Notes under the pieces: generated by a model
What the model was told of the DNA's origin: nothing
The model's database searches: none
The model's input: only the letters and a program-made list of their open reading frames with translations
Shown here: piece by piece, positions 1-64,000 of the stretch
How the letters are laid out: each line of letters begins with the position of its first letter
How positions within the stretch are numbered: the stretch's first letter is position 1
Source: a virus
Virus record (IMG/VR): IMGVR_UViG_3300030108_005626
Location: 3,304 to 67,303 of that record
Reading direction: 5' to 3' (one strand)
DNA: 64,000 nucleotides
Made by a program: the position numbers and the translations under genes

Positions 1-779
1 CTATTTTACCGGGAAAATTTAAACCTGCTCACAGGGGTCATCTAGACATGATCAAACACTATTCTAAAATTGCTGATAGAGTCGTTGTTTTGGTTAGTCC
101 AAAACCGAGAGATGGGGTTACAGCCAAAACTGCTGAAGTGATTTTGAATCTTTATTTAGATGACGCTAACCTTACTAACGTTGATGTTGAAATTCCAGAC
201 GCTCCTTCACCCGTGGGTGCCGCAATGAACTATGGAAAAAGACCGGAGATGAAAGGAACAAAAATTATTCTTGGCGCCTCAACAAAAGATGGTGATGCTG
301 CTGAACGTTTCGCTGGTAACGTTCAAAAGTATGCTGAAGACGCGGAAGTTCTAAATCCTCTCGACTATGCTTTCAAACCTGTAGGTGAAGTTTTACATGC
401 TAGTAAATTTAGAGATGCCATAGCAGATGGTAGTGATATTGATAAATATTTACCAGATACATCAAAAGATAGAGTAGATTACATAGTGGATATGGTAAAG
501 AAGGAACTTAAGTTAGAACCAAAAACAACCCAAAAGGAGGCAAACGACCCATTCTTGGGTATCTTTCGTGGGTTAGTTGATGAAATAATGTTAGAAGAAG
601 AAGAATTAGAAGAAATGTCTATGATGTCTGGTCCAGCACCAGCAGTGCATGGATATGCTCTACCTTTAGGCGCAAAACCTAAACGATTCAAAAAGAAAAA
701 AAACAAGAAACGTAAAAAAGTTTCTGAAAATGAAGTTAATGAGGCGTTAAACTATTTATTACAGAAACTTGGAGTTTAA
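1..779 (+). CDS. Cytidylyltransferase-family (HxGH) protein, 5'-truncated by the window edge, with an acidic then basic C-terminal tail
   Basis: The frame is open from base 3 and reads ILPGKFKPAHRGHLDM (nucleotidyltransferase HxGH motif) upstream of the listed ATG at 48. It also has a C-terminal LHASKFR motif resembling SAS/T-x-x-R. Confidence 0.8.
   Translation, partial: ILPGKFKPAHRGHLDMIKHYSKIADRVVVLVSPKPRDGVTAKTAEVILNLYLDDANLTNVDVEIPDAPSPVGAAMNYGKRPEMKGTKIILGASTKDGDAAERFAGNVQKYAEDAEVLNPLDYAFKPVGEVLHASKFRDAIADGSDIDKYLPDTSKDRVDYIVDMVKKELKLEPKTTQKEANDPFLGIFRGLVDEIMLEEEELEEMSMMSGPAPAVHGYALPLGAKPKRFKKKKNKKRKKVSENEVNEALNYLLQKLGV
751..759 (+). promoter_or_regulatory. Putative phage late promoter motif ACTATTTAT
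   Basis: Lies 25 nt upstream of ATG 784. The same motif precedes other genes at 3600, 36809 and 58472. Confidence 0.55.
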
Positions 780-783
780 TTTA

Positions 784-1506
784 ATGATTGATCGCGATGA
801 ATTTTTAAAAGAACTAAAAGAAGAAAAGCGACTTCGCAAAGCAGTTCGCAGTCTTCTAGAAAATTATCTTGCTGAAAAGAAAGAAAAAGTAATGCTTGAA
901 GAAAATAGACTTCGCGGCGTCATTCGTTCTTTAATACAAGAGGTAAGCGCTGACGTGCCAGATGAACAACCTCAAAGAGCGACGGGGATAAACGTTCTAG
1001 AGGACACTTTAAAAGTTATCATTCCAATTGTTGAGGATGCTTACAAAGGACTCACAACTTCTAAGTCTCAAAGAGATTCTTTTAGAGCACACATTCTTAA
1101 TGCTGTGGAAAACTCTTTGGCACCAGTTGATCTTACAGCAGGCGCTGGAGAAAGTCAAGAAGAAAATGAACTCGAAGAAGAGGTAACGCTAGATATTGAT
1201 GTAGAGGATGATAAATTCATTCCAGTTCGCGATCAAGATATGCCAGAAGATCCAGTTGAACCTCAAGAACCAGAATCATTCCAAGATTTGCAGGGTATGA
1301 ATATAACCGGTCGTAATTTTGCCTCAACTACTTTTAATAAAGTTGAAAATCAAATTCAAGATGCTTATGAAAGTCTTGCTGATGAAGAAGATAGGAAACT
1401 TTACAAAGAATATATGCTAACTAATCTTAAACTTTACTTCGATAGATTTGAAGAAGAGTTGCAACCAACACTACCAGAACCAGAATCACCAGATTATAAT
1501 AAATAA
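784..1506 (+). CDS. Hypothetical acidic protein, possibly an internal head protein
   Basis: Long ORF with GGAG at 771 before ATG 784. Very Glu-rich, with L/I-x-E motifs. Confidence 0.6.
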   Translation: MIDRDEFLKELKEEKRLRKAVRSLLENYLAEKKEKVMLEENRLRGVIRSLIQEVSADVPDEQPQRATGINVLEDTLKVIIPIVEDAYKGLTTSKSQRDSFRAHILNAVENSLAPVDLTAGAGESQEENELEEEVTLDIDVEDDKFIPVRDQDMPEDPVEPQEPESFQDLQGMNITGRNFASTTFNKVENQIQDAYESLADEEDRKLYKEYMLTNLKLYFDRFEEELQPTLPEPESPDYNK

Positions 1507-1548
1507 TATAAATTAAATTATATCATTACTTATATTATTATTTAATCT

Positions 1549-1926
1549 ATGTCATGGAAAAATAAAAAAAAGAAAAATACTGTTGCAAAATATTCAAAAT
1601 ATAGTATAATAAATAAATTAAAATCTGAAAATAAAATTACAGATGATATATTAAATAATATTAATAATATATCTTTAGAAGATTTAATAGCAATAAAGTT
1701 AGAATTATCAACCAGATATCTTTGTGGTAAGTTTTATGGTATACCTATCTGGAGACTGACTCGTCATGCAGTTACAGATGCCTTATTAAAAACAGCATTG
1801 AGTATTGCAAGAACAAAAAAAGAAGCAGCTAGGTTTTTAGGGGTTGACTATATGGAATTTAATCGTTATATTAAAAAGTATAATACTATTTCATTTTTTG
1901 AAGAAGAAGTAAAAGAGGAAGTATGA
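1549..1926 (+). CDS. Fis-like helix-turn-helix DNA-binding protein
   Basis: C-terminal ALSIARTKKEAARFLGVDYMEFNRYIKKY matches the Fis/NtrC HTH pattern (AL...xxxAAxxLGI...). Confidence 0.7.
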   Translation: MSWKNKKKKNTVAKYSKYSIINKLKSENKITDDILNNINNISLEDLIAIKLELSTRYLCGKFYGIPIWRLTRHAVTDALLKTALSIARTKKEAARFLGVDYMEFNRYIKKYNTISFFEEEVKEEV

Positions 1927-2153
1927 ATAACAAATTATTTAATGCAGCAAAAATAAAATATGAAGCAAAAGCAGAAGAGGCAAGAGCAATGTTAGATATG
2001 CTATTCACTCAGACTGTTATGGTTGGAGAACATACTGATATCTTAAAAGAAGTTGATAAATGGACTACAATACTAGCAGAAGCATTGGATTGTGCTGACG
2101 CATTAGATGATTTTGCAATGCATCGAAGAGAAGAGGGGTCGCAAACCCCTTAG
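1923..2153 (+). CDS. Hypothetical small helical protein
   Basis: ATGA overlap with the upstream gene; 76-aa ORF. Confidence 0.6.
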   Translation: MNNKLFNAAKIKYEAKAEEARAMLDMLFTQTVMVGEHTDILKEVDKWTTILAEALDCADALDDFAMHRREEGSQTP

Positions 2154-2161
2154 AAGGAGGT

Positions 2162-2374
2162 TTGAAAATGTCGACAACAAGATTCACTTTAGATGGAAAT
2201 GGAAGAAGAGCATATATTGGTTCACCAGTCTATTATAAAAATAAAGTTTGGTTGTTAGAAGATATTCAATATCTCCAATGGAATTCAGAGCAATACCTAA
2301 CCCTACAAGATCCAAAAAATAAAAATAAAAAAGTTGAGTTTGTAAAAGCAAGTTTAATATCGGCAGTTGATTAA
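2162..2374 (+). CDS. Hypothetical small beta-rich protein
   Basis: Strong SD AAGGAGG at 2154-2160; start is TTG 2162 or ATG 2168. Confidence 0.65.
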   Translation: MKMSTTRFTLDGNGRRAYIGSPVYYKNKVWLLEDIQYLQWNSEQYLTLQDPKNKNKKVEFVKASLISAVD

Positions 2375-2757
2375 TGGCATCTAAATATGGCAAAAAAAGA
2401 AAGCAACGAAGTTTTGAAAAAGAGCATTGGTATGTAACCAATGTTGATCATGTTAGTTTAAAGATTCAAATGACAACTGGAAGATTATTAATAACAGTTG
2501 TTCATGACAAAACAGACTATTCATTTACTTTACCTGATACAACTTGTTCGATAGCAAAAAATAGAAAAGAAATTGATAACAAGGTAGCGCTCTACTTTCA
2601 GACGTTTTTTCAAGTAGACGAATTTAGTTTTATGCAAATTCACACTGATGAAGAAAATTATACGGATTATATGAATTTGTATACAGACCTAATTTGGATT
2701 AAAAACAAACTAGGTCTGACCATTTGGAATAGAAAAAAGTTTACTTATAAATATTAA
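2374..2757 (+). CDS. Hypothetical protein
   Basis: TAATG coupling to the upstream ORF; 127 aa. Confidence 0.6.
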   Translation: MASKYGKKRKQRSFEKEHWYVTNVDHVSLKIQMTTGRLLITVVHDKTDYSFTLPDTTCSIAKNRKEIDNKVALYFQTFFQVDEFSFMQIHTDEENYTDYMNLYTDLIWIKNKLGLTIWNRKKFTYKY

Positions 2758-3509
2758 TTATCATTACACTCGTCTGGAATGCAGACCCATTCTGCTAGTT
2801 CAGCTTTAGATAAACCACTTCTAATAAATTCCATGAGTTTTTCATAAGGTGAAGAAATAGCAATATTTCTAAACTTTACTAAAACAGAGTGAACCATTCC
2901 TACTAACTCACCTTTAGAATTAAGAATCATAGACCCAGAAGAACCAAAAGTAGCAGCAAGAGAATATACGTCTTGTCCGTTTTCCTCACCAGCATACCTG
3001 CCTTCAAATACCGGCACCATGTCATAATCAAACATACCCAAAGGAGCAGCTATGTTATAAACCTTTTCGCCTCTTTTCGGAGGTTTCATTGCCAGAGGTA
3101 TAACTTCAACTCCCTCAGTTAAACCCTCTGCAAAAAGTAAACAAGCATCAATTGATTGATCTTTTTTTAGAACAACTGCATCATATCTTTTTAATGATAG
3201 TGTTGAAACTTTCATGTGAATAGTTTGCTCGACTGACTCTAACAAACCTTTTTCGCCATCACAAACATGCGCGGCAGTGACTATATATGCGCCTTTGTCG
3301 GAAAGTCTAACGACATAACCAGAACCTGAAGATCTTAAATCCATTGTCGCGCATTTACCTTCACCAAAACATCTTTTTAATTGAACTGTTTTGCTAATAA
3401 ACGCAAATCCTTCTCTTGGAAAATCATTTTTTACACTTGAATTCATCGTGCCGCAAGAGAAAGTAAACAGCATAACGAACGCGAGGGCACTAACCATAAC
3501 CCTACTCAT
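2754..3509 (-). CDS. Trypsin-like (S1) serine protease with a probable lipoprotein signal
   Basis: Catalytic motifs TAAH, D and GSSGS are present. GGAGGA SD lies 7 nt before ATG 3509 (preferred over 3548). A hydrophobic N-terminus ends in FTFSC (lipobox-like). Confidence 0.85.
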   Translation of the reverse strand: MSRVMVSALAFVMLFTFSCGTMNSSVKNDFPREGFAFISKTVQLKRCFGEGKCATMDLRSSGSGYVVRLSDKGAYIVTAAHVCDGEKGLLESVEQTIHMKVSTLSLKRYDAVVLKKDQSIDACLLFAEGLTEGVEVIPLAMKPPKRGEKVYNIAAPLGMFDYDMVPVFEGRYAGEENGQDVYSLAATFGSSGSMILNSKGELVGMVHSVLVKFRNIAISSPYEKLMEFIRSGLSKAELAEWVCIPDECNDN

Positions 3510-3599
3510 TTTTTTATCCTCCGATGTCTCTGAGATTTTTACTCTCATATAAATAAATAAGGGTGCCGCATTGCTTTTTACTTTTTTATAAACAAAAAG

Positions 3600-3609
3600 A
3601 CTATTTATA
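3600..3609 (+). promoter_or_regulatory. Putative late promoter ACTATTTATA upstream of phoH
   Basis: Intergenic copy of the recurring motif. Confidence 0.5.
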
Positions 3610-3689
3610 ATGACTGCTTCTTTAATTCAAATTAACTCTAAATGAGTGTTTTAATAAAGAAGATTGAGTGTTTAACAAAGTGAGTTAAC

Positions 3690-5003
3690 ATGGCTAAAAA
3701 AATTTATATTCTTGATACAAGCGTTTGTTTGACAGACGCTAATTGTATTCGATCTTATGGTAATAACGATATTGTCCTCCCCCTTAAAGTTCTTGAAGAA
3801 ATAGACAACAACAAAAAAAGACAAGACGGCGCAGGAACAAATGCTAGAATGCTTATTCGCGATCTTGATGCGCTTCGTGAAAAAGGTAGTTTGTCTAAAG
3901 GAGTGAGAATTGATAAAGGTAAAGGTGTTATATGCGTGAAGATGGTTAAACGAGAGGGTATACCAGATGATTTAGATCTTTCTGTCCCTGATAATGAGAT
4001 CATTAGCGTTGCGTTAAACCAAAAAAATGAAAACCCAAAAAGAAAAGTAATCGTGGTCACACGAGACATTAACATGCGTGTTAAATGCGATTCTCTGGGT
4101 CTTCCGACTGAGGATTATAATTCAGATCAAGTTATAAAAGATACAGATAATATATACACTGGTTTTGTCGAACACTTGGTTGATGAACCTGTCCTTGATA
4201 GGTTTTACAATGGAGAAGAAGTCTACATTGATGAAGAGGAATTAGAATTAAATCCAAATCAGTTTTTAATGCTGATATCGAATCAAAATGAAAAAAAGAC
4301 TGCTCTCGGAAAGTTTGAATCTTATGAGAAACCCCTGAAGTTGATCAACCCCGGTAATAAAAAAAGACTTTGGGGTTTGAAATCTAGAAACAAAGAGCAA
4401 ATTTTTGCCATGGATTTATTAGAAGATAAAAAAATAAATGTTGTCACACTAGTGGGTAAGGCCGGTTGCGGTAAAACATTAATGGCAATCGCTGCCGGTC
4501 TTAGTCAAGTTGTAGAAAAAGAAACGTATAGTCGTTTAGTTGTATCTAGACCCATTCAACCAATGGGTAGAGATATTGGTTTCTTACCAGGAACTATGGA
4601 AGAAAAAATGTCTCCTTGGGTTGCTCCTATTCGTGATAATTTAGAATATCTAATGGCAAACGACAAAGCAACGTTAGAGACATATCTAGACCGTGGAAAA
4701 ATAGAGGTGGAAGCGCTAACTTATATAAGAGGTAGGTCAATTGCCAATGCTTTTATTATTATAGATGAAGCACAAAACCTTACTGCTCATGAACTTAAAA
4801 CCATTCTCACTCGCGTTGGCGAGGGTACAAAAATAGTTTTGACCGGAGATATTGAGCAAATTGATAATGTATATTTAGATGAAACCTCTAACGGACTAAC
4901 TCACGCAGTTGAAAAATTTAAAACTTTTGAAATTTCTGGGCACGTAACGCTTAGAAAGGGTGAACGTTCTAAAGTTGCAACAATAGCGTCTAAAATACTT
5001 TAA
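3690..5003 (+). CDS. phoH: PhoH-family ATPase with N-terminal PIN domain (PhoH2/YlaK type)
   Basis: PIN motifs ILDTSV, VLEEID, DNEII, TRDINMR. PhoH motifs GKAGCGKT, GFLPG, YIRGRS, IIDEAQN, GDIEQID. Confidence 0.95.
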   Translation: MAKKIYILDTSVCLTDANCIRSYGNNDIVLPLKVLEEIDNNKKRQDGAGTNARMLIRDLDALREKGSLSKGVRIDKGKGVICVKMVKREGIPDDLDLSVPDNEIISVALNQKNENPKRKVIVVTRDINMRVKCDSLGLPTEDYNSDQVIKDTDNIYTGFVEHLVDEPVLDRFYNGEEVYIDEEELELNPNQFLMLISNQNEKKTALGKFESYEKPLKLINPGNKKRLWGLKSRNKEQIFAMDLLEDKKINVVTLVGKAGCGKTLMAIAAGLSQVVEKETYSRLVVSRPIQPMGRDIGFLPGTMEEKMSPWVAPIRDNLEYLMANDKATLETYLDRGKIEVEALTYIRGRSIANAFIIIDEAQNLTAHELKTILTRVGEGTKIVLTGDIEQIDNVYLDETSNGLTHAVEKFKTFEISGHVTLRKGERSKVATIASKIL

Positions 5004-5045
5004 ACTATGTCAAATATCTGATATATTTACCAAAAGGAGAGTGTT

Positions 5046-5294
5046 ATGAGTACACAAATCGAAAATACAGATTTATTTGAACCGGTGCAACCGGTAAATG
5101 AAATGAAAAAATGGCTTGTTGGTTATGTTGGCAATAAATTAAATCCTGAAAATGATGAGGTTAATGTTGAGATGATTATACAGGTAATGGCGGAGGAGTT
5201 TCCAGAGTTTTTAATGCCTTTGGCAGAAGAAAATTTTATTCGAGGGTATCGTCAAGCTCTGGCAGATGTAGATTCAGGTGAAATACAAAAGTGA
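5046..5294 (+). CDS. Hypothetical protein
   Basis: AGGAG SD; 82 aa. Confidence 0.65.
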   Translation: MSTQIENTDLFEPVQPVNEMKKWLVGYVGNKLNPENDEVNVEMIIQVMAEEFPEFLMPLAEENFIRGYRQALADVDSGEIQK

Positions 5295-5959
5295 AAGAAT
5301 ACATAATAGAGGGCATGAAAAAATCACAAAAAAAACTAAAACAATATAAAATTTATGGAAAACCTTTTATTTTTTCTAAAAATTTTGAAAACGATATAAA
5401 TTTAGATTACGTAAAAAATAAAATTGAGACTTTGATACCAGAGTATTTTTTAGATAATGTAGATGGTTTTTTTGTCGGTTATGTTAAGGAATTTTTTAAA
5501 GATGGCAGAGAGTATAACGCGATGTTCAAAGACGGCGCAATATATCTATCTCCAGATCAAGATGACAATAGAGATCTACTAGACGACATTTTGCACGAAA
5601 TTGCACACGCAGTTGAAGAAAAACACGAAGATAAAATATATGGTGATGGTCGCCTTGAGCGTGAATTTTTGGCGAAGCGGAAACATCTATATTATCTTTT
5701 AGGTGATAAAGAATATGATATAGATGATTATGACAATCCAAAGTATGATTATAAATTTGATCAGCATTTGTATAAAAATATTGGTTATGACAAACTAAGA
5801 GGTGTTTCTGCGGAATTATTTTATTCACCATATGCCATCACTGCTTTGAGAGAATATTGGGCAAACGGATTTGAAAACTACTTATTAGGAAGTAGAGGAA
5901 AATTAAAAGAAATTAGTCCAGTGCTTTATCAAAAAGTAGATTCTTTTTTTGACTTTTAA
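5291..5959 (+). CDS. Zincin-like HEXXH metallopeptidase
   Basis: LHEIAHAVE followed downstream by YAITALREYWA (candidate third ligand Glu). Confidence 0.7.
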   Translation: MKEYIIEGMKKSQKKLKQYKIYGKPFIFSKNFENDINLDYVKNKIETLIPEYFLDNVDGFFVGYVKEFFKDGREYNAMFKDGAIYLSPDQDDNRDLLDDILHEIAHAVEEKHEDKIYGDGRLEREFLAKRKHLYYLLGDKEYDIDDYDNPKYDYKFDQHLYKNIGYDKLRGVSAELFYSPYAITALREYWANGFENYLLGSRGKLKEISPVLYQKVDSFFDF

Positions 5960-5978
5960 AACTTAGGAGAATTTTATT

Positions 5979-6392
5979 GTGGATATATCAATTGATAAAA
6001 GAAAAGAGGATAATGAAAAAGTTTATTTCTTTGTAAGCGCTGAAATAGGCACACAAAGATCAAGATCGGTTTCTTTCAAGACGAGCGGTATAGTTTTTTC
6101 GTCTGATGATATCATAAATGTAATAAAACACACTAATGATTTAGAAAATTTAGAATTTTTACCAAATGAAAGTATTAGTAATCTCAAATTGAACAATCAT
6201 AAAGGTGTTTGCGTTTTTCGAAAGAAAAACGTTGACAGTTTAATAAATAATGTTATAATAAGCGATGAAAAGATTGAAGTTGAGTCTCCGAACCGGAGAC
6301 AAAAGAAAGATACTTCGTTGCCCAATGGTCTTAAAAAAATCACAAAGACCAAAAGAAAAAGGGCGACAAAAAAGAAAACAACAGAGGAATAA
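5979..6392 (+). CDS. Hypothetical protein with Lys-rich C-terminus
   Basis: AGGAG SD with GTG start. Confidence 0.55.
   Translation: MDISIDKRKEDNEKVYFFVSAEIGTQRSRSVSFKTSGIVFSSDDIINVIKHTNDLENLEFLPNESISNLKLNNHKGVCVFRKKNVDSLINNVIISDEKIEVESPNRRQKKDTSLPNGLKKITKTKRKRATKKKTTEE
6232..6259 (+). promoter_or_regulatory. Sigma70-type promoter upstream of the nuclease/glycosylation operon
   Basis: TTGACA (6232)-16 nt-TATAAT (6254) with extended -10 TG at 6251. Confidence 0.6.
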
Positions 6393-7199
6393 ATGTCTCA
6401 CATATCCTACTCCGAACTTAAAGAGTGGACGACTTGCCCTTGGAAACATAAATTAAATTACATTGACAAAATTAAACAGTTCAAGGGAAACGAACATACT
6501 GCTTTTGGTTCTGCATTACACACTGTTTGTGAAGTTATAGTAGAAAATTATGATGAAAATAAAGAGTCTACAAATCTTGAGCAATTATTTGAAACAGAGT
6601 TTTTACAGAATTTACAAAAAATAAAAACTCTAGATTCTAAAATAGAATATTCTGCAGAACTTTTAAACTCCATGCGTCGACAAGGCAAGCATTTAATACA
6701 GTTTATCCTACCTGCTCTAAAAAAATATTTTGGTAATTTTGAAATGGTTTCTGTTGAGGAACAAATATATCAAAATATTGAAAACGAAAAAATTGATAAA
6801 AAATTTAAAGGTTTTATTGACCTTGTTATCTACACTCCTGATACAAAAAAATACCATATCATTGATTGGAAAACTTGTTCTTGGGGTTGGGACAGCAGAA
6901 AAAAAACTGATAAGATGATAACCTATCAATTAAGTCTATATAAACATTTCTGGGCGAAAAAGCACGATAAAAATATTAAAGATATTACAACTCATTTTGC
7001 CTTACTAAAAAGAACGGCAAATAAAAATAACGTAGAAATATTCAAAGTGACAAATGGTGAAAAGAAAATCGGTAATGCTCTTAAACTATTAAACAAAGCG
7101 GTGTATAATATCAATAAATGTAACTACGTCAAAAACAGACTTTCCTGCTACGGTAAATATGGCGTGTGTGAATATTATAAAACAAAACACTGTTCGTGA
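6393..7199 (+). CDS. PD-(D/E)XK nuclease, Cas4/AddB-like with a predicted Fe-S cluster
   Basis: ISYSEL..CP, G...H, GFIDLV, IIDWKT and QLSLY motifs. One N-terminal Cys plus C-terminal CxxxxxxC...C. Confidence 0.85.
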   Translation: MSHISYSELKEWTTCPWKHKLNYIDKIKQFKGNEHTAFGSALHTVCEVIVENYDENKESTNLEQLFETEFLQNLQKIKTLDSKIEYSAELLNSMRRQGKHLIQFILPALKKYFGNFEMVSVEEQIYQNIENEKIDKKFKGFIDLVIYTPDTKKYHIIDWKTCSWGWDSRKKTDKMITYQLSLYKHFWAKKHDKNIKDITTHFALLKRTANKNNVEIFKVTNGEKKIGNALKLLNKAVYNINKCNYVKNRLSCYGKYGVCEYYKTKHCS

Positions 7200-7206
7200 G
7201 GTTTAA

Positions 7207-8475
7207 ATGAGTAAAAAAATAAAAGTCTTGACCCTTAGCGACATGCCGCTTAGTCCAAGCGGTGTAGGCACTCAAACTAGATATATTTGTGAGGCATTAC
7301 TTAAAACAGGTAAGTTCCAGATCCGTTCTTTTGGTGGAGCTATTAAGCACCCTAAGTATGATCCAATAAAAACAGAGCAATATGGAGATGATTGGATTAT
7401 GTATCCTGTTGATGGATACGGTAATAAAGAAATGGTGAGATCCATTGTTAGACAAGAAAAACCAGACATTATGTGGTTCATGACAGATCCACGTTTCTGG
7501 GGTTGGTTGTGGGAAATGGAAAATGAGATTAGACCTTTAATGCCTATGGTTTACTATCATGTTTGGGATAACTATCCATATCCAACTTTTAATAAAACGT
7601 TTTATGAATCTAATGACTTTATTGCAACAATCTCAAAAGTAACAGACGACATTGTAAAAACAGTTGCCCCTAGTGTGAAATCTCAATATATCCCACATGC
7701 TGTAAATGCAGATATATTTAAACCATGTGAATATGATGAACTAGTGGAAGAATTCAAGAAATCAACTTTCGGTGAATTTTACGATCCTGATAAGTTTATA
7801 TTTTTCTGGAACAATAGAAACGCAAGAAGAAAACAATCTGGGTCCTTAATTTTTTGGTTTAATGAATTTTTAGACCGAGTTGGTCGTGATAAAGCATGTT
7901 TAATAATGCACACTGAGGTTAAAGATCCAAATGGTCAAGATCTGCAACAAATTATAAATCACTTAAATTTGACAAACGGAGAAGTTTTGTTTAGTCAAGA
8001 AAAAGTAGACTTGCGGAAATTATCTCTAATGTATAACATGGCAGACTGCACAATAAATATTTCAGATGCAGAGGGTTTTGGTCTTGCCACTCTAGAGTCT
8101 CTTTCGTGTGGAACCCCAATAATTGTAAATATGACTGGAGGTTTACAAGAACAAATTGTAGATGGAGATGAAAAGTTTGGAATCCCTCTATATCCAGCAT
8201 CAAAAGCAATTATTGGATCTCAGACAATTCCATGGATTTATGAAGACAGATTAAATGAAGAAGATGTTATCAATGCGCTTGAAGAAATTTTTAACATGAC
8301 AGAAGATGATCGTAAAAAAATGGGAGAGCGCGGCAGGCAACATGTTATGAAAAATTATAATTTTGAAAACTTTAATAAAACATGGGTAGATGTTATGACT
8401 AATTTACATGAAGAGCAGGGATCGTGGGATACTAGAAAATACAACAATAGATGGACTCTAAAGGAGGTGTGCTAA
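7207..8475 (+). CDS. GT-B glycosyltransferase (GT4-like)
   Basis: SGVG N-terminal loop, NRNARRK and EGFGLATLE motifs. Confidence 0.9.
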   Translation: MSKKIKVLTLSDMPLSPSGVGTQTRYICEALLKTGKFQIRSFGGAIKHPKYDPIKTEQYGDDWIMYPVDGYGNKEMVRSIVRQEKPDIMWFMTDPRFWGWLWEMENEIRPLMPMVYYHVWDNYPYPTFNKTFYESNDFIATISKVTDDIVKTVAPSVKSQYIPHAVNADIFKPCEYDELVEEFKKSTFGEFYDPDKFIFFWNNRNARRKQSGSLIFWFNEFLDRVGRDKACLIMHTEVKDPNGQDLQQIINHLNLTNGEVLFSQEKVDLRKLSLMYNMADCTINISDAEGFGLATLESLSCGTPIIVNMTGGLQEQIVDGDEKFGIPLYPASKAIIGSQTIPWIYEDRLNEEDVINALEEIFNMTEDDRKKMGERGRQHVMKNYNFENFNKTWVDVMTNLHEEQGSWDTRKYNNRWTLKEVC

Positions 8476-9737
8476 TGAAAGTCTTAGTGAGAGGTCCTGC
8501 TTTAACTAGAACTGGATACGGTGAACACTGCCGCTTTGTATTACGCTCTCTTCGCAAAGTTCAAGGATTAGATATTTATTTACTACCGGTAAACTGGGGT
8601 AATTCTGCTTGGGTTTGGGAAAGCAACGAAGAGAGGGTTTGGTTAGACGAAATAATTAAAAAAACTGCATTATACGGTCAACAGAATGGTCAATACGACA
8701 TGTCAATTCAAGTTACTATCCCTAATGAATGGCAGCGCATGGCGCCAGTGAATATTGGTGTAACTGCTGGAATAGAAACTACAAAAGTTGCACCTATTTG
8801 GATACAAAAGTGTAATGAAATGGATAAAGTTATAACCATATCAGAACACTCGAAAAAAAGTTTCATAAATACAATTTATGAGGGTGTAGATCAAAGAACA
8901 GGACAAAAAGCAATACTAAAGTGTTCAAATGATATAGATGTCGTTCATTACCCTGTAAAAACTTTTGACTCTTTACCTGATTTAGATCTACAACTTAGTA
9001 CTAACTTTAACTTTTTATCTGTAGCTCAGTGGGGTCCAAGAAAGAATTTAGGGTCTACTCTTAAGTGGTTCGTAGAAGAATTTTTTGACAACCCCGACGT
9101 AGGATTAATATTAAAAACCTTTGTGAGCGGCGGTTCTGTTCTCGATAGGCAGGCGATATATCAAGAACTTCAAAATACACTAAAAAAATATAAAGATAGA
9201 GAGTGTAAAGTTTACCTACTTCATGGGGATTTTAGTGATGAAGAAATGCACTCTCTCTATAAGCATAAAAAAGTAAAAGCACTTGTAAGTTTAACTCATG
9301 GTGAGGGATTTGGATTACCTCTCTTTGAGTCTGCTTATTGCGGACTTCCAGTGGTAGCTACTGATTGGTCAGGTCATTTAGATTTTCTTTACAAACCAAC
9401 AAAAAGTAAAAATGGAAAAAGCAAAACTAAACCACATTTTGCTCGTATTGAATATTCTTTGCAACCAATTCACCCTTCTGCTGTATGGAAAGGTGTGTTA
9501 CAAGCGGATTCAATGTGGGCGTATCCCCAACAGGGATCATATAAAATGAAGTTAAGACAAGTGTATAAAGATTATGGTAGATTTAAATCTCAAGCAAAAA
9601 AACTCCAAACGTGGATAGTTAAAAATTTTGAAGAACAGAAACAATATGATTGTTTTAATAATGCTATTGATGACTTTTTACCATCAAAAGAAGACAGCGA
9701 GTGGATGCAGACATTAAGTGAGATAGAAATAGTTTAA
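8475..9737 (+). CDS. GT-B glycosyltransferase (GT4-like)
   Basis: TGYGEH, RKNL and EGFGLPLFE motifs. Start placed at ATG 8475 (TAATG coupling, AAGGAGG SD). Confidence 0.9.
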   Translation: MKVLVRGPALTRTGYGEHCRFVLRSLRKVQGLDIYLLPVNWGNSAWVWESNEERVWLDEIIKKTALYGQQNGQYDMSIQVTIPNEWQRMAPVNIGVTAGIETTKVAPIWIQKCNEMDKVITISEHSKKSFINTIYEGVDQRTGQKAILKCSNDIDVVHYPVKTFDSLPDLDLQLSTNFNFLSVAQWGPRKNLGSTLKWFVEEFFDNPDVGLILKTFVSGGSVLDRQAIYQELQNTLKKYKDRECKVYLLHGDFSDEEMHSLYKHKKVKALVSLTHGEGFGLPLFESAYCGLPVVATDWSGHLDFLYKPTKSKNGKSKTKPHFARIEYSLQPIHPSAVWKGVLQADSMWAYPQQGSYKMKLRQVYKDYGRFKSQAKKLQTWIVKNFEEQKQYDCFNNAIDDFLPSKEDSEWMQTLSEIEIV

Positions 9738-9738
9738 G

Positions 9739-10602
9739 ATGAACAGTGTAATTTTTGTTGCCGATTTTTTCAAAAAAGACTTACTTGGCGGTGGCGAATC
9801 TAATGATAATGTCTTAATTAATCATTTATTATCTAACGGTTATAAAGTAGATTGTAAAAGATGCACAGAGATTACCTCAAGAGATTTTGGTAAAAATAAA
9901 CTTTTTATAATAAGTAATTTTATATCTCTAACCGAAGAGAATAAGCAAAATTTAAAAAATGAAAATTACATTATTTATGAACATGACCATAAATATGTAA
10001 AAACTCGCGATCCAAGTAAATACAAAAATTTTTTAGCAACAGAAAAAAACATAGTTAATAGTTCTTTTTACCACAACGCATATGCCGTTGTAGTGTTAAG
10101 CAAAATATGTAAAGAAGTAATAGAAAAAAATCTTAATATAAAAAATGTTTATAATATAGGTTGCAGTTTATGGAGCGAAGAAAAATTTAATTATTTATCT
10201 ACATTGACTTCTGCAAAAAAGAAAAATAAATTTGTTGTATTAAATTCTTCAAACCCAACAAAAAACACAAACGAAGCGATAAATTTTTGTAAAAAAAATA
10301 ACATTGATTTTGACTTACTTGATCCATGTGACGAGAGAAAACTTTTACAAGAATTATCTAAATATCAAGGTTTGGTTTTCTTACCTAGCGTCTTAGAGAC
10401 ATTTTCAAGAATATCTGCTGAAGCAAAAATGTTAAATTGTAAATTATTAACAAAACCAAAGTTGCTAGGATTTGCATCTGAAAAAGATATTTTCACACTA
10501 AATGGAGAGAAGTTGATTGAGCAGTTAAAATTGAGAAATAAAAAAGCTTTGCAATTATTTTTAAAACTATTAAGCGACATGAAGGTAAATAACGATGAAT
10601 AG
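9739..10602 (+). CDS. Glycosyltransferase (GT-B, divergent)
   Basis: GGGE N-terminal loop and an ETFSRISAE E-x7-E motif. Confidence 0.7.
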   Translation: MNSVIFVADFFKKDLLGGGESNDNVLINHLLSNGYKVDCKRCTEITSRDFGKNKLFIISNFISLTEENKQNLKNENYIIYEHDHKYVKTRDPSKYKNFLATEKNIVNSSFYHNAYAVVVLSKICKEVIEKNLNIKNVYNIGCSLWSEEKFNYLSTLTSAKKKNKFVVLNSSNPTKNTNEAINFCKKNNIDFDLLDPCDERKLLQELSKYQGLVFLPSVLETFSRISAEAKMLNCKLLTKPKLLGFASEKDIFTLNGEKLIEQLKLRNKKALQLFLKLLSDMKVNNDE

Positions 10603-11464
10603 TATGGCAATTGCCTCTGACCATAACGGAGTGCAACTTAAAGAAAAAGTTAAAAAATTTCTTAAAGAGCAAGGCATATTGGTAGTTGATTTAGGTCCAT
10701 ATGATCCAAATAACAAAGTTGATTATGTTGATTACGCAAACCAGTTAGGTAAGATTGTTTCAAATAATGATGTTGACAGTGGTATCTTGATTTGTGGAAC
10801 AGGTGTCGGCATGAGCATTGCTGCAAATAGAAACAACAATGTTAGAGCGGCATTGGTACACAATCACTTTACTGCACCAAAATGTAGAGAACATAATGAT
10901 GCTAATGTTCTTTGTTTGGGTAGTTGGATAACTGATGAAACAGAAACGATAAAAATTGTTTCTACATGGATAGGCACTGATTTTGGACAAGGACGCCATG
11001 TGAAGCGAGTAGAAAAGTTGGACACCAGCGCAAAAGTTAATAAAATAATCTTTACCAATGGAGTTTTTGACATATTACATTCGGGGCACATAGAATTATT
11101 AAGATTTGCAAAAAGTTTGGGTGATAAATTAATAGTTGCAATTAATTCAGACAGTAGTGTAAAGAAAATAAAAGGCGAAAACAGACCGATAAACTGTGAA
11201 AAAGATAGAAAAAGTGTATTAGAATCAATAAGTTTTATTGATGAAGTTTTTGTTTTTGAAGAAAGCAATACAATAGAGATATTAGATAAAATTAAACCGA
11301 ATATCATTGTTAAAGGAGGCGAGTGGACAAAAGATCAGGTAAGGCAAAGAGATAAAATCCCAGATCAGATCGATATAAAAATATTTCCACTTGTAAAAAA
11401 TTACTCAACTACTGAAACTATAAATAAAATAAAAGAAATAGAGTCATGGTTAAAAAAATATTAA
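10595..11464 (+). CDS. rpiB: Fusion of RpiB/LacAB sugar-phosphate isomerase and RfaE domain II (HldC-like) nucleotidyltransferase
   Basis: N-terminal ASDHNG, DYVD, ICGTGVGMSIAAN, HNDANVL, GRHxxR. C-terminal FTNGVFDILHSGH, NSDSSV..KG..RP, KGGEW, YSTT. Confidence 0.92.
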   Translation: MNSMAIASDHNGVQLKEKVKKFLKEQGILVVDLGPYDPNNKVDYVDYANQLGKIVSNNDVDSGILICGTGVGMSIAANRNNNVRAALVHNHFTAPKCREHNDANVLCLGSWITDETETIKIVSTWIGTDFGQGRHVKRVEKLDTSAKVNKIIFTNGVFDILHSGHIELLRFAKSLGDKLIVAINSDSSVKKIKGENRPINCEKDRKSVLESISFIDEVFVFEESNTIEILDKIKPNIIVKGGEWTKDQVRQRDKIPDQIDIKIFPLVKNYSTTETINKIKEIESWLKKY

Positions 11465-12216
11465 TAATTGGCGACACAATAATTGATGAGGATATTAATT
11501 TAAAAGTTATTGGACTGTCCTTAGAATCTCCAACGTTTAAAACAAAGACATCAAGTAAAAAAATTAATTTTGGAGGCGCTGCTAATGTAGCGCGATACGC
11601 TAGTAAATTTGGACTAGATGTTGATTTTTTAACTTGCATGAGTGTTGATAGTGAGAAGCACTTTAAAAATAAATATGATATTAATTTAATCAATATTGAC
11701 AATAGTGTAGAAAATAGAAAAACCAGATTTTACATCGAGCATGGAGATTCAAAATACAAACACTTGCAGATAAATGAGACTAACTCAAAAAGTGTATACA
11801 CAAACCTTCAAGAAAAAGGTTTACAAAAATATGATTTGATTGCTTTCTCTGATTACAGATGCGGATTAATTTCAAAACACATAATAGAAAAAGTAAAGAA
11901 TAGTGGTAAAAAGACTTTCGGCGCATCACAAGTTTCAGGAAAAAAATCAAATTTAAATAACTATGAAAAATTAGATTATATTGTGTGTAATGAAAGTGAA
12001 TCAGACACAGTAACCCGCAGACAAAACGTTCTAATCACCAAAGGCGATCAAGGGTGTGAAATGAACGGTACCCTATATCCAGCATATCCAGTAAAGAATG
12101 TAGAAACAATTATTGGCGCTGGCGATTGTTTTTATGCTGCATTTTTAGCATACGAATGTCCATCAAAATCTAATGAACTTGCATCAAGGTACGTAAGTGG
12201 TGATTTGTTTTGTTGA
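11446..12216 (+). CDS. PfkB-family sugar-phosphate kinase (RfaE domain I/HldA-like)
   Basis: IIGDTIID, SLESP, GGAANVA, SDY and GAGD anion-hole motifs. Confidence 0.85.
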   Translation: MVKKILIIGDTIIDEDINLKVIGLSLESPTFKTKTSSKKINFGGAANVARYASKFGLDVDFLTCMSVDSEKHFKNKYDINLINIDNSVENRKTRFYIEHGDSKYKHLQINETNSKSVYTNLQEKGLQKYDLIAFSDYRCGLISKHIIEKVKNSGKKTFGASQVSGKKSNLNNYEKLDYIVCNESESDTVTRRQNVLITKGDQGCEMNGTLYPAYPVKNVETIIGAGDCFYAAFLAYECPSKSNELASRYVSGDLFC

Positions 12217-12884
12217 TTAATGAATTAATACAATGTAACCAATCTTTGCAAAAAGAAAACTTGGTAATCTATACATGGGGTAATGTTAGCTGCCGTGAGG
12301 GTAAATATATTCTTATAAAACCCTCTGGCGTTAAGTTTGATGATCTGTCAAAAGAAAATATTTCAAAAATTGATATATCCTCTGAAGATTTGATATCCGG
12401 ATATAAACCATCTGTTGATACTCCTACACACATCCATTTATATAAAAACTTTAGAAACATCAACGCTGTAGTGCATACTCATTCAAAGTATGCTACAATA
12501 TTCGCACAAGCAAAAAAACCAATACCGTGTTTAGGTACAACACATGCAGATTATTTCTATGGAGATATTCCTCTAGTCGATGATTTATCTTACGATGAGA
12601 TTGAAAACAACTATGAGCAAAACACTGGAAAAAAGATAGTTCAATACTTTAAAAAAAATTCAATTGATCCGTTGAACATGGGCGCAGCATTGTGTCCATC
12701 TCATGGAGTTTTTACATGGGGAAAAGATTTAAGTTCTGCTTTAAAAAATGCTATAGTATTAGAATATATAGCAGAAGTTGCCTACAAAACTTTAGTTTTA
12801 AACCCAGAACCTAATTTCAATAATGAATTATTAGATAAACATTTTTTGAGGAAGCACGGAAAAAAAAGTTATTATGGACAATGA
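12210..12884 (+). CDS. araD: L-ribulose-5-phosphate 4-epimerase (class II aldolase/epimerase family)
   Basis: TWGNVS, IKPSG, PSVDTPTH, HTHS, GTTHADYF and C-terminal KHFLRKHG..YYGQ. Confidence 0.92.
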   Translation: MLINELIQCNQSLQKENLVIYTWGNVSCREGKYILIKPSGVKFDDLSKENISKIDISSEDLISGYKPSVDTPTHIHLYKNFRNINAVVHTHSKYATIFAQAKKPIPCLGTTHADYFYGDIPLVDDLSYDEIENNYEQNTGKKIVQYFKKNSIDPLNMGAALCPSHGVFTWGKDLSSALKNAIVLEYIAEVAYKTLVLNPEPNFNNELLDKHFLRKHGKKSYYGQ

Positions 12885-13287
12885 AAATATAAAATATGGA
12901 CGTCAATCTCTCCCACCAATAGATAGCGTGGTAAAAAGCGTTGAAAAATATTGGGGAGATATGAAAACTCTCTTTGAAAATGATCAATATACCGTAAAAA
13001 GAATATTTATGAAAAAAAATACTCAAAGCAGTATGGAGTATCATGTCAAGAAGAAAGAATCATATTATATTGAAAAGGGTAAACTAAAGATTGGAACTAG
13101 GATAGGTAGAGCAAAAAATACATCTTTGATATTAAATCAAGGAGATGTATTTCACATACCAGTTGGTTTTATGCATATGAGAATAGCGTTAGAGGATACG
13201 GTAATTATAGAATTTTCCACACTAGATGATGACGCTGATTCTCACATTGTAGAAGATGGAAAAACTTATATTCACAAGGAGGACTAA
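12874..13287 (+). CDS. Cupin-domain protein (sugar isomerase/epimerase-like)
   Basis: YHVKKKESY...G and P...H cupin motifs. Confidence 0.8.
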   Translation: MDNENIKYGRQSLPPIDSVVKSVEKYWGDMKTLFENDQYTVKRIFMKKNTQSSMEYHVKKKESYYIEKGKLKIGTRIGRAKNTSLILNQGDVFHIPVGFMHMRIALEDTVIIEFSTLDDDADSHIVEDGKTYIHKED

Positions 13288-13956
13288 ATGAAACTTTTTT
13301 TAGACACTGCTAATTTATCTCAAATACAAGATGCTATGGATAAAGGGGTAATTCAAGGAGTCACCACCAATCCATCACTTTTGGCAAAGGAACCAAAAAC
13401 TGATTTTTACAAACATATCAAGAAAATAGTTGATTTGTGCAAAAATTATAATAATGGTGTGCCTTTAAGTGTTGAAGTTTTTTCCATGAATCCTGACGAA
13501 ATGATTAATCAAGCAAAAGAAATAACAAAAGAACTTGACTATGATAAACTAAACATAAAAGTTCCAGTGGGTTTTGAAGAACTAAGAGTGATAAAAGAAC
13601 TGTCTCAACAGAATATAAAAGTTAATTGTACTTGCTGCTTCACTGCTACTCAAATGCAACTAGCCGCTCTGGCAGGCGCCAGATACGTTTCTCTTTTCTA
13701 TAACAGACTATATGATGCTAGTGGAGATCCGCTAAAAACTCTAAAAAGAGTAAGAACATTTATTGATAACAATAATTTAAATTGTGAAATCATTGCTGGA
13801 AGTATTAGAAATGGTTATGATTTAGAGGATGCATGGGATAGCGGAGCACACATAGTTACCGCTGGGTATGGAGTAGTAAAAAAGTCTACTCAGCATCCAA
13901 AAACAGATGAATCTGTAGATGGATTTTTAAAAGATTTTAAAGATTGGATAAATTAA
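13288..13956 (+). CDS. tal: Transaldolase (short TalC/MipB family)
   Basis: LFLDTA, GVTTNPSL, SVEV, Schiff-base Lys in IKVP, GSIR, HPKT..F..D. Confidence 0.92.
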   Translation: MKLFLDTANLSQIQDAMDKGVIQGVTTNPSLLAKEPKTDFYKHIKKIVDLCKNYNNGVPLSVEVFSMNPDEMINQAKEITKELDYDKLNIKVPVGFEELRVIKELSQQNIKVNCTCCFTATQMQLAALAGARYVSLFYNRLYDASGDPLKTLKRVRTFIDNNNLNCEIIAGSIRNGYDLEDAWDSGAHIVTAGYGVVKKSTQHPKTDESVDGFLKDFKDWIN

Positions 13957-14285
13957 TGGTTTACGTGTTTGACATAGATGGCACAATTTGCACTAATACA
14001 TATGGCGATTATGAAAAATCTAAACCGTTTTTAACTAGGATAGAGTATGTAAATAAATTGTATGATGAAGGAAACACAATAATATTCAATACTGCAAGAG
14101 GCATGGGAAGAAATAAAAATAATGCAGGTTTAGCGCATTTAGACTTTTATGATTTTACAAAAAACCAACTTGACGCATGGGGTGTTAAGTACCATCAATT
14201 ATTTTTAGGAAAACCAGCAGGGGATATTTATGTTGATGATAAAGGTTCTTTTGACAAAGATTTCTTTAAAGTTGTCGAGAGTTGA
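13956..14285 (+). CDS. Small HAD-family phosphatase (capsule-biosynthesis type)
   Basis: FDIDGT, TARG, GKP and YVDDK motifs. Start at ATG 13956 by TAATG coupling. Confidence 0.85.
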   Translation: MVYVFDIDGTICTNTYGDYEKSKPFLTRIEYVNKLYDEGNTIIFNTARGMGRNKNNAGLAHLDFYDFTKNQLDAWGVKYHQLFLGKPAGDIYVDDKGSFDKDFFKVVES

Positions 14286-14668
14286 AAGTGTTCACGAACG
14301 GATGTTTCGATATAATACATCGAGGACACTTAGAATTATTAAAATATTGTAAAACTTTAGGTTATGTTGTTGTCGGATTAAACAGTGATAACAGCGTTAA
14401 AAGGTTAAAGGGACAAGAAAGACCAATAAATAATCAATCCGATAGAAAACATTTACTTGAGTGTTTAAAGTTCGTAGATGAAGTTATCATTTTCGATGAA
14501 GATACTCCTATAAATTTGATTAATCAGATCCAACCGGATGTTGTGGTAAAAGGTGGAGATTATAAAGCAGAGGAAGTTATCGGATCAAACGTATGTGAGG
14601 TAAAAATATTTAATTATGTCAATGGATATTCAACAACACAAACAATTGAACGTATTAATAATAGGTGA
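14282..14668 (+). CDS. RfaE domain II (HldC-like) heptose-1-phosphate nucleotidyltransferase
   Basis: FTNGCFDIIHRGH, GLNSDNSVKRLKG..RP, VKGGDY, GYSTT. Confidence 0.92.
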   Translation: MKVFTNGCFDIIHRGHLELLKYCKTLGYVVVGLNSDNSVKRLKGQERPINNQSDRKHLLECLKFVDEVIIFDEDTPINLINQIQPDVVVKGGDYKAEEVIGSNVCEVKIFNYVNGYSTTQTIERINNR

Positions 14669-15401
14669 TAGTTGTATTGATATCTATCACTATGGCACTT
14701 GTGATAGATTAAGTCTAGAAGCACCAGTGCCAGTTCTAAAGCATATAGAAACCAAAGAAAAATCTGGGATGGCAATAAATGTAAAAGATAACTTTTCTTC
14801 TTTAGGTGTTGATACGTCTATAATAACTAATAATAAACAAGTAAAAAAAGAAAGGTTTGTCGATATAAAAAGTAAAAATCATTTATTGAGATTTGATTCT
14901 GGTGAGATAAAAAAATTACCGTCGATAGAAAAAGAACAAATATTAGATTATGAAATTGATTTTTTTGATGCTGTTGTTTTAGTAGACTATGATAAAGGTA
15001 GTTTGTCTGATGAAATATGCAGATTTATTTCAAAAAAGTGCTTTGAATTAAAAGTGCCATTGTTTGTCGACAGTAAAAAGACAGATCTGTCTTGTTTTGA
15101 AAATTCATTTATAAAAATTAATGACTTAGAATACTCAAAAGCATTTAAATTTCCAAAAAACTATGATTTAATAGTTACTATGGGTTCTCGTGGTGCGCTT
15201 TTTCAAGAAGTGATATATGAAACTGAACCTATTTCTGTTCACGATGTATGTGGAGCTGGTGATACCTTTTTTGCAGGTCTTGTTTACAAGTATCTTTTGA
15301 CAAATGATATTGTTGAGTCTATAAAATTTGCAAACAAATGTGCTAGAATAACTGTAACAAAAGAAGGAACTTACGCTCCAAAACTATCTGAGATCGAGTG
15401 A
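14616..15401 (+). CDS. RfaE domain I (HldA-like) heptose-7-phosphate kinase
   Basis: IIGDSCID, RLSLEAPVPV, DYDKG, DVCGAGDTF. True start may be TTG 14646. Confidence 0.9.
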   Translation: MSMDIQQHKQLNVLIIGDSCIDIYHYGTCDRLSLEAPVPVLKHIETKEKSGMAINVKDNFSSLGVDTSIITNNKQVKKERFVDIKSKNHLLRFDSGEIKKLPSIEKEQILDYEIDFFDAVVLVDYDKGSLSDEICRFISKKCFELKVPLFVDSKKTDLSCFENSFIKINDLEYSKAFKFPKNYDLIVTMGSRGALFQEVIYETEPISVHDVCGAGDTFFAGLVYKYLLTNDIVESIKFANKCARITVTKEGTYAPKLSEIE

Positions 15402-15404
15402 TAT

Positions 15405-15767
15405 ATGACATTAAAAAGTTTAAACATAAAATTTGTACCCAAAGGATGGGGATATGAAAGATGGATTGTAAACAAAGAGGAATATTGTGGAAAACTACTA
15501 TTTTTTGTTAAAGATAAAAGATGCTCTTGGCATTATCACAAACTAAAAGATGAAGTTTTTTATATACAATCTGGTAAAGTTTTGGTAAAATATTCAGATG
15601 ATGATGACATAACTAAAGCAAGTGAAGTTGTTTTATCGAAAGGAGACAACTTTCATGTATACAGAGGGTTGAGACACCAGATGATTGCCATAGAAGATAC
15701 TGAATTATTTGAATTTTCAACTCAACATTTTGATGAAGATAGTTATAGGGTTATAAAAGGAGATTAA
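15405..15767 (+). CDS. Cupin-domain protein (sugar isomerase-like)
   Basis: KGWGYE, SWHYHKLKDEVF and RH motifs. Confidence 0.85.
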   Translation: MTLKSLNIKFVPKGWGYERWIVNKEEYCGKLLFFVKDKRCSWHYHKLKDEVFYIQSGKVLVKYSDDDDITKASEVVLSKGDNFHVYRGLRHQMIAIEDTELFEFSTQHFDEDSYRVIKGD

Positions 15768-16631
15768 ATGTCTTTTATATACGAAAACAGAAAACCACCG
15801 TATAAAAAAGTTTATTTTGGAATCAATGGTCAGTTTGGTGATATTATAATGCAGATACCTGCCTTAGATCAACTGATAAAAGATAATCCAGAAACAAAAA
15901 TTGTATTTGGAATGTCAAAAAAATATGAACAAATATTACCTCTTTTTAAAGATTACCACCCTAATATAGTAGATTATAAAATATGGGAAGGGTATGATGA
16001 TTGGCCAACACAATCTGATTTGGAGTATATAAAGTCACAAAATTTTGATGCCATGTTCCCTTGCCAGATTCCGAAACACGATGATCCGTTTTTTGCAAAA
16101 CATCGGCACATTAACACGGAAACTGCTTTAATGTTGGGAATAGAAACCGATATAGTTGATATAAAGTTACCATACCCAAAAGATATTATAAAGGAACCAA
16201 AAACTGTTGCTCTACATCTATTTTCTAGTAAGTGGCCAGGTGGTATTCGATCAATTGATATTGCGAAACAAAACTTTATTGTAAATTATCTAAGGAAAAG
16301 AGGATATAAAATTTATCAATTATCAGGTCCAGGTCAACCGCATATAAAAAATACAACTTTTTTTAGAGGAACATATTTTGAAAGTTGCATGAAAATGCTA
16401 ACGACTGACTTCTTAGTGACGTGTGATTCTGGAATGCCGTGGATTGCATCTGCCTATAGTCACCATATGATAGGATTATACTCTTGGGGTTATAATCCTG
16501 AAATTGGAACAACTAAAAATTGGCAACCTGTAAATAAAAATGCAATTTTTGTAGAAAACTTTAGCGCAAACGATATTCAAATTAGTAAAATATTTAAACT
16601 TATAGATAAAAAAATAAGAGAGACGTCATGA
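15768..16631 (+). CDS. GT9-like (heptosyltransferase-family) glycosyltransferase
   Basis: FGDIIM near the N-terminus and TCDSGMPWIASA (cf. DSGxxHxAxA). Confidence 0.75.
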   Translation: MSFIYENRKPPYKKVYFGINGQFGDIIMQIPALDQLIKDNPETKIVFGMSKKYEQILPLFKDYHPNIVDYKIWEGYDDWPTQSDLEYIKSQNFDAMFPCQIPKHDDPFFAKHRHINTETALMLGIETDIVDIKLPYPKDIIKEPKTVALHLFSSKWPGGIRSIDIAKQNFIVNYLRKRGYKIYQLSGPGQPHIKNTTFFRGTYFESCMKMLTTDFLVTCDSGMPWIASAYSHHMIGLYSWGYNPEIGTTKNWQPVNKNAIFVENFSANDIQISKIFKLIDKKIRETS

Positions 16632-17491
16632 TAGTATCCTACATTACACCACCTTCAGCAAATGCTGAACCATTTTATCCTATGATGGAAAAAAAGGGAG
16701 TTAAAGTTTATTTTAATTCCATTCATCCTGATTGTGACTTTATCATTAGTACAATGCCCACTGGTTATTTTCATTTATTAAAAATGTTTCATGAAACGTT
16801 CCCGGAAAAACCTATAATTATATACTTATGGGATATGTATAAAACAATTCACAAACCTCCATTTAAATATGATTGGCAAGCGCACATTGATATACTGCAT
16901 AAGGCAAAAGAAATTTGGTGTCCATCAAATGAAGTTATAAAAAGAGTTGCAGAAGAAGGAGTGGATAACTCTAAGTGTAGATTAATTAAGACTTGGGCAA
17001 GATTCTTTGATTATGATGGTGAAATAGTTGACAAAAGATATATATTACAACCATTGCGAGCATACACTAATGATAAAAACTATGGTTGGTTGAAGAAAGC
17101 TGCTGAAGAATTAAATATACCAGTGTTTGAATCAAAAAATAGATTGTCAGAAGAGGAATTTCAAAGGGCAATAGCGGAATGTAGTTTTATGTGTTGTGAG
17201 TATCACGAAACATCAACTGGTGGTTTAACATTGATAGAGGGATATAATCTAGGTAAAGTTTCGGTTGTGAGTAATTCACCATATGAGGGAGTCAGAGATT
17301 ATTTAGGTGATAAAGCAATATACTTTAATGACGACAGTTATGAAGATTTTAAATCTGTGATAAAGGAAACGTGGGAAAACACTCCGGTGCTAGATTTGCA
17401 GGAATGTAGAGAGTTTTGTAGAAATCATCCGAGTTTAGATGACATGGTTGACGCTATGGTTAAAAGATTATATGCTTTGAGTGAAGAATGA
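16628..17491 (+). CDS. Probable glycosyltransferase (GT-B, divergent)
   Basis: ETSTGGLTLIE motif resembling ExFGLxxxE, plus operon context. Confidence 0.6.
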   Translation: MIVSYITPPSANAEPFYPMMEKKGVKVYFNSIHPDCDFIISTMPTGYFHLLKMFHETFPEKPIIIYLWDMYKTIHKPPFKYDWQAHIDILHKAKEIWCPSNEVIKRVAEEGVDNSKCRLIKTWARFFDYDGEIVDKRYILQPLRAYTNDKNYGWLKKAAEELNIPVFESKNRLSEEEFQRAIAECSFMCCEYHETSTGGLTLIEGYNLGKVSVVSNSPYEGVRDYLGDKAIYFNDDSYEDFKSVIKETWENTPVLDLQECREFCRNHPSLDDMVDAMVKRLYALSEE

Positions 17492-18087
17492 CAAAAGTTC
17501 ATATTGCAACCGCAAGACCTGTGGGTTTAAAATGTATTGAATGGGCAAAAGATAACTGCCCTTCTGGTTTTGAACTAACGGAAAATATTAATGAATGTGA
17601 TATAATTATATCCGTATTATATGATAAAATATTTAAACCAGGTATTGTTAATAATAAAAAATGTTACAACATACATCCAGGCATATTACCTGATTACAAA
17701 GGAGTTGGGATATGTAGTTGGGTGATATTAAATGAAGAAGACTACATGGGTGCAACTTTACATGTGATAAATGAAGGAGTAGACACTGGAAACATAATAC
17801 ACATTGAAAAATTTTTAGTAAAAGATCAAGATACTGCGTATTGTTTGTTTAATAAAGTTGAAAAATTGATTTATAATATGTTTAAAGAGTGGTTTGTGGA
17901 CTTGTTAAATGAAAATTTTATTAGCACACCTCAAACTAATACAAATAACGTAACGTATAAAAGAAAAGACTTACAGTCAGCAATGGATCTTACTAAGTTT
18001 GTAAAAGCATTTTATTTTCCCGGTAAACCCGCTGCTTATTATTTTGACAGAAACGGTGAAAAAAAACATATAGATTTTGATTATTAA
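17488..18087 (+). CDS. N-formyltransferase (nucleotide-sugar)
   Basis: NIHPGILPDYKG and GATLH...GVDTG formyltransferase motifs; short, lacking the Fmt C-terminal domain. Confidence 0.88.
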   Translation: MTKVHIATARPVGLKCIEWAKDNCPSGFELTENINECDIIISVLYDKIFKPGIVNNKKCYNIHPGILPDYKGVGICSWVILNEEDYMGATLHVINEGVDTGNIIHIEKFLVKDQDTAYCLFNKVEKLIYNMFKEWFVDLLNENFISTPQTNTNNVTYKRKDLQSAMDLTKFVKAFYFPGKPAAYYFDRNGEKKHIDFDY

Positions 18088-18099
18088 AGAGGTTAAAGA

Positions 18100-19053
18100 A
18101 TGAGAGATATTAGGAATTGTAATGTGTGCGTAATCGGCGGCGCCGGTTTTTTAGGATCGCACTTGGTTGATCACTTGATAAAAGATAGAAATTGTCAAGT
18201 GCTTGTTCTGGATAATTTGATAACAGGACTAAAAAAATATGTTAATAAAAGCGCAAAGTTTTTGTGGTTTGATATACGCGATGACGAAAACCAGTTAGCA
18301 AAAATTTTTAGTGAGCATGACATAGACTATGTATTCAATTACGCTGCAGAACCTTATATTCCGGAATGTTTTGAAAGACCAATGCACTTTTTTGATATTA
18401 ATGCAACATCTGTCCTGAGAGTTTTAAATGCCTGTCAAAAATCAAAAATAAAAGGATTACTACAAGTATCATCAGCAGAAATATATGGAGATATGAAAGG
18501 AAAGATAACAGAAAATGATCCGGTAATACCTCATTCAACTTATGGGGTTTCAAAAGTTGCTGCAGATGGATTGGTGCAAGTACGCTGGCGAGAAGGAAAC
18601 GTACCAGCGATTGCCATGCGACAGTTTAATTGTGTTGGCGAAAGAGAAACCCATCCTTATGTGATACCTGAAATAATTTCTCAGTTATCAGAAAATACCA
18701 CAATCAAACTAGGTAATAATTCATTTAGAGATTTTCAATATGCAGGTGATGCTGTTCGAATGGCGGTAGAACTTTTAGAAAAAGGTGACTTTGGTGAAGT
18801 ATATAACATGGGTAGTGAGTCTGGAATTAAAATTTATGATCTAGCGCACATGATTGGTAGATTAATGGGTCATGAAAGTATAGATATTGTCGTTGACGAG
18901 AAAAGAGTTCGCCCATGGGAAATATGGCATCTACAATCAGACAATACTAAACTTTATAGTGCTATAGGAAGGCGCACGCCAACTAGTCTGGAAGAGTCTT
19001 TAAGAAGAACTATTGATTATTACTATGAAAATAATAAAAACTGGGATTGGTAG
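18100..19053 (+). CDS. NAD-dependent epimerase/dehydratase (extended SDR)
   Basis: GGAGFLG, SSAEIYG, YGVSK. Confidence 0.92.
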   Translation: MRDIRNCNVCVIGGAGFLGSHLVDHLIKDRNCQVLVLDNLITGLKKYVNKSAKFLWFDIRDDENQLAKIFSEHDIDYVFNYAAEPYIPECFERPMHFFDINATSVLRVLNACQKSKIKGLLQVSSAEIYGDMKGKITENDPVIPHSTYGVSKVAADGLVQVRWREGNVPAIAMRQFNCVGERETHPYVIPEIISQLSENTTIKLGNNSFRDFQYAGDAVRMAVELLEKGDFGEVYNMGSESGIKIYDLAHMIGRLMGHESIDIVVDEKRVRPWEIWHLQSDNTKLYSAIGRRTPTSLEESLRRTIDYYYENNKNWDW

Positions 19054-19062
19054 GTAAGTGTT

Positions 19063-19650
19063 ATGAGTTTTGAACCAATTAGAATATTTGAAAATTCAAT
19101 TGCTGATTTTTTTGGCGCACCATACGCAGTAGCTACCGACTGTTGCACACATGCTTTGGAACTTTGTTTAAGATATAAAGAATCAAAAAAAATATCTGTG
19201 CCCAAACATACCTATATTTCCGTTCCTATGCTGTCTATAAAATTAAACATAGACCTAGAATGGACAGAAGATGATTGGTTAGATTATTATTATGTAACTG
19301 ATGAAATCATTGATGCTGCTGTCTTATGGAAACCCGATAGTTATATTCCTAACAAATTTATGTGCGTTAGTTTTCAATTTAAAAAACATCTTAGTCTAGG
19401 AAGAGGGGGCGCTATTCTACTGGACAATAAGGATGATGCATTAGAATTGAAAAAAATGTCATACGATGGTAGAACTCCAGATAGTCCATGGGCAACGCAA
19501 AACATAAGCACTATGGGTTATCACTATTATATGACACCAGAAACTGCACAATTAGGTTTAGATAAATTACCTCTTGCGATAAAAAATAAACCAAAACAAT
19601 GGACAATAAATGACTGGCCAGATCTAACAAAAATGGAGATATTTAAATGA
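19063..19650 (+). CDS. Short DegT/DnrJ/EryC1-family aminotransferase
   Basis: CTHAL, IDAA and SFQFKKHL..GRGG (PLP Lys); only 195 aa. Confidence 0.8.
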   Translation: MSFEPIRIFENSIADFFGAPYAVATDCCTHALELCLRYKESKKISVPKHTYISVPMLSIKLNIDLEWTEDDWLDYYYVTDEIIDAAVLWKPDSYIPNKFMCVSFQFKKHLSLGRGGAILLDNKDDALELKKMSYDGRTPDSPWATQNISTMGYHYYMTPETAQLGLDKLPLAIKNKPKQWTINDWPDLTKMEIFK

Positions 19651-20627
19651 GATATTTAGTTACAGGTGCTACTGGGTTTGCTGGACCCCATATGATAAAC
19701 AAAATTCTTGAAGACCCAAGCAATGAAGTTGTAGCTATGGTTAGAAATTTAGAAACTTGTAGAGGAATTGTTAACATTGTTAAAGATAACATTGATAAAA
19801 TTGAATTCGTCTATGGAGATCTAGAAGACTTAGATTCAATAACAAAAATATTTACAGAAGATGTTTTTGATGGTGTGTTTCACTTGGGTGCATTTGCCCA
19901 TCCTCCTTCATCTTTTGAAACTCCACTTTTGGCATCTCAAACTAATCTTTTAGGTACTGCTAGAATTTGTGATGAAATTATTGAGAACATGCCTCTTTGT
20001 GTTCTTATGCATTGCTCAACTCCAGAAGTATATGGTATATGCCCAGCAAATTCAAAGATAGATGAATCAACACCATATAATCCCAATAATCCATATGGTG
20101 TATCAAAAGCGGCATCAGATATGTATGTTCTAGAAAGAACAAACAATACAGACCTAAGAGCGTTTTTGACTAGAGCATTTTCTCATACCGGTCCACGAAG
20201 GGGTAGTAATTTTTCAATATCTTCGGATGCTATCCAAATTGCTAAGATAATTAAGGGACAACAAGAACCAGTAATAAAAATAGGCAATATGACATCTCAA
20301 AGAATTGTTGCCGATGTGCGAGATGTTGTTGATGCTTATTATCAATTAATGGTTAAATTCCAACAAGATGAAATAAAGTGTGGAGAGATATTTCACATAG
20401 CAGGAGATGATTTACATCCTATGCAGCACTATTTAGATTTAATGCTACAAATGCATAATCTTGAAGATACAAAATTAGAAATTGAACCAAAGTATTTTAG
20501 GAAAGTAGATATTCCAATACAAATTCCAGATGATTCAAAAGTTAGAAATTTTTTAAACTGGAAACCATCAATACCTATTGAAAAAACTTTAAGAGATCTT
20601 GTAGACTATTGGTTGGAGGAAGTGTAA
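19647..20627 (+). CDS. GDP-mannose 4,6-dehydratase/reductase-like SDR
   Basis: VTGATGFAG, SFETP, STPEVYG, PYGVSK, HTGPRRG, GN...R..DVRD. Confidence 0.85.
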   Translation: MRYLVTGATGFAGPHMINKILEDPSNEVVAMVRNLETCRGIVNIVKDNIDKIEFVYGDLEDLDSITKIFTEDVFDGVFHLGAFAHPPSSFETPLLASQTNLLGTARICDEIIENMPLCVLMHCSTPEVYGICPANSKIDESTPYNPNNPYGVSKAASDMYVLERTNNTDLRAFLTRAFSHTGPRRGSNFSISSDAIQIAKIIKGQQEPVIKIGNMTSQRIVADVRDVVDAYYQLMVKFQQDEIKCGEIFHIAGDDLHPMQHYLDLMLQMHNLEDTKLEIEPKYFRKVDIPIQIPDDSKVRNFLNWKPSIPIEKTLRDLVDYWLEEV

Positions 20628-21698
20628 ATGGGAATTAAAGATGTTGATGGACATAAACTCATGTATTATCCAGAGGAGGTGGCAACGTGGAAAAAAACCG
20701 GCGCTGCGACCCCACTGCATGTAGAGATTGGACCCACGAATAGGTGTCAACATCATTGTAGTTTTTGCAGTGTTGACTGGATTACTCATGGCGTTGTAAG
20801 AATAGATAAGGACGTTTTAGTTAGAGCTATTGAGTCTATGGGCGATGTTGGAGTAAGATCCATATATTTTGCAGGAGAGGGAGAACCTTTGCTGCACCCA
20901 GGAATGGAAGACTTTGTTCAAACAGCGCACAAAAGAGGAATAAAAACATCAATGGCAACAAATGGAGGACTTTTAAATCAAAGAAGACTTCCAGGTCTTT
21001 TGCCTTATTTTTCTTGGATTAGGTTCAGTATTGATGCTGCAACTCCAGAAACACATCAAAGTATACATAAATCTAAAGATTTTAATAGAATTATCAAAAA
21101 TATAAGACTAGCGTGTGAATATAAAAAAGAACATAAATTACCAGTTGAACTAGGAGTTCAGTTTATTGTATTGGAAGAGAATTTAGAAGAAATGGAAATG
21201 TTTGCTGATCTGATGAAAGATGTCGGTGTTGATAATATTCAATATAAACCGCACCACAATCACCCTAAAAGCGCATCCAATCCCACTTTGTATAGTTTAA
21301 CTGATGAAGCTTTGCGATTAAGACTAATCAATCGTACAACAGATGATTTTCAAGTTATGGTACGCAGTAGAAATCTTGAAGAGATGCCACTTATTCCTGG
21401 TCAAGATCACAACTATTGTTACAAGAAATGTCATGCATATAACTTTCTAACGTTAATCGACGCCAAGGGTGGTTGTTATGGTTGCAACATCTTTTATGAT
21501 CAAAAAGATTATAGTTTTGGAAACATTTATGAACAATCTTTTGAAGAGATACATACAAGTGGTCAAGTTCAAGAAATCATAGAAAAGGTTGCAAAATTGA
21601 ACCATTCACAATGCGGGAATTATAAGTGTAGACCTCATGTATTAAATGAGTATTTAAATAGAATTGCAAATCCCGAACTCAATGATGAATTTATTTAG
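20628..21698 (+). CDS. Radical SAM enzyme with SPASM/twitch domain
   Basis: CQHHCSFC, GEGEPLL and TNG motifs; C-terminal Cys cluster with FGNI. Confidence 0.92.
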   Translation: MGIKDVDGHKLMYYPEEVATWKKTGAATPLHVEIGPTNRCQHHCSFCSVDWITHGVVRIDKDVLVRAIESMGDVGVRSIYFAGEGEPLLHPGMEDFVQTAHKRGIKTSMATNGGLLNQRRLPGLLPYFSWIRFSIDAATPETHQSIHKSKDFNRIIKNIRLACEYKKEHKLPVELGVQFIVLEENLEEMEMFADLMKDVGVDNIQYKPHHNHPKSASNPTLYSLTDEALRLRLINRTTDDFQVMVRSRNLEEMPLIPGQDHNYCYKKCHAYNFLTLIDAKGGCYGCNIFYDQKDYSFGNIYEQSFEEIHTSGQVQEIIEKVAKLNHSQCGNYKCRPHVLNEYLNRIANPELNDEFI

Positions 21699-21716
21699 TT
21701 AATTATAGAGGTTATT

Positions 21717-22592
21717 ATGAAGATGTTGTTTGTCGGAGTTTTTGATAAACTCGGAAGATCTACTAATGTATCACAAATTTTAGCGTTAAAAAAAATAGGT
21801 TGTGAAGTTTATGGATATAACTTCAAGCAAAAAGAGTTGCAAATAGGATCTGCGGAGAGAGACAAACATCTTGTTGAGTATGTTAAACAAAACAATTTCG
21901 ATCTAGTATTATACAGCAAAAGCACTGGAATCTCATTTGATTGTTTTAAAAAAATAAATTTGATTACAACCACTTGTTTGTGGTGGATGGACCCATTGTC
22001 AACATTGGGACAACATCCAGAGATACTTGAAAAGAGTAGCGAAGTAGATTTTGTTGTAACTGGTGTAAAAAACACAATACCGATATTTTACGAAAAAAAC
22101 AAAAATACATTTTTTGCAATTGAGGGTTTTGATGAGAACGTTGATCAACCTCATGATTTAAAAAAACAATATGATGTTACATTCATCGGGTCGCTGCACT
22201 CTCAAAGACAAAAGTTAATGAATCAAATAGTCCACCCAGTCAATCATGTAACAAATGCATATTCTAGAAAGCACGCTGAGATAGTTTCAAAAAGTAAAAT
22301 ATGTTTAAATTTTTCTACTGCTGGAGGTGCTTCTGATAGAGTTTTTAAGACGTTAGCGGCAGGCGGTTTTCTTTTAACTTCTGATTGGCAAGGTAGAGAT
22401 GAATTGTTTTCTGATGGAGAACATTTAATAATTTATGATGATATTCAAGATTTAAATGATAAAATATCTTATTATTTAAATAATCAGCAACTTAGAGATA
22501 AAATATCTATGCAGGGAAACAAAAAAGTCCAAGAATATGGACGTATCGGTTGGGCACAAGAAATATTAAACTTTTATGAAGGAATCAAATGA
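21717..22592 (+). CDS. Glycosyltransferase (CgeB-like)
   Basis: DVTFIGS, SKICLN and RVFKTLAAGGFLL motifs. Confidence 0.8.
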   Translation: MKMLFVGVFDKLGRSTNVSQILALKKIGCEVYGYNFKQKELQIGSAERDKHLVEYVKQNNFDLVLYSKSTGISFDCFKKINLITTTCLWWMDPLSTLGQHPEILEKSSEVDFVVTGVKNTIPIFYEKNKNTFFAIEGFDENVDQPHDLKKQYDVTFIGSLHSQRQKLMNQIVHPVNHVTNAYSRKHAEIVSKSKICLNFSTAGGASDRVFKTLAAGGFLLTSDWQGRDELFSDGEHLIIYDDIQDLNDKISYYLNNQQLRDKISMQGNKKVQEYGRIGWAQEILNFYEGIK

Positions 22593-23560
22593 ATAACAAA
22601 ATTAAAATTGGATTAATTGGAGTTGGGTACTGGGGTAAAAATATTCTTAGGAACATCGTTACATCTGAAAAAACACAGATTGCCTGCGTATGCGATAAAA
22701 ATGTCAAACTCGCAAGACAAAGACTGAAAGAGCACAATCTTCTTGATAAAGTGAGGGTTTACGATAGTTTAATTAACTTTTATAATCACGAAGATATGGA
22801 CGCAGTTGCCATCGCAACACCAGCTGGAACACATTATGAATTGTCAAAATTGTCTTTGGAAAACAATAAACACGTATTAGTTGAAAAACCTATGTGTTTT
22901 ACCACAGCAGAAGCAAGAAAAATGGTAAATTTAGCAAATAAAAACAATTTAACTTTAATGTGTGATCATACATTTTGCTTTTCTGGAACTACAAATGCCG
23001 TCAAAAAAATAGTCAACAGTGGTGAACTTGGGAACATCATTAGCATTAATTCATCTAGGTTGAATCTTGGTTTATTTCAAAAAGACACTAACGTTATATG
23101 GGATTTAGCACCTCACGATTTTTCTATCCTGCAACACATTTTAGGTAATTTTGAAGTAAAGTCTCAAAACGTTCATGTAACGAAATCACCGGTATCAGAG
23201 TTTGCAGCGGAGTCTCATGTATTTCTACAAACAAAATCAAACATTCAAGTTACAGTTTATAGCAGTTGGATTAGTCCAGTTAAGGAACGAAAACTTGTTG
23301 TAGTTGGCGATAAAAAAATGTTAGTTTGGGATGACCTAGCAGAAGATAAAATAAAAGTTTATGATAAAAATGTCAAAAAAGTAAATAATAAGATAGAGTA
23401 TTATGATAATGGATTTGAAGTGGTAAATTTTGATAAAACTGAACCTTTATTGAACATGATTAATCACTTTGCAGACTGCATTGCCAATGGTAAAGAAAGT
23501 ATATCCAGCGGTGAAAAGTCTTATCAAATAGTAAAAATTTTAAGTGAAGCGAATGAATGA
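22589..23560 (+). CDS. Gfo/Idh/MocA oxidoreductase (WbpB/WlbA-like sugar 3-dehydrogenase)
   Basis: GVGYWG, VEKP and WDLAPHD motifs; adjacent to an acetyltransferase and an aminotransferase. Confidence 0.88.
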   Translation: MNNKIKIGLIGVGYWGKNILRNIVTSEKTQIACVCDKNVKLARQRLKEHNLLDKVRVYDSLINFYNHEDMDAVAIATPAGTHYELSKLSLENNKHVLVEKPMCFTTAEARKMVNLANKNNLTLMCDHTFCFSGTTNAVKKIVNSGELGNIISINSSRLNLGLFQKDTNVIWDLAPHDFSILQHILGNFEVKSQNVHVTKSPVSEFAAESHVFLQTKSNIQVTVYSSWISPVKERKLVVVGDKKMLVWDDLAEDKIKVYDKNVKKVNNKIEYYDNGFEVVNFDKTEPLLNMINHFADCIANGKESISSGEKSYQIVKILSEANE

Positions 23561-24035
23561 CATATCAGATCATGCAATCGTATCAGAAGACGTAAAGATT
23601 GGAAAAAATACAGTTATATATCATTGGTGCAATTTATACGGATGTGTAATAGGTGAAAACACTAAGATAGGAACGTTTGTTGAGGTACAAAAAAATGTAC
23701 GTATTGGAAATAATTGCAAAATATCTAGTCATTCTTTTATTTGCGAGGGTGTTTCAATAGGTAATAATTGTTTTATTGGTCATGGAGTTATGTTTATAAA
23801 CGACAGACATCCTAAGTCTATCAATGAAAATGGAACATTAGCAACAGGTGAAGATTGGATACTAGAAAAAACAAATATATCTGATAATGTTAGCATAGGA
23901 ACTGGTGCAATAATAATGTGTGGTGTGAATATTGGTCCTAACGCCACCATAGGCGCAGGCGCCGTAGTAACAAAAGACGTTGAAGCAAACAAAACTGTTG
24001 TTGGAATCCCAGCAAGAGTTGTTAATAAGGATTAA
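23544..24035 (+). CDS. Hexapeptide-repeat N-acetyltransferase (WbpD/WlbB-like)
   Basis: Repeated IG..xxI hexapeptides, FIND..P and GAGAVVTKDV...VGIPAR. Confidence 0.9.
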   Translation: MKRMNDISDHAIVSEDVKIGKNTVIYHWCNLYGCVIGENTKIGTFVEVQKNVRIGNNCKISSHSFICEGVSIGNNCFIGHGVMFINDRHPKSINENGTLATGEDWILEKTNISDNVSIGTGAIIMCGVNIGPNATIGAGAVVTKDVEANKTVVGIPARVVNKD

Positions 24036-24036
24036 A

Positions 24037-25167
24037 ATGAAACAAATTACAGTGCCTTTTTTAGATTTAAAAAAACAGCATAAAAAAATAAAAAAACAAA
24101 TTTTAAAAAATTGGGAAGACATACTTGTTAACGCATCTTTTGTTGGAGGAAGTTGGGTTGAAAAGTTTGAAGACCAGTTTAAAAGTTTTTGTGAGACTGA
24201 CGCCTGTGCCGCAGTTGATAGTGGAACTGACGCCCTAGAGGTTGCTCTAAGATCGCTAGGTGTAAAACCTGGTGATGAAATATTAGCACCCGCAAATACT
24301 TTTTATGCAACAGTTGAGGCAATTCTTCTTATTGGTGCTATTCCTGTTTTAGTTGATTGTAAGCATGGAACATGGAATATTAACGAAGATCTTATTGAAG
24401 AAAAATTAAATTCAAAAACTGTTGGAATTATTGGTGTTCATTTATACGGAAATCCTTGTGAGATGGACACCATAAATAAGATTGCAGAAAGACACAACCT
24501 TTGGGTTTTAGAGGATAGCGCACAAGCACACGGCGCAACTTACAAAGGGAGAAAGTGTGGTTCTCTTGGTAACGCAGCTGCGTTTTCATTTTATCCTGGT
24601 AAAAACTTAGGATCAACCGGTGAAGGTGGAGCAATAACATCAAACAACAAAGAGTTTATTGACAGGTGCAAGCAAGTAAGAAATCATGGATGCAAAGTAA
24701 AATATGTTCATGAAATTCTTGGAAAGAATTCAAAAATGCCAACACTAATTGCATCAGCGTTGTCTGTAAAGATGAATTACATTGAAGAGTGGACTGAAAA
24801 ACGTAGAAGAAATGCAGCATATTATTATAAATATTTAAGTAATGTTAAACAAATAGAATTACCTGAAATAAAAGATTACAGCAACCCCGTTTGGCATTTG
24901 TTTGTTGTTCATGATAAAACAAACAACAGAGATAAACTTCACGAGTATCTAAAGAGTCAAAACATAAGTACGGGATTTCACTATCCAGTACCAGTGCATA
25001 TGCAAAATCATTTTAAAAATATATACAAACCAGATGATTTCCCAGTTGCTAAGTATAACGCAAGTCAATCTTTAAGTTTGCCTATGTATCCAGAATTAAC
25101 AAAAAAACAAATTAAATTTGTTTGCGACAAAGTAAAAGAGTTTTATAAACAACATGAAAAAAGATAA
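24037..25167 (+). CDS. DegT-family aminotransferase (WbpE/WlbC-like)
   Basis: VPFLDL, SGTDAL, EDSAQAHGA, SFYPGKNLG, HYPVPVH, LSLPMYP. Start taken as ATG 24037. Confidence 0.93.
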   Translation: MKQITVPFLDLKKQHKKIKKQILKNWEDILVNASFVGGSWVEKFEDQFKSFCETDACAAVDSGTDALEVALRSLGVKPGDEILAPANTFYATVEAILLIGAIPVLVDCKHGTWNINEDLIEEKLNSKTVGIIGVHLYGNPCEMDTINKIAERHNLWVLEDSAQAHGATYKGRKCGSLGNAAAFSFYPGKNLGSTGEGGAITSNNKEFIDRCKQVRNHGCKVKYVHEILGKNSKMPTLIASALSVKMNYIEEWTEKRRRNAAYYYKYLSNVKQIELPEIKDYSNPVWHLFVVHDKTNNRDKLHEYLKSQNISTGFHYPVPVHMQNHFKNIYKPDDFPVAKYNASQSLSLPMYPELTKKQIKFVCDKVKEFYKQHEKR

Positions 25168-26002
25168 ACTATTAATCGCTGGTCCTTGGATTGGAGAATT
25201 TGGATGGGAATTGTTCGCTTGGCAAGGATATGTGCGAGCGCTATCGGAAAAATTTGATCAAACAATTTGTATATCCTCACCTCATTCTAAATTTATTTAT
25301 GAAGATTTTTGTGATGAGTTTTTAAGTTTCACACCGATGGACAAAGGTGGGTATAAAGATTCTTTTTTTAGAACTGATTTTAAGATGAATAAAAAAATTC
25401 TTTTAGATATTTTGAAGCAAAGTAAAATTGACATAAAACAAAAAAACACAACACTGTTTGTGCCAAAAAGAATTGGAGATCCGCCGAGAACTCACTTTTC
25501 CGAACCTATGAATTTAGCGCAGTATAGTTTGTCACCAAAATATGTCAAATTTGCAGACAATAAAAACAAAGAGAAAACAGTTCTTGTTCATGCTAGAAAT
25601 AGAAAACTAAGATCAAAAGACAATTGGTCTGTAGAGAAATGGAAAGAATTAGTTTCTTTATTAAAAGAGATAGATCTATCAGTTATATCAATTGGATTAA
25701 AAAAAGAAGCAATGCATATTCCAGGGACAGAGGATAAAAGAGAGTGTGATCAAGAAGAACTTTTAAAAATAATATCCTCATCTGAATGCATATTTGGACA
25801 ATCATCAGGTGCCATGCACTTATCAACTTTATGTGGATGCCCTCAAGTTGTTTGGTCAGATATGTATAATTTTGATAGATACACAAAAAACTGGAATCCA
25901 TTTGATGTTGATGTTTTATTTTTAGCAGAACAAGAATGGCAACCTGAAGTTAAATACATTTTCGAAAAATTTGTAGAATGGAGAAAAACTAATGGAGCAT
26001 AA
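25154..26002 (+). CDS. GT9-like glycosyltransferase (divergent)
   Basis: GEFGWE loop, NWSVEKW and SSGAMHLSTL (GT9-type SGxxH). Confidence 0.65.
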   Translation: MKKDKLLIAGPWIGEFGWELFAWQGYVRALSEKFDQTICISSPHSKFIYEDFCDEFLSFTPMDKGGYKDSFFRTDFKMNKKILLDILKQSKIDIKQKNTTLFVPKRIGDPPRTHFSEPMNLAQYSLSPKYVKFADNKNKEKTVLVHARNRKLRSKDNWSVEKWKELVSLLKEIDLSVISIGLKKEAMHIPGTEDKRECDQEELLKIISSSECIFGQSSGAMHLSTLCGCPQVVWSDMYNFDRYTKNWNPFDVDVLFLAEQEWQPEVKYIFEKFVEWRKTNGA

Positions 26003-26816
26003 TAACGTAGGAGTTGTTGGTTTTGGATTTGTTGGGAAAGCAGTTAGTCAAATTTCAACAATTAGATCTCTAGATATATACGATCCAAATAATGAAGATT
26101 ACAATTCTGTTGATCAAAAAATTAGAGCATATAACTGCGATATTATATTTATAAATGTCCCAACAAATTTAAAAAATGGAAGATTAGATTTATCAATTTT
26201 AAATGAGTGTTTATTTTCATATAGGGCGCACAATTTAAATAAAAATTCAACAATTGTTATAAAATCTACCGTACCAGTTGGAACGTGTAGGGACCTTTCT
26301 GAAAAACATAATATTGAAAGTCTTGTATTCAATCCAGAGTTTTTATCCGAAAGAACCGCAATGGAAGACTTTATAAATGAAAAAGAATTATATTTAGCTG
26401 GTGAAAAAAGACATACAGAAAAAGTTAAAGAACTGTATGTTGAATTTTATAAAAAATGTGAGAATGGTGAATTACAAATATTTGAAACTGAATCTTGGGA
26501 AGAAATTGAATTATTAAAACTAGCGAGAAACACTTTTTATGGATTGAAGGTTTCTTATTGTAATAACATTTATAATCTGTGTAAATCAAAGAATATTGAC
26601 TATGATAAATTTAGAAAACACTTCTCTAGAGGAATATGGGTTGGAGATCAACATACTCATGTACCAGGACCAGACGGAAAGTTTGGATATGGTGGAAAGT
26701 GTTTGCCAAAAGATTCTACAGAATTATTAAACTTTTGTAAAAAACAAGGTATAATATTTGAAATGCTTGAAAAATCAATATTATTTAACGCAGAACAAAG
26801 GAGTAAGCATGAGTGA
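25992..26816 (+). CDS. UDP-glucose/GDP-mannose 6-dehydrogenase family, lacking the C-terminal domain
   Basis: GFGFVG, VPT, IKSTVPVG, NPEFL and GYGGKCLPKD motifs. Confidence 0.88.
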   Translation: MEHNNVGVVGFGFVGKAVSQISTIRSLDIYDPNNEDYNSVDQKIRAYNCDIIFINVPTNLKNGRLDLSILNECLFSYRAHNLNKNSTIVIKSTVPVGTCRDLSEKHNIESLVFNPEFLSERTAMEDFINEKELYLAGEKRHTEKVKELYVEFYKKCENGELQIFETESWEEIELLKLARNTFYGLKVSYCNNIYNLCKSKNIDYDKFRKHFSRGIWVGDQHTHVPGPDGKFGYGGKCLPKDSTELLNFCKKQGIIFEMLEKSILFNAEQRSKHE

Positions 26817-27030
26817 AATTGAACATACAAATTTATCAAAACAGGCGATTGGAGCACTTATGATGGCGCTGCAAAAGTCTTTATTGGAACAATCTGACAT
26901 TGTACCAGTTTTGGAAAATTTTAAAATGACAAACTCACCAAATGGTTTAGTTGTATTAAACCCGCCATTGGTTAAATTTAACGAAGAAACATCTCATAAC
27001 TGGGATGTGGTTGGTGATCAACCAGATTAA
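26809..27030 (+). CDS. Hypothetical small protein
   Basis: AAGGAG SD before ATG 26809. Confidence 0.65.
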   Translation: MSEIEHTNLSKQAIGALMMALQKSLLEQSDIVPVLENFKMTNSPNGLVVLNPPLVKFNEETSHNWDVVGDQPD

Positions 27031-27041
27031 GGAGAAATAAA

Positions 27042-27290
27042 TTGCCGATATATGTTTATCAGTGTGGAGATTGCTTAGGTGAGTGGAAAGAGAATCACCT
27101 AATGGGTGAATCAATAGAAGAATGTCCTTGGTGTTCTTCTGAAAATATTGGACGAAAACCCAGTAATTTTTCATACGGATCAAAAAAACAACAAAAAACA
27201 AGTAAAGTTGGCGATTTGACTAATGAATTTATTGAAAATTCAAAACAGGATTTAAAAAATCAAAAAAAGGAACTAGATAATAGCAGATGA
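27042..27290 (+). CDS. FmdB-family zinc ribbon protein
   Basis: MPIYVYQCGDC...CPWC signature. Confidence 0.85.
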   Translation: MPIYVYQCGDCLGEWKENHLMGESIEECPWCSSENIGRKPSNFSYGSKKQQKTSKVGDLTNEFIENSKQDLKNQKKELDNSR

Positions 27291-27574
27291 CACACCTTCT
27301 TTTGGCTCTCTCAACAATTCTTAATATCGTTTTTATTTGGTATATTGTTCAACTTTTAAAAAGATTTTTAACCTTTCAAGAGGAATTGGACAATTTTAGT
27401 GAAACACTAGAGCAATACAGAGATCACATTGACATCGTTAATGGACTTGAACGTTTTTATGGCGATGAAACTCTAGGTAATTTACTTCGCCATTCTAAAG
27501 CACTTGTTGAAGAATGTCAAAGTTTCCAGCGTGTTTTAAGACAAGAGGAAGATTATGGCGAGGAAGAGAACTAA
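27287..27574 (+). CDS. Small membrane-anchored coiled-coil protein
   Basis: Hydrophobic N-terminal ~22 aa followed by a heptad-like charged helix. Confidence 0.6.
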   Translation: MTHLLLALSTILNIVFIWYIVQLLKRFLTFQEELDNFSETLEQYRDHIDIVNGLERFYGDETLGNLLRHSKALVEECQSFQRVLRQEEDYGEEEN

Positions 27575-28253
27575 AAATCATTATTTTAGAAGAGAGCACC
27601 AAGACGCAATAGTTGAATATTGCCAAACTCAAGATCCAAAACGTAGAAACGAACTCTATAAAGATTTTATTGGACCTGTCTTTGATGAGATGGTAGATAA
27701 AATTGTTTACACTTACAAGTTTACTTCTCTCCCTAATATCGATTCTTTAAAAGATGATTGTAAAAATTGGTTAATCACCGTATTGAACAATTTTGATCCA
27801 GAGAAGGGATCTAAAGCATTCACTTATTTTAGTGTTGTTTCAAAGAATTGGTTTATTGCCGAAGTGAAAAAGACATCTAAAAAAGCAAAAAGAGAAACCC
27901 ACCTAGAAGAATATTTTTTAACACAATCAGATCGTTCAAATACTCCATCAATACAGCAGTTAGTTGTTCATAACACCTACATTGAAGATAGAAATAAAAA
28001 AGAATTTTTCTTACATCTCAGTAAAGAAATACAATCTTGGAAAAAAATGCCCCTACGAGAGAATGAGGTTAAGACTATTCAAGCAATTGAGATTCTTTTT
28101 AGCGAGGCAAACAATATAGATATTTTTAATAAAAAAGCTATTTACTTGTATATTAGAGAGATTACTGGTCTTAATACAAAGCAAGTTGTAAGCTCTCTTA
28201 ACAAAGTAAGAAAACGTTATGCGGAGTTTAAAAAAGAATGGGACGATCAGTAA
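27555..28253 (+). CDS. Phage RNA polymerase sigma factor (T4 gp55-like, late)
   Basis: NHYF N-terminal motif and FDPEKGSKAFTYFS region-2 motif; sits just upstream of the structural genes. Confidence 0.75.
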   Translation: MARKRTKNHYFRREHQDAIVEYCQTQDPKRRNELYKDFIGPVFDEMVDKIVYTYKFTSLPNIDSLKDDCKNWLITVLNNFDPEKGSKAFTYFSVVSKNWFIAEVKKTSKKAKRETHLEEYFLTQSDRSNTPSIQQLVVHNTYIEDRNKKEFFLHLSKEIQSWKKMPLRENEVKTIQAIEILFSEANNIDIFNKKAIYLYIREITGLNTKQVVSSLNKVRKRYAEFKKEWDDQ

Positions 28254-28534
28254 AAGAGTTAGAAAACTACATCCAAGAAGCAATTAAAAACATTCGTGAT
28301 GATCGTGACGTTACATCTACTTTGCTCACGCAAGTTTTTGCCGAAATTACTAATGGTCAAGAAACTCACAAAGATCTTGGACTAATTGCTGCCAAGTATG
28401 TAGAGACTTTACAAAGATCCAATGAACAATTAGTAAAACTTACGTCCATTATGGCGAAGAAAACTGATACGAGTGTCGAACTATCGGAAGAAGATAAAAA
28501 GTCTCTTTTTGATGTAATTCAAGGAGAAAAGTAA
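28238..28534 (+). CDS. Hypothetical helical protein
   Basis: Overlapping 98-aa ORF in the operon. Confidence 0.6.
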   Translation: MGRSVKELENYIQEAIKNIRDDRDVTSTLLTQVFAEITNGQETHKDLGLIAAKYVETLQRSNEQLVKLTSIMAKKTDTSVELSEEDKKSLFDVIQGEK

Positions 28535-28535
28535 G

Positions 28536-30191
28536 TTGGGAAATTTTCTCAAAAATACAACATTACTTTCTCCGGATACAGTGTTTTACGACGCAGAATT
28601 TGACACTGGCGCCGGTCATGCTAAAAAACTATTAGAAGAGCGATCAGTACCAAACTCTTTCAGAACTAAAAAATATTATTACGGTGAATTCATACAACAA
28701 GGATTTCCAGATGGTATAGGTGCAGTGTCGGGCGACTGCATGTTTGATCCATTTTTATCATCTTTAAGACTAAATTCTCAGGGAGGTACCGAAGACGCCG
28801 ATTTTAAACCTTTTATATGCGTTGTGAATGTACCTGAACTTTCTGGAGTACAGACCCCCCCTTTAGATGATCCGGATAGGATGTTTATCATAGAAAAACT
28901 AATGACAAATGGTTTTATTTTTAAATCATATGATTACGTGGGAGAGACACCGGAACCAGGACAAGAAGTTTGTGTATCTTTTGTTAATGCTGAGACTCGT
29001 GAAGACGCGATTTTTGAATTTCCATTAAAAGGATCTGGCAATGCTAGTTTAATGCAAAAAATGGCAAATTCAGGTGGTAATCAATCACCACATTCAGCAG
29101 GAGGCAAAAGTCGCAGTGCAAAAAAATTCTATGGTAGTTGTGGCGGCAAAGGTGGTTCAGATGGTGAAGATCCACGTAAATTTAAAAGAAAGAAGAAAAA
29201 ACCAAAGAACGCCGGGTACCCACCAGGAGGCGCCGCAGTCCCAGGAACACCAAAACCTGAACCGTCAAAACCACCGGCAAATAAAAGTAAACCAAAAAAA
29301 CCATCAAACAAACAAAAAAACAAAGAATTGCCCTCTAGTAAAAAAGGTAAAAAAGGGTTGCCAAAATGTAATAGCAGAGGAAAAACAATTTTTTGGAAAC
29401 CATCTGGCAAATCTGATTTACCTCAAGTTGAGGCGTTTGGCAAAGATGCTCTTTTTGGTTTAGACATATCAGGTTGGAATGCGCCAAGAAAAATAGATGC
29501 ATCTGTGTTTAAAAACAATGGAGTCGATTTTATAATCATAAAATTATCTCAAGGTACAAGCACTTCAAATAAATTTATTATTGATCACATGGCGAAACTT
29601 AAAAATTCTGGTATATTATTAGCGCCATATCACTTTAGTGCTGCACAAAAATCTACAGAAACTAATTTTAAAAAAAGGGCGCAGAGGGAAATAGATGTTT
29701 TCTCTAGAGAAATAGACAAGCACTTTGATGGTAAACCAGACTTAGTTCCCTCAATTGACTTTGAAAGTGGACATGGAGGCAGAAGACATCCAACACCATA
29801 TGGAAATACTGTCAAAGGTCATAACTTAAATGTGCAATTTCACTTAGAGTTAGCAAAAATACTTAGAAAAAGATACGGCAAACGACCTTTGGTATACACT
29901 GCAGCTTGGGCAAGAGGTGCCTATTTTAAAAAAGCAGATTCTGGTTTACTAGCAGAATTTGGATCAGAGACTTTTGTATGGTGGGCGGAATATGCTAGAG
30001 GTGGCAATGGATATTTGACAAGTGGACCTATAGGTGGATCTAAATCCAGATCTTTTAAACCTTGGTCGACCACGCATATATGGCAGTTTTCAGGCGCAGG
30101 ACAGTTTCAAGATTTTTATAAGCAAGGTGTGAAAGCAACGTTTGATTTTAACGCGATGAGGCGAAGCACACTATCAAAACTAAAATTATAA
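28536..30191 (+). CDS. Baseplate hub-type protein with a C-terminal GH25 muramidase
   Basis: GH25 motifs GLDISGWN, IIKLSQG, YHF, DFE, LVYT, WQFS and DFN. Lys/Pro-rich linker. Located upstream of gp25/gp6. Confidence 0.8.
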   Translation: MGNFLKNTTLLSPDTVFYDAEFDTGAGHAKKLLEERSVPNSFRTKKYYYGEFIQQGFPDGIGAVSGDCMFDPFLSSLRLNSQGGTEDADFKPFICVVNVPELSGVQTPPLDDPDRMFIIEKLMTNGFIFKSYDYVGETPEPGQEVCVSFVNAETREDAIFEFPLKGSGNASLMQKMANSGGNQSPHSAGGKSRSAKKFYGSCGGKGGSDGEDPRKFKRKKKKPKNAGYPPGGAAVPGTPKPEPSKPPANKSKPKKPSNKQKNKELPSSKKGKKGLPKCNSRGKTIFWKPSGKSDLPQVEAFGKDALFGLDISGWNAPRKIDASVFKNNGVDFIIIKLSQGTSTSNKFIIDHMAKLKNSGILLAPYHFSAAQKSTETNFKKRAQREIDVFSREIDKHFDGKPDLVPSIDFESGHGGRRHPTPYGNTVKGHNLNVQFHLELAKILRKRYGKRPLVYTAAWARGAYFKKADSGLLAEFGSETFVWWAEYARGGNGYLTSGPIGGSKSRSFKPWSTTHIWQFSGAGQFQDFYKQGVKATFDFNAMRRSTLSKLKL

Positions 30192-30203
30192 GGTAAATAT
30201 AAC

Positions 30204-31187
30204 ATGGCACTTATAGACGCATTTAATACATCTGCACTTTCAGAGACACAAAAAAGAGATTTAAATCTTTTACCCACAGAGGCATCAGTTACTAAAAGAG
30301 GAATACAGGGGGATGTATTAATTGAACCAAAACCTAATCCGATAAAAAGAAAGGGTAGTAAATTAATACAAGGAACAAACAATGCTGATATTACCATTGG
30401 AACTGATCAACCAGGTGAGATTGGAAGTGGTTATGGTAGTCAAACAGGAGCAGGCGCAATTGATTTGGTTGCTGGCAGAATGTCATCAGATATCAGAACT
30501 CAAATAGAAAACAAAAGGGGAATAAAAAGTACCCCTTTATATGTGGACAATAACTTATCTTTAGATGCATCAAGAATAACAATTGCACAGAAAACAGATG
30601 TCGATGCAAATTTTGCTCTAGCAGATGGTATGTCAGGCGATACTAAGGCAAAAGCAGCGATTGCATTGAAGTCTGATAGCATTAGAATTATGTCTAGAGA
30701 TGGTGGCGTAAAAATTCTTACTCGCACTGATAAAACTAATTCTTTGGGCAGCAAATCTATATCAATCCCAAGGATTGAAATGATAGCAGGAAATCAAGAC
30801 AGGAACATTCAAGCATCAACAAAGTCTAGTAAAAACAATGTGGTCGTTAGAGATGTGTTAAATAGATTAGATGAGTTGAATAGTTCTTTAGATAGTTTTA
30901 TTACTTCGCAGATTGAGTTTAATAACCAAGTAGCATCACATACGCATTCATCGCCCATGTCTATGGCAATTGGCACCGCAGCAGGAGGCGGTCCAGGAAT
31001 GATTAACGGTGGCAAGGTATTGCCAAGTGGCGGTCTAATGTCTGGGGGTAGTAAAGTTTATGGCATGGAAATGATATCAAAGTTTGATTCTATAATAAAT
31101 AAACTTAAAGTGTCTATCTTACAACTTAACGGCACTGAAGTCTTTGGTGAAAAACAAAGCGGAAGCAAAAGCACATTCACCACTTAA
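30204..31187 (+). CDS. Baseplate spike / gp5 C-terminal-like protein
   Basis: Beta-strand repeats (IDLVAGR, ASRITI, IALKSDSIRIMSR), a coiled segment, then an HTH (HxH) motif; position supports the call. Confidence 0.6.
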   Translation: MALIDAFNTSALSETQKRDLNLLPTEASVTKRGIQGDVLIEPKPNPIKRKGSKLIQGTNNADITIGTDQPGEIGSGYGSQTGAGAIDLVAGRMSSDIRTQIENKRGIKSTPLYVDNNLSLDASRITIAQKTDVDANFALADGMSGDTKAKAAIALKSDSIRIMSRDGGVKILTRTDKTNSLGSKSISIPRIEMIAGNQDRNIQASTKSSKNNVVVRDVLNRLDELNSSLDSFITSQIEFNNQVASHTHSSPMSMAIGTAAGGGPGMINGGKVLPSGGLMSGGSKVYGMEMISKFDSIINKLKVSILQLNGTEVFGEKQSGSKSTFTT

Positions 31188-31196
31188 GGAAAAAAA

Positions 31197-34100
31197 ATGG
31201 CAAATATTTCAAGATGGTATACGGAAGATTTAATAGTTGAATTAACTGAAAAAGAGACACAAACGGCGCTCAATAAATCAACAAGAGACAATATTGATCT
31301 TGCTTCTCTTGCAGATTGGTTCAGCAATCCAAATGATGAATATTATCAATTAAATCTTTCTTTTCCTATAAATTATAGCGACGATTCTATTTCTTTTTTG
31401 AAGGATGGAAAATTTAATGATATTGAAAAATTTTCTGATCTTGATTTTATAGGAGAATTGCAAGAAAAGGGCGCTGAAACTTATGTAAAAAATGGTTTGC
31501 CAAAAGATTTAAGAGAATATATTATTTTTACATTAGAGAGCGCCACCACTATAAGTGAAAATCAAGAAAAATTAATTGAGATATATAACACTCTTGTGGA
31601 TGATTGCTTTATAACCGGAAGATTTTTCATTGATACTGGTAAAAAAGAAACCGGATCATTAATTTATTTTCAAGTAATACTTCGCCTTCGAGAAGAATCA
31701 GTAGACTTCTTTGCAGATGTATCATCGACCATACCAACTTCTTCCGACTTACAATCCTCAATTACAGTAGGACCATTCAACTTTCTTGATCATGCTGGGT
31801 ATTACTATAACAATATTTCTAGTAACGGCAATGTCTCTTTTGATCACTTCCGCAGCGCAGATAAAGCTTTAAGATACTGTAAGGATTTAAATTTTAAAAA
31901 CAGAGGTGCTGGAAATGCAAGTTATATTGTTGATTTTAACAGACTAAGCGCTCAAATATATGATTTATATTCTAGAGTCGCGACACTGTTTGGCAAAGAT
32001 GGCGTAAAAGATTTAACAGATAAAAAAATATCACTAAAAGATGTTGATATAGTTTATTATTTACAGTACATTGAAGATCCAGAAGGTAATGTAACTAATA
32101 TAAATTTTGTGTCATATGATATGTATATCAATTCCAACGCGCCAAATAAGTATTCTGGCGCTGAAGAAATATTAACTGTTATCACTGCCGACACATCTTT
32201 AGAATTTGCTGACCGAGCTTTTTCAGACAACGTTTTACATATATTAGCAAACTTGCCCAAGATACATGCATATTTTAAAAAGACTAAAAAGTCAGACTTT
32301 GATTTAGATTTTTTTGTAAAAGAATTTATTTTTAGATACAAAAAAAGACCAGAAGTGAAAGAGTCCACTAAAGTTTTTAATAATGGAAAGTCAAACTATA
32401 AAACAAAAGATGATGTTGATTTAGAAAGAACTGGAATGACTCCTGCTCAAAAAAATGAAATATTTAACCAAACAAGAAAAAAAGTTGTGCAGGTTGGCGA
32501 TCAAGCATTTTTAAATGTCCTTGCAAAAGGCAAGCAATTGACAACAGAAAAACAAATCTTTGATGTTGTGCTCAATGTTATACCACTATCAGAATTAATT
32601 TTAACTGCCGCAACTTGTTTATCTAAGTTTATTCAAGAATCCCCAGTAAAAAAAGTTTGTCGAACTGTAATAAGAAATTTAAATCTTGAACAAGTTGATG
32701 AATTGCTTTCGTATATAAACACAAGCACCACAAATGAGACAAATAAGTTAAGGCAACTTATTCTAGATAGTGCAATAGATACAAACGATAGGCAGTCGTT
32801 TAAAAACTTTTTATTAGAATTGGCAGACTCCCAGATATCTGATGATGATTTTTTATGCATAGTCATATTTGCAGCGATACCTGCCGCAATCGGAATGTTG
32901 AGTACATTTGGAAAAGAAGAGGTGCAGGGATTTATAAACCAAGTAGAAAGAACCATAGAAGGCGAAATAGATAAACTATCTAGACAAGTAGTAGATGAAA
33001 TAAATGATAATATAGATAAAGGTGCAAATTTTTTAAGAGAGGAACTTATCAACCCGGCAGCAGAAGTATTTACAGCAATTGAAGATTCTCTTGCAAACCA
33101 TCCATTTCTTAGTTTCACCGGTGATTGGAAAACACAAATTCAACAATTGATATTGGAACTTGTAAGAAATTTAATTGTTAATTTGACAGGTCGTTTGATA
33201 CAAGAGATTGCTTATATGTGCGAGGGTTCAAGTAAGTCTGATTTTGCGAACATGAATTCTTTAATACCGAATGATGCAAACTTTCCTAATTTATCTGGAC
33301 CAGTTGTGCCTTTTGAGTTAGATAATATTGGAATGCAAGAACTCATCCCAGATGAAAGCGCTTATGGTGATTTAAAAGAGTTTCTAGACGATTTTGGGGA
33401 TGGAGATGAGATATCATCTGATTTGATTGAAAGTTTTATTGAATCTATGGCAGAAATACTAACAATATCTGAGATGTGTACCTTAGTTGCAGATGATGCG
33501 AGTGACGTTAATTATTCCTTTATTTTAAACAAAGTTTGGAGTGGTCTGTTAAGTTTAGAGAAGTTTGCAATAATAAAACAAAGATTAAAAACGATAGGAA
33601 ACTTAGATTTATTCTTTTCTATTTTAGCAGACAAAATAGATAAAAGTTTTTGCGCTCGAAAACTTCAAGACTTGGAAAATACAAAAAAAATTCTTTCAGA
33701 AATTTGTGATCCCGTTTCAAATTCTGCTTTGATAGACGACTTAAAGAAAAAAGCAAGTGATTCTGCAATTCAAAATCTATTAAATCAAGAAGATGAAATT
33801 GTTAATGATTTACTTGATGCGATTTACAATTTAAACAATCCACAAAAACCAGTTGCGTTTTGCGGTCCAGAGGCGGATCGTAAAGGTGTTGAACCACTAT
33901 TTTCATCATTACAACACCCAAGTATGACATACCTAGATCAACAATATTTAAAATCTATCTTAAGTGGAACAGTGTCAATATTCGAATCAAACTTAGCATC
34001 ATTCAAATCAATAATGTTAAACTTAGAAGGGATATCAAACCCTTCTGATGTGATGAATAAAATAAATAATGCTTCTAATAACGTCGTAGGCACAATGGCC

Positions 34101-36779
34101 TCCGCGTATGGTTTTGATAATGAAAACTCTGGCGAGGTCAGTTTAAATGACACAGTATATAATAAATTATCAAAAAACGATTTGTCGAGCAAGGTTAAAA
34201 ATAACGCTTTTGTTGCTAGACAAGTTAATCAACAATTGTTATCATTTTCTGACATAGGATTAGTTAATTCAAATGAGCAAAATAAAACAGTGTCTCTTGG
34301 TATAGATTTTTCCAATAACAGCATCATCGATGAGAGAATTTTATTAAATTTTAATTTTGATAACTCACCTCACAATGTTTTTGGAAATGCAGAAACTCCT
34401 GAAAATTCTGTGGACTTTTTGATACAAAATCCAACTGTTAATCAAGATAGAAGATATACTAACTCTTTAGGCGGTAACGATTATCTTAATTTTAAAGATA
34501 TAGTAAACACTTTTGATAACACAAATTCAATTGATAACATAATTAAATCTAATTTTTTAGAAAATATAGGATTTTATTCCAATTTAACATCTCAAATTAT
34601 AAAAGAACACGCCGAATACATAACAAAGCAAGATCTATTTAAAGCAGAAAATTTTAAAGATCTTAAGTTGAATAGAAGTAATCTGTGTGAACAATCTATA
34701 CTAATAATACAAGACATACTTTCTGAATTGTCAAGCAATATAGGCGATGTAGAGTGTAAATTTGGTCTTGGATCTATTCCCTCTGCTAGAGAGTTGGGTC
34801 AGATTTATGCACTGTTGACTGCTTATATAAGAGTCATTACTATTAGCGAAATGCTAAAAAGTTTTTTCGTCTTTTCGTCTTTTAGTATTGATGCTTTGTT
34901 GCCATCTGGAAGCGAAAACGATTCTTCATCTTTTTATTTTCAATACTTAGTAGATCAAGTATCAGAGAGGATTACATCTGACAATCAAAATGAGTTTATA
35001 AACACAGATTCAATGACTGATTATTTAATTACAGTGTATGCAGGAAAAAATAACTTAGAAAAAAATCAAGTTGTTATACTGGATGTATTTAAAGAGATTA
35101 TTGGAAGTTCTATTGTTTTAATGCAAAACAAGTTTAAACAAAAATTACAAAAAGCAGGGTATAATTCTAACATAGGTGAGTTTACAGATGAATATTCTAA
35201 TCAAAACACTCCCTATTATCAAGTGTACTCAAATTTAAAATCTACAGGTTTTGGGGGTGGGGATTTAACTCCTGCATCGGCAAACTACTCTGTCAATCAC
35301 GAAGACGCTTATTATACGATATCCAGTAACTATGGATCGATATACGGTGATATTCCAGGGTCAAGGTTAATAAATGGCGGATTTTTTACAGAAAGGGGTG
35401 TTGACATCAGAAGAATATATAAAGGAGATCCTGAATTACTATACACAGAAGAATTACATCAATTAATAATGGATGAATTAAATACAAAATCGGAAACTAT
35501 GTCACAGTCAATCTATACCGCACTAAAAGCCTTAGGAGCATCTATAGGGAATATTCCCTCAAACTGGGAGCGCCCACCAGCCCAAATAATACCGTCCATT
35601 GGCGGAACTTTAGCAATAATCAACATAGGAGAAGTATATAATCTAAACATAAAAAATGGAGCATTGAAAAATTTATTTGGGAGCAGGATGTATGGGGGAA
35701 CACTTAAATCTGCTTTCCAAATAGATAATACGTTCGCGGCAGCAACTCCAGAGGAACTTCGAACGTTGTCATTATTTGAAGGTTTAATGGGAAACCCACC
35801 ATTCGACGTAAATGAAATGTTAAACTCGATTGGTGAATTAAGAAAATTTTTGGATGATTATTTGGACCATGATGGAGAAGCTTATCAAGCATATATTACT
35901 CTTACAGGTAAGTTCTATTTAAATACATTCTTTAAAAGGTTTAACTATTACGCATCGCATAACCTTTTATTGAAAGTTGATGGAAATCCCTTGCTAGAGA
36001 ATTTATACAATACAGTAAAAGATAGTATGTTTCCTACTCACTTTCCCGGATTATCAATTTTATCTAAAAAAGCATTTGTTGAATCTGCTGTGTTTAATAA
36101 AAAATACTTTCAAAAAGATTCAGATACGCTGTATTTTAAATTACCCCTTCTTTATTTCAGAAGAGGTTTTAACGCATCTTTGTCGTCGCAACCAGTGTCT
36201 GCAGAACCATATGCGATGGAATCAAATTATCTACCTGGGCAACCTTTAGATGCTCTAGGTCAAGCATTCACTGCATCTAATTTTTCTAGTACTCCGCAAG
36301 GTTTAAAAAATATTATAGCAAGTAGTTCAGAATATAAATCACTCATAGATAACATACAATATAAAAATGTTCTCTCTTTTGTGTCTATTTTGGTAACAGA
36401 ATTGATTCAGAAAAATTATCCTTTAGTCAATAGTATGTTTGATAGCACACTGGCAAACATAAGATCAAACTTAGCTCAATTGTTAAACATTGCAAATAGA
36501 GGCAACGATCCTGATTTTTATAAAAACAATCCATTCCAAGAACTACCTTCGGTGGAATATGATATGGATTTGGTTTCTCTTGTGCTTCAAGCGCTGCTAC
36601 AAGCTATAGCAAATATATCAGATCCTACCTGGGTAACTCCCTGGTTTGCACCTGGACCACTATCTCCAATTGGAATTATTGCTAAAATTCTAGATGGAGC
36701 AGGAGATTCAAATCCAAATGACAATCGAGATAAAGCGAAGGGTGCTATAGATAATGATTTGTTATGTGAAGATGACTAA
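31197..36779 (+). CDS. Large hypothetical protein, probably virion-associated
   Basis: 1860-aa ORF in the baseplate cluster; no motif recognised. Confidence 0.6.
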   Translation: MANISRWYTEDLIVELTEKETQTALNKSTRDNIDLASLADWFSNPNDEYYQLNLSFPINYSDDSISFLKDGKFNDIEKFSDLDFIGELQEKGAETYVKNGLPKDLREYIIFTLESATTISENQEKLIEIYNTLVDDCFITGRFFIDTGKKETGSLIYFQVILRLREESVDFFADVSSTIPTSSDLQSSITVGPFNFLDHAGYYYNNISSNGNVSFDHFRSADKALRYCKDLNFKNRGAGNASYIVDFNRLSAQIYDLYSRVATLFGKDGVKDLTDKKISLKDVDIVYYLQYIEDPEGNVTNINFVSYDMYINSNAPNKYSGAEEILTVITADTSLEFADRAFSDNVLHILANLPKIHAYFKKTKKSDFDLDFFVKEFIFRYKKRPEVKESTKVFNNGKSNYKTKDDVDLERTGMTPAQKNEIFNQTRKKVVQVGDQAFLNVLAKGKQLTTEKQIFDVVLNVIPLSELILTAATCLSKFIQESPVKKVCRTVIRNLNLEQVDELLSYINTSTTNETNKLRQLILDSAIDTNDRQSFKNFLLELADSQISDDDFLCIVIFAAIPAAIGMLSTFGKEEVQGFINQVERTIEGEIDKLSRQVVDEINDNIDKGANFLREELINPAAEVFTAIEDSLANHPFLSFTGDWKTQIQQLILELVRNLIVNLTGRLIQEIAYMCEGSSKSDFANMNSLIPNDANFPNLSGPVVPFELDNIGMQELIPDESAYGDLKEFLDDFGDGDEISSDLIESFIESMAEILTISEMCTLVADDASDVNYSFILNKVWSGLLSLEKFAIIKQRLKTIGNLDLFFSILADKIDKSFCARKLQDLENTKKILSEICDPVSNSALIDDLKKKASDSAIQNLLNQEDEIVNDLLDAIYNLNNPQKPVAFCGPEADRKGVEPLFSSLQHPSMTYLDQQYLKSILSGTVSIFESNLASFKSIMLNLEGISNPSDVMNKINNASNNVVGTMASAYGFDNENSGEVSLNDTVYNKLSKNDLSSKVKNNAFVARQVNQQLLSFSDIGLVNSNEQNKTVSLGIDFSNNSIIDERILLNFNFDNSPHNVFGNAETPENSVDFLIQNPTVNQDRRYTNSLGGNDYLNFKDIVNTFDNTNSIDNIIKSNFLENIGFYSNLTSQIIKEHAEYITKQDLFKAENFKDLKLNRSNLCEQSILIIQDILSELSSNIGDVECKFGLGSIPSARELGQIYALLTAYIRVITISEMLKSFFVFSSFSIDALLPSGSENDSSSFYFQYLVDQVSERITSDNQNEFINTDSMTDYLITVYAGKNNLEKNQVVILDVFKEIIGSSIVLMQNKFKQKLQKAGYNSNIGEFTDEYSNQNTPYYQVYSNLKSTGFGGGDLTPASANYSVNHEDAYYTISSNYGSIYGDIPGSRLINGGFFTERGVDIRRIYKGDPELLYTEELHQLIMDELNTKSETMSQSIYTALKALGASIGNIPSNWERPPAQIIPSIGGTLAIINIGEVYNLNIKNGALKNLFGSRMYGGTLKSAFQIDNTFAAATPEELRTLSLFEGLMGNPPFDVNEMLNSIGELRKFLDDYLDHDGEAYQAYITLTGKFYLNTFFKRFNYYASHNLLLKVDGNPLLENLYNTVKDSMFPTHFPGLSILSKKAFVESAVFNKKYFQKDSDTLYFKLPLLYFRRGFNASLSSQPVSAEPYAMESNYLPGQPLDALGQAFTASNFSSTPQGLKNIIASSSEYKSLIDNIQYKNVLSFVSILVTELIQKNYPLVNSMFDSTLANIRSNLAQLLNIANRGNDPDFYKNNPFQELPSVEYDMDLVSLVLQALLQAIANISDPTWVTPWFAPGPLSPIGIIAKILDGAGDSNPNDNRDKAKGAIDNDLLCEDD

Positions 36780-36808
36780 AATCAAAATGGTTAGTAATTT
36801 TCAATAAA

Positions 36809-36818
36809 ACTATTTATA
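36809..36818 (+). promoter_or_regulatory. Putative late promoter ACTATTTATA
   Basis: Intergenic, immediately before the AAGGAG SD of the gp25-like gene. Confidence 0.65.
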
Positions 36819-36834
36819 AAAAAGGAGTATAGGG

Positions 36835-37233
36835 ATGCCTGTTGGATTAGATGCCGCTTTACCTTTAACAAAAGATAATGATGATGCGTTTTACACTCTA
36901 ACAAAAACTTTAAAAGAGAACACTCAACAAAAAGTAAAAATGCTAATGCTAACTGCTCCTGGTGAAAGAATTATGATACCGGAATATGGAGTTGGACTAA
37001 AAAACTTTTTATTTGAAAATACACCCGAGTTTGATATATTCTCTAGAATTAAAGAACAAGTTAGAACTTTTTTACCTGAAATAACAATTGTATCTTTACA
37101 AATATCTCAAGCGGACGAAAAACTAGTTTCCAAGACTGGGCAAAGAAACAGTTTATCAATATATTTTTCATACTTAATAGACGGAATTAACTTACAAGAC
37201 AGTGTAAACATTGTCGAGACAATTGATACATAG
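36835..37233 (+). CDS. Baseplate wedge subunit gp25-like
   Basis: LMLTAPGERIMIPEYGVGL matches the gp25/GPW T..GER...P.YG motif. Confidence 0.9.
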   Translation: MPVGLDAALPLTKDNDDAFYTLTKTLKENTQQKVKMLMLTAPGERIMIPEYGVGLKNFLFENTPEFDIFSRIKEQVRTFLPEITIVSLQISQADEKLVSKTGQRNSLSIYFSYLIDGINLQDSVNIVETIDT

Positions 37234-37245
37234 GGAAAATAATAT

Positions 37246-39042
37246 ATGCCTGAAAGAAAACCAGCAATAAATTATACGAGTAGAGATTTTACAACCATAA
37301 AGAGTGACTTGGTTAATTATGCGAGAAGGTACTATCCTGATTCATTTAAAGATTTTACTGTAAATTCATTTGGTTCCTTAATGTTAGATACCGTGTCTTA
37401 CGTTGGTGACATTCTTTCTTTTTACTTAGATTATCAAGTTAATGAGACTTTTCTTTCAACTGCTACAGATTATGATAACGTGTTGAAAATATCTCGACAA
37501 CTTGGATTAAAACCAAATCTAGCACCGGCATCTTTCGGTTTTTTAACTTTTTTTATATTAGTACCGGCAACAAACAACGGCGGTCCAGATTTTGATTACG
37601 CCCCAATATTAAAATCAAATAGTCAATTTAGAAGCGCAGGCGGTAAAACGTTTACCTTGTTAGAAGATGTAAACTTTAAAGATTCCCAATCAAATGAAAT
37701 AGTTGTCGGTGAAGTTGACAATGATACAGGGGTACCAATTTCTTTTGCAGTTAGAGCTAGAGGTCAGGCAATATCAGGAGAACTTGCAGTACATCAGGCA
37801 AGAATTGGAGAGTTTGCAAAGTTTCAAAAAATCGAGGTACCGGGACAAAACATAACAGAAATTGTTTCTGTTATAGATTCAGATGGAAATCCTTATTTTG
37901 AGGTTGATTACTTATCTCAAAACACAATATACGTACCAGTAATAAATTCTGGTGAAGATAGTTCTACAGTGCCGAATATACTTAAACCGGTTGCAGTTCC
38001 AAGAAGATTTACAGTTATACAAGAAAGAGATAGTGTATTTTTACAATTCGGTTTTGGAAAAAATGAAGGGGTCGAAGAGGTTTTAGATCCTAGTAACATC
38101 TTAACGAAGACGCATGGAAAAAACTATATAACAGATGACTCTTTTGATCCTGCTTCTCTCATAAAAACAGATAGTTTGGGTATATCCCCAAACAACACGC
38201 TACTGACAATTGTTTATAGAATAAACGATTCTACTGCAACTAACACGGGTATTGGAACAATTACTAGCGTCGTAGATCCAATATTTTCTTTTGAAAGTCA
38301 AACTAGTTTAAACGCCAGTTCAGTATCTTCAGTTAGGAATAGTCTGGAAGTTATAAATGAGGAACCGTTTGTTGGAGGTGATGCACTGCCCACTTCTGAT
38401 GAATTAAAGCAGAGAGCTTATGGTGTGTACTCAATGCAAAATCGAATTGTTACGAAAGAAGATTTCATAACGGCAGCATACAACATGCCACCAAGTTTCG
38501 GTTCCATAAAGAAAGTCAATGTGTATCAAGATTCAGACAGTTTTAACCAAAGAAACATAAATCTATTTGTTTTATCACAAGATAATTTAGGTAATTTACA
38601 AAAAGCAAATAGCACTGTAAAAAGTAACTTAAAAACTTATCTAAGTAGACTTAAAATGATGAATGACACAATTGACATTTTAGATGCTAATATAATAAAT
38701 TTACAAATAAACTATAAAGTTGTTGGGTTTTCAGACGCAAGTAAATATTCTGTTTTAGATTCAGCAAAAGAAAGTTTAGCGAATTTCTTTCAAAGCAGAA
38801 AAAACTTTGATATTGGTGAACCATTTAGTATTACAGATGTGTTTTCAGTTTTAAAAAATTCACCTTTGGTTTTAGATGTTTTAGAAGTAGATGTAACTGT
38901 GCAAAGTGGACCTGATTATTCTAGTAGTAATTTTTCTACTATTTTAAACAAAACTAGAGACGGAAGAAAAATAAATTGTCCACCAGACTCTATCTTTGAA
39001 ATTAAATTTCCAAATACGGACATTGTAGGGACTATTCAATAA
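37246..39042 (+). CDS. Baseplate wedge subunit gp6-like
   Basis: YTSRDF.TIK..L, DF...S.G..., SYVGDILSFYLD...NE.FL.TA, QNRIVTKEDF. Confidence 0.9.
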   Translation: MPERKPAINYTSRDFTTIKSDLVNYARRYYPDSFKDFTVNSFGSLMLDTVSYVGDILSFYLDYQVNETFLSTATDYDNVLKISRQLGLKPNLAPASFGFLTFFILVPATNNGGPDFDYAPILKSNSQFRSAGGKTFTLLEDVNFKDSQSNEIVVGEVDNDTGVPISFAVRARGQAISGELAVHQARIGEFAKFQKIEVPGQNITEIVSVIDSDGNPYFEVDYLSQNTIYVPVINSGEDSSTVPNILKPVAVPRRFTVIQERDSVFLQFGFGKNEGVEEVLDPSNILTKTHGKNYITDDSFDPASLIKTDSLGISPNNTLLTIVYRINDSTATNTGIGTITSVVDPIFSFESQTSLNASSVSSVRNSLEVINEEPFVGGDALPTSDELKQRAYGVYSMQNRIVTKEDFITAAYNMPPSFGSIKKVNVYQDSDSFNQRNINLFVLSQDNLGNLQKANSTVKSNLKTYLSRLKMMNDTIDILDANIINLQINYKVVGFSDASKYSVLDSAKESLANFFQSRKNFDIGEPFSITDVFSVLKNSPLVLDVLEVDVTVQSGPDYSSSNFSTILNKTRDGRKINCPPDSIFEIKFPNTDIVGTIQ

Positions 39043-40874
39043 TGGCTATTAAAAGATATTATGCTACAAAAGACAATACAATAACAAATGCATTCAAATC
39101 AAATCTATCCATTCGCGGCGTCAGCGGTAACATGGGTCAATCTGATATTCTTGAAGTTTTTAGTATTTATGGACAGGTAAGTTCAAGTTCTGGACTGTCC
39201 TCTGAACTCGCACGTTTATTGATACAATTTGATACTACAGCAATAAATAGTGATAGAACTAGTGGTGTTATACCTGCTTCTGGAAATGTTAATTTCTTTT
39301 TAACCATGTATGATGCAGAGCACACACAAACTACACCAAGAAACTACACATTGGTAGTTCAACCAATATCTCAATCTTGGAATGAAGGTCTTGGTTTGGA
39401 TATGGAGGAATACACAGATTTAGATGCGTCAAACTATCTTTCTGCTTCCAGCGGTGTCCCTTGGGCAGAAAATCCAGGAAGGTCAACCGCTCTGATAACG
39501 GTGACAAGTCACGGATCGGTAGGTAATAACGAAACCTTCGTCTTGGTAGATGCCGCTGGGGTTTCTACAACATACCAATTTAAATCTGCTGTACCTTTCG
39601 GTTCACAACCAGGAGGCGCTGCAGGAGGAACCGTAGAACTGGGATTTGGAGGCGCAAGCAGTAATGCAAACATTGCATCAGCAATCTCTGCGTCAATTGC
39701 TGCAACTACAAACGCAGGGTTCACTGCTGTAGTAACTGACAGTACCAAAGTCACAGTCACTCAAACAACTGCTGGTACAGTAGGAAATAGAGATAATACA
39801 GATGGCGTTAACGGCGTTACAGTAGGTAATTTCACAGGCGGCGCCAATGTTGAAGGTGGTAGTTATGTTGACAGCAGTGAGTATACTTTCACCCAATCGT
39901 TTGATACGGGATTTGAAAATTTAGAAGTTGATGTTAGTCACTTGGTTGAAGATTGGATCAAGGGAGATTTAACCAATTACGGTTTTGGGGTTCGTCTTAC
40001 GGGATCTAATGAGACAGCAACAGAATCTTTTTATACTAAAATGTTTTTTGCTCGTGGATCTGAATTTTTTCATAAAAGACCGGTCCTTGAAGCAAGATTT
40101 GACGATAGTAAAAAAGATAATCGTGGAGATTTTTTCCTTAGTTCATCACTTGTTCCTGCGTCCGATAACTTAATGAATCTTTATTTGTATAATGTTGTTA
40201 GAGGACAATTAACTGATATACCGGCAGTAGGCGCCAATGAGATGGAGGTCAGCATATATAGCGGAACAACAGCACCTACAGGTGACAAACTATTCTTGCC
40301 TAAAGGTGGAGGCGTAAAAGCAACCGGTCATATAAATATAACTGCATCACATGTCGAAACTGGTATATATTCTTGCTCATTTGCGTATGTTTCATCAAGC
40401 ATAACTAGTATATTTGATGTTTGGCACAGCGGAGGTATAGAGTACCACACTGGATCTGAGGTAAGTGTTAAAACTTTCGATAGTCAAGATTATAATTTTG
40501 ATCAAAGATATGTTTCTAAAGTTATTAATTTACGTGCAATCTACGGTAGAGGTGAAAAGGTAAGATTTAGACTCTATACTCGTCAAAAAGATTGGTCCCC
40601 AACTATTTATACAGTAGCGAATAGCAAAATAGAAACAAGTATAATTGATAATACTTACTATCGTTTTACTCGCGTGAGCGATAATTTAAATGTTATTCCT
40701 TTTGGGACTGGTTCCCTAAACCACACTCGGTTGTCTTATGATACGAGTGGTAGTTACTTTGATCTAGAAATGGACTTATTTGATACTGACACAGTTTACG
40801 AATTAAGTTTTGCATATCTAATCAATGGAAGTTATGTTGAACAACCAGAAAGGTTTAGGTTTAGAGTAGAGTAA
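39042..40874 (+). CDS. Virion structural protein with an inserted Ala/Gly/Thr-rich domain
   Basis: Coupled to gp6; KDNTI...SWNEG.G...NYGFG...P.LE.RFDD pattern; rich in TGS/SAS. Confidence 0.65.
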   Translation: MAIKRYYATKDNTITNAFKSNLSIRGVSGNMGQSDILEVFSIYGQVSSSSGLSSELARLLIQFDTTAINSDRTSGVIPASGNVNFFLTMYDAEHTQTTPRNYTLVVQPISQSWNEGLGLDMEEYTDLDASNYLSASSGVPWAENPGRSTALITVTSHGSVGNNETFVLVDAAGVSTTYQFKSAVPFGSQPGGAAGGTVELGFGGASSNANIASAISASIAATTNAGFTAVVTDSTKVTVTQTTAGTVGNRDNTDGVNGVTVGNFTGGANVEGGSYVDSSEYTFTQSFDTGFENLEVDVSHLVEDWIKGDLTNYGFGVRLTGSNETATESFYTKMFFARGSEFFHKRPVLEARFDDSKKDNRGDFFLSSSLVPASDNLMNLYLYNVVRGQLTDIPAVGANEMEVSIYSGTTAPTGDKLFLPKGGGVKATGHINITASHVETGIYSCSFAYVSSSITSIFDVWHSGGIEYHTGSEVSVKTFDSQDYNFDQRYVSKVINLRAIYGRGEKVRFRLYTRQKDWSPTIYTVANSKIETSIIDNTYYRFTRVSDNLNVIPFGTGSLNHTRLSYDTSGSYFDLEMDLFDTDTVYELSFAYLINGSYVEQPERFRFRVE

Positions 40875-40875
40875 T

Positions 40876-43800
40876 ATGTCCTTAAAAGATTTATTTAAAG
40901 AACAAAAATATAAATTCTTATCAAATGAAACTGCTAATTCTTTAACAGGTAGCGGCATTGAGTCTGCTGAGTATGTTTCTACTTTTTTAGAAGACGAAAA
41001 TCGTTTTATACCATTAGTAGATTATTCAAAACCAGAAAACTTCGCCAGATTTGGTTCTGCAGAAAAATACTATTATGATTCTATAACAAGAGTTTACAAC
41101 ACTTATCCTTATGATGGTTCCAAAAAAGAAAAAATACTTTGGGAACTTTCCTCTTCAGGAATAGATCTTTACCTTTTTGAAAATGGATATCCAAGAACAA
41201 CCGGATATGCAGTATTTTCAACAGCTAGTCTATCAGCAACAGATACTTCAACAAATTATTCAGTTTGGGGTTCGTATGGTGCTGCTGGAACTGGAACTTA
41301 TGAATACGTATCCTTTAACGGAGGTCCCCACGCAGGCATTGGTTCTAAGATATATTTAGATCCGGAGTCTGGAGAGGCAAAATATAGAGAAAAAGCAAAC
41401 GTATTTGATACATCTAAAAATAGAGAATGCAACTTAAAAATAGGTGGAGTTGATGGCAACACCGTAGAGTTTTGGTTAAAAAAGGAAGATTTTAACCCTG
41501 CAGCAACCCAAACCGAAGTTGTATTTGATATCTTTACCACATCCTCGATATCATCTAGCGCAGGTTATGGTCGTTTAACAATTGAAATGTCTGGTCACGG
41601 CGCAACGACTAATACGCGCTCTCCCTTTTATGTAACGTACATGTCAGGAACATCTGGTATATCTAAGCAGAATATTGGTTCTTCGCTAACCACTTCATCA
41701 ATCGCTGATGATCAATGGCATCATTATTCTTTTAGATTTAAAAATGTTGCTGATGACGTATCAGTGGATCTTTTTGTTGATGGAATATTTAACCACAATG
41801 TAACAACCGGTACTCCGATAAATTATGTTAGTGGCACTTTGGTTGGTAATATTGGCGCACTTGCGACACATCCATCTGGTAATATTTCCGGAGCACCACG
41901 CGCAGAAAAAGGTTGGGGAAAATTATCAGGTTCACTGGATGAGTTTAGATTTTGGAAAGTTTGGAGAAATTCACAACAAGTTCAAACTCGATGGTTTGAT
42001 CAAGTCGGCGGCGGAACGAACACGGAAGATGCAAACACCACTTTAGGTTTATACTATAAATTTAACGAAGGTATAACTTTAACTTCATCAATAGATTCTA
42101 CAGTGTTGGATTACTCCGGAAGACTGAGTAATGGATCTTGGACGGGATATTCTTCTGTTCACTCTAGAAAGACGGGATCTGCTATAAACGAATCTCAATC
42201 TCTACTTACTAACTTTTCTGGTAGTGAGTTTAAAGATCCGATAATATATTCATTTCACCCTGATGTTGTTACATATCTAGATACTAAAAGAAAGGAGGGT
42301 CGCTCATACGATTACAAAAACCCATCCTCCATATATTACACAATGCCGGGATGGATTTTAGATGCCCACGACACTGCAGATTTAAGTAACGATGGAATAA
42401 TAAATAATTCACTCTGGAATTTAACTCAGATTATGAGTAGTTATTTTGACAATGCCGCTAATATGATGAAATCAATGCCATCTTTGGCGCAAAATGATTA
42501 CTTTAGTGGGTCACAAAAACCAGTTCCATTTATGGGAAGAATTCTAGAATCTAAAGGATTTGTTGCTCCAGAGTTATTCAACGCGATTGAATCTTTAGAA
42601 TATTTTGAAGACAGAGATAAAAACACATTATACACAGAAAAAGTATCTGATATTAAAAATATTATTTATAAAAATATCTATAACAATTTAACCTTTATAA
42701 ACAAATCAAAAGGAACTGAAAAATCATTTAGAAATTTAATACGTTGTTTTGGAATTGATGATAACATTTATAAGTTAAACATTTACTCTAACAATGTTGA
42801 TTTTGTTTTAGAAAATAATTTTAGATCTGTGGCACAGCGTCATAGAATGGTTAACTTTAATGTTACTGGTAATATTGATGCAACTGTATTTCAATATTCA
42901 AGTAGTTTAAATTCGAACTCAACAACTTTTATTTCAGCAAGTAAGAATTTTACACCTGAGACATCACAAGAGTCTAGTATGCCATTTAGTGTAGAATCAA
43001 ACATTGTTTTTCCAAATAGAGTAAGGCAAGGTGAGTACCACACGATTAGATATGACGATCCGAAAGTAAGAAATAATTATCCACTAATACTAACTTCTAG
43101 TTTGTTTGGTATGCATACTGCGGTAGACACAACCCCTGCAAAAACAACATGGAACACGAATGATTATGCAAACTTTATTGTTTTTGCTGAAAAACCTTCG
43201 ACTTTTTCTAGTGATGCTAAATTTATTCTTACTGGAACGCTGGGCGGGTTTATACCGGAATTAAGTTCAACAGTCTATACGGATGTATATAAAGATACAA
43301 ATTGGAGTTTCTTAGTTTCATTATATCCGGAGGCATATCCAAATGCAAATGAAGTATCAGGAACACTAACCAACACAAACGCAGTTGGTACTAATATATT
43401 ACTAAGTTTCACTGGTCAGGCACAAAACGATAGATTTAAAATTAATGTGCCTGTGGCAGCAGGGGGAACTGGAAATGACATCACCATTAGATTACTTGAA
43501 GCTGCCACGCCATCTGCCGGTACAGCAAATGAGATACAAGTTAAAGGTTCGGCACCACTAGCAGTTAACTCAACTGCCACTAGAATTGTAGCAGCAATTA
43601 ATGGAAGCAGCGATACATCAATTATTCAGTACGGCGCCGGTTCTGGTGATGCCACAAACGGTATTGCAGGAATTACTGCTGCTATTGGTTCCACACCAGA
43701 TGATATAACGATTACAGCAGATATCACCGGTTCTATAGGAAATTCTATTACATTAACTGACATTGAAGGAACTTTTGTTGAAGACGGTGCAACTGGTGCA

Positions 43801-46800
43801 TCTCCTGCAACTCTCGTAGGCGGCAAACTTTTAAATACAAGATATGTAGTTGAATTTTCAGGTATCAGTAAAGTGCTCGATACTACCATGCATCAGTTTA
43901 CTGTAACGGGATCTATAACACACCAAAATGCGGTCAACTTCTTGGCATCCCCAAAGAGGATGTTTGTTGGATCACACAGAACAAATTTCTCTGGAGGGTT
44001 GTTAACCCCAACTGATGTTAAGTTTAACACCTTAAGAGTTTGGCAAAATAAGTTGACCATGGACGATTTGAGCATTCATGCGTCTGATCCAAATAACTAC
44101 AGTATAAAAAATCCAGCTCAAAATGCATACTTATTTAATCGATCAATTAATCATGTCTATGTTCCCAACAAAGAGACACTTTTGTTACATTGGAACTTTG
44201 ATAATGTTACAGGTTCAGATTCAAGTGGAGAGTTTATTGTAGAAGATTTAACATCAGGTTCCGCAAATCAGATGCCTAGATATGGATTTTTATCTAATAT
44301 AGTTAATAAGCAATTTACAGGGTTAGGTGTTCAGTTTAATCAAAGTAGCACCGATGCGATTATTATAGATGAAATCGTCTCTGCTAAACCAAGTATACCA
44401 GAAGTGTTAAGTTCTGAAGATACTATTAAAATATTAGAAAATGATGATAAGTATTTTCAAAGAGATTCTAGACCAACGTTTTTTGATTTATATATAGAGA
44501 AAAGTCCTTATCAAAACATATCTGACGAAATGCTTAAGTTCATGTCTACTGTCGTAGATTTTAACAATTTGATAGGTCAAGGTGTTGATAGATATCGTAG
44601 TGAATATAAATTATTAAACATATTAAGACAGTTGTTTTTTCAGAGAATGGACGCACCGAACATAGATAAATATATTGAATACTTTAAATGGTTTGATCTT
44701 GCGGTAGGTGCCATGATCCAAAAATTAGCACCTATGTCTTCTGGTCTAGATGAAAGACCGCTAAAGAATATAATAGAATCACACATTCTAGAAAGAAACA
44801 AATATCAGTCTAAATTTCCAACTTATGAATTTAAACAAACTGATCCTGAAGGTCGACTACTTGGTGTTAATGAGATGTTGTATCCTTGGAAAGAGGGTCA
44901 CGCCCCGTTGAACGCATCAGCCGGCGACCAGAGTGAAAATTGTCAGTGGTTTAAAGAACGAGCAGAAAGAAATGATATCGTTAGCAGTGGCGACACAGAT
45001 ATAGATTCAGATAGACAAGAAATATTAGATTTAATAAATAATTTAAACAATGCATCTGCTCCAAACTTTAGTGACGGTAGCACTACGTATCAAGGGTCAA
45101 CATTTGCTTTGCGAAGATTTGCAAGACCATATAAAGTTCGTGCTAATAATGTGTCTGCTATTCACGGCGGCGGCAATGCACATGAAAATAAAAAAGTTGG
45201 ATTTTGGGATTCAATTAGAAAGCGTCCGACCACATCTACTCCTGGCGAGGGAGCTTTAATATCTATCGAACCACCTGATTCACAATTAGAATCATTCAAA
45301 GATTGCGATGACAATTTAGAGTTGAATAGAGGCAAAAGAAAATACAAGTTTTCAGTAGGTACTGCTAATGACGGTGCAGAAGAATTTACTGATATATTTA
45401 AAGGCGATTTGGTTTTCCCATTTAGTATATACAGTTCCTCTGTTACTTCTAATCCTGCCATGGCTGACGTCATAGACGATTTTCAAACAAATCTTGCAAT
45501 TACAAATTTACATCACGATAATTACGGACCTTTCAATGATGTTCCCATGCAGGGACCGTTTACAGAAAAATACGTAGGTGGTAGACCTTATCGCCACGTT
45601 ATGACAAACTTTACACCTGATAATCAGCAACCGGATGACGAAGGTGAAAGACTAGAGGGTTGGAGACTTACAGGATCGTATACTGCTTTGGATTTGGTTA
45701 ACGTGTCCGTTCACAATCCAAAATCTGTTTATTTTAGAGAAGAATATGCAAAAAGACCAGTAAACATTAAGAACATCAGACAATTAACTGGTGCGGCAGA
45801 AACAGAAGACCAGTTTACCGACGCATCTGCTGTTACAAAAATAGGAAATTACACAAAAGATTATGAAATTGTAATGACTAATGATCGCTTAACAAATAAT
45901 AGATATTTTGTAAAGTCCGAGGGAGAGTTACCAACAACAACTTTTCAGTCTACATATGTTTCTGGGGTAATAGACTTTGTAATACCAAGAAGAGATCTAA
46001 CTGGTTCAAATAAATTTGTCATCGTTAATAGATTTTCCGCACCAGGAGATGTTGCAACTATGTGTGAGGGTATGTTAGATGTAACATCAGGTCAATATAG
46101 TGTTCACAATGCATTGTCATTTAGAAATCTTTCTGTGAGAATGCCGTTAAACGAATTACATTCAAATCATGCAAACCAATTTGGGTTATATAGTGATCAG
46201 TTTACTGTTTCTGCATTTGAAATAGCGGGAGAAACTTTTCTTAGAGGATCGTCATCGATTAACGATCCTAATGCGGATTTACTTTATATTGGAACCGGGT
46301 CATTTCACAAAGTTAATAGAAACACTAGACCACGACCAAACTTTTCAAACGAGTTAAGCACTTATGAAAATTTAGGAATTGTTTCTGATTCCTCATCTTT
46401 TGATAACTTTTTTGTGCAACATCAGATACCCCAAACAGACACTCAGTATGCTTGGATTACGGCGAGTTTAATCGAGAACTATGACGGTTCTGCTCTTTTC
46501 GGATTTGAGCAACCAGACTTTAAAAATGCTAGTCTCGCCTCTACCGATTTAACTTTTGCGACCGCTTCTAATTCTGGTAGTCAAAATATAAAAGTAGATT
46601 TTGTTGGATTGAATACTTTAGTAATTGATAATATTTTTTCAACATCTAATACCATATCTAGCTCTGATTATTATAACGACGCAATTGAGAGTTTAGATGA
46701 TGCGCTCACCACCAATGCGATACTCTCTCACAGAGGAGGTCCTGCGGGCGCCGCCAGCTGGAAGCTTTATAAAAAAGACAATCACCCAATTGTAAGAACA

Positions 46801-49800
46801 CACAGAAGCGAAAATAGATTAAGTTATCTTCAAGATGACGGTTCACCAACCTTAACTTTAACTTCTACAATCGAACCGGTAATTACGAGCAAGCACAAAC
46901 CGTTAACACATACACTTATGGTTAAACAAGGCATAACTACTAATCCAGAAAACTTAAAGTTGGAAGAGTTAACTGTTCAACACACTTATCTAAACAATAT
47001 TAAGTTTTTTACAAATCACGCACAAGATGGTTTTACTTTGGATAATAAAATTTTATCTAATCAAAACATTAAAGCAAATCAAGAAATGTTAGATGTTATC
47101 AATTATTATCTTTATAGAGCAGGTGATTTTGCGGGTGTACCAGAACTTAACCCTATAAGTGAATTGATAAGTTACACTGTTAAAGAAACAGTTTTTCCGA
47201 AAGAACAGTTTACGTACTTATCTAAAGTTAGAGATAGAGAAAACTTTGCTAGTGTATTTTGGAAAGGCGAATCATCAGATATTAAATCACAAAAGTTAAG
47301 ACTGCAAGAAAATCCAACAAGTGCATTATCATTTACGATTCCAACACAAAGTATCTTTTCAATGGATGCAAGGTTTAATATTACTACTGCTGCACCACAA
47401 ACCGGTGGTTTTGATGGCGGTGGAGAACTTCAAAACAACGGTGTCGTGTTTTTAGATAAAAATGGAAACCACTTTGTAAGTCCTCTTTATGCCTTACCAA
47501 TGAGTAGTTCTGATGGCGTATTTATTGACACCGCATGGGATGCTGGACTTCAATCCGGTCTTAATCCCTCCTACACCACATATGCAGACTATGCAAATGA
47601 AATAAGAAGAATAGGAAAAGATTATTCCATCTTACCAGAGTTTAGAATATCCGAATACATAGCAGATTATATTGAAAGTGGTTTTGATATTGATGCTAGG
47701 AATCCAAAAATTAACCCAACTAAACCTTTCTTGGATTTAACTGGGTCATCTGTGTTGGATGCGACAAATCCAGAATTCTATAAAATTTACAACACAAGCG
47801 ACTTATTACAATTTTTCGATGTTAGACCCGAGACTAATGATGGCACAGCGATTGATAGTATCACTATGAAGTGTAGATCTTTAATAAAATTCTTGCCTTA
47901 TGATGGTTTTTATCCTGCACAAAGAACAGTGCAACTGGCAAGTCTTTTTGATTCTTGTTTTCTCGGTAGTGCGGCGTCTGGATCGAAAAGAGCAGGGTTA
48001 ACACCTTTCTTTGCACCGGGAATCATGTATAACTCGATTAAAGCAGGAATCGCAGTTGATTTCCCAATGCCTGCAAATACTTCTTATCTCACTGGAACGA
48101 ATAGCGGAAGACCATATTATCTCAACACACAAACATGGAAAAGAATACCATTTGAAGCGATTATAAATCCAGAAAGTAAATTGTCTGCGGGGGCAACAAC
48201 CTGGTATGATCTTTTTATAGAAGATCCCGGCAGAGAGGACCAAGATGGCGTAGGTCACACATCAAAATTACGATCGTCACTACAGTCATATACGTTTTCG
48301 AAATCGACCACGACTAGTCCCTTGCTATATACACTTGCTTCAAATAACTTTTTTGCTGAAACGATTAATTTCTTTTTGCCTCAAGGTAAAATGACCACTT
48401 TAACTTCTTTGCCTTCGACCCATCCTTCATTTGGATTTAATTCGGATAAAATTATAAGTCAAGACGGCACTCCTTTTGAAGAATATCAAATGCAAATTAG
48501 AATATCTGACAGTCCTAATTTCAAAAGTGAACCTCTTGCTTTTACAAATTACAATAAATTAAATGCATATGGTCTGTCAATTGGTGGTTTTGCAAGCGAT
48601 TACTCAGCGTTTGTTCCACTTTACAGAAATTTTCGTTCGGACACTAACACCGGTGCAGGTACTTTAATATTGAAGTATCGACCTGTCGATCCTACAGTTA
48701 TTGATTATTACGATATAGATGAAATTATGAACGGTTTAACCGCAAGTTTCGTACCGACTGGTCTTGGAGGAAATAACTTTTCACAGCACTTTACGTCTTC
48801 ATTCAACATTGGCAAATCTAGAATTTTAGAAGTGGACTTCGACGCAATAACTGGTGAAGCAATAACTGTAAAGAAAACATCAAACACCGTTGAAGTTATG
48901 CTTATTGAACCTAAGTGGGAATGCCCAATGTTGAACTTTGCTGACGTTACTCAAAGCACAGTAGCAGCGACTGGTGACACTGGTAGAGTTGGTATGTGGC
49001 ACCAGTATGGCGGTATAGACGAAAACAATGGAGTTTTCTTGTCTATCGCTGACGGTAGTGCTGTCGATAATAAAACCATAGGATCTTTAGCAGACCTTCT
49101 CGGTTTTGATAAAACAGGCGGTAAAGATCCTAAACGTCTTGGCAAAATTGCTTCGAATAAAGAAATTAGCGAAGCTGTTGTTGCAATCCCGTTTAGAGTT
49201 GTTGGAGGAAATAAAGTAACATTTAAAATCGACAGAGGTAAAATTAGGATGGCAGAAATGCTCTTGAACGGGGCGGACCTCGGCGGCGCAGAGCATCCAG
49301 ATCAAAGCATAATTGATATGGTTGACAAAATGAAAAGGTATATGATACCACCCCATATGGATTTTATGACATATCACGATATCGCCAAACCCGGCGAGAT
49401 CATGGAACAAATTCCTGGTGGACCTTTTGCAATGTATATTTTTGAATTTAAACAGACGCTAACACAACAAGATTTAGCAAACATTTGGCAGAACTTACCG
49501 CCAACTTCAATAGGTGCAGCGCCTTTCTATCATGAAAGCGATGAGGTAACAATATCTCACAAGGTATTTAATTCTCTAAAATTAAATTTAATAAACGGTA
49601 AAGAAATAATTGGCAACAAAGAACAGATTGCCAAATCACAACAGTATGTAGAAGACATTCAGTGGATGGTTTTCAAAGTTAAAAAGCGTGCAGCAACTAA
49701 TTATTTTGAAAAGACAACCGATTTAGATGATGGCGGTCAATTTGATTTTAAATTTGCAAACCAGGAAGAGTTTCCAAATATTACATACAACTGGCCATAT

Positions 49801-50226
49801 GATTTCTTTAGCATGGTTGAATTAGTTAAGTTGGATGCAGAGGTTACAATGGCCCCACAAGATGGATCAGTAAAGACACCGGTGCTGGAAATTCAAAAAA
49901 AATATGGTACTGAAAATGACGACAGTGGTGGTAATAGCGAAACACCACCACCACCGGAAACATCTGCTGACACACTACCAGGTGTAAATGAAGATGGATC
50001 TACTGGTGGACCAGGAGCAATTGATCCCTTTGGTCAAGGTGGTTTTGGAAGTTCTACGGGCGCAGGTGTTATGACCCCAGATGGTGGACCTCCTGTGACA
50101 ATGGACGGCATCAGTATGACTAATCAGACGTCACAAACACAAAACACACTTGTTGGTGATCTTGGTACAAATCAAGCGCTTGAACAAATTGGTGGTCTTG
50201 GCGGGTCTGATCCGTTTGGACAATAG
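40876..50226 (+). CDS. Giant baseplate wedge (gp7/P2 gpI-like) protein with LamG-like domains
   Basis: IYNNL...KSKGTEKSFRNLIRCFG (gpI/gp7-like). LamG motifs TVEFWLK, QWHHY, LFVDG, GSLDEFRFW. 3116 aa. Confidence 0.7.
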   Translation: MSLKDLFKEQKYKFLSNETANSLTGSGIESAEYVSTFLEDENRFIPLVDYSKPENFARFGSAEKYYYDSITRVYNTYPYDGSKKEKILWELSSSGIDLYLFENGYPRTTGYAVFSTASLSATDTSTNYSVWGSYGAAGTGTYEYVSFNGGPHAGIGSKIYLDPESGEAKYREKANVFDTSKNRECNLKIGGVDGNTVEFWLKKEDFNPAATQTEVVFDIFTTSSISSSAGYGRLTIEMSGHGATTNTRSPFYVTYMSGTSGISKQNIGSSLTTSSIADDQWHHYSFRFKNVADDVSVDLFVDGIFNHNVTTGTPINYVSGTLVGNIGALATHPSGNISGAPRAEKGWGKLSGSLDEFRFWKVWRNSQQVQTRWFDQVGGGTNTEDANTTLGLYYKFNEGITLTSSIDSTVLDYSGRLSNGSWTGYSSVHSRKTGSAINESQSLLTNFSGSEFKDPIIYSFHPDVVTYLDTKRKEGRSYDYKNPSSIYYTMPGWILDAHDTADLSNDGIINNSLWNLTQIMSSYFDNAANMMKSMPSLAQNDYFSGSQKPVPFMGRILESKGFVAPELFNAIESLEYFEDRDKNTLYTEKVSDIKNIIYKNIYNNLTFINKSKGTEKSFRNLIRCFGIDDNIYKLNIYSNNVDFVLENNFRSVAQRHRMVNFNVTGNIDATVFQYSSSLNSNSTTFISASKNFTPETSQESSMPFSVESNIVFPNRVRQGEYHTIRYDDPKVRNNYPLILTSSLFGMHTAVDTTPAKTTWNTNDYANFIVFAEKPSTFSSDAKFILTGTLGGFIPELSSTVYTDVYKDTNWSFLVSLYPEAYPNANEVSGTLTNTNAVGTNILLSFTGQAQNDRFKINVPVAAGGTGNDITIRLLEAATPSAGTANEIQVKGSAPLAVNSTATRIVAAINGSSDTSIIQYGAGSGDATNGIAGITAAIGSTPDDITITADITGSIGNSITLTDIEGTFVEDGATGASPATLVGGKLLNTRYVVEFSGISKVLDTTMHQFTVTGSITHQNAVNFLASPKRMFVGSHRTNFSGGLLTPTDVKFNTLRVWQNKLTMDDLSIHASDPNNYSIKNPAQNAYLFNRSINHVYVPNKETLLLHWNFDNVTGSDSSGEFIVEDLTSGSANQMPRYGFLSNIVNKQFTGLGVQFNQSSTDAIIIDEIVSAKPSIPEVLSSEDTIKILENDDKYFQRDSRPTFFDLYIEKSPYQNISDEMLKFMSTVVDFNNLIGQGVDRYRSEYKLLNILRQLFFQRMDAPNIDKYIEYFKWFDLAVGAMIQKLAPMSSGLDERPLKNIIESHILERNKYQSKFPTYEFKQTDPEGRLLGVNEMLYPWKEGHAPLNASAGDQSENCQWFKERAERNDIVSSGDTDIDSDRQEILDLINNLNNASAPNFSDGSTTYQGSTFALRRFARPYKVRANNVSAIHGGGNAHENKKVGFWDSIRKRPTTSTPGEGALISIEPPDSQLESFKDCDDNLELNRGKRKYKFSVGTANDGAEEFTDIFKGDLVFPFSIYSSSVTSNPAMADVIDDFQTNLAITNLHHDNYGPFNDVPMQGPFTEKYVGGRPYRHVMTNFTPDNQQPDDEGERLEGWRLTGSYTALDLVNVSVHNPKSVYFREEYAKRPVNIKNIRQLTGAAETEDQFTDASAVTKIGNYTKDYEIVMTNDRLTNNRYFVKSEGELPTTTFQSTYVSGVIDFVIPRRDLTGSNKFVIVNRFSAPGDVATMCEGMLDVTSGQYSVHNALSFRNLSVRMPLNELHSNHANQFGLYSDQFTVSAFEIAGETFLRGSSSINDPNADLLYIGTGSFHKVNRNTRPRPNFSNELSTYENLGIVSDSSSFDNFFVQHQIPQTDTQYAWITASLIENYDGSALFGFEQPDFKNASLASTDLTFATASNSGSQNIKVDFVGLNTLVIDNIFSTSNTISSSDYYNDAIESLDDALTTNAILSHRGGPAGAASWKLYKKDNHPIVRTHRSENRLSYLQDDGSPTLTLTSTIEPVITSKHKPLTHTLMVKQGITTNPENLKLEELTVQHTYLNNIKFFTNHAQDGFTLDNKILSNQNIKANQEMLDVINYYLYRAGDFAGVPELNPISELISYTVKETVFPKEQFTYLSKVRDRENFASVFWKGESSDIKSQKLRLQENPTSALSFTIPTQSIFSMDARFNITTAAPQTGGFDGGGELQNNGVVFLDKNGNHFVSPLYALPMSSSDGVFIDTAWDAGLQSGLNPSYTTYADYANEIRRIGKDYSILPEFRISEYIADYIESGFDIDARNPKINPTKPFLDLTGSSVLDATNPEFYKIYNTSDLLQFFDVRPETNDGTAIDSITMKCRSLIKFLPYDGFYPAQRTVQLASLFDSCFLGSAASGSKRAGLTPFFAPGIMYNSIKAGIAVDFPMPANTSYLTGTNSGRPYYLNTQTWKRIPFEAIINPESKLSAGATTWYDLFIEDPGREDQDGVGHTSKLRSSLQSYTFSKSTTTSPLLYTLASNNFFAETINFFLPQGKMTTLTSLPSTHPSFGFNSDKIISQDGTPFEEYQMQIRISDSPNFKSEPLAFTNYNKLNAYGLSIGGFASDYSAFVPLYRNFRSDTNTGAGTLILKYRPVDPTVIDYYDIDEIMNGLTASFVPTGLGGNNFSQHFTSSFNIGKSRILEVDFDAITGEAITVKKTSNTVEVMLIEPKWECPMLNFADVTQSTVAATGDTGRVGMWHQYGGIDENNGVFLSIADGSAVDNKTIGSLADLLGFDKTGGKDPKRLGKIASNKEISEAVVAIPFRVVGGNKVTFKIDRGKIRMAEMLLNGADLGGAEHPDQSIIDMVDKMKRYMIPPHMDFMTYHDIAKPGEIMEQIPGGPFAMYIFEFKQTLTQQDLANIWQNLPPTSIGAAPFYHESDEVTISHKVFNSLKLNLINGKEIIGNKEQIAKSQQYVEDIQWMVFKVKKRAATNYFEKTTDLDDGGQFDFKFANQEEFPNITYNWPYDFFSMVELVKLDAEVTMAPQDGSVKTPVLEIQKKYGTENDDSGGNSETPPPPETSADTLPGVNEDGSTGGPGAIDPFGQGGFGSSTGAGVMTPDGGPPVTMDGISMTNQTSQTQNTLVGDLGTNQALEQIGGLGGSDPFGQ

Positions 50227-50236
50227 GAGTTATTAA

Positions 50237-51331
50237 TTGAGTTATTTAGATCCAAAAGAGCAAGTAATAGATTTAGAACTTACATCCTATGGTAAATATT
50301 TACTTTCCGTAGGGAAGTTAGATCCTGTTTATTATGCTTTTTTTGATGATGATATAATATATGATCTTGCACATGCTGGAGTAAGCACCGAAGCACAAAG
50401 CGAAACAGAACCTAGAATCCAAGAAGAAACTCCAAAATTTTCAGCACAATCTAGTTTTTCTAGTAAAGACGTAACTGTTTTCAATGCAGTGCCAGATATC
50501 GTAAACGACTTAATTATGGGTGGACAATTTATTAGTGAAGATAGCATATATGAAGCAGCGGTTGAAGAAGGTTCAATTAACGTTGATTTGAATCCAGAGC
50601 GAAAAGTTGAAATTTTGCAGAATCCAATTTCATTTTCCGATCCTTCAAAAATTTATGCACCTGCATGGAATGTATCTTTTTTAAAGGCACCACTATCCTC
50701 TTCTAAAGATTATTTACCAATCACAAGTTCTCTTGGTGGAAACTTGTTAAATATTCCTCAATTAAATGCTAATATTTCTTATCAGGTTATAAAAAACAGT
50801 CGATCATACAATCAAATTAATAGCACTACTGGTATAAAAAAATTTGGAGAAATGGAAGATTTTGAAAGTCGCGCTGCCGGATTACGAGTTGGAGAAGATG
50901 CTTTTACTTTGGAAGAAGAATCTCTTACATTCAAAAACGGCGCGACAGTTGATGTTGTTTCGGATGCTTTAATACTAAGAGTTGAAGAGTCAAATGTGTT
51001 TTTTGAAAAAGAAAATTTTGATGTTGAACTTTTTGAAATTAATGAAGTTAACGGAAAAGAGACTTTAACCCAAATAAAGTTTTACGAAAATTTGGCAACT
51101 CTAACAGGAGATTTATTGAACAATAATTTAAATAAGATGAGTGCGGAACATTATTTTGACATTTCCATAGATGATGAAATACCAGAAACAATAATTTGCC
51201 CGATGATTCAAGATGATAAAACAAAGCAATTTCACGTTGGTAAAATATTTAATTGTGAAGATTTTATGGTTGAAAAAGATGCAAGAAATATTTACACTGA
51301 TATTGATGATACAAAGGATATTTGTAACTAA
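50237..51331 (+). CDS. Structural protein, N-terminally paralogous to 58499-59479
   Basis: MSYLD..VIDLELTSYGKYLL..G...YAFFDDDIIY versus MAFLD..ILDAVLTDTGRARL..G...FALGDDEIDY. Confidence 0.65.
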   Translation: MSYLDPKEQVIDLELTSYGKYLLSVGKLDPVYYAFFDDDIIYDLAHAGVSTEAQSETEPRIQEETPKFSAQSSFSSKDVTVFNAVPDIVNDLIMGGQFISEDSIYEAAVEEGSINVDLNPERKVEILQNPISFSDPSKIYAPAWNVSFLKAPLSSSKDYLPITSSLGGNLLNIPQLNANISYQVIKNSRSYNQINSTTGIKKFGEMEDFESRAAGLRVGEDAFTLEEESLTFKNGATVDVVSDALILRVEESNVFFEKENFDVELFEINEVNGKETLTQIKFYENLATLTGDLLNNNLNKMSAEHYFDISIDDEIPETIICPMIQDDKTKQFHVGKIFNCEDFMVEKDARNIYTDIDDTKDICN

Positions 51332-54300
51332 TGATTTCTATTCAAAGTTTATCTGAAAATTTATTACCAAACTTGTATCTCAAAAGTGCCACTTTGAATA
51401 CAAAATTTTCAACTGTTGCATCTACACCAAAGAGTAATGGGTATGGTAGTTCTCAAAGTGCAGAGCAATTAAATGAATTAAAAGCAGATGAAAACTATTC
51501 AACATCCAATGTTTCGTTGTCAATAAAATTTTTAAGAAATTTAAATCTACAATCTGAAATACTAAGATTATTTGATTCTGGTTTAGCGCAGAATATTGAA
51601 GTGTACGTGCATCAAATTGAAGATATAAGCACGTATCAAAGTGTTGTTCAAAATCCAGATAAATTAGTTCTGACTACAATCGACCCAGCGCCTGGAGTAA
51701 AAACAAGAAAAACAACCTTAGCTGAGGTGTCAAGTTTTACCAATTTATTTTATTTAAATCAGAATGCCGGAGTACAGCAAAGCAATTCAGTAAGATTACC
51801 AGAACAAACATTACAAGATGGCACTTCTTTATTTGAAGTTGTGCTTGACTTTAATTTTGAATTTGATAAAGATGCACTGTTTTTAGGATATGTTTTTGTA
51901 ACTGCGATTAAAAATGTCGGTGCTGCAAGTCCGGATCCGTCAGAAGTTTTTATTTCAAAACCCTCTAGTGAGATAGCAATACTTAATGGTAAAATTCAAA
52001 ATACCGGTGCGTTATTCACAATAGCGCCACATCCAGCTGGTTCAACACCGGGACAAATAAAACAATTGGATTCTTTTGGTAAACCTGGAGATGTATGGGC
52101 AGGCGGCGTACACTATCATGAACCTTCTCAGAGGTTTATGGCGGGAAGTGAGCATGATCCAAATAAGACTCACCCATTTTTGGATTACTCTATTGTACCG
52201 GTAAGAAAAATTGTAGACAATAGAATTAAAGATAAAGTAGAAAAAAATATAATTAATATAACCAAAGCAATTGAAACTTTAAATTCTGGATTTACTAGAT
52301 ATAAAAATAGTGCAAATTATTTAGATTTTGATCAATATAAAACAACACCTTATGTCAGTGATATATATTTATCTCAAGACAATTCAGGCAATGTAAACGG
52401 AGCGTTTTCTGTAGATAAACTACAAATATTAAAGAAAAAAAGTGCCTTTAAGTTTTTATTTGAAAAGTTGCAATTAATAACTAATCCAATAATTTCAAGT
52501 GATGCAACTGATTTGTTGTTAAATCTATCTAGTTTACAAAAATTATCTTTGTATGAAAAAGTGTCTGTTGGGGGAAATTATTCTTCCGGTCCTGAGACGC
52601 ATCTATGCACCATAAATCAAGAATCCGAAAATGTAGAACAGTTTAGCACTAAAGTAAATTATAAAGGTCAATCTTCAACACAACCATATGATATTGATGT
52701 AATTTTTATGAAAGATAATTTTAGTATCCAAGAGCAGTCTTATACGTTAAATTTCGCAGCTGGAAGTTTAACTATCAATACAGGATTGGGTATTGAATAT
52801 TTCTCTTTCAAGAGAATACAAAATGGAAATAATGTTGGCAAAAGACAGTATAGTGTTCTAGTTGAATATTCAGATCCAACAATTGAAATTGTGAGAGGTA
52901 TTTCTGGAAATATCTCGCAAGTATTGAATGATTTAGATAATATTATAAGTGGTAATGCAAACGTTTATAACGTTGAATTAGTATCGAATGATGTTATCGC
53001 CTCTGTTGAATCATTGGCAGAAGACCCTGGACTTGCACTATATTTTTATAATCCAAATTATGATTATGATGAGTTTAAGCAGTACTTAAAAACTCTAGGT
53101 ACCTTTGATAAAAACTCGTATGCCAATGATTCTATAAAAAAACGAAACATAAATGAAAATCTTTCTTTACTGGTCCAGTTTTTAAATAATTTAAAAAATA
53201 CTATTGACCTATCACTTTCTAATATTGGATCTAAAACGTTAAAATCATTAGATGGAACAGCAGAATCTAATTCTTATGGAACTGCAGTGAGTAAAGTATC
53301 ATCGAAACAGACACCGACAGAACCAAATATTTCTCACAAATCAAAATCAAGTGAAATAGAAATATATAATTATGGTTATGATTTTACCGGATACCTAAAA
53401 AGAGTATTTAGAGAGAAACCCAGACAATCAGTTCTTGATGTTTTTGGAGATACTGTGAGTGGTAGAGATGATAATCAATATCTAACTATAACCACTGATG
53501 ACTATAAAGCAATTAGTGAGTATTTATTTAGTCTATTAATTAACAATAATGCCGATACGCAAAACGCCCTACAACAACCTTTTTCTGCTCTTGGTCTTGG
53601 CATAAACACGCCAAATGAATCAGCATATAGTTATTTAAACACGCCGGTACAATTTATCAGAGATTGTGTAGAATTACCATCGACTGTGCTTGATAAAAAT
53701 ATTTTATTTAATAGTTCAAAGTTCCCCGTAGAGTTTAGTCTTCAATTGCTGTTCTACAATATAATAAAATTTAAAAAACAAATTTTTGAAAATCATTTGA
53801 GCGGGTTAGACAGCAAAGGGATAGCTGCAGGCACCTATATTCAAGAGGAAATTACATCAATCTTAACTGACTTTGGATTTCGCGTGCCTAGTTTGGTAGA
53901 TGTTGATTATACGAAAGAACTACCTTCTGTGCCAACAGATGATGGTAAAAAGTCTTCCAGTAAGAAACTAGATATCCAAGGCATCGAAAGTCCCATATCT
54001 CCAGCATTTGCTTCAAAAGAGGTAGGACTAGGAATTGATGCTGCAAATTATCAATATAAAGTTCAAATAGACAATGCGGAACAATCAAATTTACCAGCAT
54101 CAAACTTTTTCTTGGGAAGCGTTTTAGATAGAAAACTTTTTGAAGCGATAAGTTCTTTTAGATTAAACACATTTGATGATAGTTTTACCCCTTGGTCTGA
54201 AGAGGGGAGTGATGAGTATTTTTCTTATCATTTTCCTGACAACTCGGGTGTTATTCCCCCTTTGCAGGTTTTAAGTTTATCTATCAATACTAAATCTGCT

Positions 54301-54729
54301 ATAAACAGCACTAATCCTTTTAGAAACTTTTTAACGTCAAATCAAGATTATATAAGAAACGGAGTTATTAACCCCTTTCTTTTGTCTATCTTTTGGTTTA
54401 AACATCAAAATATAGTAAGAGTAGAATACTTACAAGGATATGAAAATACAACAAGCCAATTGGTTGTAAAAAATGAAGATGGAACATTGTTTACTACAGA
54501 AAATGGTTCTAATAGCGTTGAGGTAAAAACTAGAAATCTAGGAAAACCTATTTGGAAACCAATAAATAAAGATATCATTGATAATATGAGTGAGGGAACA
54601 AAATATCTTTGTCGATTGTCAAGATATAACTATCCCTATTATGTAAACAAAAGATTGGTCAGTGAATTAAATTTACCTTTGTTGAGTAATTATTTTATAT
54701 TAGAGAAACCAATTAGGAGTTTTGATTAA
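51331..54729 (+). CDS. Large hypothetical structural protein
   Basis: 1132-aa ORF, TAATG-coupled, in the structural cluster. Confidence 0.6.
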   Translation: MISIQSLSENLLPNLYLKSATLNTKFSTVASTPKSNGYGSSQSAEQLNELKADENYSTSNVSLSIKFLRNLNLQSEILRLFDSGLAQNIEVYVHQIEDISTYQSVVQNPDKLVLTTIDPAPGVKTRKTTLAEVSSFTNLFYLNQNAGVQQSNSVRLPEQTLQDGTSLFEVVLDFNFEFDKDALFLGYVFVTAIKNVGAASPDPSEVFISKPSSEIAILNGKIQNTGALFTIAPHPAGSTPGQIKQLDSFGKPGDVWAGGVHYHEPSQRFMAGSEHDPNKTHPFLDYSIVPVRKIVDNRIKDKVEKNIINITKAIETLNSGFTRYKNSANYLDFDQYKTTPYVSDIYLSQDNSGNVNGAFSVDKLQILKKKSAFKFLFEKLQLITNPIISSDATDLLLNLSSLQKLSLYEKVSVGGNYSSGPETHLCTINQESENVEQFSTKVNYKGQSSTQPYDIDVIFMKDNFSIQEQSYTLNFAAGSLTINTGLGIEYFSFKRIQNGNNVGKRQYSVLVEYSDPTIEIVRGISGNISQVLNDLDNIISGNANVYNVELVSNDVIASVESLAEDPGLALYFYNPNYDYDEFKQYLKTLGTFDKNSYANDSIKKRNINENLSLLVQFLNNLKNTIDLSLSNIGSKTLKSLDGTAESNSYGTAVSKVSSKQTPTEPNISHKSKSSEIEIYNYGYDFTGYLKRVFREKPRQSVLDVFGDTVSGRDDNQYLTITTDDYKAISEYLFSLLINNNADTQNALQQPFSALGLGINTPNESAYSYLNTPVQFIRDCVELPSTVLDKNILFNSSKFPVEFSLQLLFYNIIKFKKQIFENHLSGLDSKGIAAGTYIQEEITSILTDFGFRVPSLVDVDYTKELPSVPTDDGKKSSSKKLDIQGIESPISPAFASKEVGLGIDAANYQYKVQIDNAEQSNLPASNFFLGSVLDRKLFEAISSFRLNTFDDSFTPWSEEGSDEYFSYHFPDNSGVIPPLQVLSLSINTKSAINSTNPFRNFLTSNQDYIRNGVINPFLLSIFWFKHQNIVRVEYLQGYENTTSQLVVKNEDGTLFTTENGSNSVEVKTRNLGKPIWKPINKDIIDNMSEGTKYLCRLSRYNYPYYVNKRLVSELNLPLLSNYFILEKPIRSFD

Positions 54730-54730
54730 A

Positions 54731-54949
54731 ATGGATGATTTTGTTACAACCGGATATAACATTATCATGTTTCAACTACAACAGCAAAGTATGCAACAGG
54801 ATATGCAGCAAAACGCCACACTACCAGGATCTACCTCTAGTACAATTGGTGGTGCGACCGGTCAAGATGTATTTAGCACTGAGCAGTCTACTGCAACTAC
54901 TAACCTTATCGGCGTTGGCGGTGCAGGAAATTCAGGTTACGGAACATAA
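54731..54949 (+). CDS. Small low-complexity Gln/Thr/Gly-rich protein
   Basis: AGGAG at about 54715; fills the gap between two large ORFs and ends 2 nt before the next ATG. Confidence 0.45.
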   Translation: MDDFVTTGYNIIMFQLQQQSMQQDMQQNATLPGSTSSTIGGATGQDVFSTEQSTATTNLIGVGGAGNSGYGT

Positions 54950-54951
54950 TA

Positions 54952-57900
54952 ATGTCAAACAATAACTATCAAAATTTTATATATTTGTTTAATAATGAAA
55001 ATGTTATTAACATAAAACAACAATATACGGTTCAGTTCGGCGGCGCACCTATGACCTCAAGTCCCTACGAACTAGGAGAAGATTTTAATTCAGCGATTCT
55101 TATACCGAGTTTTGTATCTGAAGGCAGTTTAGTTTTTTCACCTGAATCTGCTATAAATTATAGAGATTATCCGAGAAAAAACACATCAACTCCCAGAGAT
55201 AAAATGCAATCGATAGGAAGAACAATATTAAAAAACAAATCATTACCAGGACCTCCCCTGCCAATGATATCAAATGATCCGTTTCATAGCCCTTACAAAA
55301 GAGTTCTTTTTAATTTAGATAATAATTCGCTAACACTAGAGAGACTAAAACCTAACGGAACAGATAACGCGACACGATTCACTTTTAGATTTGCAAATGA
55401 TGATGCCAGTCCTTTTCAGGGATTAGCAATAAATTTACCAGTAATTTTAGAGGAAATTGTAGAAGAGACATTTGCACCTATTTTGGCGAATTATGGTATT
55501 TATACTCCAGAAGGTTTTTCAAATTATTTAAATCCAGAACTATCCGTCGTAAACCCAAATGAGTTTTTATATACGCAAGAAATACCACTTGTTTTTGTTG
55601 CTGGAGGTGATTTGGAATCACAAAACATTGACACTACAGCAACATCTAATTTAGAACAGTTTCTTAATCATGGCAATTCACGACCAACTGATGATAATTT
55701 ATATTTAAAACCTTTTTCGGTTCAAGATATAAGCACTATGATTGGAGTTCCGTATGATTTTGATACGGTGTTAAAAAATCAAAACACAAAAAAAATTGGT
55801 ATTACAACATTACAACCCAAATGTGAAAAAGTATATAACTATTACGATCCACAATATGAACCATTAACAATTGCTCTTCTTGATCAAGATGTTATTGACG
55901 AAAGGTCACTGCCAAGCATATATGATTTTTTATTCCTTGAAGAAGAGTTTAACTCAGTTATGACATTTTTAGGATTACCAGGTTTAGATCCAGAAGATAT
56001 AAACTTCTCTAATATAAATCAATACTTGGATCATTTTGTAAACGTTTATGCAGAATATCTTGAATTAGAAGTTGATGGACTTACGATTGAAGGATTAACT
56101 GGAGAAAATGGTTATTTTGACGAGAATAAAAATCTTACAATAACACCTGATTTCGCGACGACTACCGCAGAAGAACTTCCATCTATTAATAATCAAATAA
56201 TAGAAAATTCTAAAATTAATTGGACTGATATTACTCTTGTGTTGAAACAATCACCTCTTCTTGTTGAACTTATAACTGATATTAAACAGCAAGGCACACC
56301 TCTTTGGATGCAAACTTTAAAAACTGGAATTTATTTTTCAGAAAATTCAATTAAAACGTTTAATCAGACTTTAGATAAAGATTCAGTTTTTCCATTTTTA
56401 GTTAAAGTGAATATACCAACCGAGACTAGAGGCGTGTTAGGTGATTTATTTTCTGAATCTGATATATTAGATTCTTTTAATACGTATGCTGCCTCCTTAA
56501 CGATACCTAATGATGCTACACCTTCCACTGTAGATGATTTTTACGGTGGTGTTGTGAATGGAGATGCAAATGAACATTACAATCTCTTCTCTGAGGCAAA
56601 GATGACAACGTTCAAAATGCATTTAGAAAACACCCCTCCGGTACCAAACCAAGAAGATGCTGATCAATTGAGTGAAATACTTAAGGAAGATAACGAAACT
56701 AGTAAAAATATTTTTAAAGGAATTTCCGAATTAAACGATCTTAATATTGCTTCTACAGAATATGATAATAAACTTGATGATCTAATAGATGAAGGGATTT
56801 TTATACCAAGTAATGAAGAAGATGGTGAGGAATCTCTTCAAAACCTTGTTCTGGAGGGCGCTGGACTGTTATTTCCAGCAGGTGGCGCCGGCACTGCCGC
56901 TTTTAAAGAAGAAATTAACAAGGTAATAGCTTTATTTCAAAAAATGTTAAAATATAAAAAAGACTATGGTGTTGATTTATATTTAGACAGTTTGTTTTCA
57001 GTTGGAGATGATACCTTAAAAAGTGTTTTCGAATACAAAACAAAAGACTTGGATGTGACTACGGAACTATCATCCCTTCTCTCACAATTAAAATCTATCA
57101 ACTTTAGAAACAAACTTAAAGATCTTTTAATCGAAAAAAAATTACTAAGAACCCCTGTTGATGTTCAAAATGGAAAATTTGCACATCAAGAGACTCTAAT
57201 GTATGAAATTGCAAAATATGACTTTGATGAGGAAGGTAATGATCGGTTTATCCAAAGTGTGTTCTTGCCGATAACACAAGAACCAGAATTAACTTACTAT
57301 GACACCCAAGTCATACCTTACAAAGATTACCATTACAGAATTTTTGCACACAAGGTAATTGTGGGAACTGAGTATAAATTTGTAAAATACTCTAATGATA
57401 ATGTAATTGAATCTGCAGGCGGTGGATACGCAGCGGAGGTGGAGGGTGGAATTGTTAATTTCTATAAAGCAAAGTATGAAGTTAAACCTTATTTGCAGTT
57501 TGTAAGAGTTCCATACTACAATACTGCCTTGGTTAATACCTCAATTGACAAAATAGATATTACAAGGGTAGAAGATAGACCTCCGATACCTCCACAGGTT
57601 AACTTTGTGCCATATCGTGGAGTGAATAACAAAATATTAGTTCTTCTAAATAACTCTATGGGAGAATTAAAAGCGGCGCCCGTGGTTATGTTTGAAGAAG
57701 ATAAAGAAATCATTAAAAATATAGCAACCGCTCAAGATAAACAAATAACGTTTAGAGATGTTTCTAATAGCGTTATAGGGTATAGTGCAACTATTGCCGA
57801 AGGCGATACATTAGAATATAAATCAGATGATCAAGAGGGCACATTTCAAGCATATAGGATAAATAATAAACCTAGATCATATGCTGATTTTGAGAGAGAT

Positions 57901-58458
57901 TCTAGTTTGAAAGTTTTTGAACTGGACATACAGAGAAATTTTAAAAATGATTCTTTCTTGGACGACATTGCACCTAATACAGACTACTATTATACTTTTA
58001 GATTTGAAGATATACATGGTAAAATTTCAAATCCCACTTTAGTATATAAAGTTAGAATGGAACAACCGTCTGCAAATGCCCCTTACTTGAAAATAAGCAT
58101 GATAGACTTACAAGATGAATTGGTTAAAACTTTAAATCAAAAATATGTTGATTCGAAAAAAATGCAAAAGTACATCATGATAAAACCAAGTGAAAACCAA
58201 AATAATGTTGTTTATAAAACTAGTATTGTTGGCGAAGAACTAGATTATGATGAAGATGGTGCGCCTACAAACACAAATATAAATTATGAAAACGTAAACG
58301 TTCAGATAGGCGCAAACGAAAGATCAGTGTTTGGAAGAAAATTTAAATTAAGAATGACTTCAAAACAAACTGGTAAAAAGATAGACGTTAATTTTACAGT
58401 GGAACAACCAAAAGAAGTTGTAAACGAGACAGGAAATATACAATTCGAGAAAACATAA
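54952..58458 (+). CDS. Large structural protein with C-terminal FN3-like beta domains
   Basis: YYDTQV.PYKDYHYRI and FLDDIAPNTDYYYTFR resemble FN3 D..V.P...Y.Y motifs. Confidence 0.55.
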   Translation: MSNNNYQNFIYLFNNENVINIKQQYTVQFGGAPMTSSPYELGEDFNSAILIPSFVSEGSLVFSPESAINYRDYPRKNTSTPRDKMQSIGRTILKNKSLPGPPLPMISNDPFHSPYKRVLFNLDNNSLTLERLKPNGTDNATRFTFRFANDDASPFQGLAINLPVILEEIVEETFAPILANYGIYTPEGFSNYLNPELSVVNPNEFLYTQEIPLVFVAGGDLESQNIDTTATSNLEQFLNHGNSRPTDDNLYLKPFSVQDISTMIGVPYDFDTVLKNQNTKKIGITTLQPKCEKVYNYYDPQYEPLTIALLDQDVIDERSLPSIYDFLFLEEEFNSVMTFLGLPGLDPEDINFSNINQYLDHFVNVYAEYLELEVDGLTIEGLTGENGYFDENKNLTITPDFATTTAEELPSINNQIIENSKINWTDITLVLKQSPLLVELITDIKQQGTPLWMQTLKTGIYFSENSIKTFNQTLDKDSVFPFLVKVNIPTETRGVLGDLFSESDILDSFNTYAASLTIPNDATPSTVDDFYGGVVNGDANEHYNLFSEAKMTTFKMHLENTPPVPNQEDADQLSEILKEDNETSKNIFKGISELNDLNIASTEYDNKLDDLIDEGIFIPSNEEDGEESLQNLVLEGAGLLFPAGGAGTAAFKEEINKVIALFQKMLKYKKDYGVDLYLDSLFSVGDDTLKSVFEYKTKDLDVTTELSSLLSQLKSINFRNKLKDLLIEKKLLRTPVDVQNGKFAHQETLMYEIAKYDFDEEGNDRFIQSVFLPITQEPELTYYDTQVIPYKDYHYRIFAHKVIVGTEYKFVKYSNDNVIESAGGGYAAEVEGGIVNFYKAKYEVKPYLQFVRVPYYNTALVNTSIDKIDITRVEDRPPIPPQVNFVPYRGVNNKILVLLNNSMGELKAAPVVMFEEDKEIIKNIATAQDKQITFRDVSNSVIGYSATIAEGDTLEYKSDDQEGTFQAYRINNKPRSYADFERDSSLKVFELDIQRNFKNDSFLDDIAPNTDYYYTFRFEDIHGKISNPTLVYKVRMEQPSANAPYLKISMIDLQDELVKTLNQKYVDSKKMQKYIMIKPSENQNNVVYKTSIVGEELDYDEDGAPTNTNINYENVNVQIGANERSVFGRKFKLRMTSKQTGKKIDVNFTVEQPKEVVNETGNIQFEKT

Positions 58459-58471
58459 TTAAATAATACTT

Positions 58472-58480
58472 ACTATTTAG
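58472..58480 (+). promoter_or_regulatory. Putative late promoter ACTATTTAG
   Basis: Intergenic, just before the GAGGAG SD of 58499. Confidence 0.55.
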
Positions 58481-58498
58481 TAAAAGAGGAGATAATAA

Positions 58499-59479
58499 AT
58501 GGCTTTTTTAGATAATTCTGGTGATATCATTTTGGACGCCGTTTTAACAGACACCGGACGTGCCAGACTTGCACGGGGAGACGGTTCTTTTAAGATTGTT
58601 AAATTTGCTTTAGGGGATGATGAAATTGATTATGAATCCTACAATCCGACACACCCCTCCGGCACAGCGTACTATGATTTAGAGATACTACAAACACCCA
58701 TATTTGAAGCGTTCACCAATAACACTTCTAACATGAAGTCAAAACTTATAAGTTTGACAAATAATAATTTGCTTTACCTACCGATGCTGGTTTTAAATAA
58801 CACCAATGGTACCACCCTTAGTTCGGAAGGTGCAAATTTTGCTCCAACGTCCGCAGGCGCATTTGTTGGGTCAGGTTCACATGTTTTGATTGTTGATAGT
58901 GATACTAATGATCAAGTTAATTCACGAGTTGGAAATCAAACAAGGGGTTACTTGAATGGTTTTACCCCTAGTCAGGGAAATCAAATTAGAGTTGACCAAG
59001 GACTAGATACAACTGAAATATCTCCTTCATTAATTCTAGATCCAGAGTTAAAAGAGACACAATATATTGTTGAATTAGATTCAAGATTTGCAAAAATATA
59101 TGATCCAAGCACATCAGACACACCGGTTGCGCAACCATCTTTCATTGATGATGATTTAATAGCATCTTACTATTTTACTATCAATGTTGGTGGGTTTGTT
59201 GAAAATGCTACCGTTGGACCTACCTCTGGTGCTGGTCAGGTTGATGCCGCAAAAACTTCAGCAGAAGTTATAAAAGGTCCAAGAGGTACACATTTAAGAT
59301 TGGGATTGTTGGCGTCTACTGACCTTGTTTCATCTGATTATCTATTTAATACACTAGGAAGTTCTTTCACTGACACCTCGAAGACATATGATTTTATCGA
59401 TACAACTGTTAGGGTCACTGGTGTCACCACTGGATATAGGTTAGATATCCCAATTAGAATATTAAAAGTAAGAGATTAA
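58499..59479 (+). CDS. Virion structural protein (tail-collar/baseplate-like N-terminus)
   Basis: VLTDTGRARLA...IVKFALGD resembles the start of tail-collar fibre (DUF3751-type) domains. Confidence 0.6.
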   Translation: MAFLDNSGDIILDAVLTDTGRARLARGDGSFKIVKFALGDDEIDYESYNPTHPSGTAYYDLEILQTPIFEAFTNNTSNMKSKLISLTNNNLLYLPMLVLNNTNGTTLSSEGANFAPTSAGAFVGSGSHVLIVDSDTNDQVNSRVGNQTRGYLNGFTPSQGNQIRVDQGLDTTEISPSLILDPELKETQYIVELDSRFAKIYDPSTSDTPVAQPSFIDDDLIASYYFTINVGGFVENATVGPTSGAGQVDAAKTSAEVIKGPRGTHLRLGLLASTDLVSSDYLFNTLGSSFTDTSKTYDFIDTTVRVTGVTTGYRLDIPIRILKVRD

Positions 59480-59494
59480 TATAAGGAAAAACAA

Positions 59495-60586
59495 ATGGCT
59501 ACTACATTTAAAACTTTATTGAATAGCGATATCGCTAACACACGGACGCTTCTGCACGAGGCGATTCCGATTACGGGTACAATTGTTTCAGGTACCTATC
59601 AAAACTCCGCAGCAGGTCCCGAAAAAAATATCAAGACTTTCGCTCACGGGATGTTCGAAGCGGTTTTTGATTATCCTTTTTTAAGTTCTTCTGCTAATCA
59701 TATTTTTGATATCACTGCTGGTTATGCTGCAGACAGTGTTTTGTCTGCAACAGCGAACACTCAAAATGCAAAAAAGATTAACATTTATAACCAGCACGCG
59801 CAAGTTTTAGTGGGTTATGATTCTGCTGGGGGTATTCAGAATTTTGATACTGATGGTAATATTCTCGATGGCGGAACTAAAATGAAAGAGGTATTTTTTG
59901 TTAATTTTTCTAGGTTGTTGACCAAAGACGAAATTAAAAAAGACTCTTTTAGAATAAAACTGTATGCGACTTCTAGTGCCGTCACCGACGCGGATAATAG
60001 AGATCATTTAGAAACTATTGGCGATTATGGCGCGACCACTGATTATAAAGTTAACTCTCCAGCGGGAGAGTACGGATTGCTTTATACTGCATCTACTGAC
60101 ATAGGAACAACTGTAAACCCAGTGCAGGGGCATGTTTATTATCAAGCAGGTATTGCTGTTATCACTGCGTCTTACTTTACCGGCGCCTTTGGCGATCCAA
60201 ATGGACCCGGTGTTGGGTTAGACCATAAGATAAACGTAGGTCAGGTCAACGCACAGTTTACAGGTTCGACAATCACTCAAATGGCAAATGGTTTGCGATA
60301 CACAATTGATAATATTGACTTTAATAACACAACTGAATTAAATTCAACCATTTATTTCTGTCGTGCAAACACTCAAGATTACAATTACAGTTCGAATCCA
60401 ACTTATTTAAATGCTAGTAAGATTAGGGTTAAAAACGATAACCCAAAAGCAGAACCGGTTTCTTACATTAGTACTGTTGGTCTTTACTCTGCAGACAATG
60501 AATTGTTGGCAGTTGCCAAGTTGTCAGAACCACTTAAGAAAAGTCCTTCGAATGAATTAACTTTGAGGGTTAGATTAGACTACTAA
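59495..60586 (+). CDS. Virion structural protein
   Basis: C-terminal YISTVGLYSADNELLAVAKLSEPLKK...RVRLDY; paralog of the next gene. Confidence 0.65.
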   Translation: MATTFKTLLNSDIANTRTLLHEAIPITGTIVSGTYQNSAAGPEKNIKTFAHGMFEAVFDYPFLSSSANHIFDITAGYAADSVLSATANTQNAKKINIYNQHAQVLVGYDSAGGIQNFDTDGNILDGGTKMKEVFFVNFSRLLTKDEIKKDSFRIKLYATSSAVTDADNRDHLETIGDYGATTDYKVNSPAGEYGLLYTASTDIGTTVNPVQGHVYYQAGIAVITASYFTGAFGDPNGPGVGLDHKINVGQVNAQFTGSTITQMANGLRYTIDNIDFNNTTELNSTIYFCRANTQDYNYSSNPTYLNASKIRVKNDNPKAEPVSYISTVGLYSADNELLAVAKLSEPLKKSPSNELTLRVRLDY

Positions 60587-60587
60587 A

Positions 60588-61796
60588 ATGCCTTATTACA
60601 AGTTCGGTCCAAAAGACATATTAAGAAACAGGATAAAAACCTATCCCGATAATACGTTTTTTGTTAATGATAATAAAGTCTATTATGGTAATAGAAATTT
60701 TATTTCTGGCGCACACACAGACAACGTAACTCATGTTCCGAGTGGTCACGTTAGTCTGTATGAGATGAACGTTGATAGAAATTTTAACGATCATCTATAC
60801 AATCCGGAAACAAATGTAGGTAAAAAGACAAAGATATTTCCTTTTATCACAAAGGGATCATCTTTAAATTCTTTTTCTACTGTTAGTGATAATAGCTTTA
60901 ATCAATTTCTATATGGTGATATAATAACAGGAAGTTATCCTCTTTCTTCTTCAATAGTTAGAGAGACGTTTACTAGTACGAGTAATCCAACTGGATCGCA
61001 CCTGTTGGCACTTAAAAACACTTTAAATTATTATACACCTTTGAGTAACCACTATGCTTTTTCTTCAGACTTGGGCGACAAAGCAGCACAAAATGTTACT
61101 CTTATAAGCATACCAAGTATATTTTATAGTTCTCAAATACATAAAAATTCTGTAAAGTTAGATTTTTTTATTTCGGGTACTTTGGTTGCAAGGTGTGAAG
61201 ATTTGTATAGAAATGGAGAGTTGATACAAACGAGTGGCACTACGTATGCTCAGACAAATGGATCAGGTTTGGTCGCTGGTGTTGTACTTTATAATGAAGG
61301 TTTTATTTTATTAACAGGTAGTTGGGATTTAACAGAGGGCACGTTTGATTTTGGTCCAGGATCAGCTAAGAGAGGTAATTGGAGAGATTTTGCTGTGGGC
61401 GCCAACGATGGAAGTCCCGCTGTTTCTCCGTCTGCGAGTTTTGCATTGAATTTTCAAGGCACTAACTATATTAACACTGTAACAATGAATGCAGATGCGC
61501 CGCTTGGTGACTTAAATTTTTCCACAAATCCAACATTTATTACACATGTACCCTCTGGTGAAAAATCTAATGTCACTGGGTCTTTAGGATATTTTCAAGA
61601 TAACCATTTGCAAATTAAAAACACTATTAGTTCTTCTTTTTACAAATATGATGCAGATTTTAAAAGACAAACATTTATTAGTAAAATAGGTATATATGAT
61701 AAAAATAAAAATCTTATTGCTATAGCAAACTTATCTAAACCAATTAAAAAGACAGAAGACAAAGACTACACATTTAGACTAAAATTAGACATTTAA
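60588..61796 (+). CDS. Virion structural protein, paralog of 59495-60586
   Basis: C-terminal FISKIGIYDKNKNLIAIANLSKPIKK...RLKLDI; shared N-F/Y-S-x-NPT motif. Confidence 0.65.
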   Translation: MPYYKFGPKDILRNRIKTYPDNTFFVNDNKVYYGNRNFISGAHTDNVTHVPSGHVSLYEMNVDRNFNDHLYNPETNVGKKTKIFPFITKGSSLNSFSTVSDNSFNQFLYGDIITGSYPLSSSIVRETFTSTSNPTGSHLLALKNTLNYYTPLSNHYAFSSDLGDKAAQNVTLISIPSIFYSSQIHKNSVKLDFFISGTLVARCEDLYRNGELIQTSGTTYAQTNGSGLVAGVVLYNEGFILLTGSWDLTEGTFDFGPGSAKRGNWRDFAVGANDGSPAVSPSASFALNFQGTNYINTVTMNADAPLGDLNFSTNPTFITHVPSGEKSNVTGSLGYFQDNHLQIKNTISSSFYKYDADFKRQTFISKIGIYDKNKNLIAIANLSKPIKKTEDKDYTFRLKLDI

Positions 61797-61808
61797 GGAA
61801 ACCACTAT

Positions 61809-62321
61809 ATGATATTAGGATTAGATATTAGCACCAGCATAACTGGTTTTTGTATCTTAGACGGAGAGGGAGAAATAATTCGCTCTGGTGTTTGGGATAC
61901 AAGAAACAAAAACAAGTTTGAAACGTTCTTTGACAAGGTTCAGCATGTTAAAGATGGACTACAAGAGATAAAAGCACAGTATCCAATCCAACGAGTATTT
62001 ATAGAGAAACCTTTTATGTTTTTTGGGTCAGGAGGATCTACAGCAAAAACTATGGCAGCATTGCAAAAGTTTAATGGTACAATCTCTTGGATATGCTATG
62101 AGACGTTCAAGCATCAACCAACCTACTTTACTGCCCAACAAGCACGAAAACTTAACGAAATAAAGGTAGAAAAAGGTAAAGATACTAAAAAGCAAATCCT
62201 ACAATGGGTGCTTGACAACTGCCCTGACTTTAGTGTAGAATATACTCATAAAGGAAATCCGCGACCAAAATATTTTGATATTGCTGATGCAATAGTAGTG
62301 GCAAAGGCAGGACTTAAATGA
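61809..62321 (+). CDS. ruvC: RuvC-like Holliday junction resolvase
   Basis: ILGLDIS...TG, FIE and DIADA catalytic acidic motifs. Confidence 0.8.
   Translation: MILGLDISTSITGFCILDGEGEIIRSGVWDTRNKNKFETFFDKVQHVKDGLQEIKAQYPIQRVFIEKPFMFFGSGGSTAKTMAALQKFNGTISWICYETFKHQPTYFTAQQARKLNEIKVEKGKDTKKQILQWVLDNCPDFSVEYTHKGNPRPKYFDIADAIVVAKAGLK
62212..62241 (+). promoter_or_regulatory. Possible sigma70-type promoter
   Basis: TTGACA (62212)-18 nt-TAGAAT (62236), upstream of the ykuK-like and primase genes. Confidence 0.4.
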
Positions 62322-62779
62322 ACTGGACTACCGGCGCAGGTAAATCCATAAACTTTTTCGATATCACACAAAAAATAAAATCTCATAACAAAAACAAAGG
62401 ACAGGTTATTGTAGGCACAGATTCTCACGTAAAAACGGGAAAATGTACTTTTACAACCACTATTGTCCTAGTTGGTGCTCAAAATCAAAAAGGAGGTCTT
62501 TACTTTTATAAAATAGAAAAGTATAATGACCCTGATAGATTTTACAACCGCATTCTTAAAGAAGCAGAGAAGTCAATAAATATGGCAATGAAGATAACAG
62601 AACTGTGCCCATCAACGAATGTAGAAATACATATTGACATTTCACCAGAAGAATGTAATAATAGAACCTCACCTATGGCTAAAATGTTAGTAGGATACGC
62701 AGTTGGATCTGGATTTGCTTGTAAGATTAAACCAGATTCTTTTGCTGCATCAGTAGTCGCAGACAAACATTCTAAATGA
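62318..62779 (+). CDS. RNase H-like YkuK (DUF458) family protein
   Basis: IVGTDS, RILKEAEKS, EIHID and IKPDSFAASVVADKH motifs. Confidence 0.85.
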   Translation: MNWTTGAGKSINFFDITQKIKSHNKNKGQVIVGTDSHVKTGKCTFTTTIVLVGAQNQKGGLYFYKIEKYNDPDRFYNRILKEAEKSINMAMKITELCPSTNVEIHIDISPEECNNRTSPMAKMLVGYAVGSGFACKIKPDSFAASVVADKHSK

Positions 62780-63702
62780 GAAATAAAAAAAATATATTAC
62801 GAGAAGTCCTTGGGTCTGGATACGACTCAAGAGATGAAACACTTTATCATTGTCCCTTTTGCAAACACCACAAAAAGAAACTGTCAGTCAATGTGATCAA
62901 AGGTTTTTTCAAGTGCTGGGTTTGTGATACAAAAGGTGCGATATCTTATCTTATAAAACGTTTTGGGTCTATAGATGATCGTCATGACTGGGCGCTGTTA
63001 GATCAAGAAGTGGACTTTTCCACTATGGATTTGATTTTTAATCAACCTGAAGAAAAGTTGCCTCCTGTTGAACTCCCATCAGAATACATATGTTTGGCAA
63101 AAAAAGATTTACCACCTGCCGCCAATGAAGCAATATCTTATTTGTGGTCGAGAGGTATAGGACAAAAAGATATATTGTATCACAAAATAGGATTTTGCTT
63201 GACAGGAAAGTATAAAAAGCGTATAATAATACCGTCCTTTGACGATGAGGGTAATTGCAATTACTTTACGGCGAGATCTTACACTGGAGATTGGTTGTCT
63301 TATAAAAACCCACCAACATCAAAAAATATTATTTTTAATGATCTTTTGATTGACTGGAATAAACCAGTAACTCTTGTTGAGGGTCCATTTGATGCCATCA
63401 AAATGAAAAACTCTATTCCTATTCTTGGTTCAACCTTAAAGGAAACGACAAAGTTATTTAAGAAGATTGTTGAAAAACAAACAAAAGTTTACATTGGTTT
63501 GGATGATGATGCTTTGAACAAATCAGTGAAAATTATCTCTCTATTTCTTGAGTATGGTTTAGATGTGTATAAGTTAGATACTTCTGAAATAGAAGACATT
63601 GGATCTATTACTAAAACAGAAGCAGAGGATTTAAAACAAGAAGCATCGCAAATCGATCTAGAAAGTATATTTAATATTTATTGGAGCATGAATGAGTTAT
63701 AA
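62776..63702 (+). CDS. DNA primase (Zn-binding domain + TOPRIM)
   Basis: CPFC..H...CWVC, RIIIP, YKNP, VEGPFDA and LDDDA motifs. Confidence 0.9.
   Translation: MRNKKNILREVLGSGYDSRDETLYHCPFCKHHKKKLSVNVIKGFFKCWVCDTKGAISYLIKRFGSIDDRHDWALLDQEVDFSTMDLIFNQPEEKLPPVELPSEYICLAKKDLPPAANEAISYLWSRGIGQKDILYHKIGFCLTGKYKKRIIIPSFDDEGNCNYFTARSYTGDWLSYKNPPTSKNIIFNDLLIDWNKPVTLVEGPFDAIKMKNSIPILGSTLKETTKLFKKIVEKQTKVYIGLDDDALNKSVKIISLFLEYGLDVYKLDTSEIEDIGSITKTEAEDLKQEASQIDLESIFNIYWSMNEL
63199..63227 (+). promoter_or_regulatory. Consensus sigma70-type promoter inside the primase gene
   Basis: TTGACA (63199)-17 nt-TATAAT (63222). Confidence 0.45.
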
Positions 63703-64000
63703 AATCGCCCACATCGCAGACACGCACATAAAAAATTTAAAATACCATAAAGAATATCGTGAAGTTTTCTCTAAACTTTTCGAACACTTACGCGAAGAGC
63801 AAGTAGATTACATCATCCACTGTGGAGACATTGCACACTCCAAAACAAATATCTCTCCTGAGTTTGTAAAGTTGTGCTCAGAATTTTTAAGTGGGTTAAA
63901 TTCTATTGCACCGACCTATATAATACTTGGAAACCATGACGGCAACTTGAAAAATAGTAGCCGAGAAGATGCTATTACTCCAATAGTTGAAGCTTTGGAT
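63692..64000 (+). CDS. Mre11/SbcD-like metallophosphoesterase nuclease (gp47-like), 3'-truncated; absent from the ORF track
   Basis: Manual translation from ATG 63692 gives MSYKIAHIADTH...HCGDIAH...LGNHD, open to the window end. Confidence 0.88.
   Translation, partial: MSYKIAHIADTHIKNLKYHKEYREVFSKLFEHLREEQVDYIIHCGDIAHSKTNISPEFVKLCSEFLSGLNSIAPTYIILGNHDGNLKNSSREDAITPIVEALD

Follow-up and report, generated by a model that had tools for sequence, protein, structure and literature searches.

A phage-borne island of soluble sugar enzymes with an exchangeable interior in an uncultured marine phage

What does a phage build with a long block of sugar genes, and what carries the product? The question arises from the 64,000-nucleotide stretch of virus record IMGVR_UViG_3300030108_005626 analysed here (the window), in which positions 7207-26816 hold 25 contiguous open reading frames (ORFs; g01-g25), tightly packed, with neighbours overlapping or separated by at most 18 nt. 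As originally noted, these are all co-oriented (+) and precede the genes for a late sigma factor and for gp25-like and gp6-like baseplate proteins. The source is an uncultured marine phage, and the island would make unusual activated sugars and join them into a chain; it is best explained as a phage-owned, hypervariable glycan-assembly cassette run by soluble cytoplasmic enzymes. The features are (E-values in brackets):

3690..5003, +, PIN-PhoH ATPase, left conserved flank (Pfam PhoH 1.4e-53, PIN_4 1.2e-27)
6393..7199, +, PD-(D/E)XK nuclease, left conserved flank (Pfam PDDEXK_1 2.7e-19; phrog_69 exonuclease)
7207..8475, +, g01, conserved anchor GT4 with E-x7-E motif (Pfam Glycos_transf_1 1.1e-12, GT4-conflict 2.6e-7)
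8451..9737, +, g02, second conserved anchor GT4 (Pfam Glycos_transf_1 3.2e-9)
9739..10602, +, g03, compact GT-B glycosyltransferase, semi-conserved third anchor (AlphaFold and Foldseek)
10595..11464, +, g04, RpiB isomerase/HldE-type nucleotidyltransferase fusion, module A (LacAB_rpiB 2.2e-50, CTP_transf_like 7.9e-19)
11446..12216, +, g05, HldE-kinase-like PfkB sugar kinase, module A (PfkB 3.7e-15)
12210..12884, +, g06, AraD-type L-ribulose-5-phosphate 4-epimerase, module A (Aldolase_II 1.1e-47)
12874..13287, +, g07, small cupin, mannose-6-phosphate-isomerase-like, module A (Cupin_1 9.8e-9, MannoseP_isomer 3.2e-6)
13288..13956, +, g08, transaldolase or fructose-6-phosphate aldolase, TalC/FSA type (TAL_FSA 2.2e-44)
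13944..14285, +, g09, HAD phosphatase, GmhB-like role (phrog_1238 2.8e-27; TIGR01689 capsule biosynthesis phosphatase 5e-11)
14282..14668, +, g10, HldE-type nucleotidyltransferase, module B (CTP_transf_like 4.2e-18)
14616..15401, +, g11, HldE-type heptose-7-phosphate-kinase-like PfkB kinase, module B (PfkB 3.4e-18)
15405..15767, +, g12, small cupin, module B, candidate isomerase replacing GmhA (Cupin_2 3e-8)
15768..16631, +, g13, probable GT9-like glycosyltransferase, tentative (Pfam Glyco_transf_9 only at 0.078)
16628..17491, +, g14, probable GT1/GT4-like glycosyltransferase, tentative (Pfam Glycos_transf_1 only at 0.036)
17488..18087, +, g15, sugar N-formyltransferase (Formyl_trans_N 9.5e-17)
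18100..19053, +, g16, SDR NDP-sugar 4,6-dehydratase or epimerase (Epimerase 1.9e-48)
19063..19650, +, g17, short (195 aa) DegT-like protein (DegT_DnrJ_EryC1 1.8e-13)
19647..20627, +, g18, SDR, GDP-mannose-dehydratase-like (GDP_Man_Dehyd 1.9e-57)
20628..21698, +, g19, radical SAM/SPASM enzyme (Radical_SAM 5.2e-22, SPASM 1.5e-6)
21717..22592, +, g20, glycosyltransferase, Glyco_trans_1_2 (PF13524 6.3e-22; 78.5 bits, above the cut-off of 25)
22589..25167, +, g21-g23, GFO/IDH/MocA sugar 3-dehydrogenase, hexapeptide N-acetyltransferase and DegT aminotransferase (GFO_IDH_MocA 2.1e-25; Hexapep 1.1e-25; DegT 5.9e-112)
25154..26002, +, g24, GT9-fold heptosyltransferase-like glycosyltransferase (AlphaFold and Foldseek; motif GPSSGPMHLA)
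25992..26816, +, g25, short (274 aa) NDP-sugar 6-dehydrogenase-like protein (UDPG_MGDP_dh_N 7.4e-16, central domain 4.3e-15)
26758..28534, +, right conserved flank: 90-aa protein, zinc-ribbon protein, 95-aa single-pass membrane protein, late sigma factor, 98-aa protein (Zn_ribbon_8 8.3e-8; phrog_234 late sigma 4e-7)
28536..39042, +, downstream baseplate module: GH25-domain protein, 1860-aa protein, gp25-like and gp6-like proteins (Glyco_hydro_25 7.2e-18; phrog_43/261, phrog_219 baseplate wedge)

The island is genuinely phage-borne. A chimeric join to a bacterial locus is ruled out by its GC content (0.29-0.35, similar to that of the flanks) and by contigs from four other, independent studies (2014-2025), which each cover 30 of 30 island bins at an identity of at least 95% and run across both position 10602, where the conserved part gives way to the variable one, and the right end of the island (26816-27099).

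The same frame recurs in over 100 contigs of related marine viruses, with the nuclease and two GT4 genes on the left and the zinc-ribbon, late sigma and baseplate genes on the right, and the anticipated pattern of conserved flanks around a variable interior emerged from 160 related loci, corresponding to 128 distinct groups. In 80 loci centred on g02, we found the PhoH ATPase in 68, the nuclease in 77, g01 in 78, g02 in all 80 and g03 in 43, while in 80 loci centred on the sigma factor the right-flank genes were each present in 54-80. The interior between these flanks is swapped wholesale among close relatives: each interior gene occurs in just 1-53 of the 128 groups, and near-identical siblings (sigma factors 92-96% identical) carry different interiors. 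The genes g01 and g02, often accompanied by g03, belong to the vertically inherited core of a large marine myovirus clade. The frame also extends to the cultured Flavobacterium phage immuto, where the nuclease precedes the two glycosyltransferase genes by 36 nt and one small ORF, and to the Microcystis phage Mel-JY01, where one gene (GuaB) lies between them. Homologues covering at least 87% of g01 are found in immuto, Mel-JY01, the cultured phage RM378 and the uncultured phage record LR756508, and the closest gp6 proteins also come from immuto, Mel-JY01 and LR756508. As a whole, the island belongs to a known kind of cluster, exemplified by the 'LPS' clusters of cyanophages and pelagiphages.

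The estimate of about seven glycosyltransferases holds when predicted folds (two) and weaker leads (two) are added to the three recognised by Pfam, namely g01 and g02 (both GT4) and g20. Residues E289 and E297 of g01 are invariant (n=39 sequences), as are E285 and E293 of its paralogue g02, which starts 25 nt before the end of g01 and is 27% identical to it over 150 aa. The best solved relative of both is the chlorovirus glycosyltransferase B736L (E 1.3e-15 for g01, aligned over its full length, and 1.2e-8 for g02), a likeness that supports the cassette explanation. No match in Pfam, NCBIfam or PHROG was obtained for g03, and its AlphaFold model (pLDDT 95.3) has a GT-B fold with 214 Foldseek matches in the PDB at E<=0.001, resembling glycogen synthase, T4 alpha-glucosyltransferase, Gtf3 and BshA. 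For g24 (pLDDT 86.2), Foldseek ranks WaaC (1.9e-6), WaaF and a Veillonella GT9 highest, with the protein heptosyltransferase TibC in tenth place. The two weaker leads are tentative and come from sequence likeness, including a GT9-like or GT1-like motif: g13, with the motif CDSGMPWIASA, may be GT9-like, 7 of its 30 Atlas look-alike clusters being partly GT9 (hhalign probability against g24, 16.5%), and g14 may be GT1/GT4-like, its Atlas look-alikes being viral 'glycosyl transferase family 1' clusters (score 0.97-0.99).

Several nucleotide-sugar pathways had been noted originally, and the Pfam and NCBIfam matches bear this out; we count at least four routes and infer the identities of their sugars, most NCBIfam matches of the island enzymes falling below curated cut-offs. 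A nucleotidyltransferase/kinase/cupin set is duplicated in modules A and B. In module A, g04 matches the rpiB equivalog above its cut-off (154.9 against 138.65 bits) and rfaE_dom_II below it (153.3 against 181.5), and each of the top 120 among 3063 homologues bears this type of fusion; g05, a paralogue of g11, matches rfaE_dom_I under the cut-off (2.3e-19), and g06 exceeds that of the AraD subfamily NF006047 (283.8 against 257 bits). In module B, g10 shares 46% identity with the C-terminal half of g04 and matches rfaE_dom_II (2.4e-48; 163.6 bits, below 181.5), g11 matches rfaE_dom_I (7.8e-41; 140 bits, below 345), g08 matches TIGR00875 (173 bits, below 246), and g09 has no Pfam match at E<=0.01. 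The cupins g07 and g12 are 37% identical, with no informative solved relative among their PDB matches; g12 co-occurs with kinase, nucleotidyltransferase and HAD genes in 22 loci (19 groups).

Module B would be heptose-like: the transaldolase would yield sedoheptulose-7-phosphate for isomerisation by g12, g11 would phosphorylate C1, g09 would remove the distal phosphate, and g10 would finally form NDP-heptose. By the same logic, g04, g05, g06 and g07 of the pentose-like module A would act together, their product probably being an NDP-pentofuranose. A published account of phage UDP-arabinofuranose gives the same isomerase-kinase-phosphatase-nucleotidyltransferase scheme (PMC13326640). What is new in this island is that two HldE-like modules run in parallel, cupins taking the place of GmhA in each and one including an RpiB-nucleotidyltransferase fusion. 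A third route, combining a 4,6-dehydratase, an aminotransferase-like protein, a radical-SAM enzyme and a formyltransferase, may lead to an N-formyl amino-deoxy sugar. Its candidate enzymes match specific models below cut-offs: g15 those of ArnA and dTDP-4-amino-4,6-dideoxyglucose formyltransferase, g16 those of dTDP-glucose dehydratase (8.4e-47) and heptose_epim (6.9e-30), and g19 that of DesII (2.1e-14); the DegT match of g17 spans only profile positions 164-235, and the short length of this protein is kept in relatives (e.g., 196 aa in the complete relative G002). The g21-g23 trio resembles WbpB/WbpD/WbpE (UDP-GlcNAc 3-dehydrogenase model 3.3e-44, below cut-off), and a WbpA/B/D/E-like route would produce a 2,3-diacetamido uronic acid; g25 is without the C-terminal domain, its length being conserved in relatives.

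The originally noted lack of Wzx, Wzy, ABC transporter, initiating transferase and multi-pass proteins was likewise confirmed. By hydropathy, a crude scan whose result is compatible with peripheral membrane binding, 0 of 25 island proteins have a transmembrane-like segment, apart from an internal hydrophobic stretch in the aminotransferase g23; of the 62 ORFs in the full 67.3-kb contig, five contain at least one such segment (an N-terminal hydrophobic helix in the case of the right-flank ORF 27287-27574), and none is a multi-pass protein of the Wzx, Wzy or WecA kind. Among the 37 proteins scanned with Pfam, there was no member of the Wzx, Wzy, Bac_transf, WecA-type or ABC-2 families. Nor do export or polymerase genes appear in G002 (190,629 bp), where no ORF has more than four hydrophobic segments and Wzx, Wzy, phosphoglycosyl transferase and ABC-2 families were not found among 215 of 224 ORFs. 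These data support an entirely soluble enzyme set working in the infected cell's cytoplasm.

Which molecule receives the glycan is a matter of weighing three candidates. Phage DNA, named originally as an alternative, is now an unlikely acceptor, given that a ThyA-family gene occurs in 0 of 5 complete relatives, that no TET/JBP or C5-methylase family was found in the 215 of 224 G002 ORFs scanned, and that LC-UV-MS of immuto DNA, in the available part of the report, gave only dA, dC, dT and fdPreQ1, with no glycosylated nucleoside (bioRxiv 10.1101/2023.04.13.536721). Transfer to the host envelope is only somewhat less likely than transfer to a phage-encoded acceptor. Assembly of the LPS core or lipooligosaccharide by WaaC, WaaF and WaaG, like wall-teichoic-acid decoration, uses soluble or peripheral transferases only, with export by host flippases. 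Since lipooligosaccharide-type assembly thus requires no phage membrane proteins, the lack of membrane genes fails to separate virion from host envelope; the original prediction of soluble, cytoplasmic glycan building stands, but its use of that lack as a pointer to virion proteins does not. The modelled GT9 fold of g24, closer to lipid A-core WaaC/WaaF than to TibC, also favours the host envelope, and for similar clusters a change of host LPS has been preferred (PMC1079782; PMC7029224). Against it stands the conservation of the g01/g02-type pair in phages of Flavobacterium (immuto), Microcystis (Mel-JY01) and Rhodothermus (RM378), hosts from different phyla: the pair has been kept despite such dissimilar envelopes, which is easier to explain by a conserved viral target than by a lipid of the host.

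A virion or other phage-encoded acceptor is, on indirect arguments, our leading hypothesis, with a probability of roughly 0.4, despite several points against it. In RM378 and Mel-JY01, the pair sits among DNA-replication and nucleotide-metabolism genes, away from structural genes; the island precedes the gene of the late sigma factor, and promoter signals do not exceed chance, so that co-expression with virion genes is not indicated; and the structural proteins in the window contain no Ser/Thr-rich tract suggestive of O-glycan sites. The transferases g13, g14, g20 and g24 (two of them GT9-like) would attach the activated sugars sequentially; with a phage-encoded acceptor, the chain would probably be built on a virion protein, and progeny particles would bear a strain-specific sugar coat.

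The island is real and ordinary in kind, and its function is predicted from its genes. Its source is a single linear viral contig of 67,303 bp, of which the window covers positions 3304-67303 and on which no terminal repeat was found, and nearly all genes of the window lie on the + strand. Gene calls and family matches (Pfam, PHROG) agree with the layout described in the original prediction, 25 contiguous and co-oriented genes placed before late sigma factor and baseplate genes, and we therefore take this layout to be real. Inside the island, neighbouring genes overlap or lie no more than 18 nt apart, the largest intergenic gap between positions 3690 and 36779 is at most 42 nt, and the GC content of 0.29-0.35 is similar to that of the flanks. 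A PIN-PhoH ATPase and a PD-(D/E)XK nuclease (Pfam, PHROG) are encoded on the 5' side, and on the 3' side a zinc-ribbon protein, the late sigma factor (phrog_234, E 4e-7), a protein with a GH25 domain, and baseplate proteins like gp25 and gp6. As in the known sugar ('LPS') clusters, a contiguous block of nucleotide-sugar and glycosyltransferase (GT) genes thus sits in the genome of a lytic tailed phage.

Features of the window
7207-26816, + strand: the island, 25 consecutive ORFs (g01 to g25), opened by the anchor genes g01 and g02
from 10602, + strand: the interior of the island, behind the anchors
2754-3548, - strand: the sole sizeable minus-strand gene, protease-like (phrog_9683, E 7.2e-7); a nearby gene of the complete marine relative G002 encodes a trypsin-like peptidase
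31197-36779, 40876-50226, 51331-54729 and 54952-58458: presumed structural giants of 1860, 3116, 1132 and 1168 aa, of which the three scanned (1860, 1132 and 1168 aa) have no PHROG family; the G002 counterpart of the 3116-aa ORF has 3355 aa and a concanavalin/laminin-G-like lectin domain

That the island belongs to a phage is shown by its sigma and baseplate neighbours as well as by over 100 related viral contigs. A chimeric join to a bacterial locus, which the original prediction had named as a way in which it could fail, is ruled out by the even GC content and by boundary-spanning contigs from four other studies. Besides the possible source, we compared contigs of four runs from four studies (2014, 2017, 2023 and 2025), and in each of these runs all 30 bins of 7100-27099 are covered at no less than 95% identity; the stretch 9001-19000 is near-identical in sequencing runs of several studies. 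Single contigs span the boundary between the conserved and variable parts at 10602 (e.g., 10366-12565) as well as the right end of the island (22123 to beyond 27099). Short 'joints' and loose ends in the compared contigs were considered as rearrangements and dismissed, as their sides are only 20-25 letters long; we read them as strain variants or unitig ends. No RNA data were among the listed sequencing runs that match the island.

The expectation of conserved flanks around a variable interior holds across the family. IMG/VR scans returned 122 relatives with the sigma factor and 115 with g02 as query, of which 80 each were kept, corresponding to 128 distinct groups.

Occurrence of frame genes in loci of related viruses
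g02-centred loci (n=80): PhoH 68, nuclease 77, g01 78, g02 80, g03 (the third, semi-conserved gene) 43
sigma-centred loci (n=80): 90-aa protein 68, zinc ribbon 54, 95-aa protein 74, 98-aa protein 80

Flank genes are found in 55-88 of the 128 groups and interior genes in 1-53 each, the rarest being AraD (2 groups) and the acetyltransferase (1 group). The region thus varies between related phages, and contigs with sigma factors 92-96% identical to the one here hold unrelated interiors. Where both anchors fit into one 20-kb locus, the interior measures 3.8-9.9 kb; it reaches 17 kb here and about 20 kb in G002, where the gene content differs strongly and comprises genes for GDP-fucose, transferases of the GT11, GT10-like and GT2 kinds, a sulfotransferase and APS kinase, a carbamoyltransferase and a Rieske protein. 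By their behaviour, the two GT4 genes are core genes that are inherited vertically. Matches of about 1.9 kb to g02, which in some loci suggested an insertion, are g01 and g02 counted together.

Further proteins of the flanks
5291-5959: 222-aa protein without family, in 62 of the 128 groups; its sub-threshold Pfam match of metalloprotease type (E 0.014) is likely due to chance
26758-27030: 90-aa ORF, overlapped by the end of g25 by 58 nt and kept family-wide even where g25 is absent
27287-27574: 95-aa protein with one N-terminal transmembrane helix, between the zinc-ribbon and late sigma genes, in 72 of the 128 groups

An adenylosuccinate-synthase-like ORF, read from translation, lies before the window at 22-1032 of the source contig; together with an IMPDH/GMP-reductase-family gene in G002 and an annotated GuaB in Microcystis phage Mel-JY01, it indicates that purine-nucleotide genes recur in the clade.

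The estimate of about seven glycosyltransferases fits our results, with five well supported and two probable (Pfam, folds and weaker leads). The anchors g01 and g02 are paralogous GT4 transferases (Pfam), 27% identical over 150 aa in pairwise alignment, and the best solved relative of both is the chlorovirus glycosyltransferase B736L (E 1.3e-15 over the full length of g01 and 1.2e-8 for g02). Proteins of the g01 family abound in marine data, with 7621 at E≤1e-5 among the 8000 candidates scored, and the best 120 homologues are at least 71% identical; g01 and its relatives pass the Pfam model 'GT4 in conflict systems' (30.4 bits, cut-off 26), and the NCBIfam matches of g01 include glycolipid and LPS GT4 enzymes. 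A further transferase, g20, belongs to the Glyco_trans_1_2 family (Pfam). Searches of PDB sequences with g03 alone and with g03- and g24-family profiles gave nothing meaningful, so that these two families were assigned by fold alone. The g03 model (pLDDT 95.3, from an alignment of 39 relatives) matches 214 GT-B transferases at E≤0.001, with the T4 DNA alpha-glucosyltransferase at rank 2, and the family conserves an N-terminal G-G-x-E motif and an E-x7-E-like pair. The g24 model (pLDDT 86.2) has the fold of a GT9 heptosyltransferase: WaaC, WaaF and a Veillonella GT9 protein occupy ranks 1-7 and the protein heptosyltransferase TibC rank 10, at a Pfam GT9 match of only E 0.025. Two other proteins are probably glycosyltransferases as judged by sequence likeness: g13, with a GT9-like motif, a Pfam GT9 match at E 0.078 and GT9 as part of the annotation in 7 of 30 Atlas look-alikes, and g14, with a Pfam GT1 match at E 0.036 and look-alikes in the Atlas (0.97-0.99) that are viral 'glycosyl transferase family 1' clusters. 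Alignment of 3-sequence profiles with hhalign gave a probability of 16.5% for g13 against g24 and of 1.5% for g14 against g03.

The set is soluble, as had been proposed. A Kyte-Doolittle scan (19-residue window, threshold 1.6), which is crude and blind to peripheral membrane binding, found a single hydrophobic segment among the 25 island proteins, internal to the aminotransferase g23. In the whole contig only 5 of 62 ORFs have any such segment, and multi-pass proteins of the transporter or polymerase kind are not among them; in 37 window proteins scanned with Pfam, no Wzx, Wzy, Bac_transf, WecA-type or ABC-2 family was found. As the contig is a fragment, we also examined G002 (190,629 bp, CheckV 100%), in which no ORF has more than four hydrophobic segments and none of these families occurs in 215 of the 224 ORFs, the other nine having crossed piece boundaries. 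The membrane components of Wzx/Wzy-, ABC- or gtrABC-type polysaccharide systems were thus found in neither genome at this scope. Among the membrane proteins that G002 does encode are a 4-helix PAP2 phosphatase adjoining a fatty-acid hydroxylase outside the island (L167:7626-9163), which hint at lipid or envelope modification, and, within the island, an APS kinase fused to a two-helix DUF2061 membrane domain (L164:949-1680).

The remaining genes form two paired putative sugar-activation modules, followed by a set of sugar-modifying enzymes. Most of the specific NCBIfam models score below their curated cut-offs, so that the enzyme classes are firm and the exact sugars are not.

Predicted products of island genes other than the glycosyltransferases (+ strand)
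g04, N-terminal half (module A): RpiB, equivalog passed, 154.9 bits against a cut-off of 138.65
g04, C-terminal half (module A): HldE-type nucleotidyltransferase, 153.3 bits, below the cut-off of 181.5
g05 (module A): PfkB kinase
g06 (module A): AraD, subfamily model passed, 283.8 bits against 257
g07 (module A): small cupin with mannose-6-phosphate-isomerase-like matches
g08: TalC/FSA-type transaldolase
g09: HAD phosphatase
g10, g11, g12 (module B): nucleotidyltransferase, kinase and cupin, paralogues of the module A proteins at 46%, 24% and 37% identity
g15, g16, g17, g18, g19: formyltransferase, SDR dehydratase, short DegT-like protein, second SDR, radical-SAM/SPASM enzyme
g21, g22, g23, g25: GFO-type sugar dehydrogenase, hexapeptide acetyltransferase, DegT aminotransferase, short NDP-sugar dehydrogenase

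The g10 and g11 proteins and the C-terminal half of g04 appear as clear relatives of the HldE domains and not as equivalogs, with 140 bits for rfaE_dom_I (cut-off 345) and 163.6 and 153.3 bits for rfaE_dom_II (cut-off 181.5). ADP-heptose is synthesised in steps catalysed by GmhA, HldE, GmhB and HldD. No SIS-type GmhA was found with Pfam among 37 window proteins, including all 25 of the island, and its position is occupied by the small cupins. In 22 loci representing 19 groups, a kinase, a nucleotidyltransferase, a HAD phosphatase and a cupin occur as a set, often joined by an SDR, and in module B this set would map onto the ADP-heptose steps with a cupin replacing the missing SIS isomerase. 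The small cupin is a plausible candidate for a sedoheptulose-7-phosphate isomerase, because the conversion of sedoheptulose-7-phosphate to manno-heptose is homologous to that of fructose-6-phosphate to mannose-6-phosphate and because the cupins have phosphomannose-isomerase-like matches; against the PDB, g12 and g07 gave only weak, generic cupin matches. Since RpiB and AraD act on pentose-5-phosphates and module A otherwise follows the logic of the heptose module, we propose an NDP-pentofuranose as its product. Two further routes may supply an N-formyl amino-deoxy sugar and a diacetamido uronic acid of the WbpA/B/D/E type, which is how we take these genes to be assigned; all four enzyme classes of the latter (UDP-2,3-diacetamido-glucuronic acid) are present in g25, g21, g23 and g22, with all specific models below cut-off and g25 without the C-terminal domain.

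Two of these proteins are unusually short.
g17 (19063-19650, + strand): 195 aa, matching only the middle third of DegT aminotransferases; several relatives have it at the same length (196 aa in G002), and it is therefore probably a distinct small family rather than a broken gene; in one relative (L122), a full-length aminotransferase takes its position
g25 (from 25992, + strand): 274-aa NDP-sugar dehydrogenase-like protein that lacks the nucleotide-sugar-binding domain at its C-terminus; its length is conserved in relatives

The nearest records by the gp6-like protein are Flavobacterium phage immuto, Microcystis phage Mel-JY01 and an uncultured 484-kb phage (31-32% identity over 98-99%), and g01 homologues covering at least 87% occur in the same three records and in Rhodothermus phage RM378. 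By gp6 and g01 together, immuto, Mel-JY01 and LR756508 come closest among the isolates (about 31-34% identity), which places the phage outside the T4-like cyanophage and pelagiphage lineages. In immuto, a nuclease and two GT genes are accompanied by sugar genes over about 11 kb; Mel-JY01 has a smaller island together with a nuclease, GuaB and the GT pair, and this locus lies downstream of genes for DNA replication (PolB, clamp loader); and RM378 has a GT gene and a following 425-aa protein, a putative counterpart of g02, among replication genes and without a sugar island. A megablast search of the island against 50,697 phage records gave one match, of 330 bp at 75.8%: the end of g01 and the start of g02 (window 8232-8561) align to MT408532.1 (L161) 9001-9330, a 116-aa ORF of Synechococcus phage SynMITS9220M01 that is annotated as 'putative nucleotidyltransferase' and lies within that phage's own sugar island. 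This stretch has the look of a leftover from a junction of the GT4 pair that was swapped between lineages.

Sugar clusters of marine myoviruses have been published since 2005 (PMC1079782; PMC7029224; PMC12801897), among them the 'LPS'/sugar clusters of the T4-like phages P-SSM2 (PMC1079782), S-SCSM2R (PMC12801897) and SynMITS9220M01 (MT408532) and the host-recognition cluster of pelagimyophages (PMC7029224); in the literature available to us, we found no description of the GT4-anchored slot of this lineage. Like the island, the T4-like clusters are hypervariable regions near tail genes with putative rfaE-type heptose genes and UDP-sugar dehydrogenases, but here the lineage is another one and the slot lies between two core GT4 genes on one side and the late sigma block on the other; and whereas SynMITS9220M01 has an annotated phosphoheptose isomerase, the island has a cupin instead of GmhA and an RpiB fused to the nucleotidyltransferase. 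The resemblance to the ADP-heptose pathway with its GT9 transferases (WaaC/WaaF, and TibC for proteins) lies in the predicted kinase, nucleotidyltransferase, HAD phosphatase and SDR roles and in the GT9 folds; the differences are a separate kinase and nucleotidyltransferase, no SIS-type GmhA found, scores below cut-off, and short GT9-like proteins of 282-287 aa. Giant viruses likewise have their own nucleotide-sugar pathways, soluble cytoplasmic GTs and clade-specific gene sets (chlorovirus capsid glycans and mimivirus fibrils; PMC9614988, PMC5408694), but infect eukaryotes and have virion glycans that are chemically shown, whereas the system here is known from genes. Phage-encoded GTs, as possibly here, also act in mycobacteriophages, whose hosts in contrast are Actinobacteria and in which, according to PMC12619734 (summarising Freeman et al. 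2023), they glycosylate capsid and tail-tube proteins in the cell; core transferases have also been noted in another aquatic phage lineage (PMC12619734). Module A as proposed parallels the UDP-arabinofuranose route of phages RB69, DLP3 and HY126, which according to PMC13326640 comprises a ketose-5-phosphate isomerase, a C1 kinase, a HAD phosphatase and a nucleotidyltransferase. The RB69 enzymes are non-orthologous: where the island has RpiB, cupin, PfkB and HldE-type proteins, RB69 has a SIS isomerase and a kinase of APH type that is fused to a nucleotidyltransferase of GT-A type, and the route serves DNA and depends on a ThyA homologue.

The readings diverge over what is glycosylated. We give a probability of roughly 40% to an acceptor that is part of the virion or otherwise phage-encoded. 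Going by sequence, two points count for it: phages of hosts with differing envelopes (Flavobacterium, Rhodothermus and Microcystis) retain the GTs, and both anchors have chlorovirus B736L as their best solved relative, though DNA transferases resemble B736L too (PMC6024577). Virus-encoded soluble transferases, as in virion glycosylation systems, are present (Pfam, NCBIfam, hydropathy, folds). Neutral or against this acceptor are that no Ser/Thr-rich acceptor tract was found in the structural and flanking proteins of the window, and that the GT pair has replication genes around it in RM378 and upstream of it in Mel-JY01. Mycobacteriophages with virion O-glycosylation reportedly have one to a few GT genes. 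The lack of membrane machinery noted in the original prediction is borne out at the scope given above, but the step from it to the virion does not follow: lipooligosaccharide assembly needs soluble or peripheral enzymes only, so that this lack is also compatible with soluble GTs at the inner membrane face remodelling the host envelope. The acceptor would then be lipid A-core, a different lipid-linked precursor or a glycolipid of the diacylglycerol type; export of the product would fall to host flippases (MsbA/Lpt or equivalents), and the altered surface would block other phages or keep progeny off debris. We consider such a host acceptor, one of the alternatives named in the original prediction, possible though on balance unlikely. 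A heptose-type pathway with GT9 folds, best matched by WaaC/WaaF, is a hallmark of LPS inner-core assembly, g01 matches glycolipid and LPS GT4 enzymes, the PAP2 phosphatase and fatty-acid hydroxylase of G002 hint at changes in envelope lipids, and this is the published reading for P-SSM2 (PMC1079782) and pelagimyophages (PMC7029224). It is harder to reconcile with anchor GTs conserved in phages of Flavobacterium, Rhodothermus and Microcystis, as the differing core lipids of these hosts make a common host acceptor hard to name; no Kdo transferase, lipid A gene or ligase was found in the island (Pfam, NCBIfam), and new LPS made during a lytic infection would presumably leave the existing surface receptors in place.

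Phage DNA, with bases sugar-decorated against restriction as in the T-even phages and RB69, is by contrast a very improbable acceptor. The rank of the T4 DNA alpha-glucosyltransferase among the g03 folds, the likeness of B736L to DNA transferases, the position of the GTs beside a nuclease (in RM378 with replication genes around them, in Mel-JY01 with such genes upstream) and the similar logic of the pentose activation that serves DNA arabinosylation (PMC13326640) would fit such a role. The routes to hmC and 5-hydroxy-C, however, both require a ThyA-family enzyme according to the same paper, and none is encoded in the 5 CheckV-complete relatives or, by Pfam, among 37 proteins of the window, whose contig is a 67-kb fragment. 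Nor was a TET/JBP or C5-methylase family found in 215 of the 224 ORFs of G002, and a preprint on immuto DNA (bioRxiv 10.1101/2023.04.13.536721) reports by LC-UV-MS only dA, dC and dT, with fdPreQ1 replacing dG. Seven GTs and the sulfation and carbamoylation genes of relatives also far exceed the known DNA glycans named in the papers cited here (glucosyl-hmC and mono- to tri-arabinosyl-5hoC). We regard it as improbable, though less so than DNA, that there is another target or no chain at all, the anchors tagging a host protein or small molecule in take-over or counter-defence, or RpiB, AraD and transaldolase serving auxiliary pentose-phosphate metabolism as in cyanophages. Some cyanophages do carry a transaldolase as a metabolic gene, g01 and its relatives pass the conflict-system model, and RM378 keeps its GT gene and the next ORF without a sugar island; but here kinase, phosphatase and nucleotidyltransferase genes stand in between those for pentose-phosphate enzymes, and RpiB and a nucleotidyltransferase share one protein, which ties the pentose-phosphate enzymes to sugar activation, and a variable set of decorated-sugar genes of 17 kb seems excessive for one small target. 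As to the time of expression, a scan of the sequence for promoters and terminators gave no signal above chance (sigma-70-like sites 98 against 94.1 ± 9.4 expected, terminator-like sites 11 against 8.5 ± 3.1, and the T4-late consensus motif TATAAATA 12 against 9.9 ± 3.4).

Returning to the virion, we tentatively suggest that an abundant clade of ocean myoviruses with genomes of about 190 kb may coat its own particles with strain-specific, decorated glycans, made by an autonomous cytoplasmic pathway with two core GT4 anchors, and that the RpiB fusion and the cupins may represent new, GmhA-independent routes to NDP-pentose and NDP-heptose. The coat would contain heptose, pentofuranose and N-formyl and N-acetyl amino sugars here, and in relatives also fucose, sulfate and carbamoyl groups. 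Should the sugars go onto particles, common ocean phages would in general have sugar coats that they make themselves and can swap, with a bearing on host finding, on the avoidance of decoys and grazers and on persistence in seawater; 'autonomous viral glycosylation', seen in giant viruses and actinophages, would then take in phages of marine Gram-negative bacteria, and bacterial viruses would have their counterpart of what giant viruses do. With the host envelope as the target, lytic phages would rewrite LPS without membrane genes of their own. The same frame in the cultured phages immuto and Mel-JY01 makes the question of the acceptor testable; in the literature on immuto, none on glycosylation (as judged by titles and the beginnings of abstracts) or on glycosyltransferases was found. 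Beyond the known clusters, our analysis contributes the pair of HldE-like modules with their RpiB fusion and cupins, the naming of g03 and g24 by fold, the argument from the DNA chemistry of immuto, and the insight that missing membrane genes fail to separate a virion from a lipooligosaccharide target.

The modules with the RpiB-nucleotidyltransferase fusion and cupins are widespread candidates for new sugar-activation chemistry. Cultured phage records contain the fusion at 80% coverage or more in 0 of 154 cases, and 3063 homologues of it were found at E≤1e-10; both domains occur in each of the best 120 of these, which come from contigs of up to about 200 kb. Public records label four homologues (P0205, P0209, P0213 and P0215) as derived from metagenome bins of archaea, Flavobacteriaceae or deltaproteobacteria; in view of the phage setting of the fusion here, they may come from viral contigs binned with cells.

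Follow-up and report, generated by a model that had tools for sequence, protein, structure and literature searches.

A transaldolase-containing sugar gene cassette of marine T4-like phages and its possible role in a GmhA-independent route to activated higher-carbon sugars

Nucleotide-sugar genes in a phage glycan island

The window analyzed here is a 64,000-nucleotide stretch (positions 3,304 to 67,303) of the viral record IMGVR_UViG_3300030108_005626, which spans 67,303 bp and has a CheckV completeness of approximately 20%, making the absence of a gene from the window alone weak evidence. Region 10595-16631 belongs to a large island of glycan genes in a marine T4-like phage, and the genes of the region were assigned to families by Pfam and NCBIfam profile searches, with scores compared to the model cut-offs. 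These domain matches bore out the ten sugar-gene ORFs reported earlier, at the same coordinates (Table 1). The original prediction had placed all ten in a single pathway; instead they comprise two nucleotide-sugar branches, namely Branch A (10595-14285), a widespread six-gene core of an RpiB-HldC-like fusion, a PfkB kinase, AraD, a metal-type cupin, a TalC/FSA-size transaldolase and a small HAD phosphatase, and Branch B (14282-16631), a rarer set of a second HldC, HldA, a second cupin and a remote GT9-like transferase.

Table 1. Sugar-related genes of the region and of the block upstream of it, in window coordinates
Coordinates	Strand	Feature	Basis
7207..10602	+	Upstream block: two GT4 glycosyltransferases and orf9739	Pfam GT4 matches
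10595..11464	+	RpiB (residues 5-142) fused to HldC-like adenylyl/cytidylyltransferase (153-259)	Pfam, NCBIfam
11446..12216	+	PfkB-family sugar-phosphate kinase, divergent HldA-like, 256 aa	PF00294 56.5 bits
12210..12884	+	AraD-type class II aldolase-fold epimerase, L-ribulose-5-P 4-epimerase-like	NF006047 283.8, above cut-off 257
12874..13287	+	cup1, small metal-type cupin, candidate sugar-phosphate isomerase/epimerase	Cupin_1 PF00190 35.4 bits; PMI C-terminal PF01050 27.7, cut-off 23.6
13288..13956	+	Short TalC/FSA-size transaldolase, distinct clade	PF00923 152.4 bits
13944..14285	+	Small capless HAD (113 aa), candidate phosphatase for the terminal phosphate	TIGR01689 42.7 bits (weak), DxDGT motif
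14282..14668	+	HldC2, stand-alone HldC-like nucleotidyltransferase	rfaE_dom_II 163.6, below cut-off 181.5
14616..15401	+	HldA2, HldA-like heptose-7-P kinase homologue	rfaE_dom_I 140.2, below cut-off 345
15405..15767	+	cup2, second small cupin, full HxH...E...H metal motif	Cupin_2 PF07883 33.7 bits, alignment
15768..16631	+	Remote GT9-family (heptosyltransferase-family) glycosyltransferase	Family profile against structures

In the fusion protein that opens Branch A, the RpiB domain matches PF02502 (170.6 bits) and exceeds the cut-off of TIGR01120 (154.9 against 138.65), and the HldC-like domain matches PF01467 (68.6 bits) and falls below that of rfaE_dom_II (153.3 against 181.5). No variation is seen among 34 homologues at the catalytic residues D9, H10, C67, T69, H100, N101, R134, H135 and R138 or in the H162xGH165 motif, and the two domains occur together in all of the top 120 database homologues. 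The kinase has a GAGD motif and finds its best NCBIfam match in rfaE_dom_I, at 69.7 bits far below the cut-off of 345, with no match in the PDB at 1e-3. The small HAD has no Pfam match, and shares 46% identity with the HAD portion of a fused HAD-HldC protein encoded next to GmhA in cyanophage SynMITS9220M01. As previously proposed, kinase, phosphatase and nucleotidyltransferase are consistent with HldA/GmhB/HldC logic. By their scores, both above the NCBIfam cut-offs, RpiB and AraD resemble canonical enzymes of pentose-phosphate metabolism, which would fit supply roles or a pentose pathway no less well than the higher-carbon sugar route proposed below.

In Branch B the best PDB match of HldA2 is Burkholderia HldA (4e84, E 1.2e-11), and orthologues of HldC2 (37-53%) lie alongside the cassette in cellular loci; in SynMITS9220M01 an orthologue of cup2 (71%) has a GHMP kinase on one side and a GT-A nucleotidyltransferase on the other. 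The terminal protein has no Pfam match of its own; nevertheless, a profile of its homologues matches the GT9 structures 3tov (9.3e-7) and WaaF 1psw (1.2e-4), and 18 of 33 homologues match PF01075. It is the only GT9-like gene in the window, where several GT9 enzymes had been expected. The Branch B set recurs in just two further loci (L012 and L013). The upstream block, in which orf9739 has an E-x7-E motif and no family match was found for it, is syntenic with the cassette in L001, L002, L006-L008, L010-L013, L019, L054 and L064.

Conservation of Branch A across phage and cellular genomes

Among the 52 viral loci whose sequence extends 3.5 kb or more downstream of the fusion, kinase, cupin and transaldolase are each present in all 52 and the HAD in 50; in the 15 GTDB loci with room, the respective numbers are 15, 15, 14 and 11. 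AraD occurs in 48 of these viral and 13 of these cellular loci and is missing from 4 and 2. The proposed module is thus real and conserved as a unit, and its identical gene order in dozens of unrelated contigs is an arrangement far beyond chance. The six genes stay associated, with order mostly kept, in phage and cellular genomes ranging in GC content from 23% to 61%. The latter include genuine chromosomes of Parcubacteria and Terracidiphilus, as seen from neighbors such as PolA, SMC, ribosomal protein S16 and TrmD at one locus (L072) and TrpA/TrpB and LacI at another (L079). The suggested linkage to GT9 enzymes also holds in cellular genomes, in which they are usual neighbors: a true GT9 adjoins the cassette in all three loci examined (85.5, 89.8 and 61.1 bits), and 17 of 21 GTDB loci contain GT9-like ORFs.

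Domain fusions, namely RpiB with the nucleotidyltransferase, cupin with HAD (L069) and nucleotidyltransferase with HAD (L063), further tie the parts of the cassette together. In SynMITS9220M01 the fusion partner of RpiB is a nucleotidyltransferase with a different fold (GT-A), and the fusion adjoins a PfkB kinase and a HAD; this module combines four activities with no adjacent cupin or transaldolase. We found no published description of such a cassette in the literature. Branch A represents a gene set common to many phages and some bacteria, and apparently an undescribed route to an activated sugar that lacks the usual first enzyme.

The transaldolase, the cupin and the missing GmhA

The closest PDB structures to the cassette transaldolase are the short transaldolases 3r8r, 1vpx and 3s0c. 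It has Phe instead of Tyr at the FSA position, and in the active-site loop the cassette versions share an S-L-F-Y-x-R motif of their own instead of S-P-F-V-G-R. In the cyanophage TalC part of the phylogenetic comparison that had been recommended, done as a quick tree, 55 of 56 cassette transaldolases, with which the window's copy groups, lie together and apart from TalC, with SH-aLRT support of 94 against a mark of 95. Five cassette-bearing cellular genomes provide further context. In three small ones (G010, G012, G013) the cassette copy is the sole transaldolase, and the other two (G011, G014) have housekeeping transaldolases in addition; a separate stand-alone RpiB is encoded by four of the five. 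These gene counts uphold the view that the cassette transaldolase and RpiB are dedicated rather than housekeeping enzymes. All five encode a transketolase, implying that sedoheptulose-7-P is available without a transaldolase.

Of the cassette proteins cup1 is the best conserved, with 38-89% identity across all 52 viral loci. Residues H57, K60, E62, H101, K42, E113 and D122 are invariant in the alignment, and the protein displays a His/Glu/His metal site with conserved lysines. Foldseek neighbors of its AF2 model (pLDDT 93.6) include the CapF cupin, D-lyxose isomerase, the sugar isomerase Z5688 and the T. barophilus PMI; the best of these, the CapF cupin, is a C3-epimerase acting on sugar nucleotides, and E-values are similar across the cupin matches.

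The reported lack of a SIS-fold GmhA in the window was confirmed and extends to the entire 67,303-bp record (about 20% complete), in which profile searches recovered no SIS_2 or SIS match. The wider search for gmhA that had been called for gave no SIS_2 match in the whole records of nine of nine relatives, five of them at least 90% complete, and no PF01380 match in those five, with the sensitivity of such searches being low for phage proteins, as the annotated GmhA of cyanophage MT408532 scores just 18 bits (E 3.3e-4). Three of the five cellular genomes likewise yielded no above-cut-off SIS_2 match; G011 and G014 have a real GmhA alongside the cassette. Two of 78 loci, L080 and L077, have a GmhA-like SIS_2 gene within the cassette (52.4 and 50.2 bits), beside both cupin and RpiB, so that cup1 is a candidate isomerase and only a putative replacement for GmhA. 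The cassettes of these two loci may use sedoheptulose-7-P as substrate. Hosts, too, may supply GmhA.

A proposed pathway and its relation to known systems

Branch A probably specifies a route to an ADP-linked higher-carbon sugar (C7 or C8) that depends on the transaldolase and is independent of GmhA. It would constitute a self-contained pathway to the activated aldose. From the gene content we infer its substrates, order of steps, chain length, stereochemistry and glycan acceptor. The dedicated RpiB domain would provide ribose-5-P; the dedicated transaldolase, with fructose-6-P or sedoheptulose-7-P as donor, would then transfer a C3 unit to an aldose phosphate acceptor, giving a ketose phosphate beyond the housekeeping supply, preferably octulose-8-P or alternatively a heptulose phosphate. 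The metal cupin, or alternatively the RpiB domain, might convert this to the aldose phosphate in lieu of a SIS-type GmhA/LmbN. Phosphorylation of C1 by the PfkB kinase, removal of the terminal phosphate by the small HAD and formation of the ADP-sugar by the HldC-like domain would follow, with AraD as an optional tailoring or supply enzyme. By analogy to LmbR we tentatively favor an octose as the product, and rank a heptose below it as a rather doubtful candidate. Branch B would make and use a second, more heptose-like ADP-sugar, probably sharing the HAD of Branch A.

An unlikely alternative is that the product is the canonical heptose, with RpiB, transaldolase and AraD only boosting host sedoheptulose-7-P; a host GmhA, or a cupin catalyzing the GmhA reaction, would yield heptose-7-P, which kinase, HAD and HldC would complete for use by GT9. 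The kinases and nucleotidyltransferases do match the rfaE/HldA/HldC models best, GT9 genes are the usual neighbors, and a cyanophage encodes an orthologue of the HAD as a fusion with HldC, next to a true GmhA and HldD. Moreover, phages commonly carry talC as an auxiliary gene (502 phage records), and the two cassettes with GmhA-like genes would also fit. However, 14 of the 15 cellular cassettes with room have retained the transaldolase, which is the sole copy in three of five genomes, although all five encode transketolase. The co-occurrence of a real GmhA and the cassette in G011 and G014 makes a merely redundant pathway unlikely, and both the distinct clade and altered loop motif of the transaldolase and the RpiB-nucleotidyltransferase fusion favor a pathway role over a general boost.

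Still less probable is a pentofuranose pathway, in which RpiB, with or without the cupin, generates ribose-5-P or arabinose-5-P, and PfkB forms the 1,5-bisphosphate, from which the HAD cleaves the 5-phosphate before the nucleotidyltransferase yields an ADP-pentose. It would account for the canonical resemblance of RpiB and AraD and for the SynMITS9220M01 module, and has a precedent in the Afh system, whose published outline follows the order isomerase, kinase, HAD, nucleotidyltransferase and employs GT4 enzymes as DNA arabinosyltransferases (PMC13326640); two GT4 genes lie upstream here. It leaves no role, however, for the transaldolase and cupin found in every viral locus, and the GT9 neighbors and HldA/HldC-like enzymes indicate a heptose-like pyranose donor. 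Furthermore, no ThyA-like hydroxylase/hydroxymethylase was found in the record or in four near-complete relatives, making known DNA-pentosylation chemistry unlikely. That ten unrelated sugar genes accumulated in a hypervariable island with no common pathway can hardly be credited: the island is highly variable among relatives and Branch B recurs only in L012 and L013, but the six-gene association of Branch A persists across phage and cellular genomes of widely differing GC content, with several of its genes fused to one another in some genomes.

Synthesis of ADP-L-glycero-beta-D-manno-heptose proceeds via GmhA, HldE or HldA plus HldC, GmhB and HldD, with the product used by the GT9 heptosyltransferases WaaC/WaaF. 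The cassette resembles this pathway in its PfkB-type anomeric kinase, HAD phosphatase, HldC-type nucleotidyltransferase, GT9-family transferase and order of chemistry. It differs in lacking a SIS isomerase and HldD, in adding a dedicated transaldolase, the RpiB-nucleotidyltransferase fusion, AraD and a metal cupin, and in having a small capless HAD that is not clearly a GmhB; in this comparison all scores lie below the equivalog cut-offs. Apart from the lincomycin octose route, whose isomerase LmbN is of the SIS type, no nucleotide-sugar pathway is known to us that begins with a dedicated transaldolase. In the published outlines LmbR forms octulose-8-P from ribose-5-P and a C3 donor (PMC5854111), followed by isomerase, kinase, phosphatase and nucleotidyltransferase steps (works cited in PMC6819324). 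As far as these outlines go, the cassette shares the transaldolase start and the ensuing steps. It departs from that route in that its isomerase would be non-SIS, in its additional RpiB, AraD and cupin, and in its HldC-like nucleotidyltransferase, which implies ADP rather than GDP.

Phage NDP-arabinofuranose synthesis, as outlined in PMC13326640, involves an arabinose-5-P isomerase, the nucleotidyltransferase-kinase AfhE and the HAD phosphatase AfhF. It is likewise phage-encoded and leads from a pentose-phosphate-pathway ketose through isomerase, anomeric kinase, HAD phosphatase and nucleotidyltransferase. That outline features a SIS isomerase, an APH-like kinase and a GT-A nucleotidyltransferase, includes neither transaldolase nor cupin, and describes a role in DNA modification, whereas no ThyA-like enzyme was found with the cassette. 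Finally, cyanophage talC also encodes a short, TalC-size transaldolase in marine T4-like phages; however, it is just about 36% identical to the cassette copy, belongs to a separate clade and stands alone, whereas the cassette copy has an altered loop motif and sits within a nucleotide-sugar cassette.

The cassette, its relatives and its setting

ORF, Pfam and NCBIfam checks confirmed every gene that the original prediction had named between 10595 and 16631, along with its coordinates. The region encodes a protein that joins RpiB to an HldC-like nucleotidyltransferase (NT), two PfkB kinases (kin1 and HldA2), a second HldC, two small cupins (cup1 and cup2) and an AraD scoring above the NF006047 cut-off. 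Against rfaE_dom_I kin1 and HldA2 reach 69.7 and 140.2 bits respectively (cut-off 345); the closest PDB entry to HldA2 is HldA 4e84, and a PDB sequence search with kin1 returned no match. The top-scoring model for both the NT domain of the fusion and the second HldC is rfaE_dom_II (153.3 and 163.6 bits, cut-off 181.5), and the HxGH motif is present. The HAD protein, of 113 aa with a DxDGT motif, gave weak matches only (TIGR01689, 42.7 bits; HAD-SF-IIIA, 17.8 bits), and the short transaldolase has the catalytic lysine and a Phe where fructose-6-phosphate aldolase has Tyr. The product of orf15768 has no Pfam match by its own sequence; a profile of its homologues matches GT9 structures and 18 of the 33 homologues match PF01075, so that its predicted GT9-like character stands as a remote relationship. 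As the adjoining orf16628 belongs to no family detectable by Pfam, PDB sequence search or profile comparison with the GT9-like family, the several GT9 enzymes originally envisaged reduce to this single gene. For orf9739, upstream of the cassette, a PDB search of its family and profile comparison with the GT9-like family were both negative.

Relatives of the RpiB-NT fusion number in the thousands in marine metagenomes, the best 120 all having both domains; none of the 154 GenBank phage records that match it covers at least 80% of the fusion, and a nucleotide search of the whole module against GenBank phages gave a single short match, the cup2 orthologue of a cyanophage. An alignment of 34 relatives of the fusion was used to retrieve 58 IMG/VR loci and 80 GTDB loci, 21 of the latter encoding it (compared loci are designated by L-numbers). 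With five viral and five GTDB loci omitted from the counts due to early contig ends, the kinase, cup1 and the transaldolase are present in each of the 52 viral loci that extend 3.5 kb or more downstream of the fusion, the HAD in 50 and AraD in 48; for the 15 GTDB loci of the same extent the numbers are 15, 15, 14, 11 and 13. The most conserved cassette protein is cup1, with identity up to 89%. The set of second HldC, HldA2, cup2 and GT9-like gene is found elsewhere only in L012 and L013, and cup2 without the rest of this set also in L007, L009, L023 and L064. Given that the first genes are kept together and that the second set recurs in only two loci, the region consists of two units rather than one, namely a core cassette and an add-on.

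The cassette is also cellular, with GT9 as its partner. Cassette loci range from 23% to 61% in GC; in L072 the cassette is flanked by PolA, SMC, ribosomal protein S16 and TrmD, and in L079 TrpA/TrpB and a LacI regulator lie near it. A true GT9 (61-90 bits) directly adjoins it in L069, L072 and L079, and a scan with the cellular GT9 profile found GT9-like ORFs in 17 of 21 GTDB loci (24 of the 79 sources in total). The cupin of cellular loci is often a bicupin, whose C-terminal half is the cup1 orthologue; cup2 was considered as the counterpart of the N-terminal half, and the comparison was negative. A second HldC-like NT is common in these loci, and fusions within cassette loci include cupin-HAD (L069), RpiB-NT-NT (L065) and NT-HAD (L063). 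Several cassette records among GTDB MAGs/SAGs labelled Pelagibacter or Prochlorococcus (L064, L066, L074 and L077) display phage-like synteny, such as the PhoH-PDDEXK-GT4 block in L064; these could be contigs of phages whose DNA was binned together with, or amplified out of, the cells they infected, in which case they would hint at the hosts.

The source record, an IMG/VR virus record, is linear, 67,303 bp long and ~20% complete (CheckV), the window being its bases 3304-67303. The window encodes baseplate wedge proteins as well as a late sigma factor, and its gp6-like protein shares ~32% identity with the counterparts in Flavobacterium phage immuto and Microcystis phage Mel-JY01; it is therefore a piece of a large marine T4-like myovirus without a close isolate. 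The stretch from 7.2 to 27 kb is a single long island of sugar genes, all on one strand. Three modules of related composition lie together in one island of the cultured Synechococcus phage SynMITS9220M01 (L005 in our comparison). Since its RpiB is joined to a GT-A NT, whereas that of the window is joined to an HldC-like NT, RpiB has become fused on two or more occasions, to NTs that differ in fold. The HAD part of its HAD-HldC fusion is 46% identical to the HAD of the window; being fused to an HldC-like NT beside GmhA and an HldD-like epimerase, this small HAD is also at work in a bona fide heptose context.

Features of the window, of its source record (L141) and of related loci; window positions unless a locus is named
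Feature	Position	Description
Adenylosuccinate synthetase homologue	L141:1-1032	Upstream of the window; 5'-truncated; PF00709, 277 bits; PurZ, found in 2-aminoadenine genomes, is among the PurA homologues of phages
Tail of 678-aa protein	3-779 (whole gene L141:2046-4082)	Sole match a weak cytidylyltransferase-like stretch
PIN-PhoH fusion	3690-5003	PF13638 + PF02562; several relatives also keep it 5' of their sugar islands
Core cassette	10595-14285	RpiB-NT fusion, kin1, AraD, cup1, transaldolase, HAD
Add-on	14282-16631	Second HldC, HldA2, cup2, orf15768
orf15768	15768-16631	Remotely GT9-like
195-aa ORF	19063-19650	Matches only the middle part of DegT-type aminotransferases; 78% identical in L012 and L013; may be a truncated gene, yet conserved
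Radical SAM-SPASM enzyme	20628-21698	Within the sugar island; counterpart in L001
UDP-glucose dehydrogenase-like gene	25992-27030	274-aa ORF without the start of the NAD domain, then a 90-aa ORF in another frame; may be split or degraded
Giant ORFs	31197-36779; 40876-50226	1860 and 3116 aa, amid baseplate genes; no PHROG match; probably fibre or host-recognition proteins
SynMITS9220M01 module (i)	L005:4064-6425	HAD, PfkB kinase, GT-A NT fused to RpiB (independent RpiB-NT fusion); annotated merely "phosphatase"
SynMITS9220M01 module (ii)		GHMP kinase, cup2 orthologue (71%), GT-A NT, two SDRs
SynMITS9220M01 module (iii)		GHMP kinase, SIS GmhA, small HAD-HldC-like NT fusion, HldD-like epimerase
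L001 module	L001:11839-14711	NT fused to APH-like kinase (AfhE architecture), adjoined by class II FBP-aldolase-like protein and small HAD; a further sugar-activation module of the same island

Transaldolase, cupins and the isomerase step

Five cellular genomes carrying the cassette (G010-G014) provide a background against which its enzymes can be viewed. The cassette transaldolase is the sole transaldolase of G010, G012 and G013, and G011 and G014 have housekeeping ones besides; a separate stand-alone RpiB is present in four of the five. Because all five possess a transketolase, sedoheptulose-7-P is available to them even if no transaldolase is present, and absence of transketolase, considered as a discriminator between heptose and octose, does not discriminate. 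A loop of the form S-L-F-Y-x-R is common to the cassette transaldolases, the solved short transaldolases having S-P-F-V/L-G-R. In a quick tree, from which identical sequences had been removed beforehand, 55 of the 56 non-identical cassette transaldolases form one group (SH-aLRT 94), the exception being the long-branched version from L077, and the comparators, comprising four cyanophage/marine-virus TalC, two bacterial-type and two housekeeping rows, all fall apart from it. Of the two clades, LmbR-like and cyanophage TalC, against which the original prediction proposed to place this enzyme, the tree covers TalC, and it separates the cassette group from cyanophage TalC and housekeeping forms. 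Taken together, these findings argue that the cassette transaldolase would carry out a step otherwise missing from the cell.

The two cupins have in common an invariant His, Glu and His together with lysines, cup2 having the full HxH...E...H site, and cup1 matches PF01050 at 27.7 bits (cut-off 23.6). With a confident AF2 model of cup1 (pLDDT 93.6), the top-ranked Foldseek match was the CapF cupin, which is a sugar-nucleotide C3-epimerase; D-lyxose isomerase, the sugar isomerase Z5688, KdgF and a Thermococcus phosphomannose isomerase followed closely, all matches having E values of ~1e-6 to 1e-7; isomerase structures among the matches are 7nzp, 3kmh and 7zvm. The conserved metal-site residues and the sugar enzymes among the structural neighbors suggest that the cupins are sugar enzymes that depend on a metal and act as isomerases or as epimerases, two functions that the sequence and fold searches did not separate.

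To our knowledge, and as textbooks have it, nucleotide-heptose synthesis always begins with the SIS enzyme GmhA. The original prediction that the window lacks a SIS-fold GmhA holds for the entire 67,303-bp record, which matches neither PF13580 nor PF01380; as this record is only ~20% of the genome, its absence there says little alone. Whole records of nine relatives, five of them 93-100% complete, are likewise without a SIS_2 match, and the five near-complete ones also without a PF01380 match. A control search recovered the GmhA annotated in cyanophage MT408532 at only 18 bits, and hence a very divergent phage GmhA could escape such a search. Among the cellular genomes SIS_2 matches above the cut-off occur only in G011 and G014, G010 and G013 having weak matches only, within long ORFs, and G012 none. 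Furthermore, 2 of 78 loci (L077 and L080) have a GmhA-like gene inside the cassette, beside GT9 and alongside cup1 and RpiB. The original prediction proposed that the cupins or RpiB replace GmhA; the GmhA-like genes of these two cassettes speak against a simple replacement of GmhA by the cupin.

Possible product of the cassette and comparison with known pathways

One possible reading, though less likely than not, is that the core cassette makes an ADP-octose. RpiB would supply ribose-5-P, the cassette transaldolase would give octulose-8-P, and a metal cupin would take the place of the SIS isomerase, RpiB being the other isomerase candidate. The transaldolase start would resemble that by LmbR, which joins ribose-5-P and a C3 unit into octulose-8-P (PMC5854111), and the kinase, HAD and NT would act as in the ADP-heptose pathway and in the phage NDP-arabinofuranose pathway (PMC13326640). 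We favor an octose as the product, first because it would be the simplest one to call for a dedicated RpiB as well as a dedicated transaldolase, and second because downstream enzymes homologous to those of heptose synthesis would be expected in an octose route too. The alternative is a heptose, only somewhat less probable. DNA hypermodification was rejected as the main reading, and attachment of the glycan to a DNA base in the known way is unlikely, since no ThyA-like gene (PF00303) was found in the record or in four near-complete relatives.

We found no published description of the cassette in the literature searched, which covered few subscription journals. Should the product be an octose, the cassette would represent the first pathway to a nucleotide-octose beyond the lincosamide antibiotic clusters. 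Such a pathway would have a wide distribution, comprising marine T4-like phages, Acidobacteria, candidate-phyla-radiation bacteria and MAGs labelled DPANN archaea, and would supply transferases of the GT9 and GT4 families. A chemistry that is known from lincomycin alone would then extend to ordinary cell-surface or virion glycans, and eight-carbon neutral sugars would be common yet overlooked in microbial, and perhaps virion, glycans. ADP-heptose serves as a signal in innate immunity and is also a drug target. If there is a second and widely distributed way into such sugars, via a dedicated transaldolase, an RpiB-NT fusion and a metal cupin, it would alter the way in which genomes are judged for their capacity to make heptoses or octoses, in that those scored as gmhA-negative may still produce such sugars, and would mean an unrecognized glycan building block for candidate-phyla-radiation bacteria and abundant marine phages.

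Among known systems, the canonical ADP-heptose pathway shares with the cassette a GT9 user of the sugar, remotely in the window and as a true GT9 in the three cellular loci; the two kinases and both NT domains resemble HldA and HldC, albeit below the model cut-offs, and GmhB (HAD-IIIA) is weakly resembled by the small HAD, whose orthologue is fused to HldC beside the cyanophage GmhA. Its isomerase GmhA, in contrast, has no match here or in the five near-complete relatives, within the sensitivity set by the 18-bit control. The phage Afh system for NDP-arabinofuranose differs in having a SIS arabinose-5-P isomerase, a type of domain not found in the source record, in joining its NT to a kinase rather than to RpiB, and in its ThyA-like 5-hydroxy-dCMP synthase, which has no counterpart in the record or the four relatives searched for one. 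Cyanophage and marine-virus TalC are ~36% identical to the cassette transaldolase and lie apart from the cassette group in the quick tree. LmbN, the octulose-8-P isomerase of the lincomycin pathway, is SIS-like, and no isomerase of this type was found in the record or in the five near-complete relatives. That NDP-octose pathway and the cassette each have a dedicated transaldolase, ribose-5-P being here only a candidate acceptor. Finally, the cupins may be akin to type II phosphomannose isomerase and other sugar-isomerase cupins, to judge from their His/Glu/His metal site and barrel; the CapF epimerase cupin ranks ahead of these, with E values in the same range.
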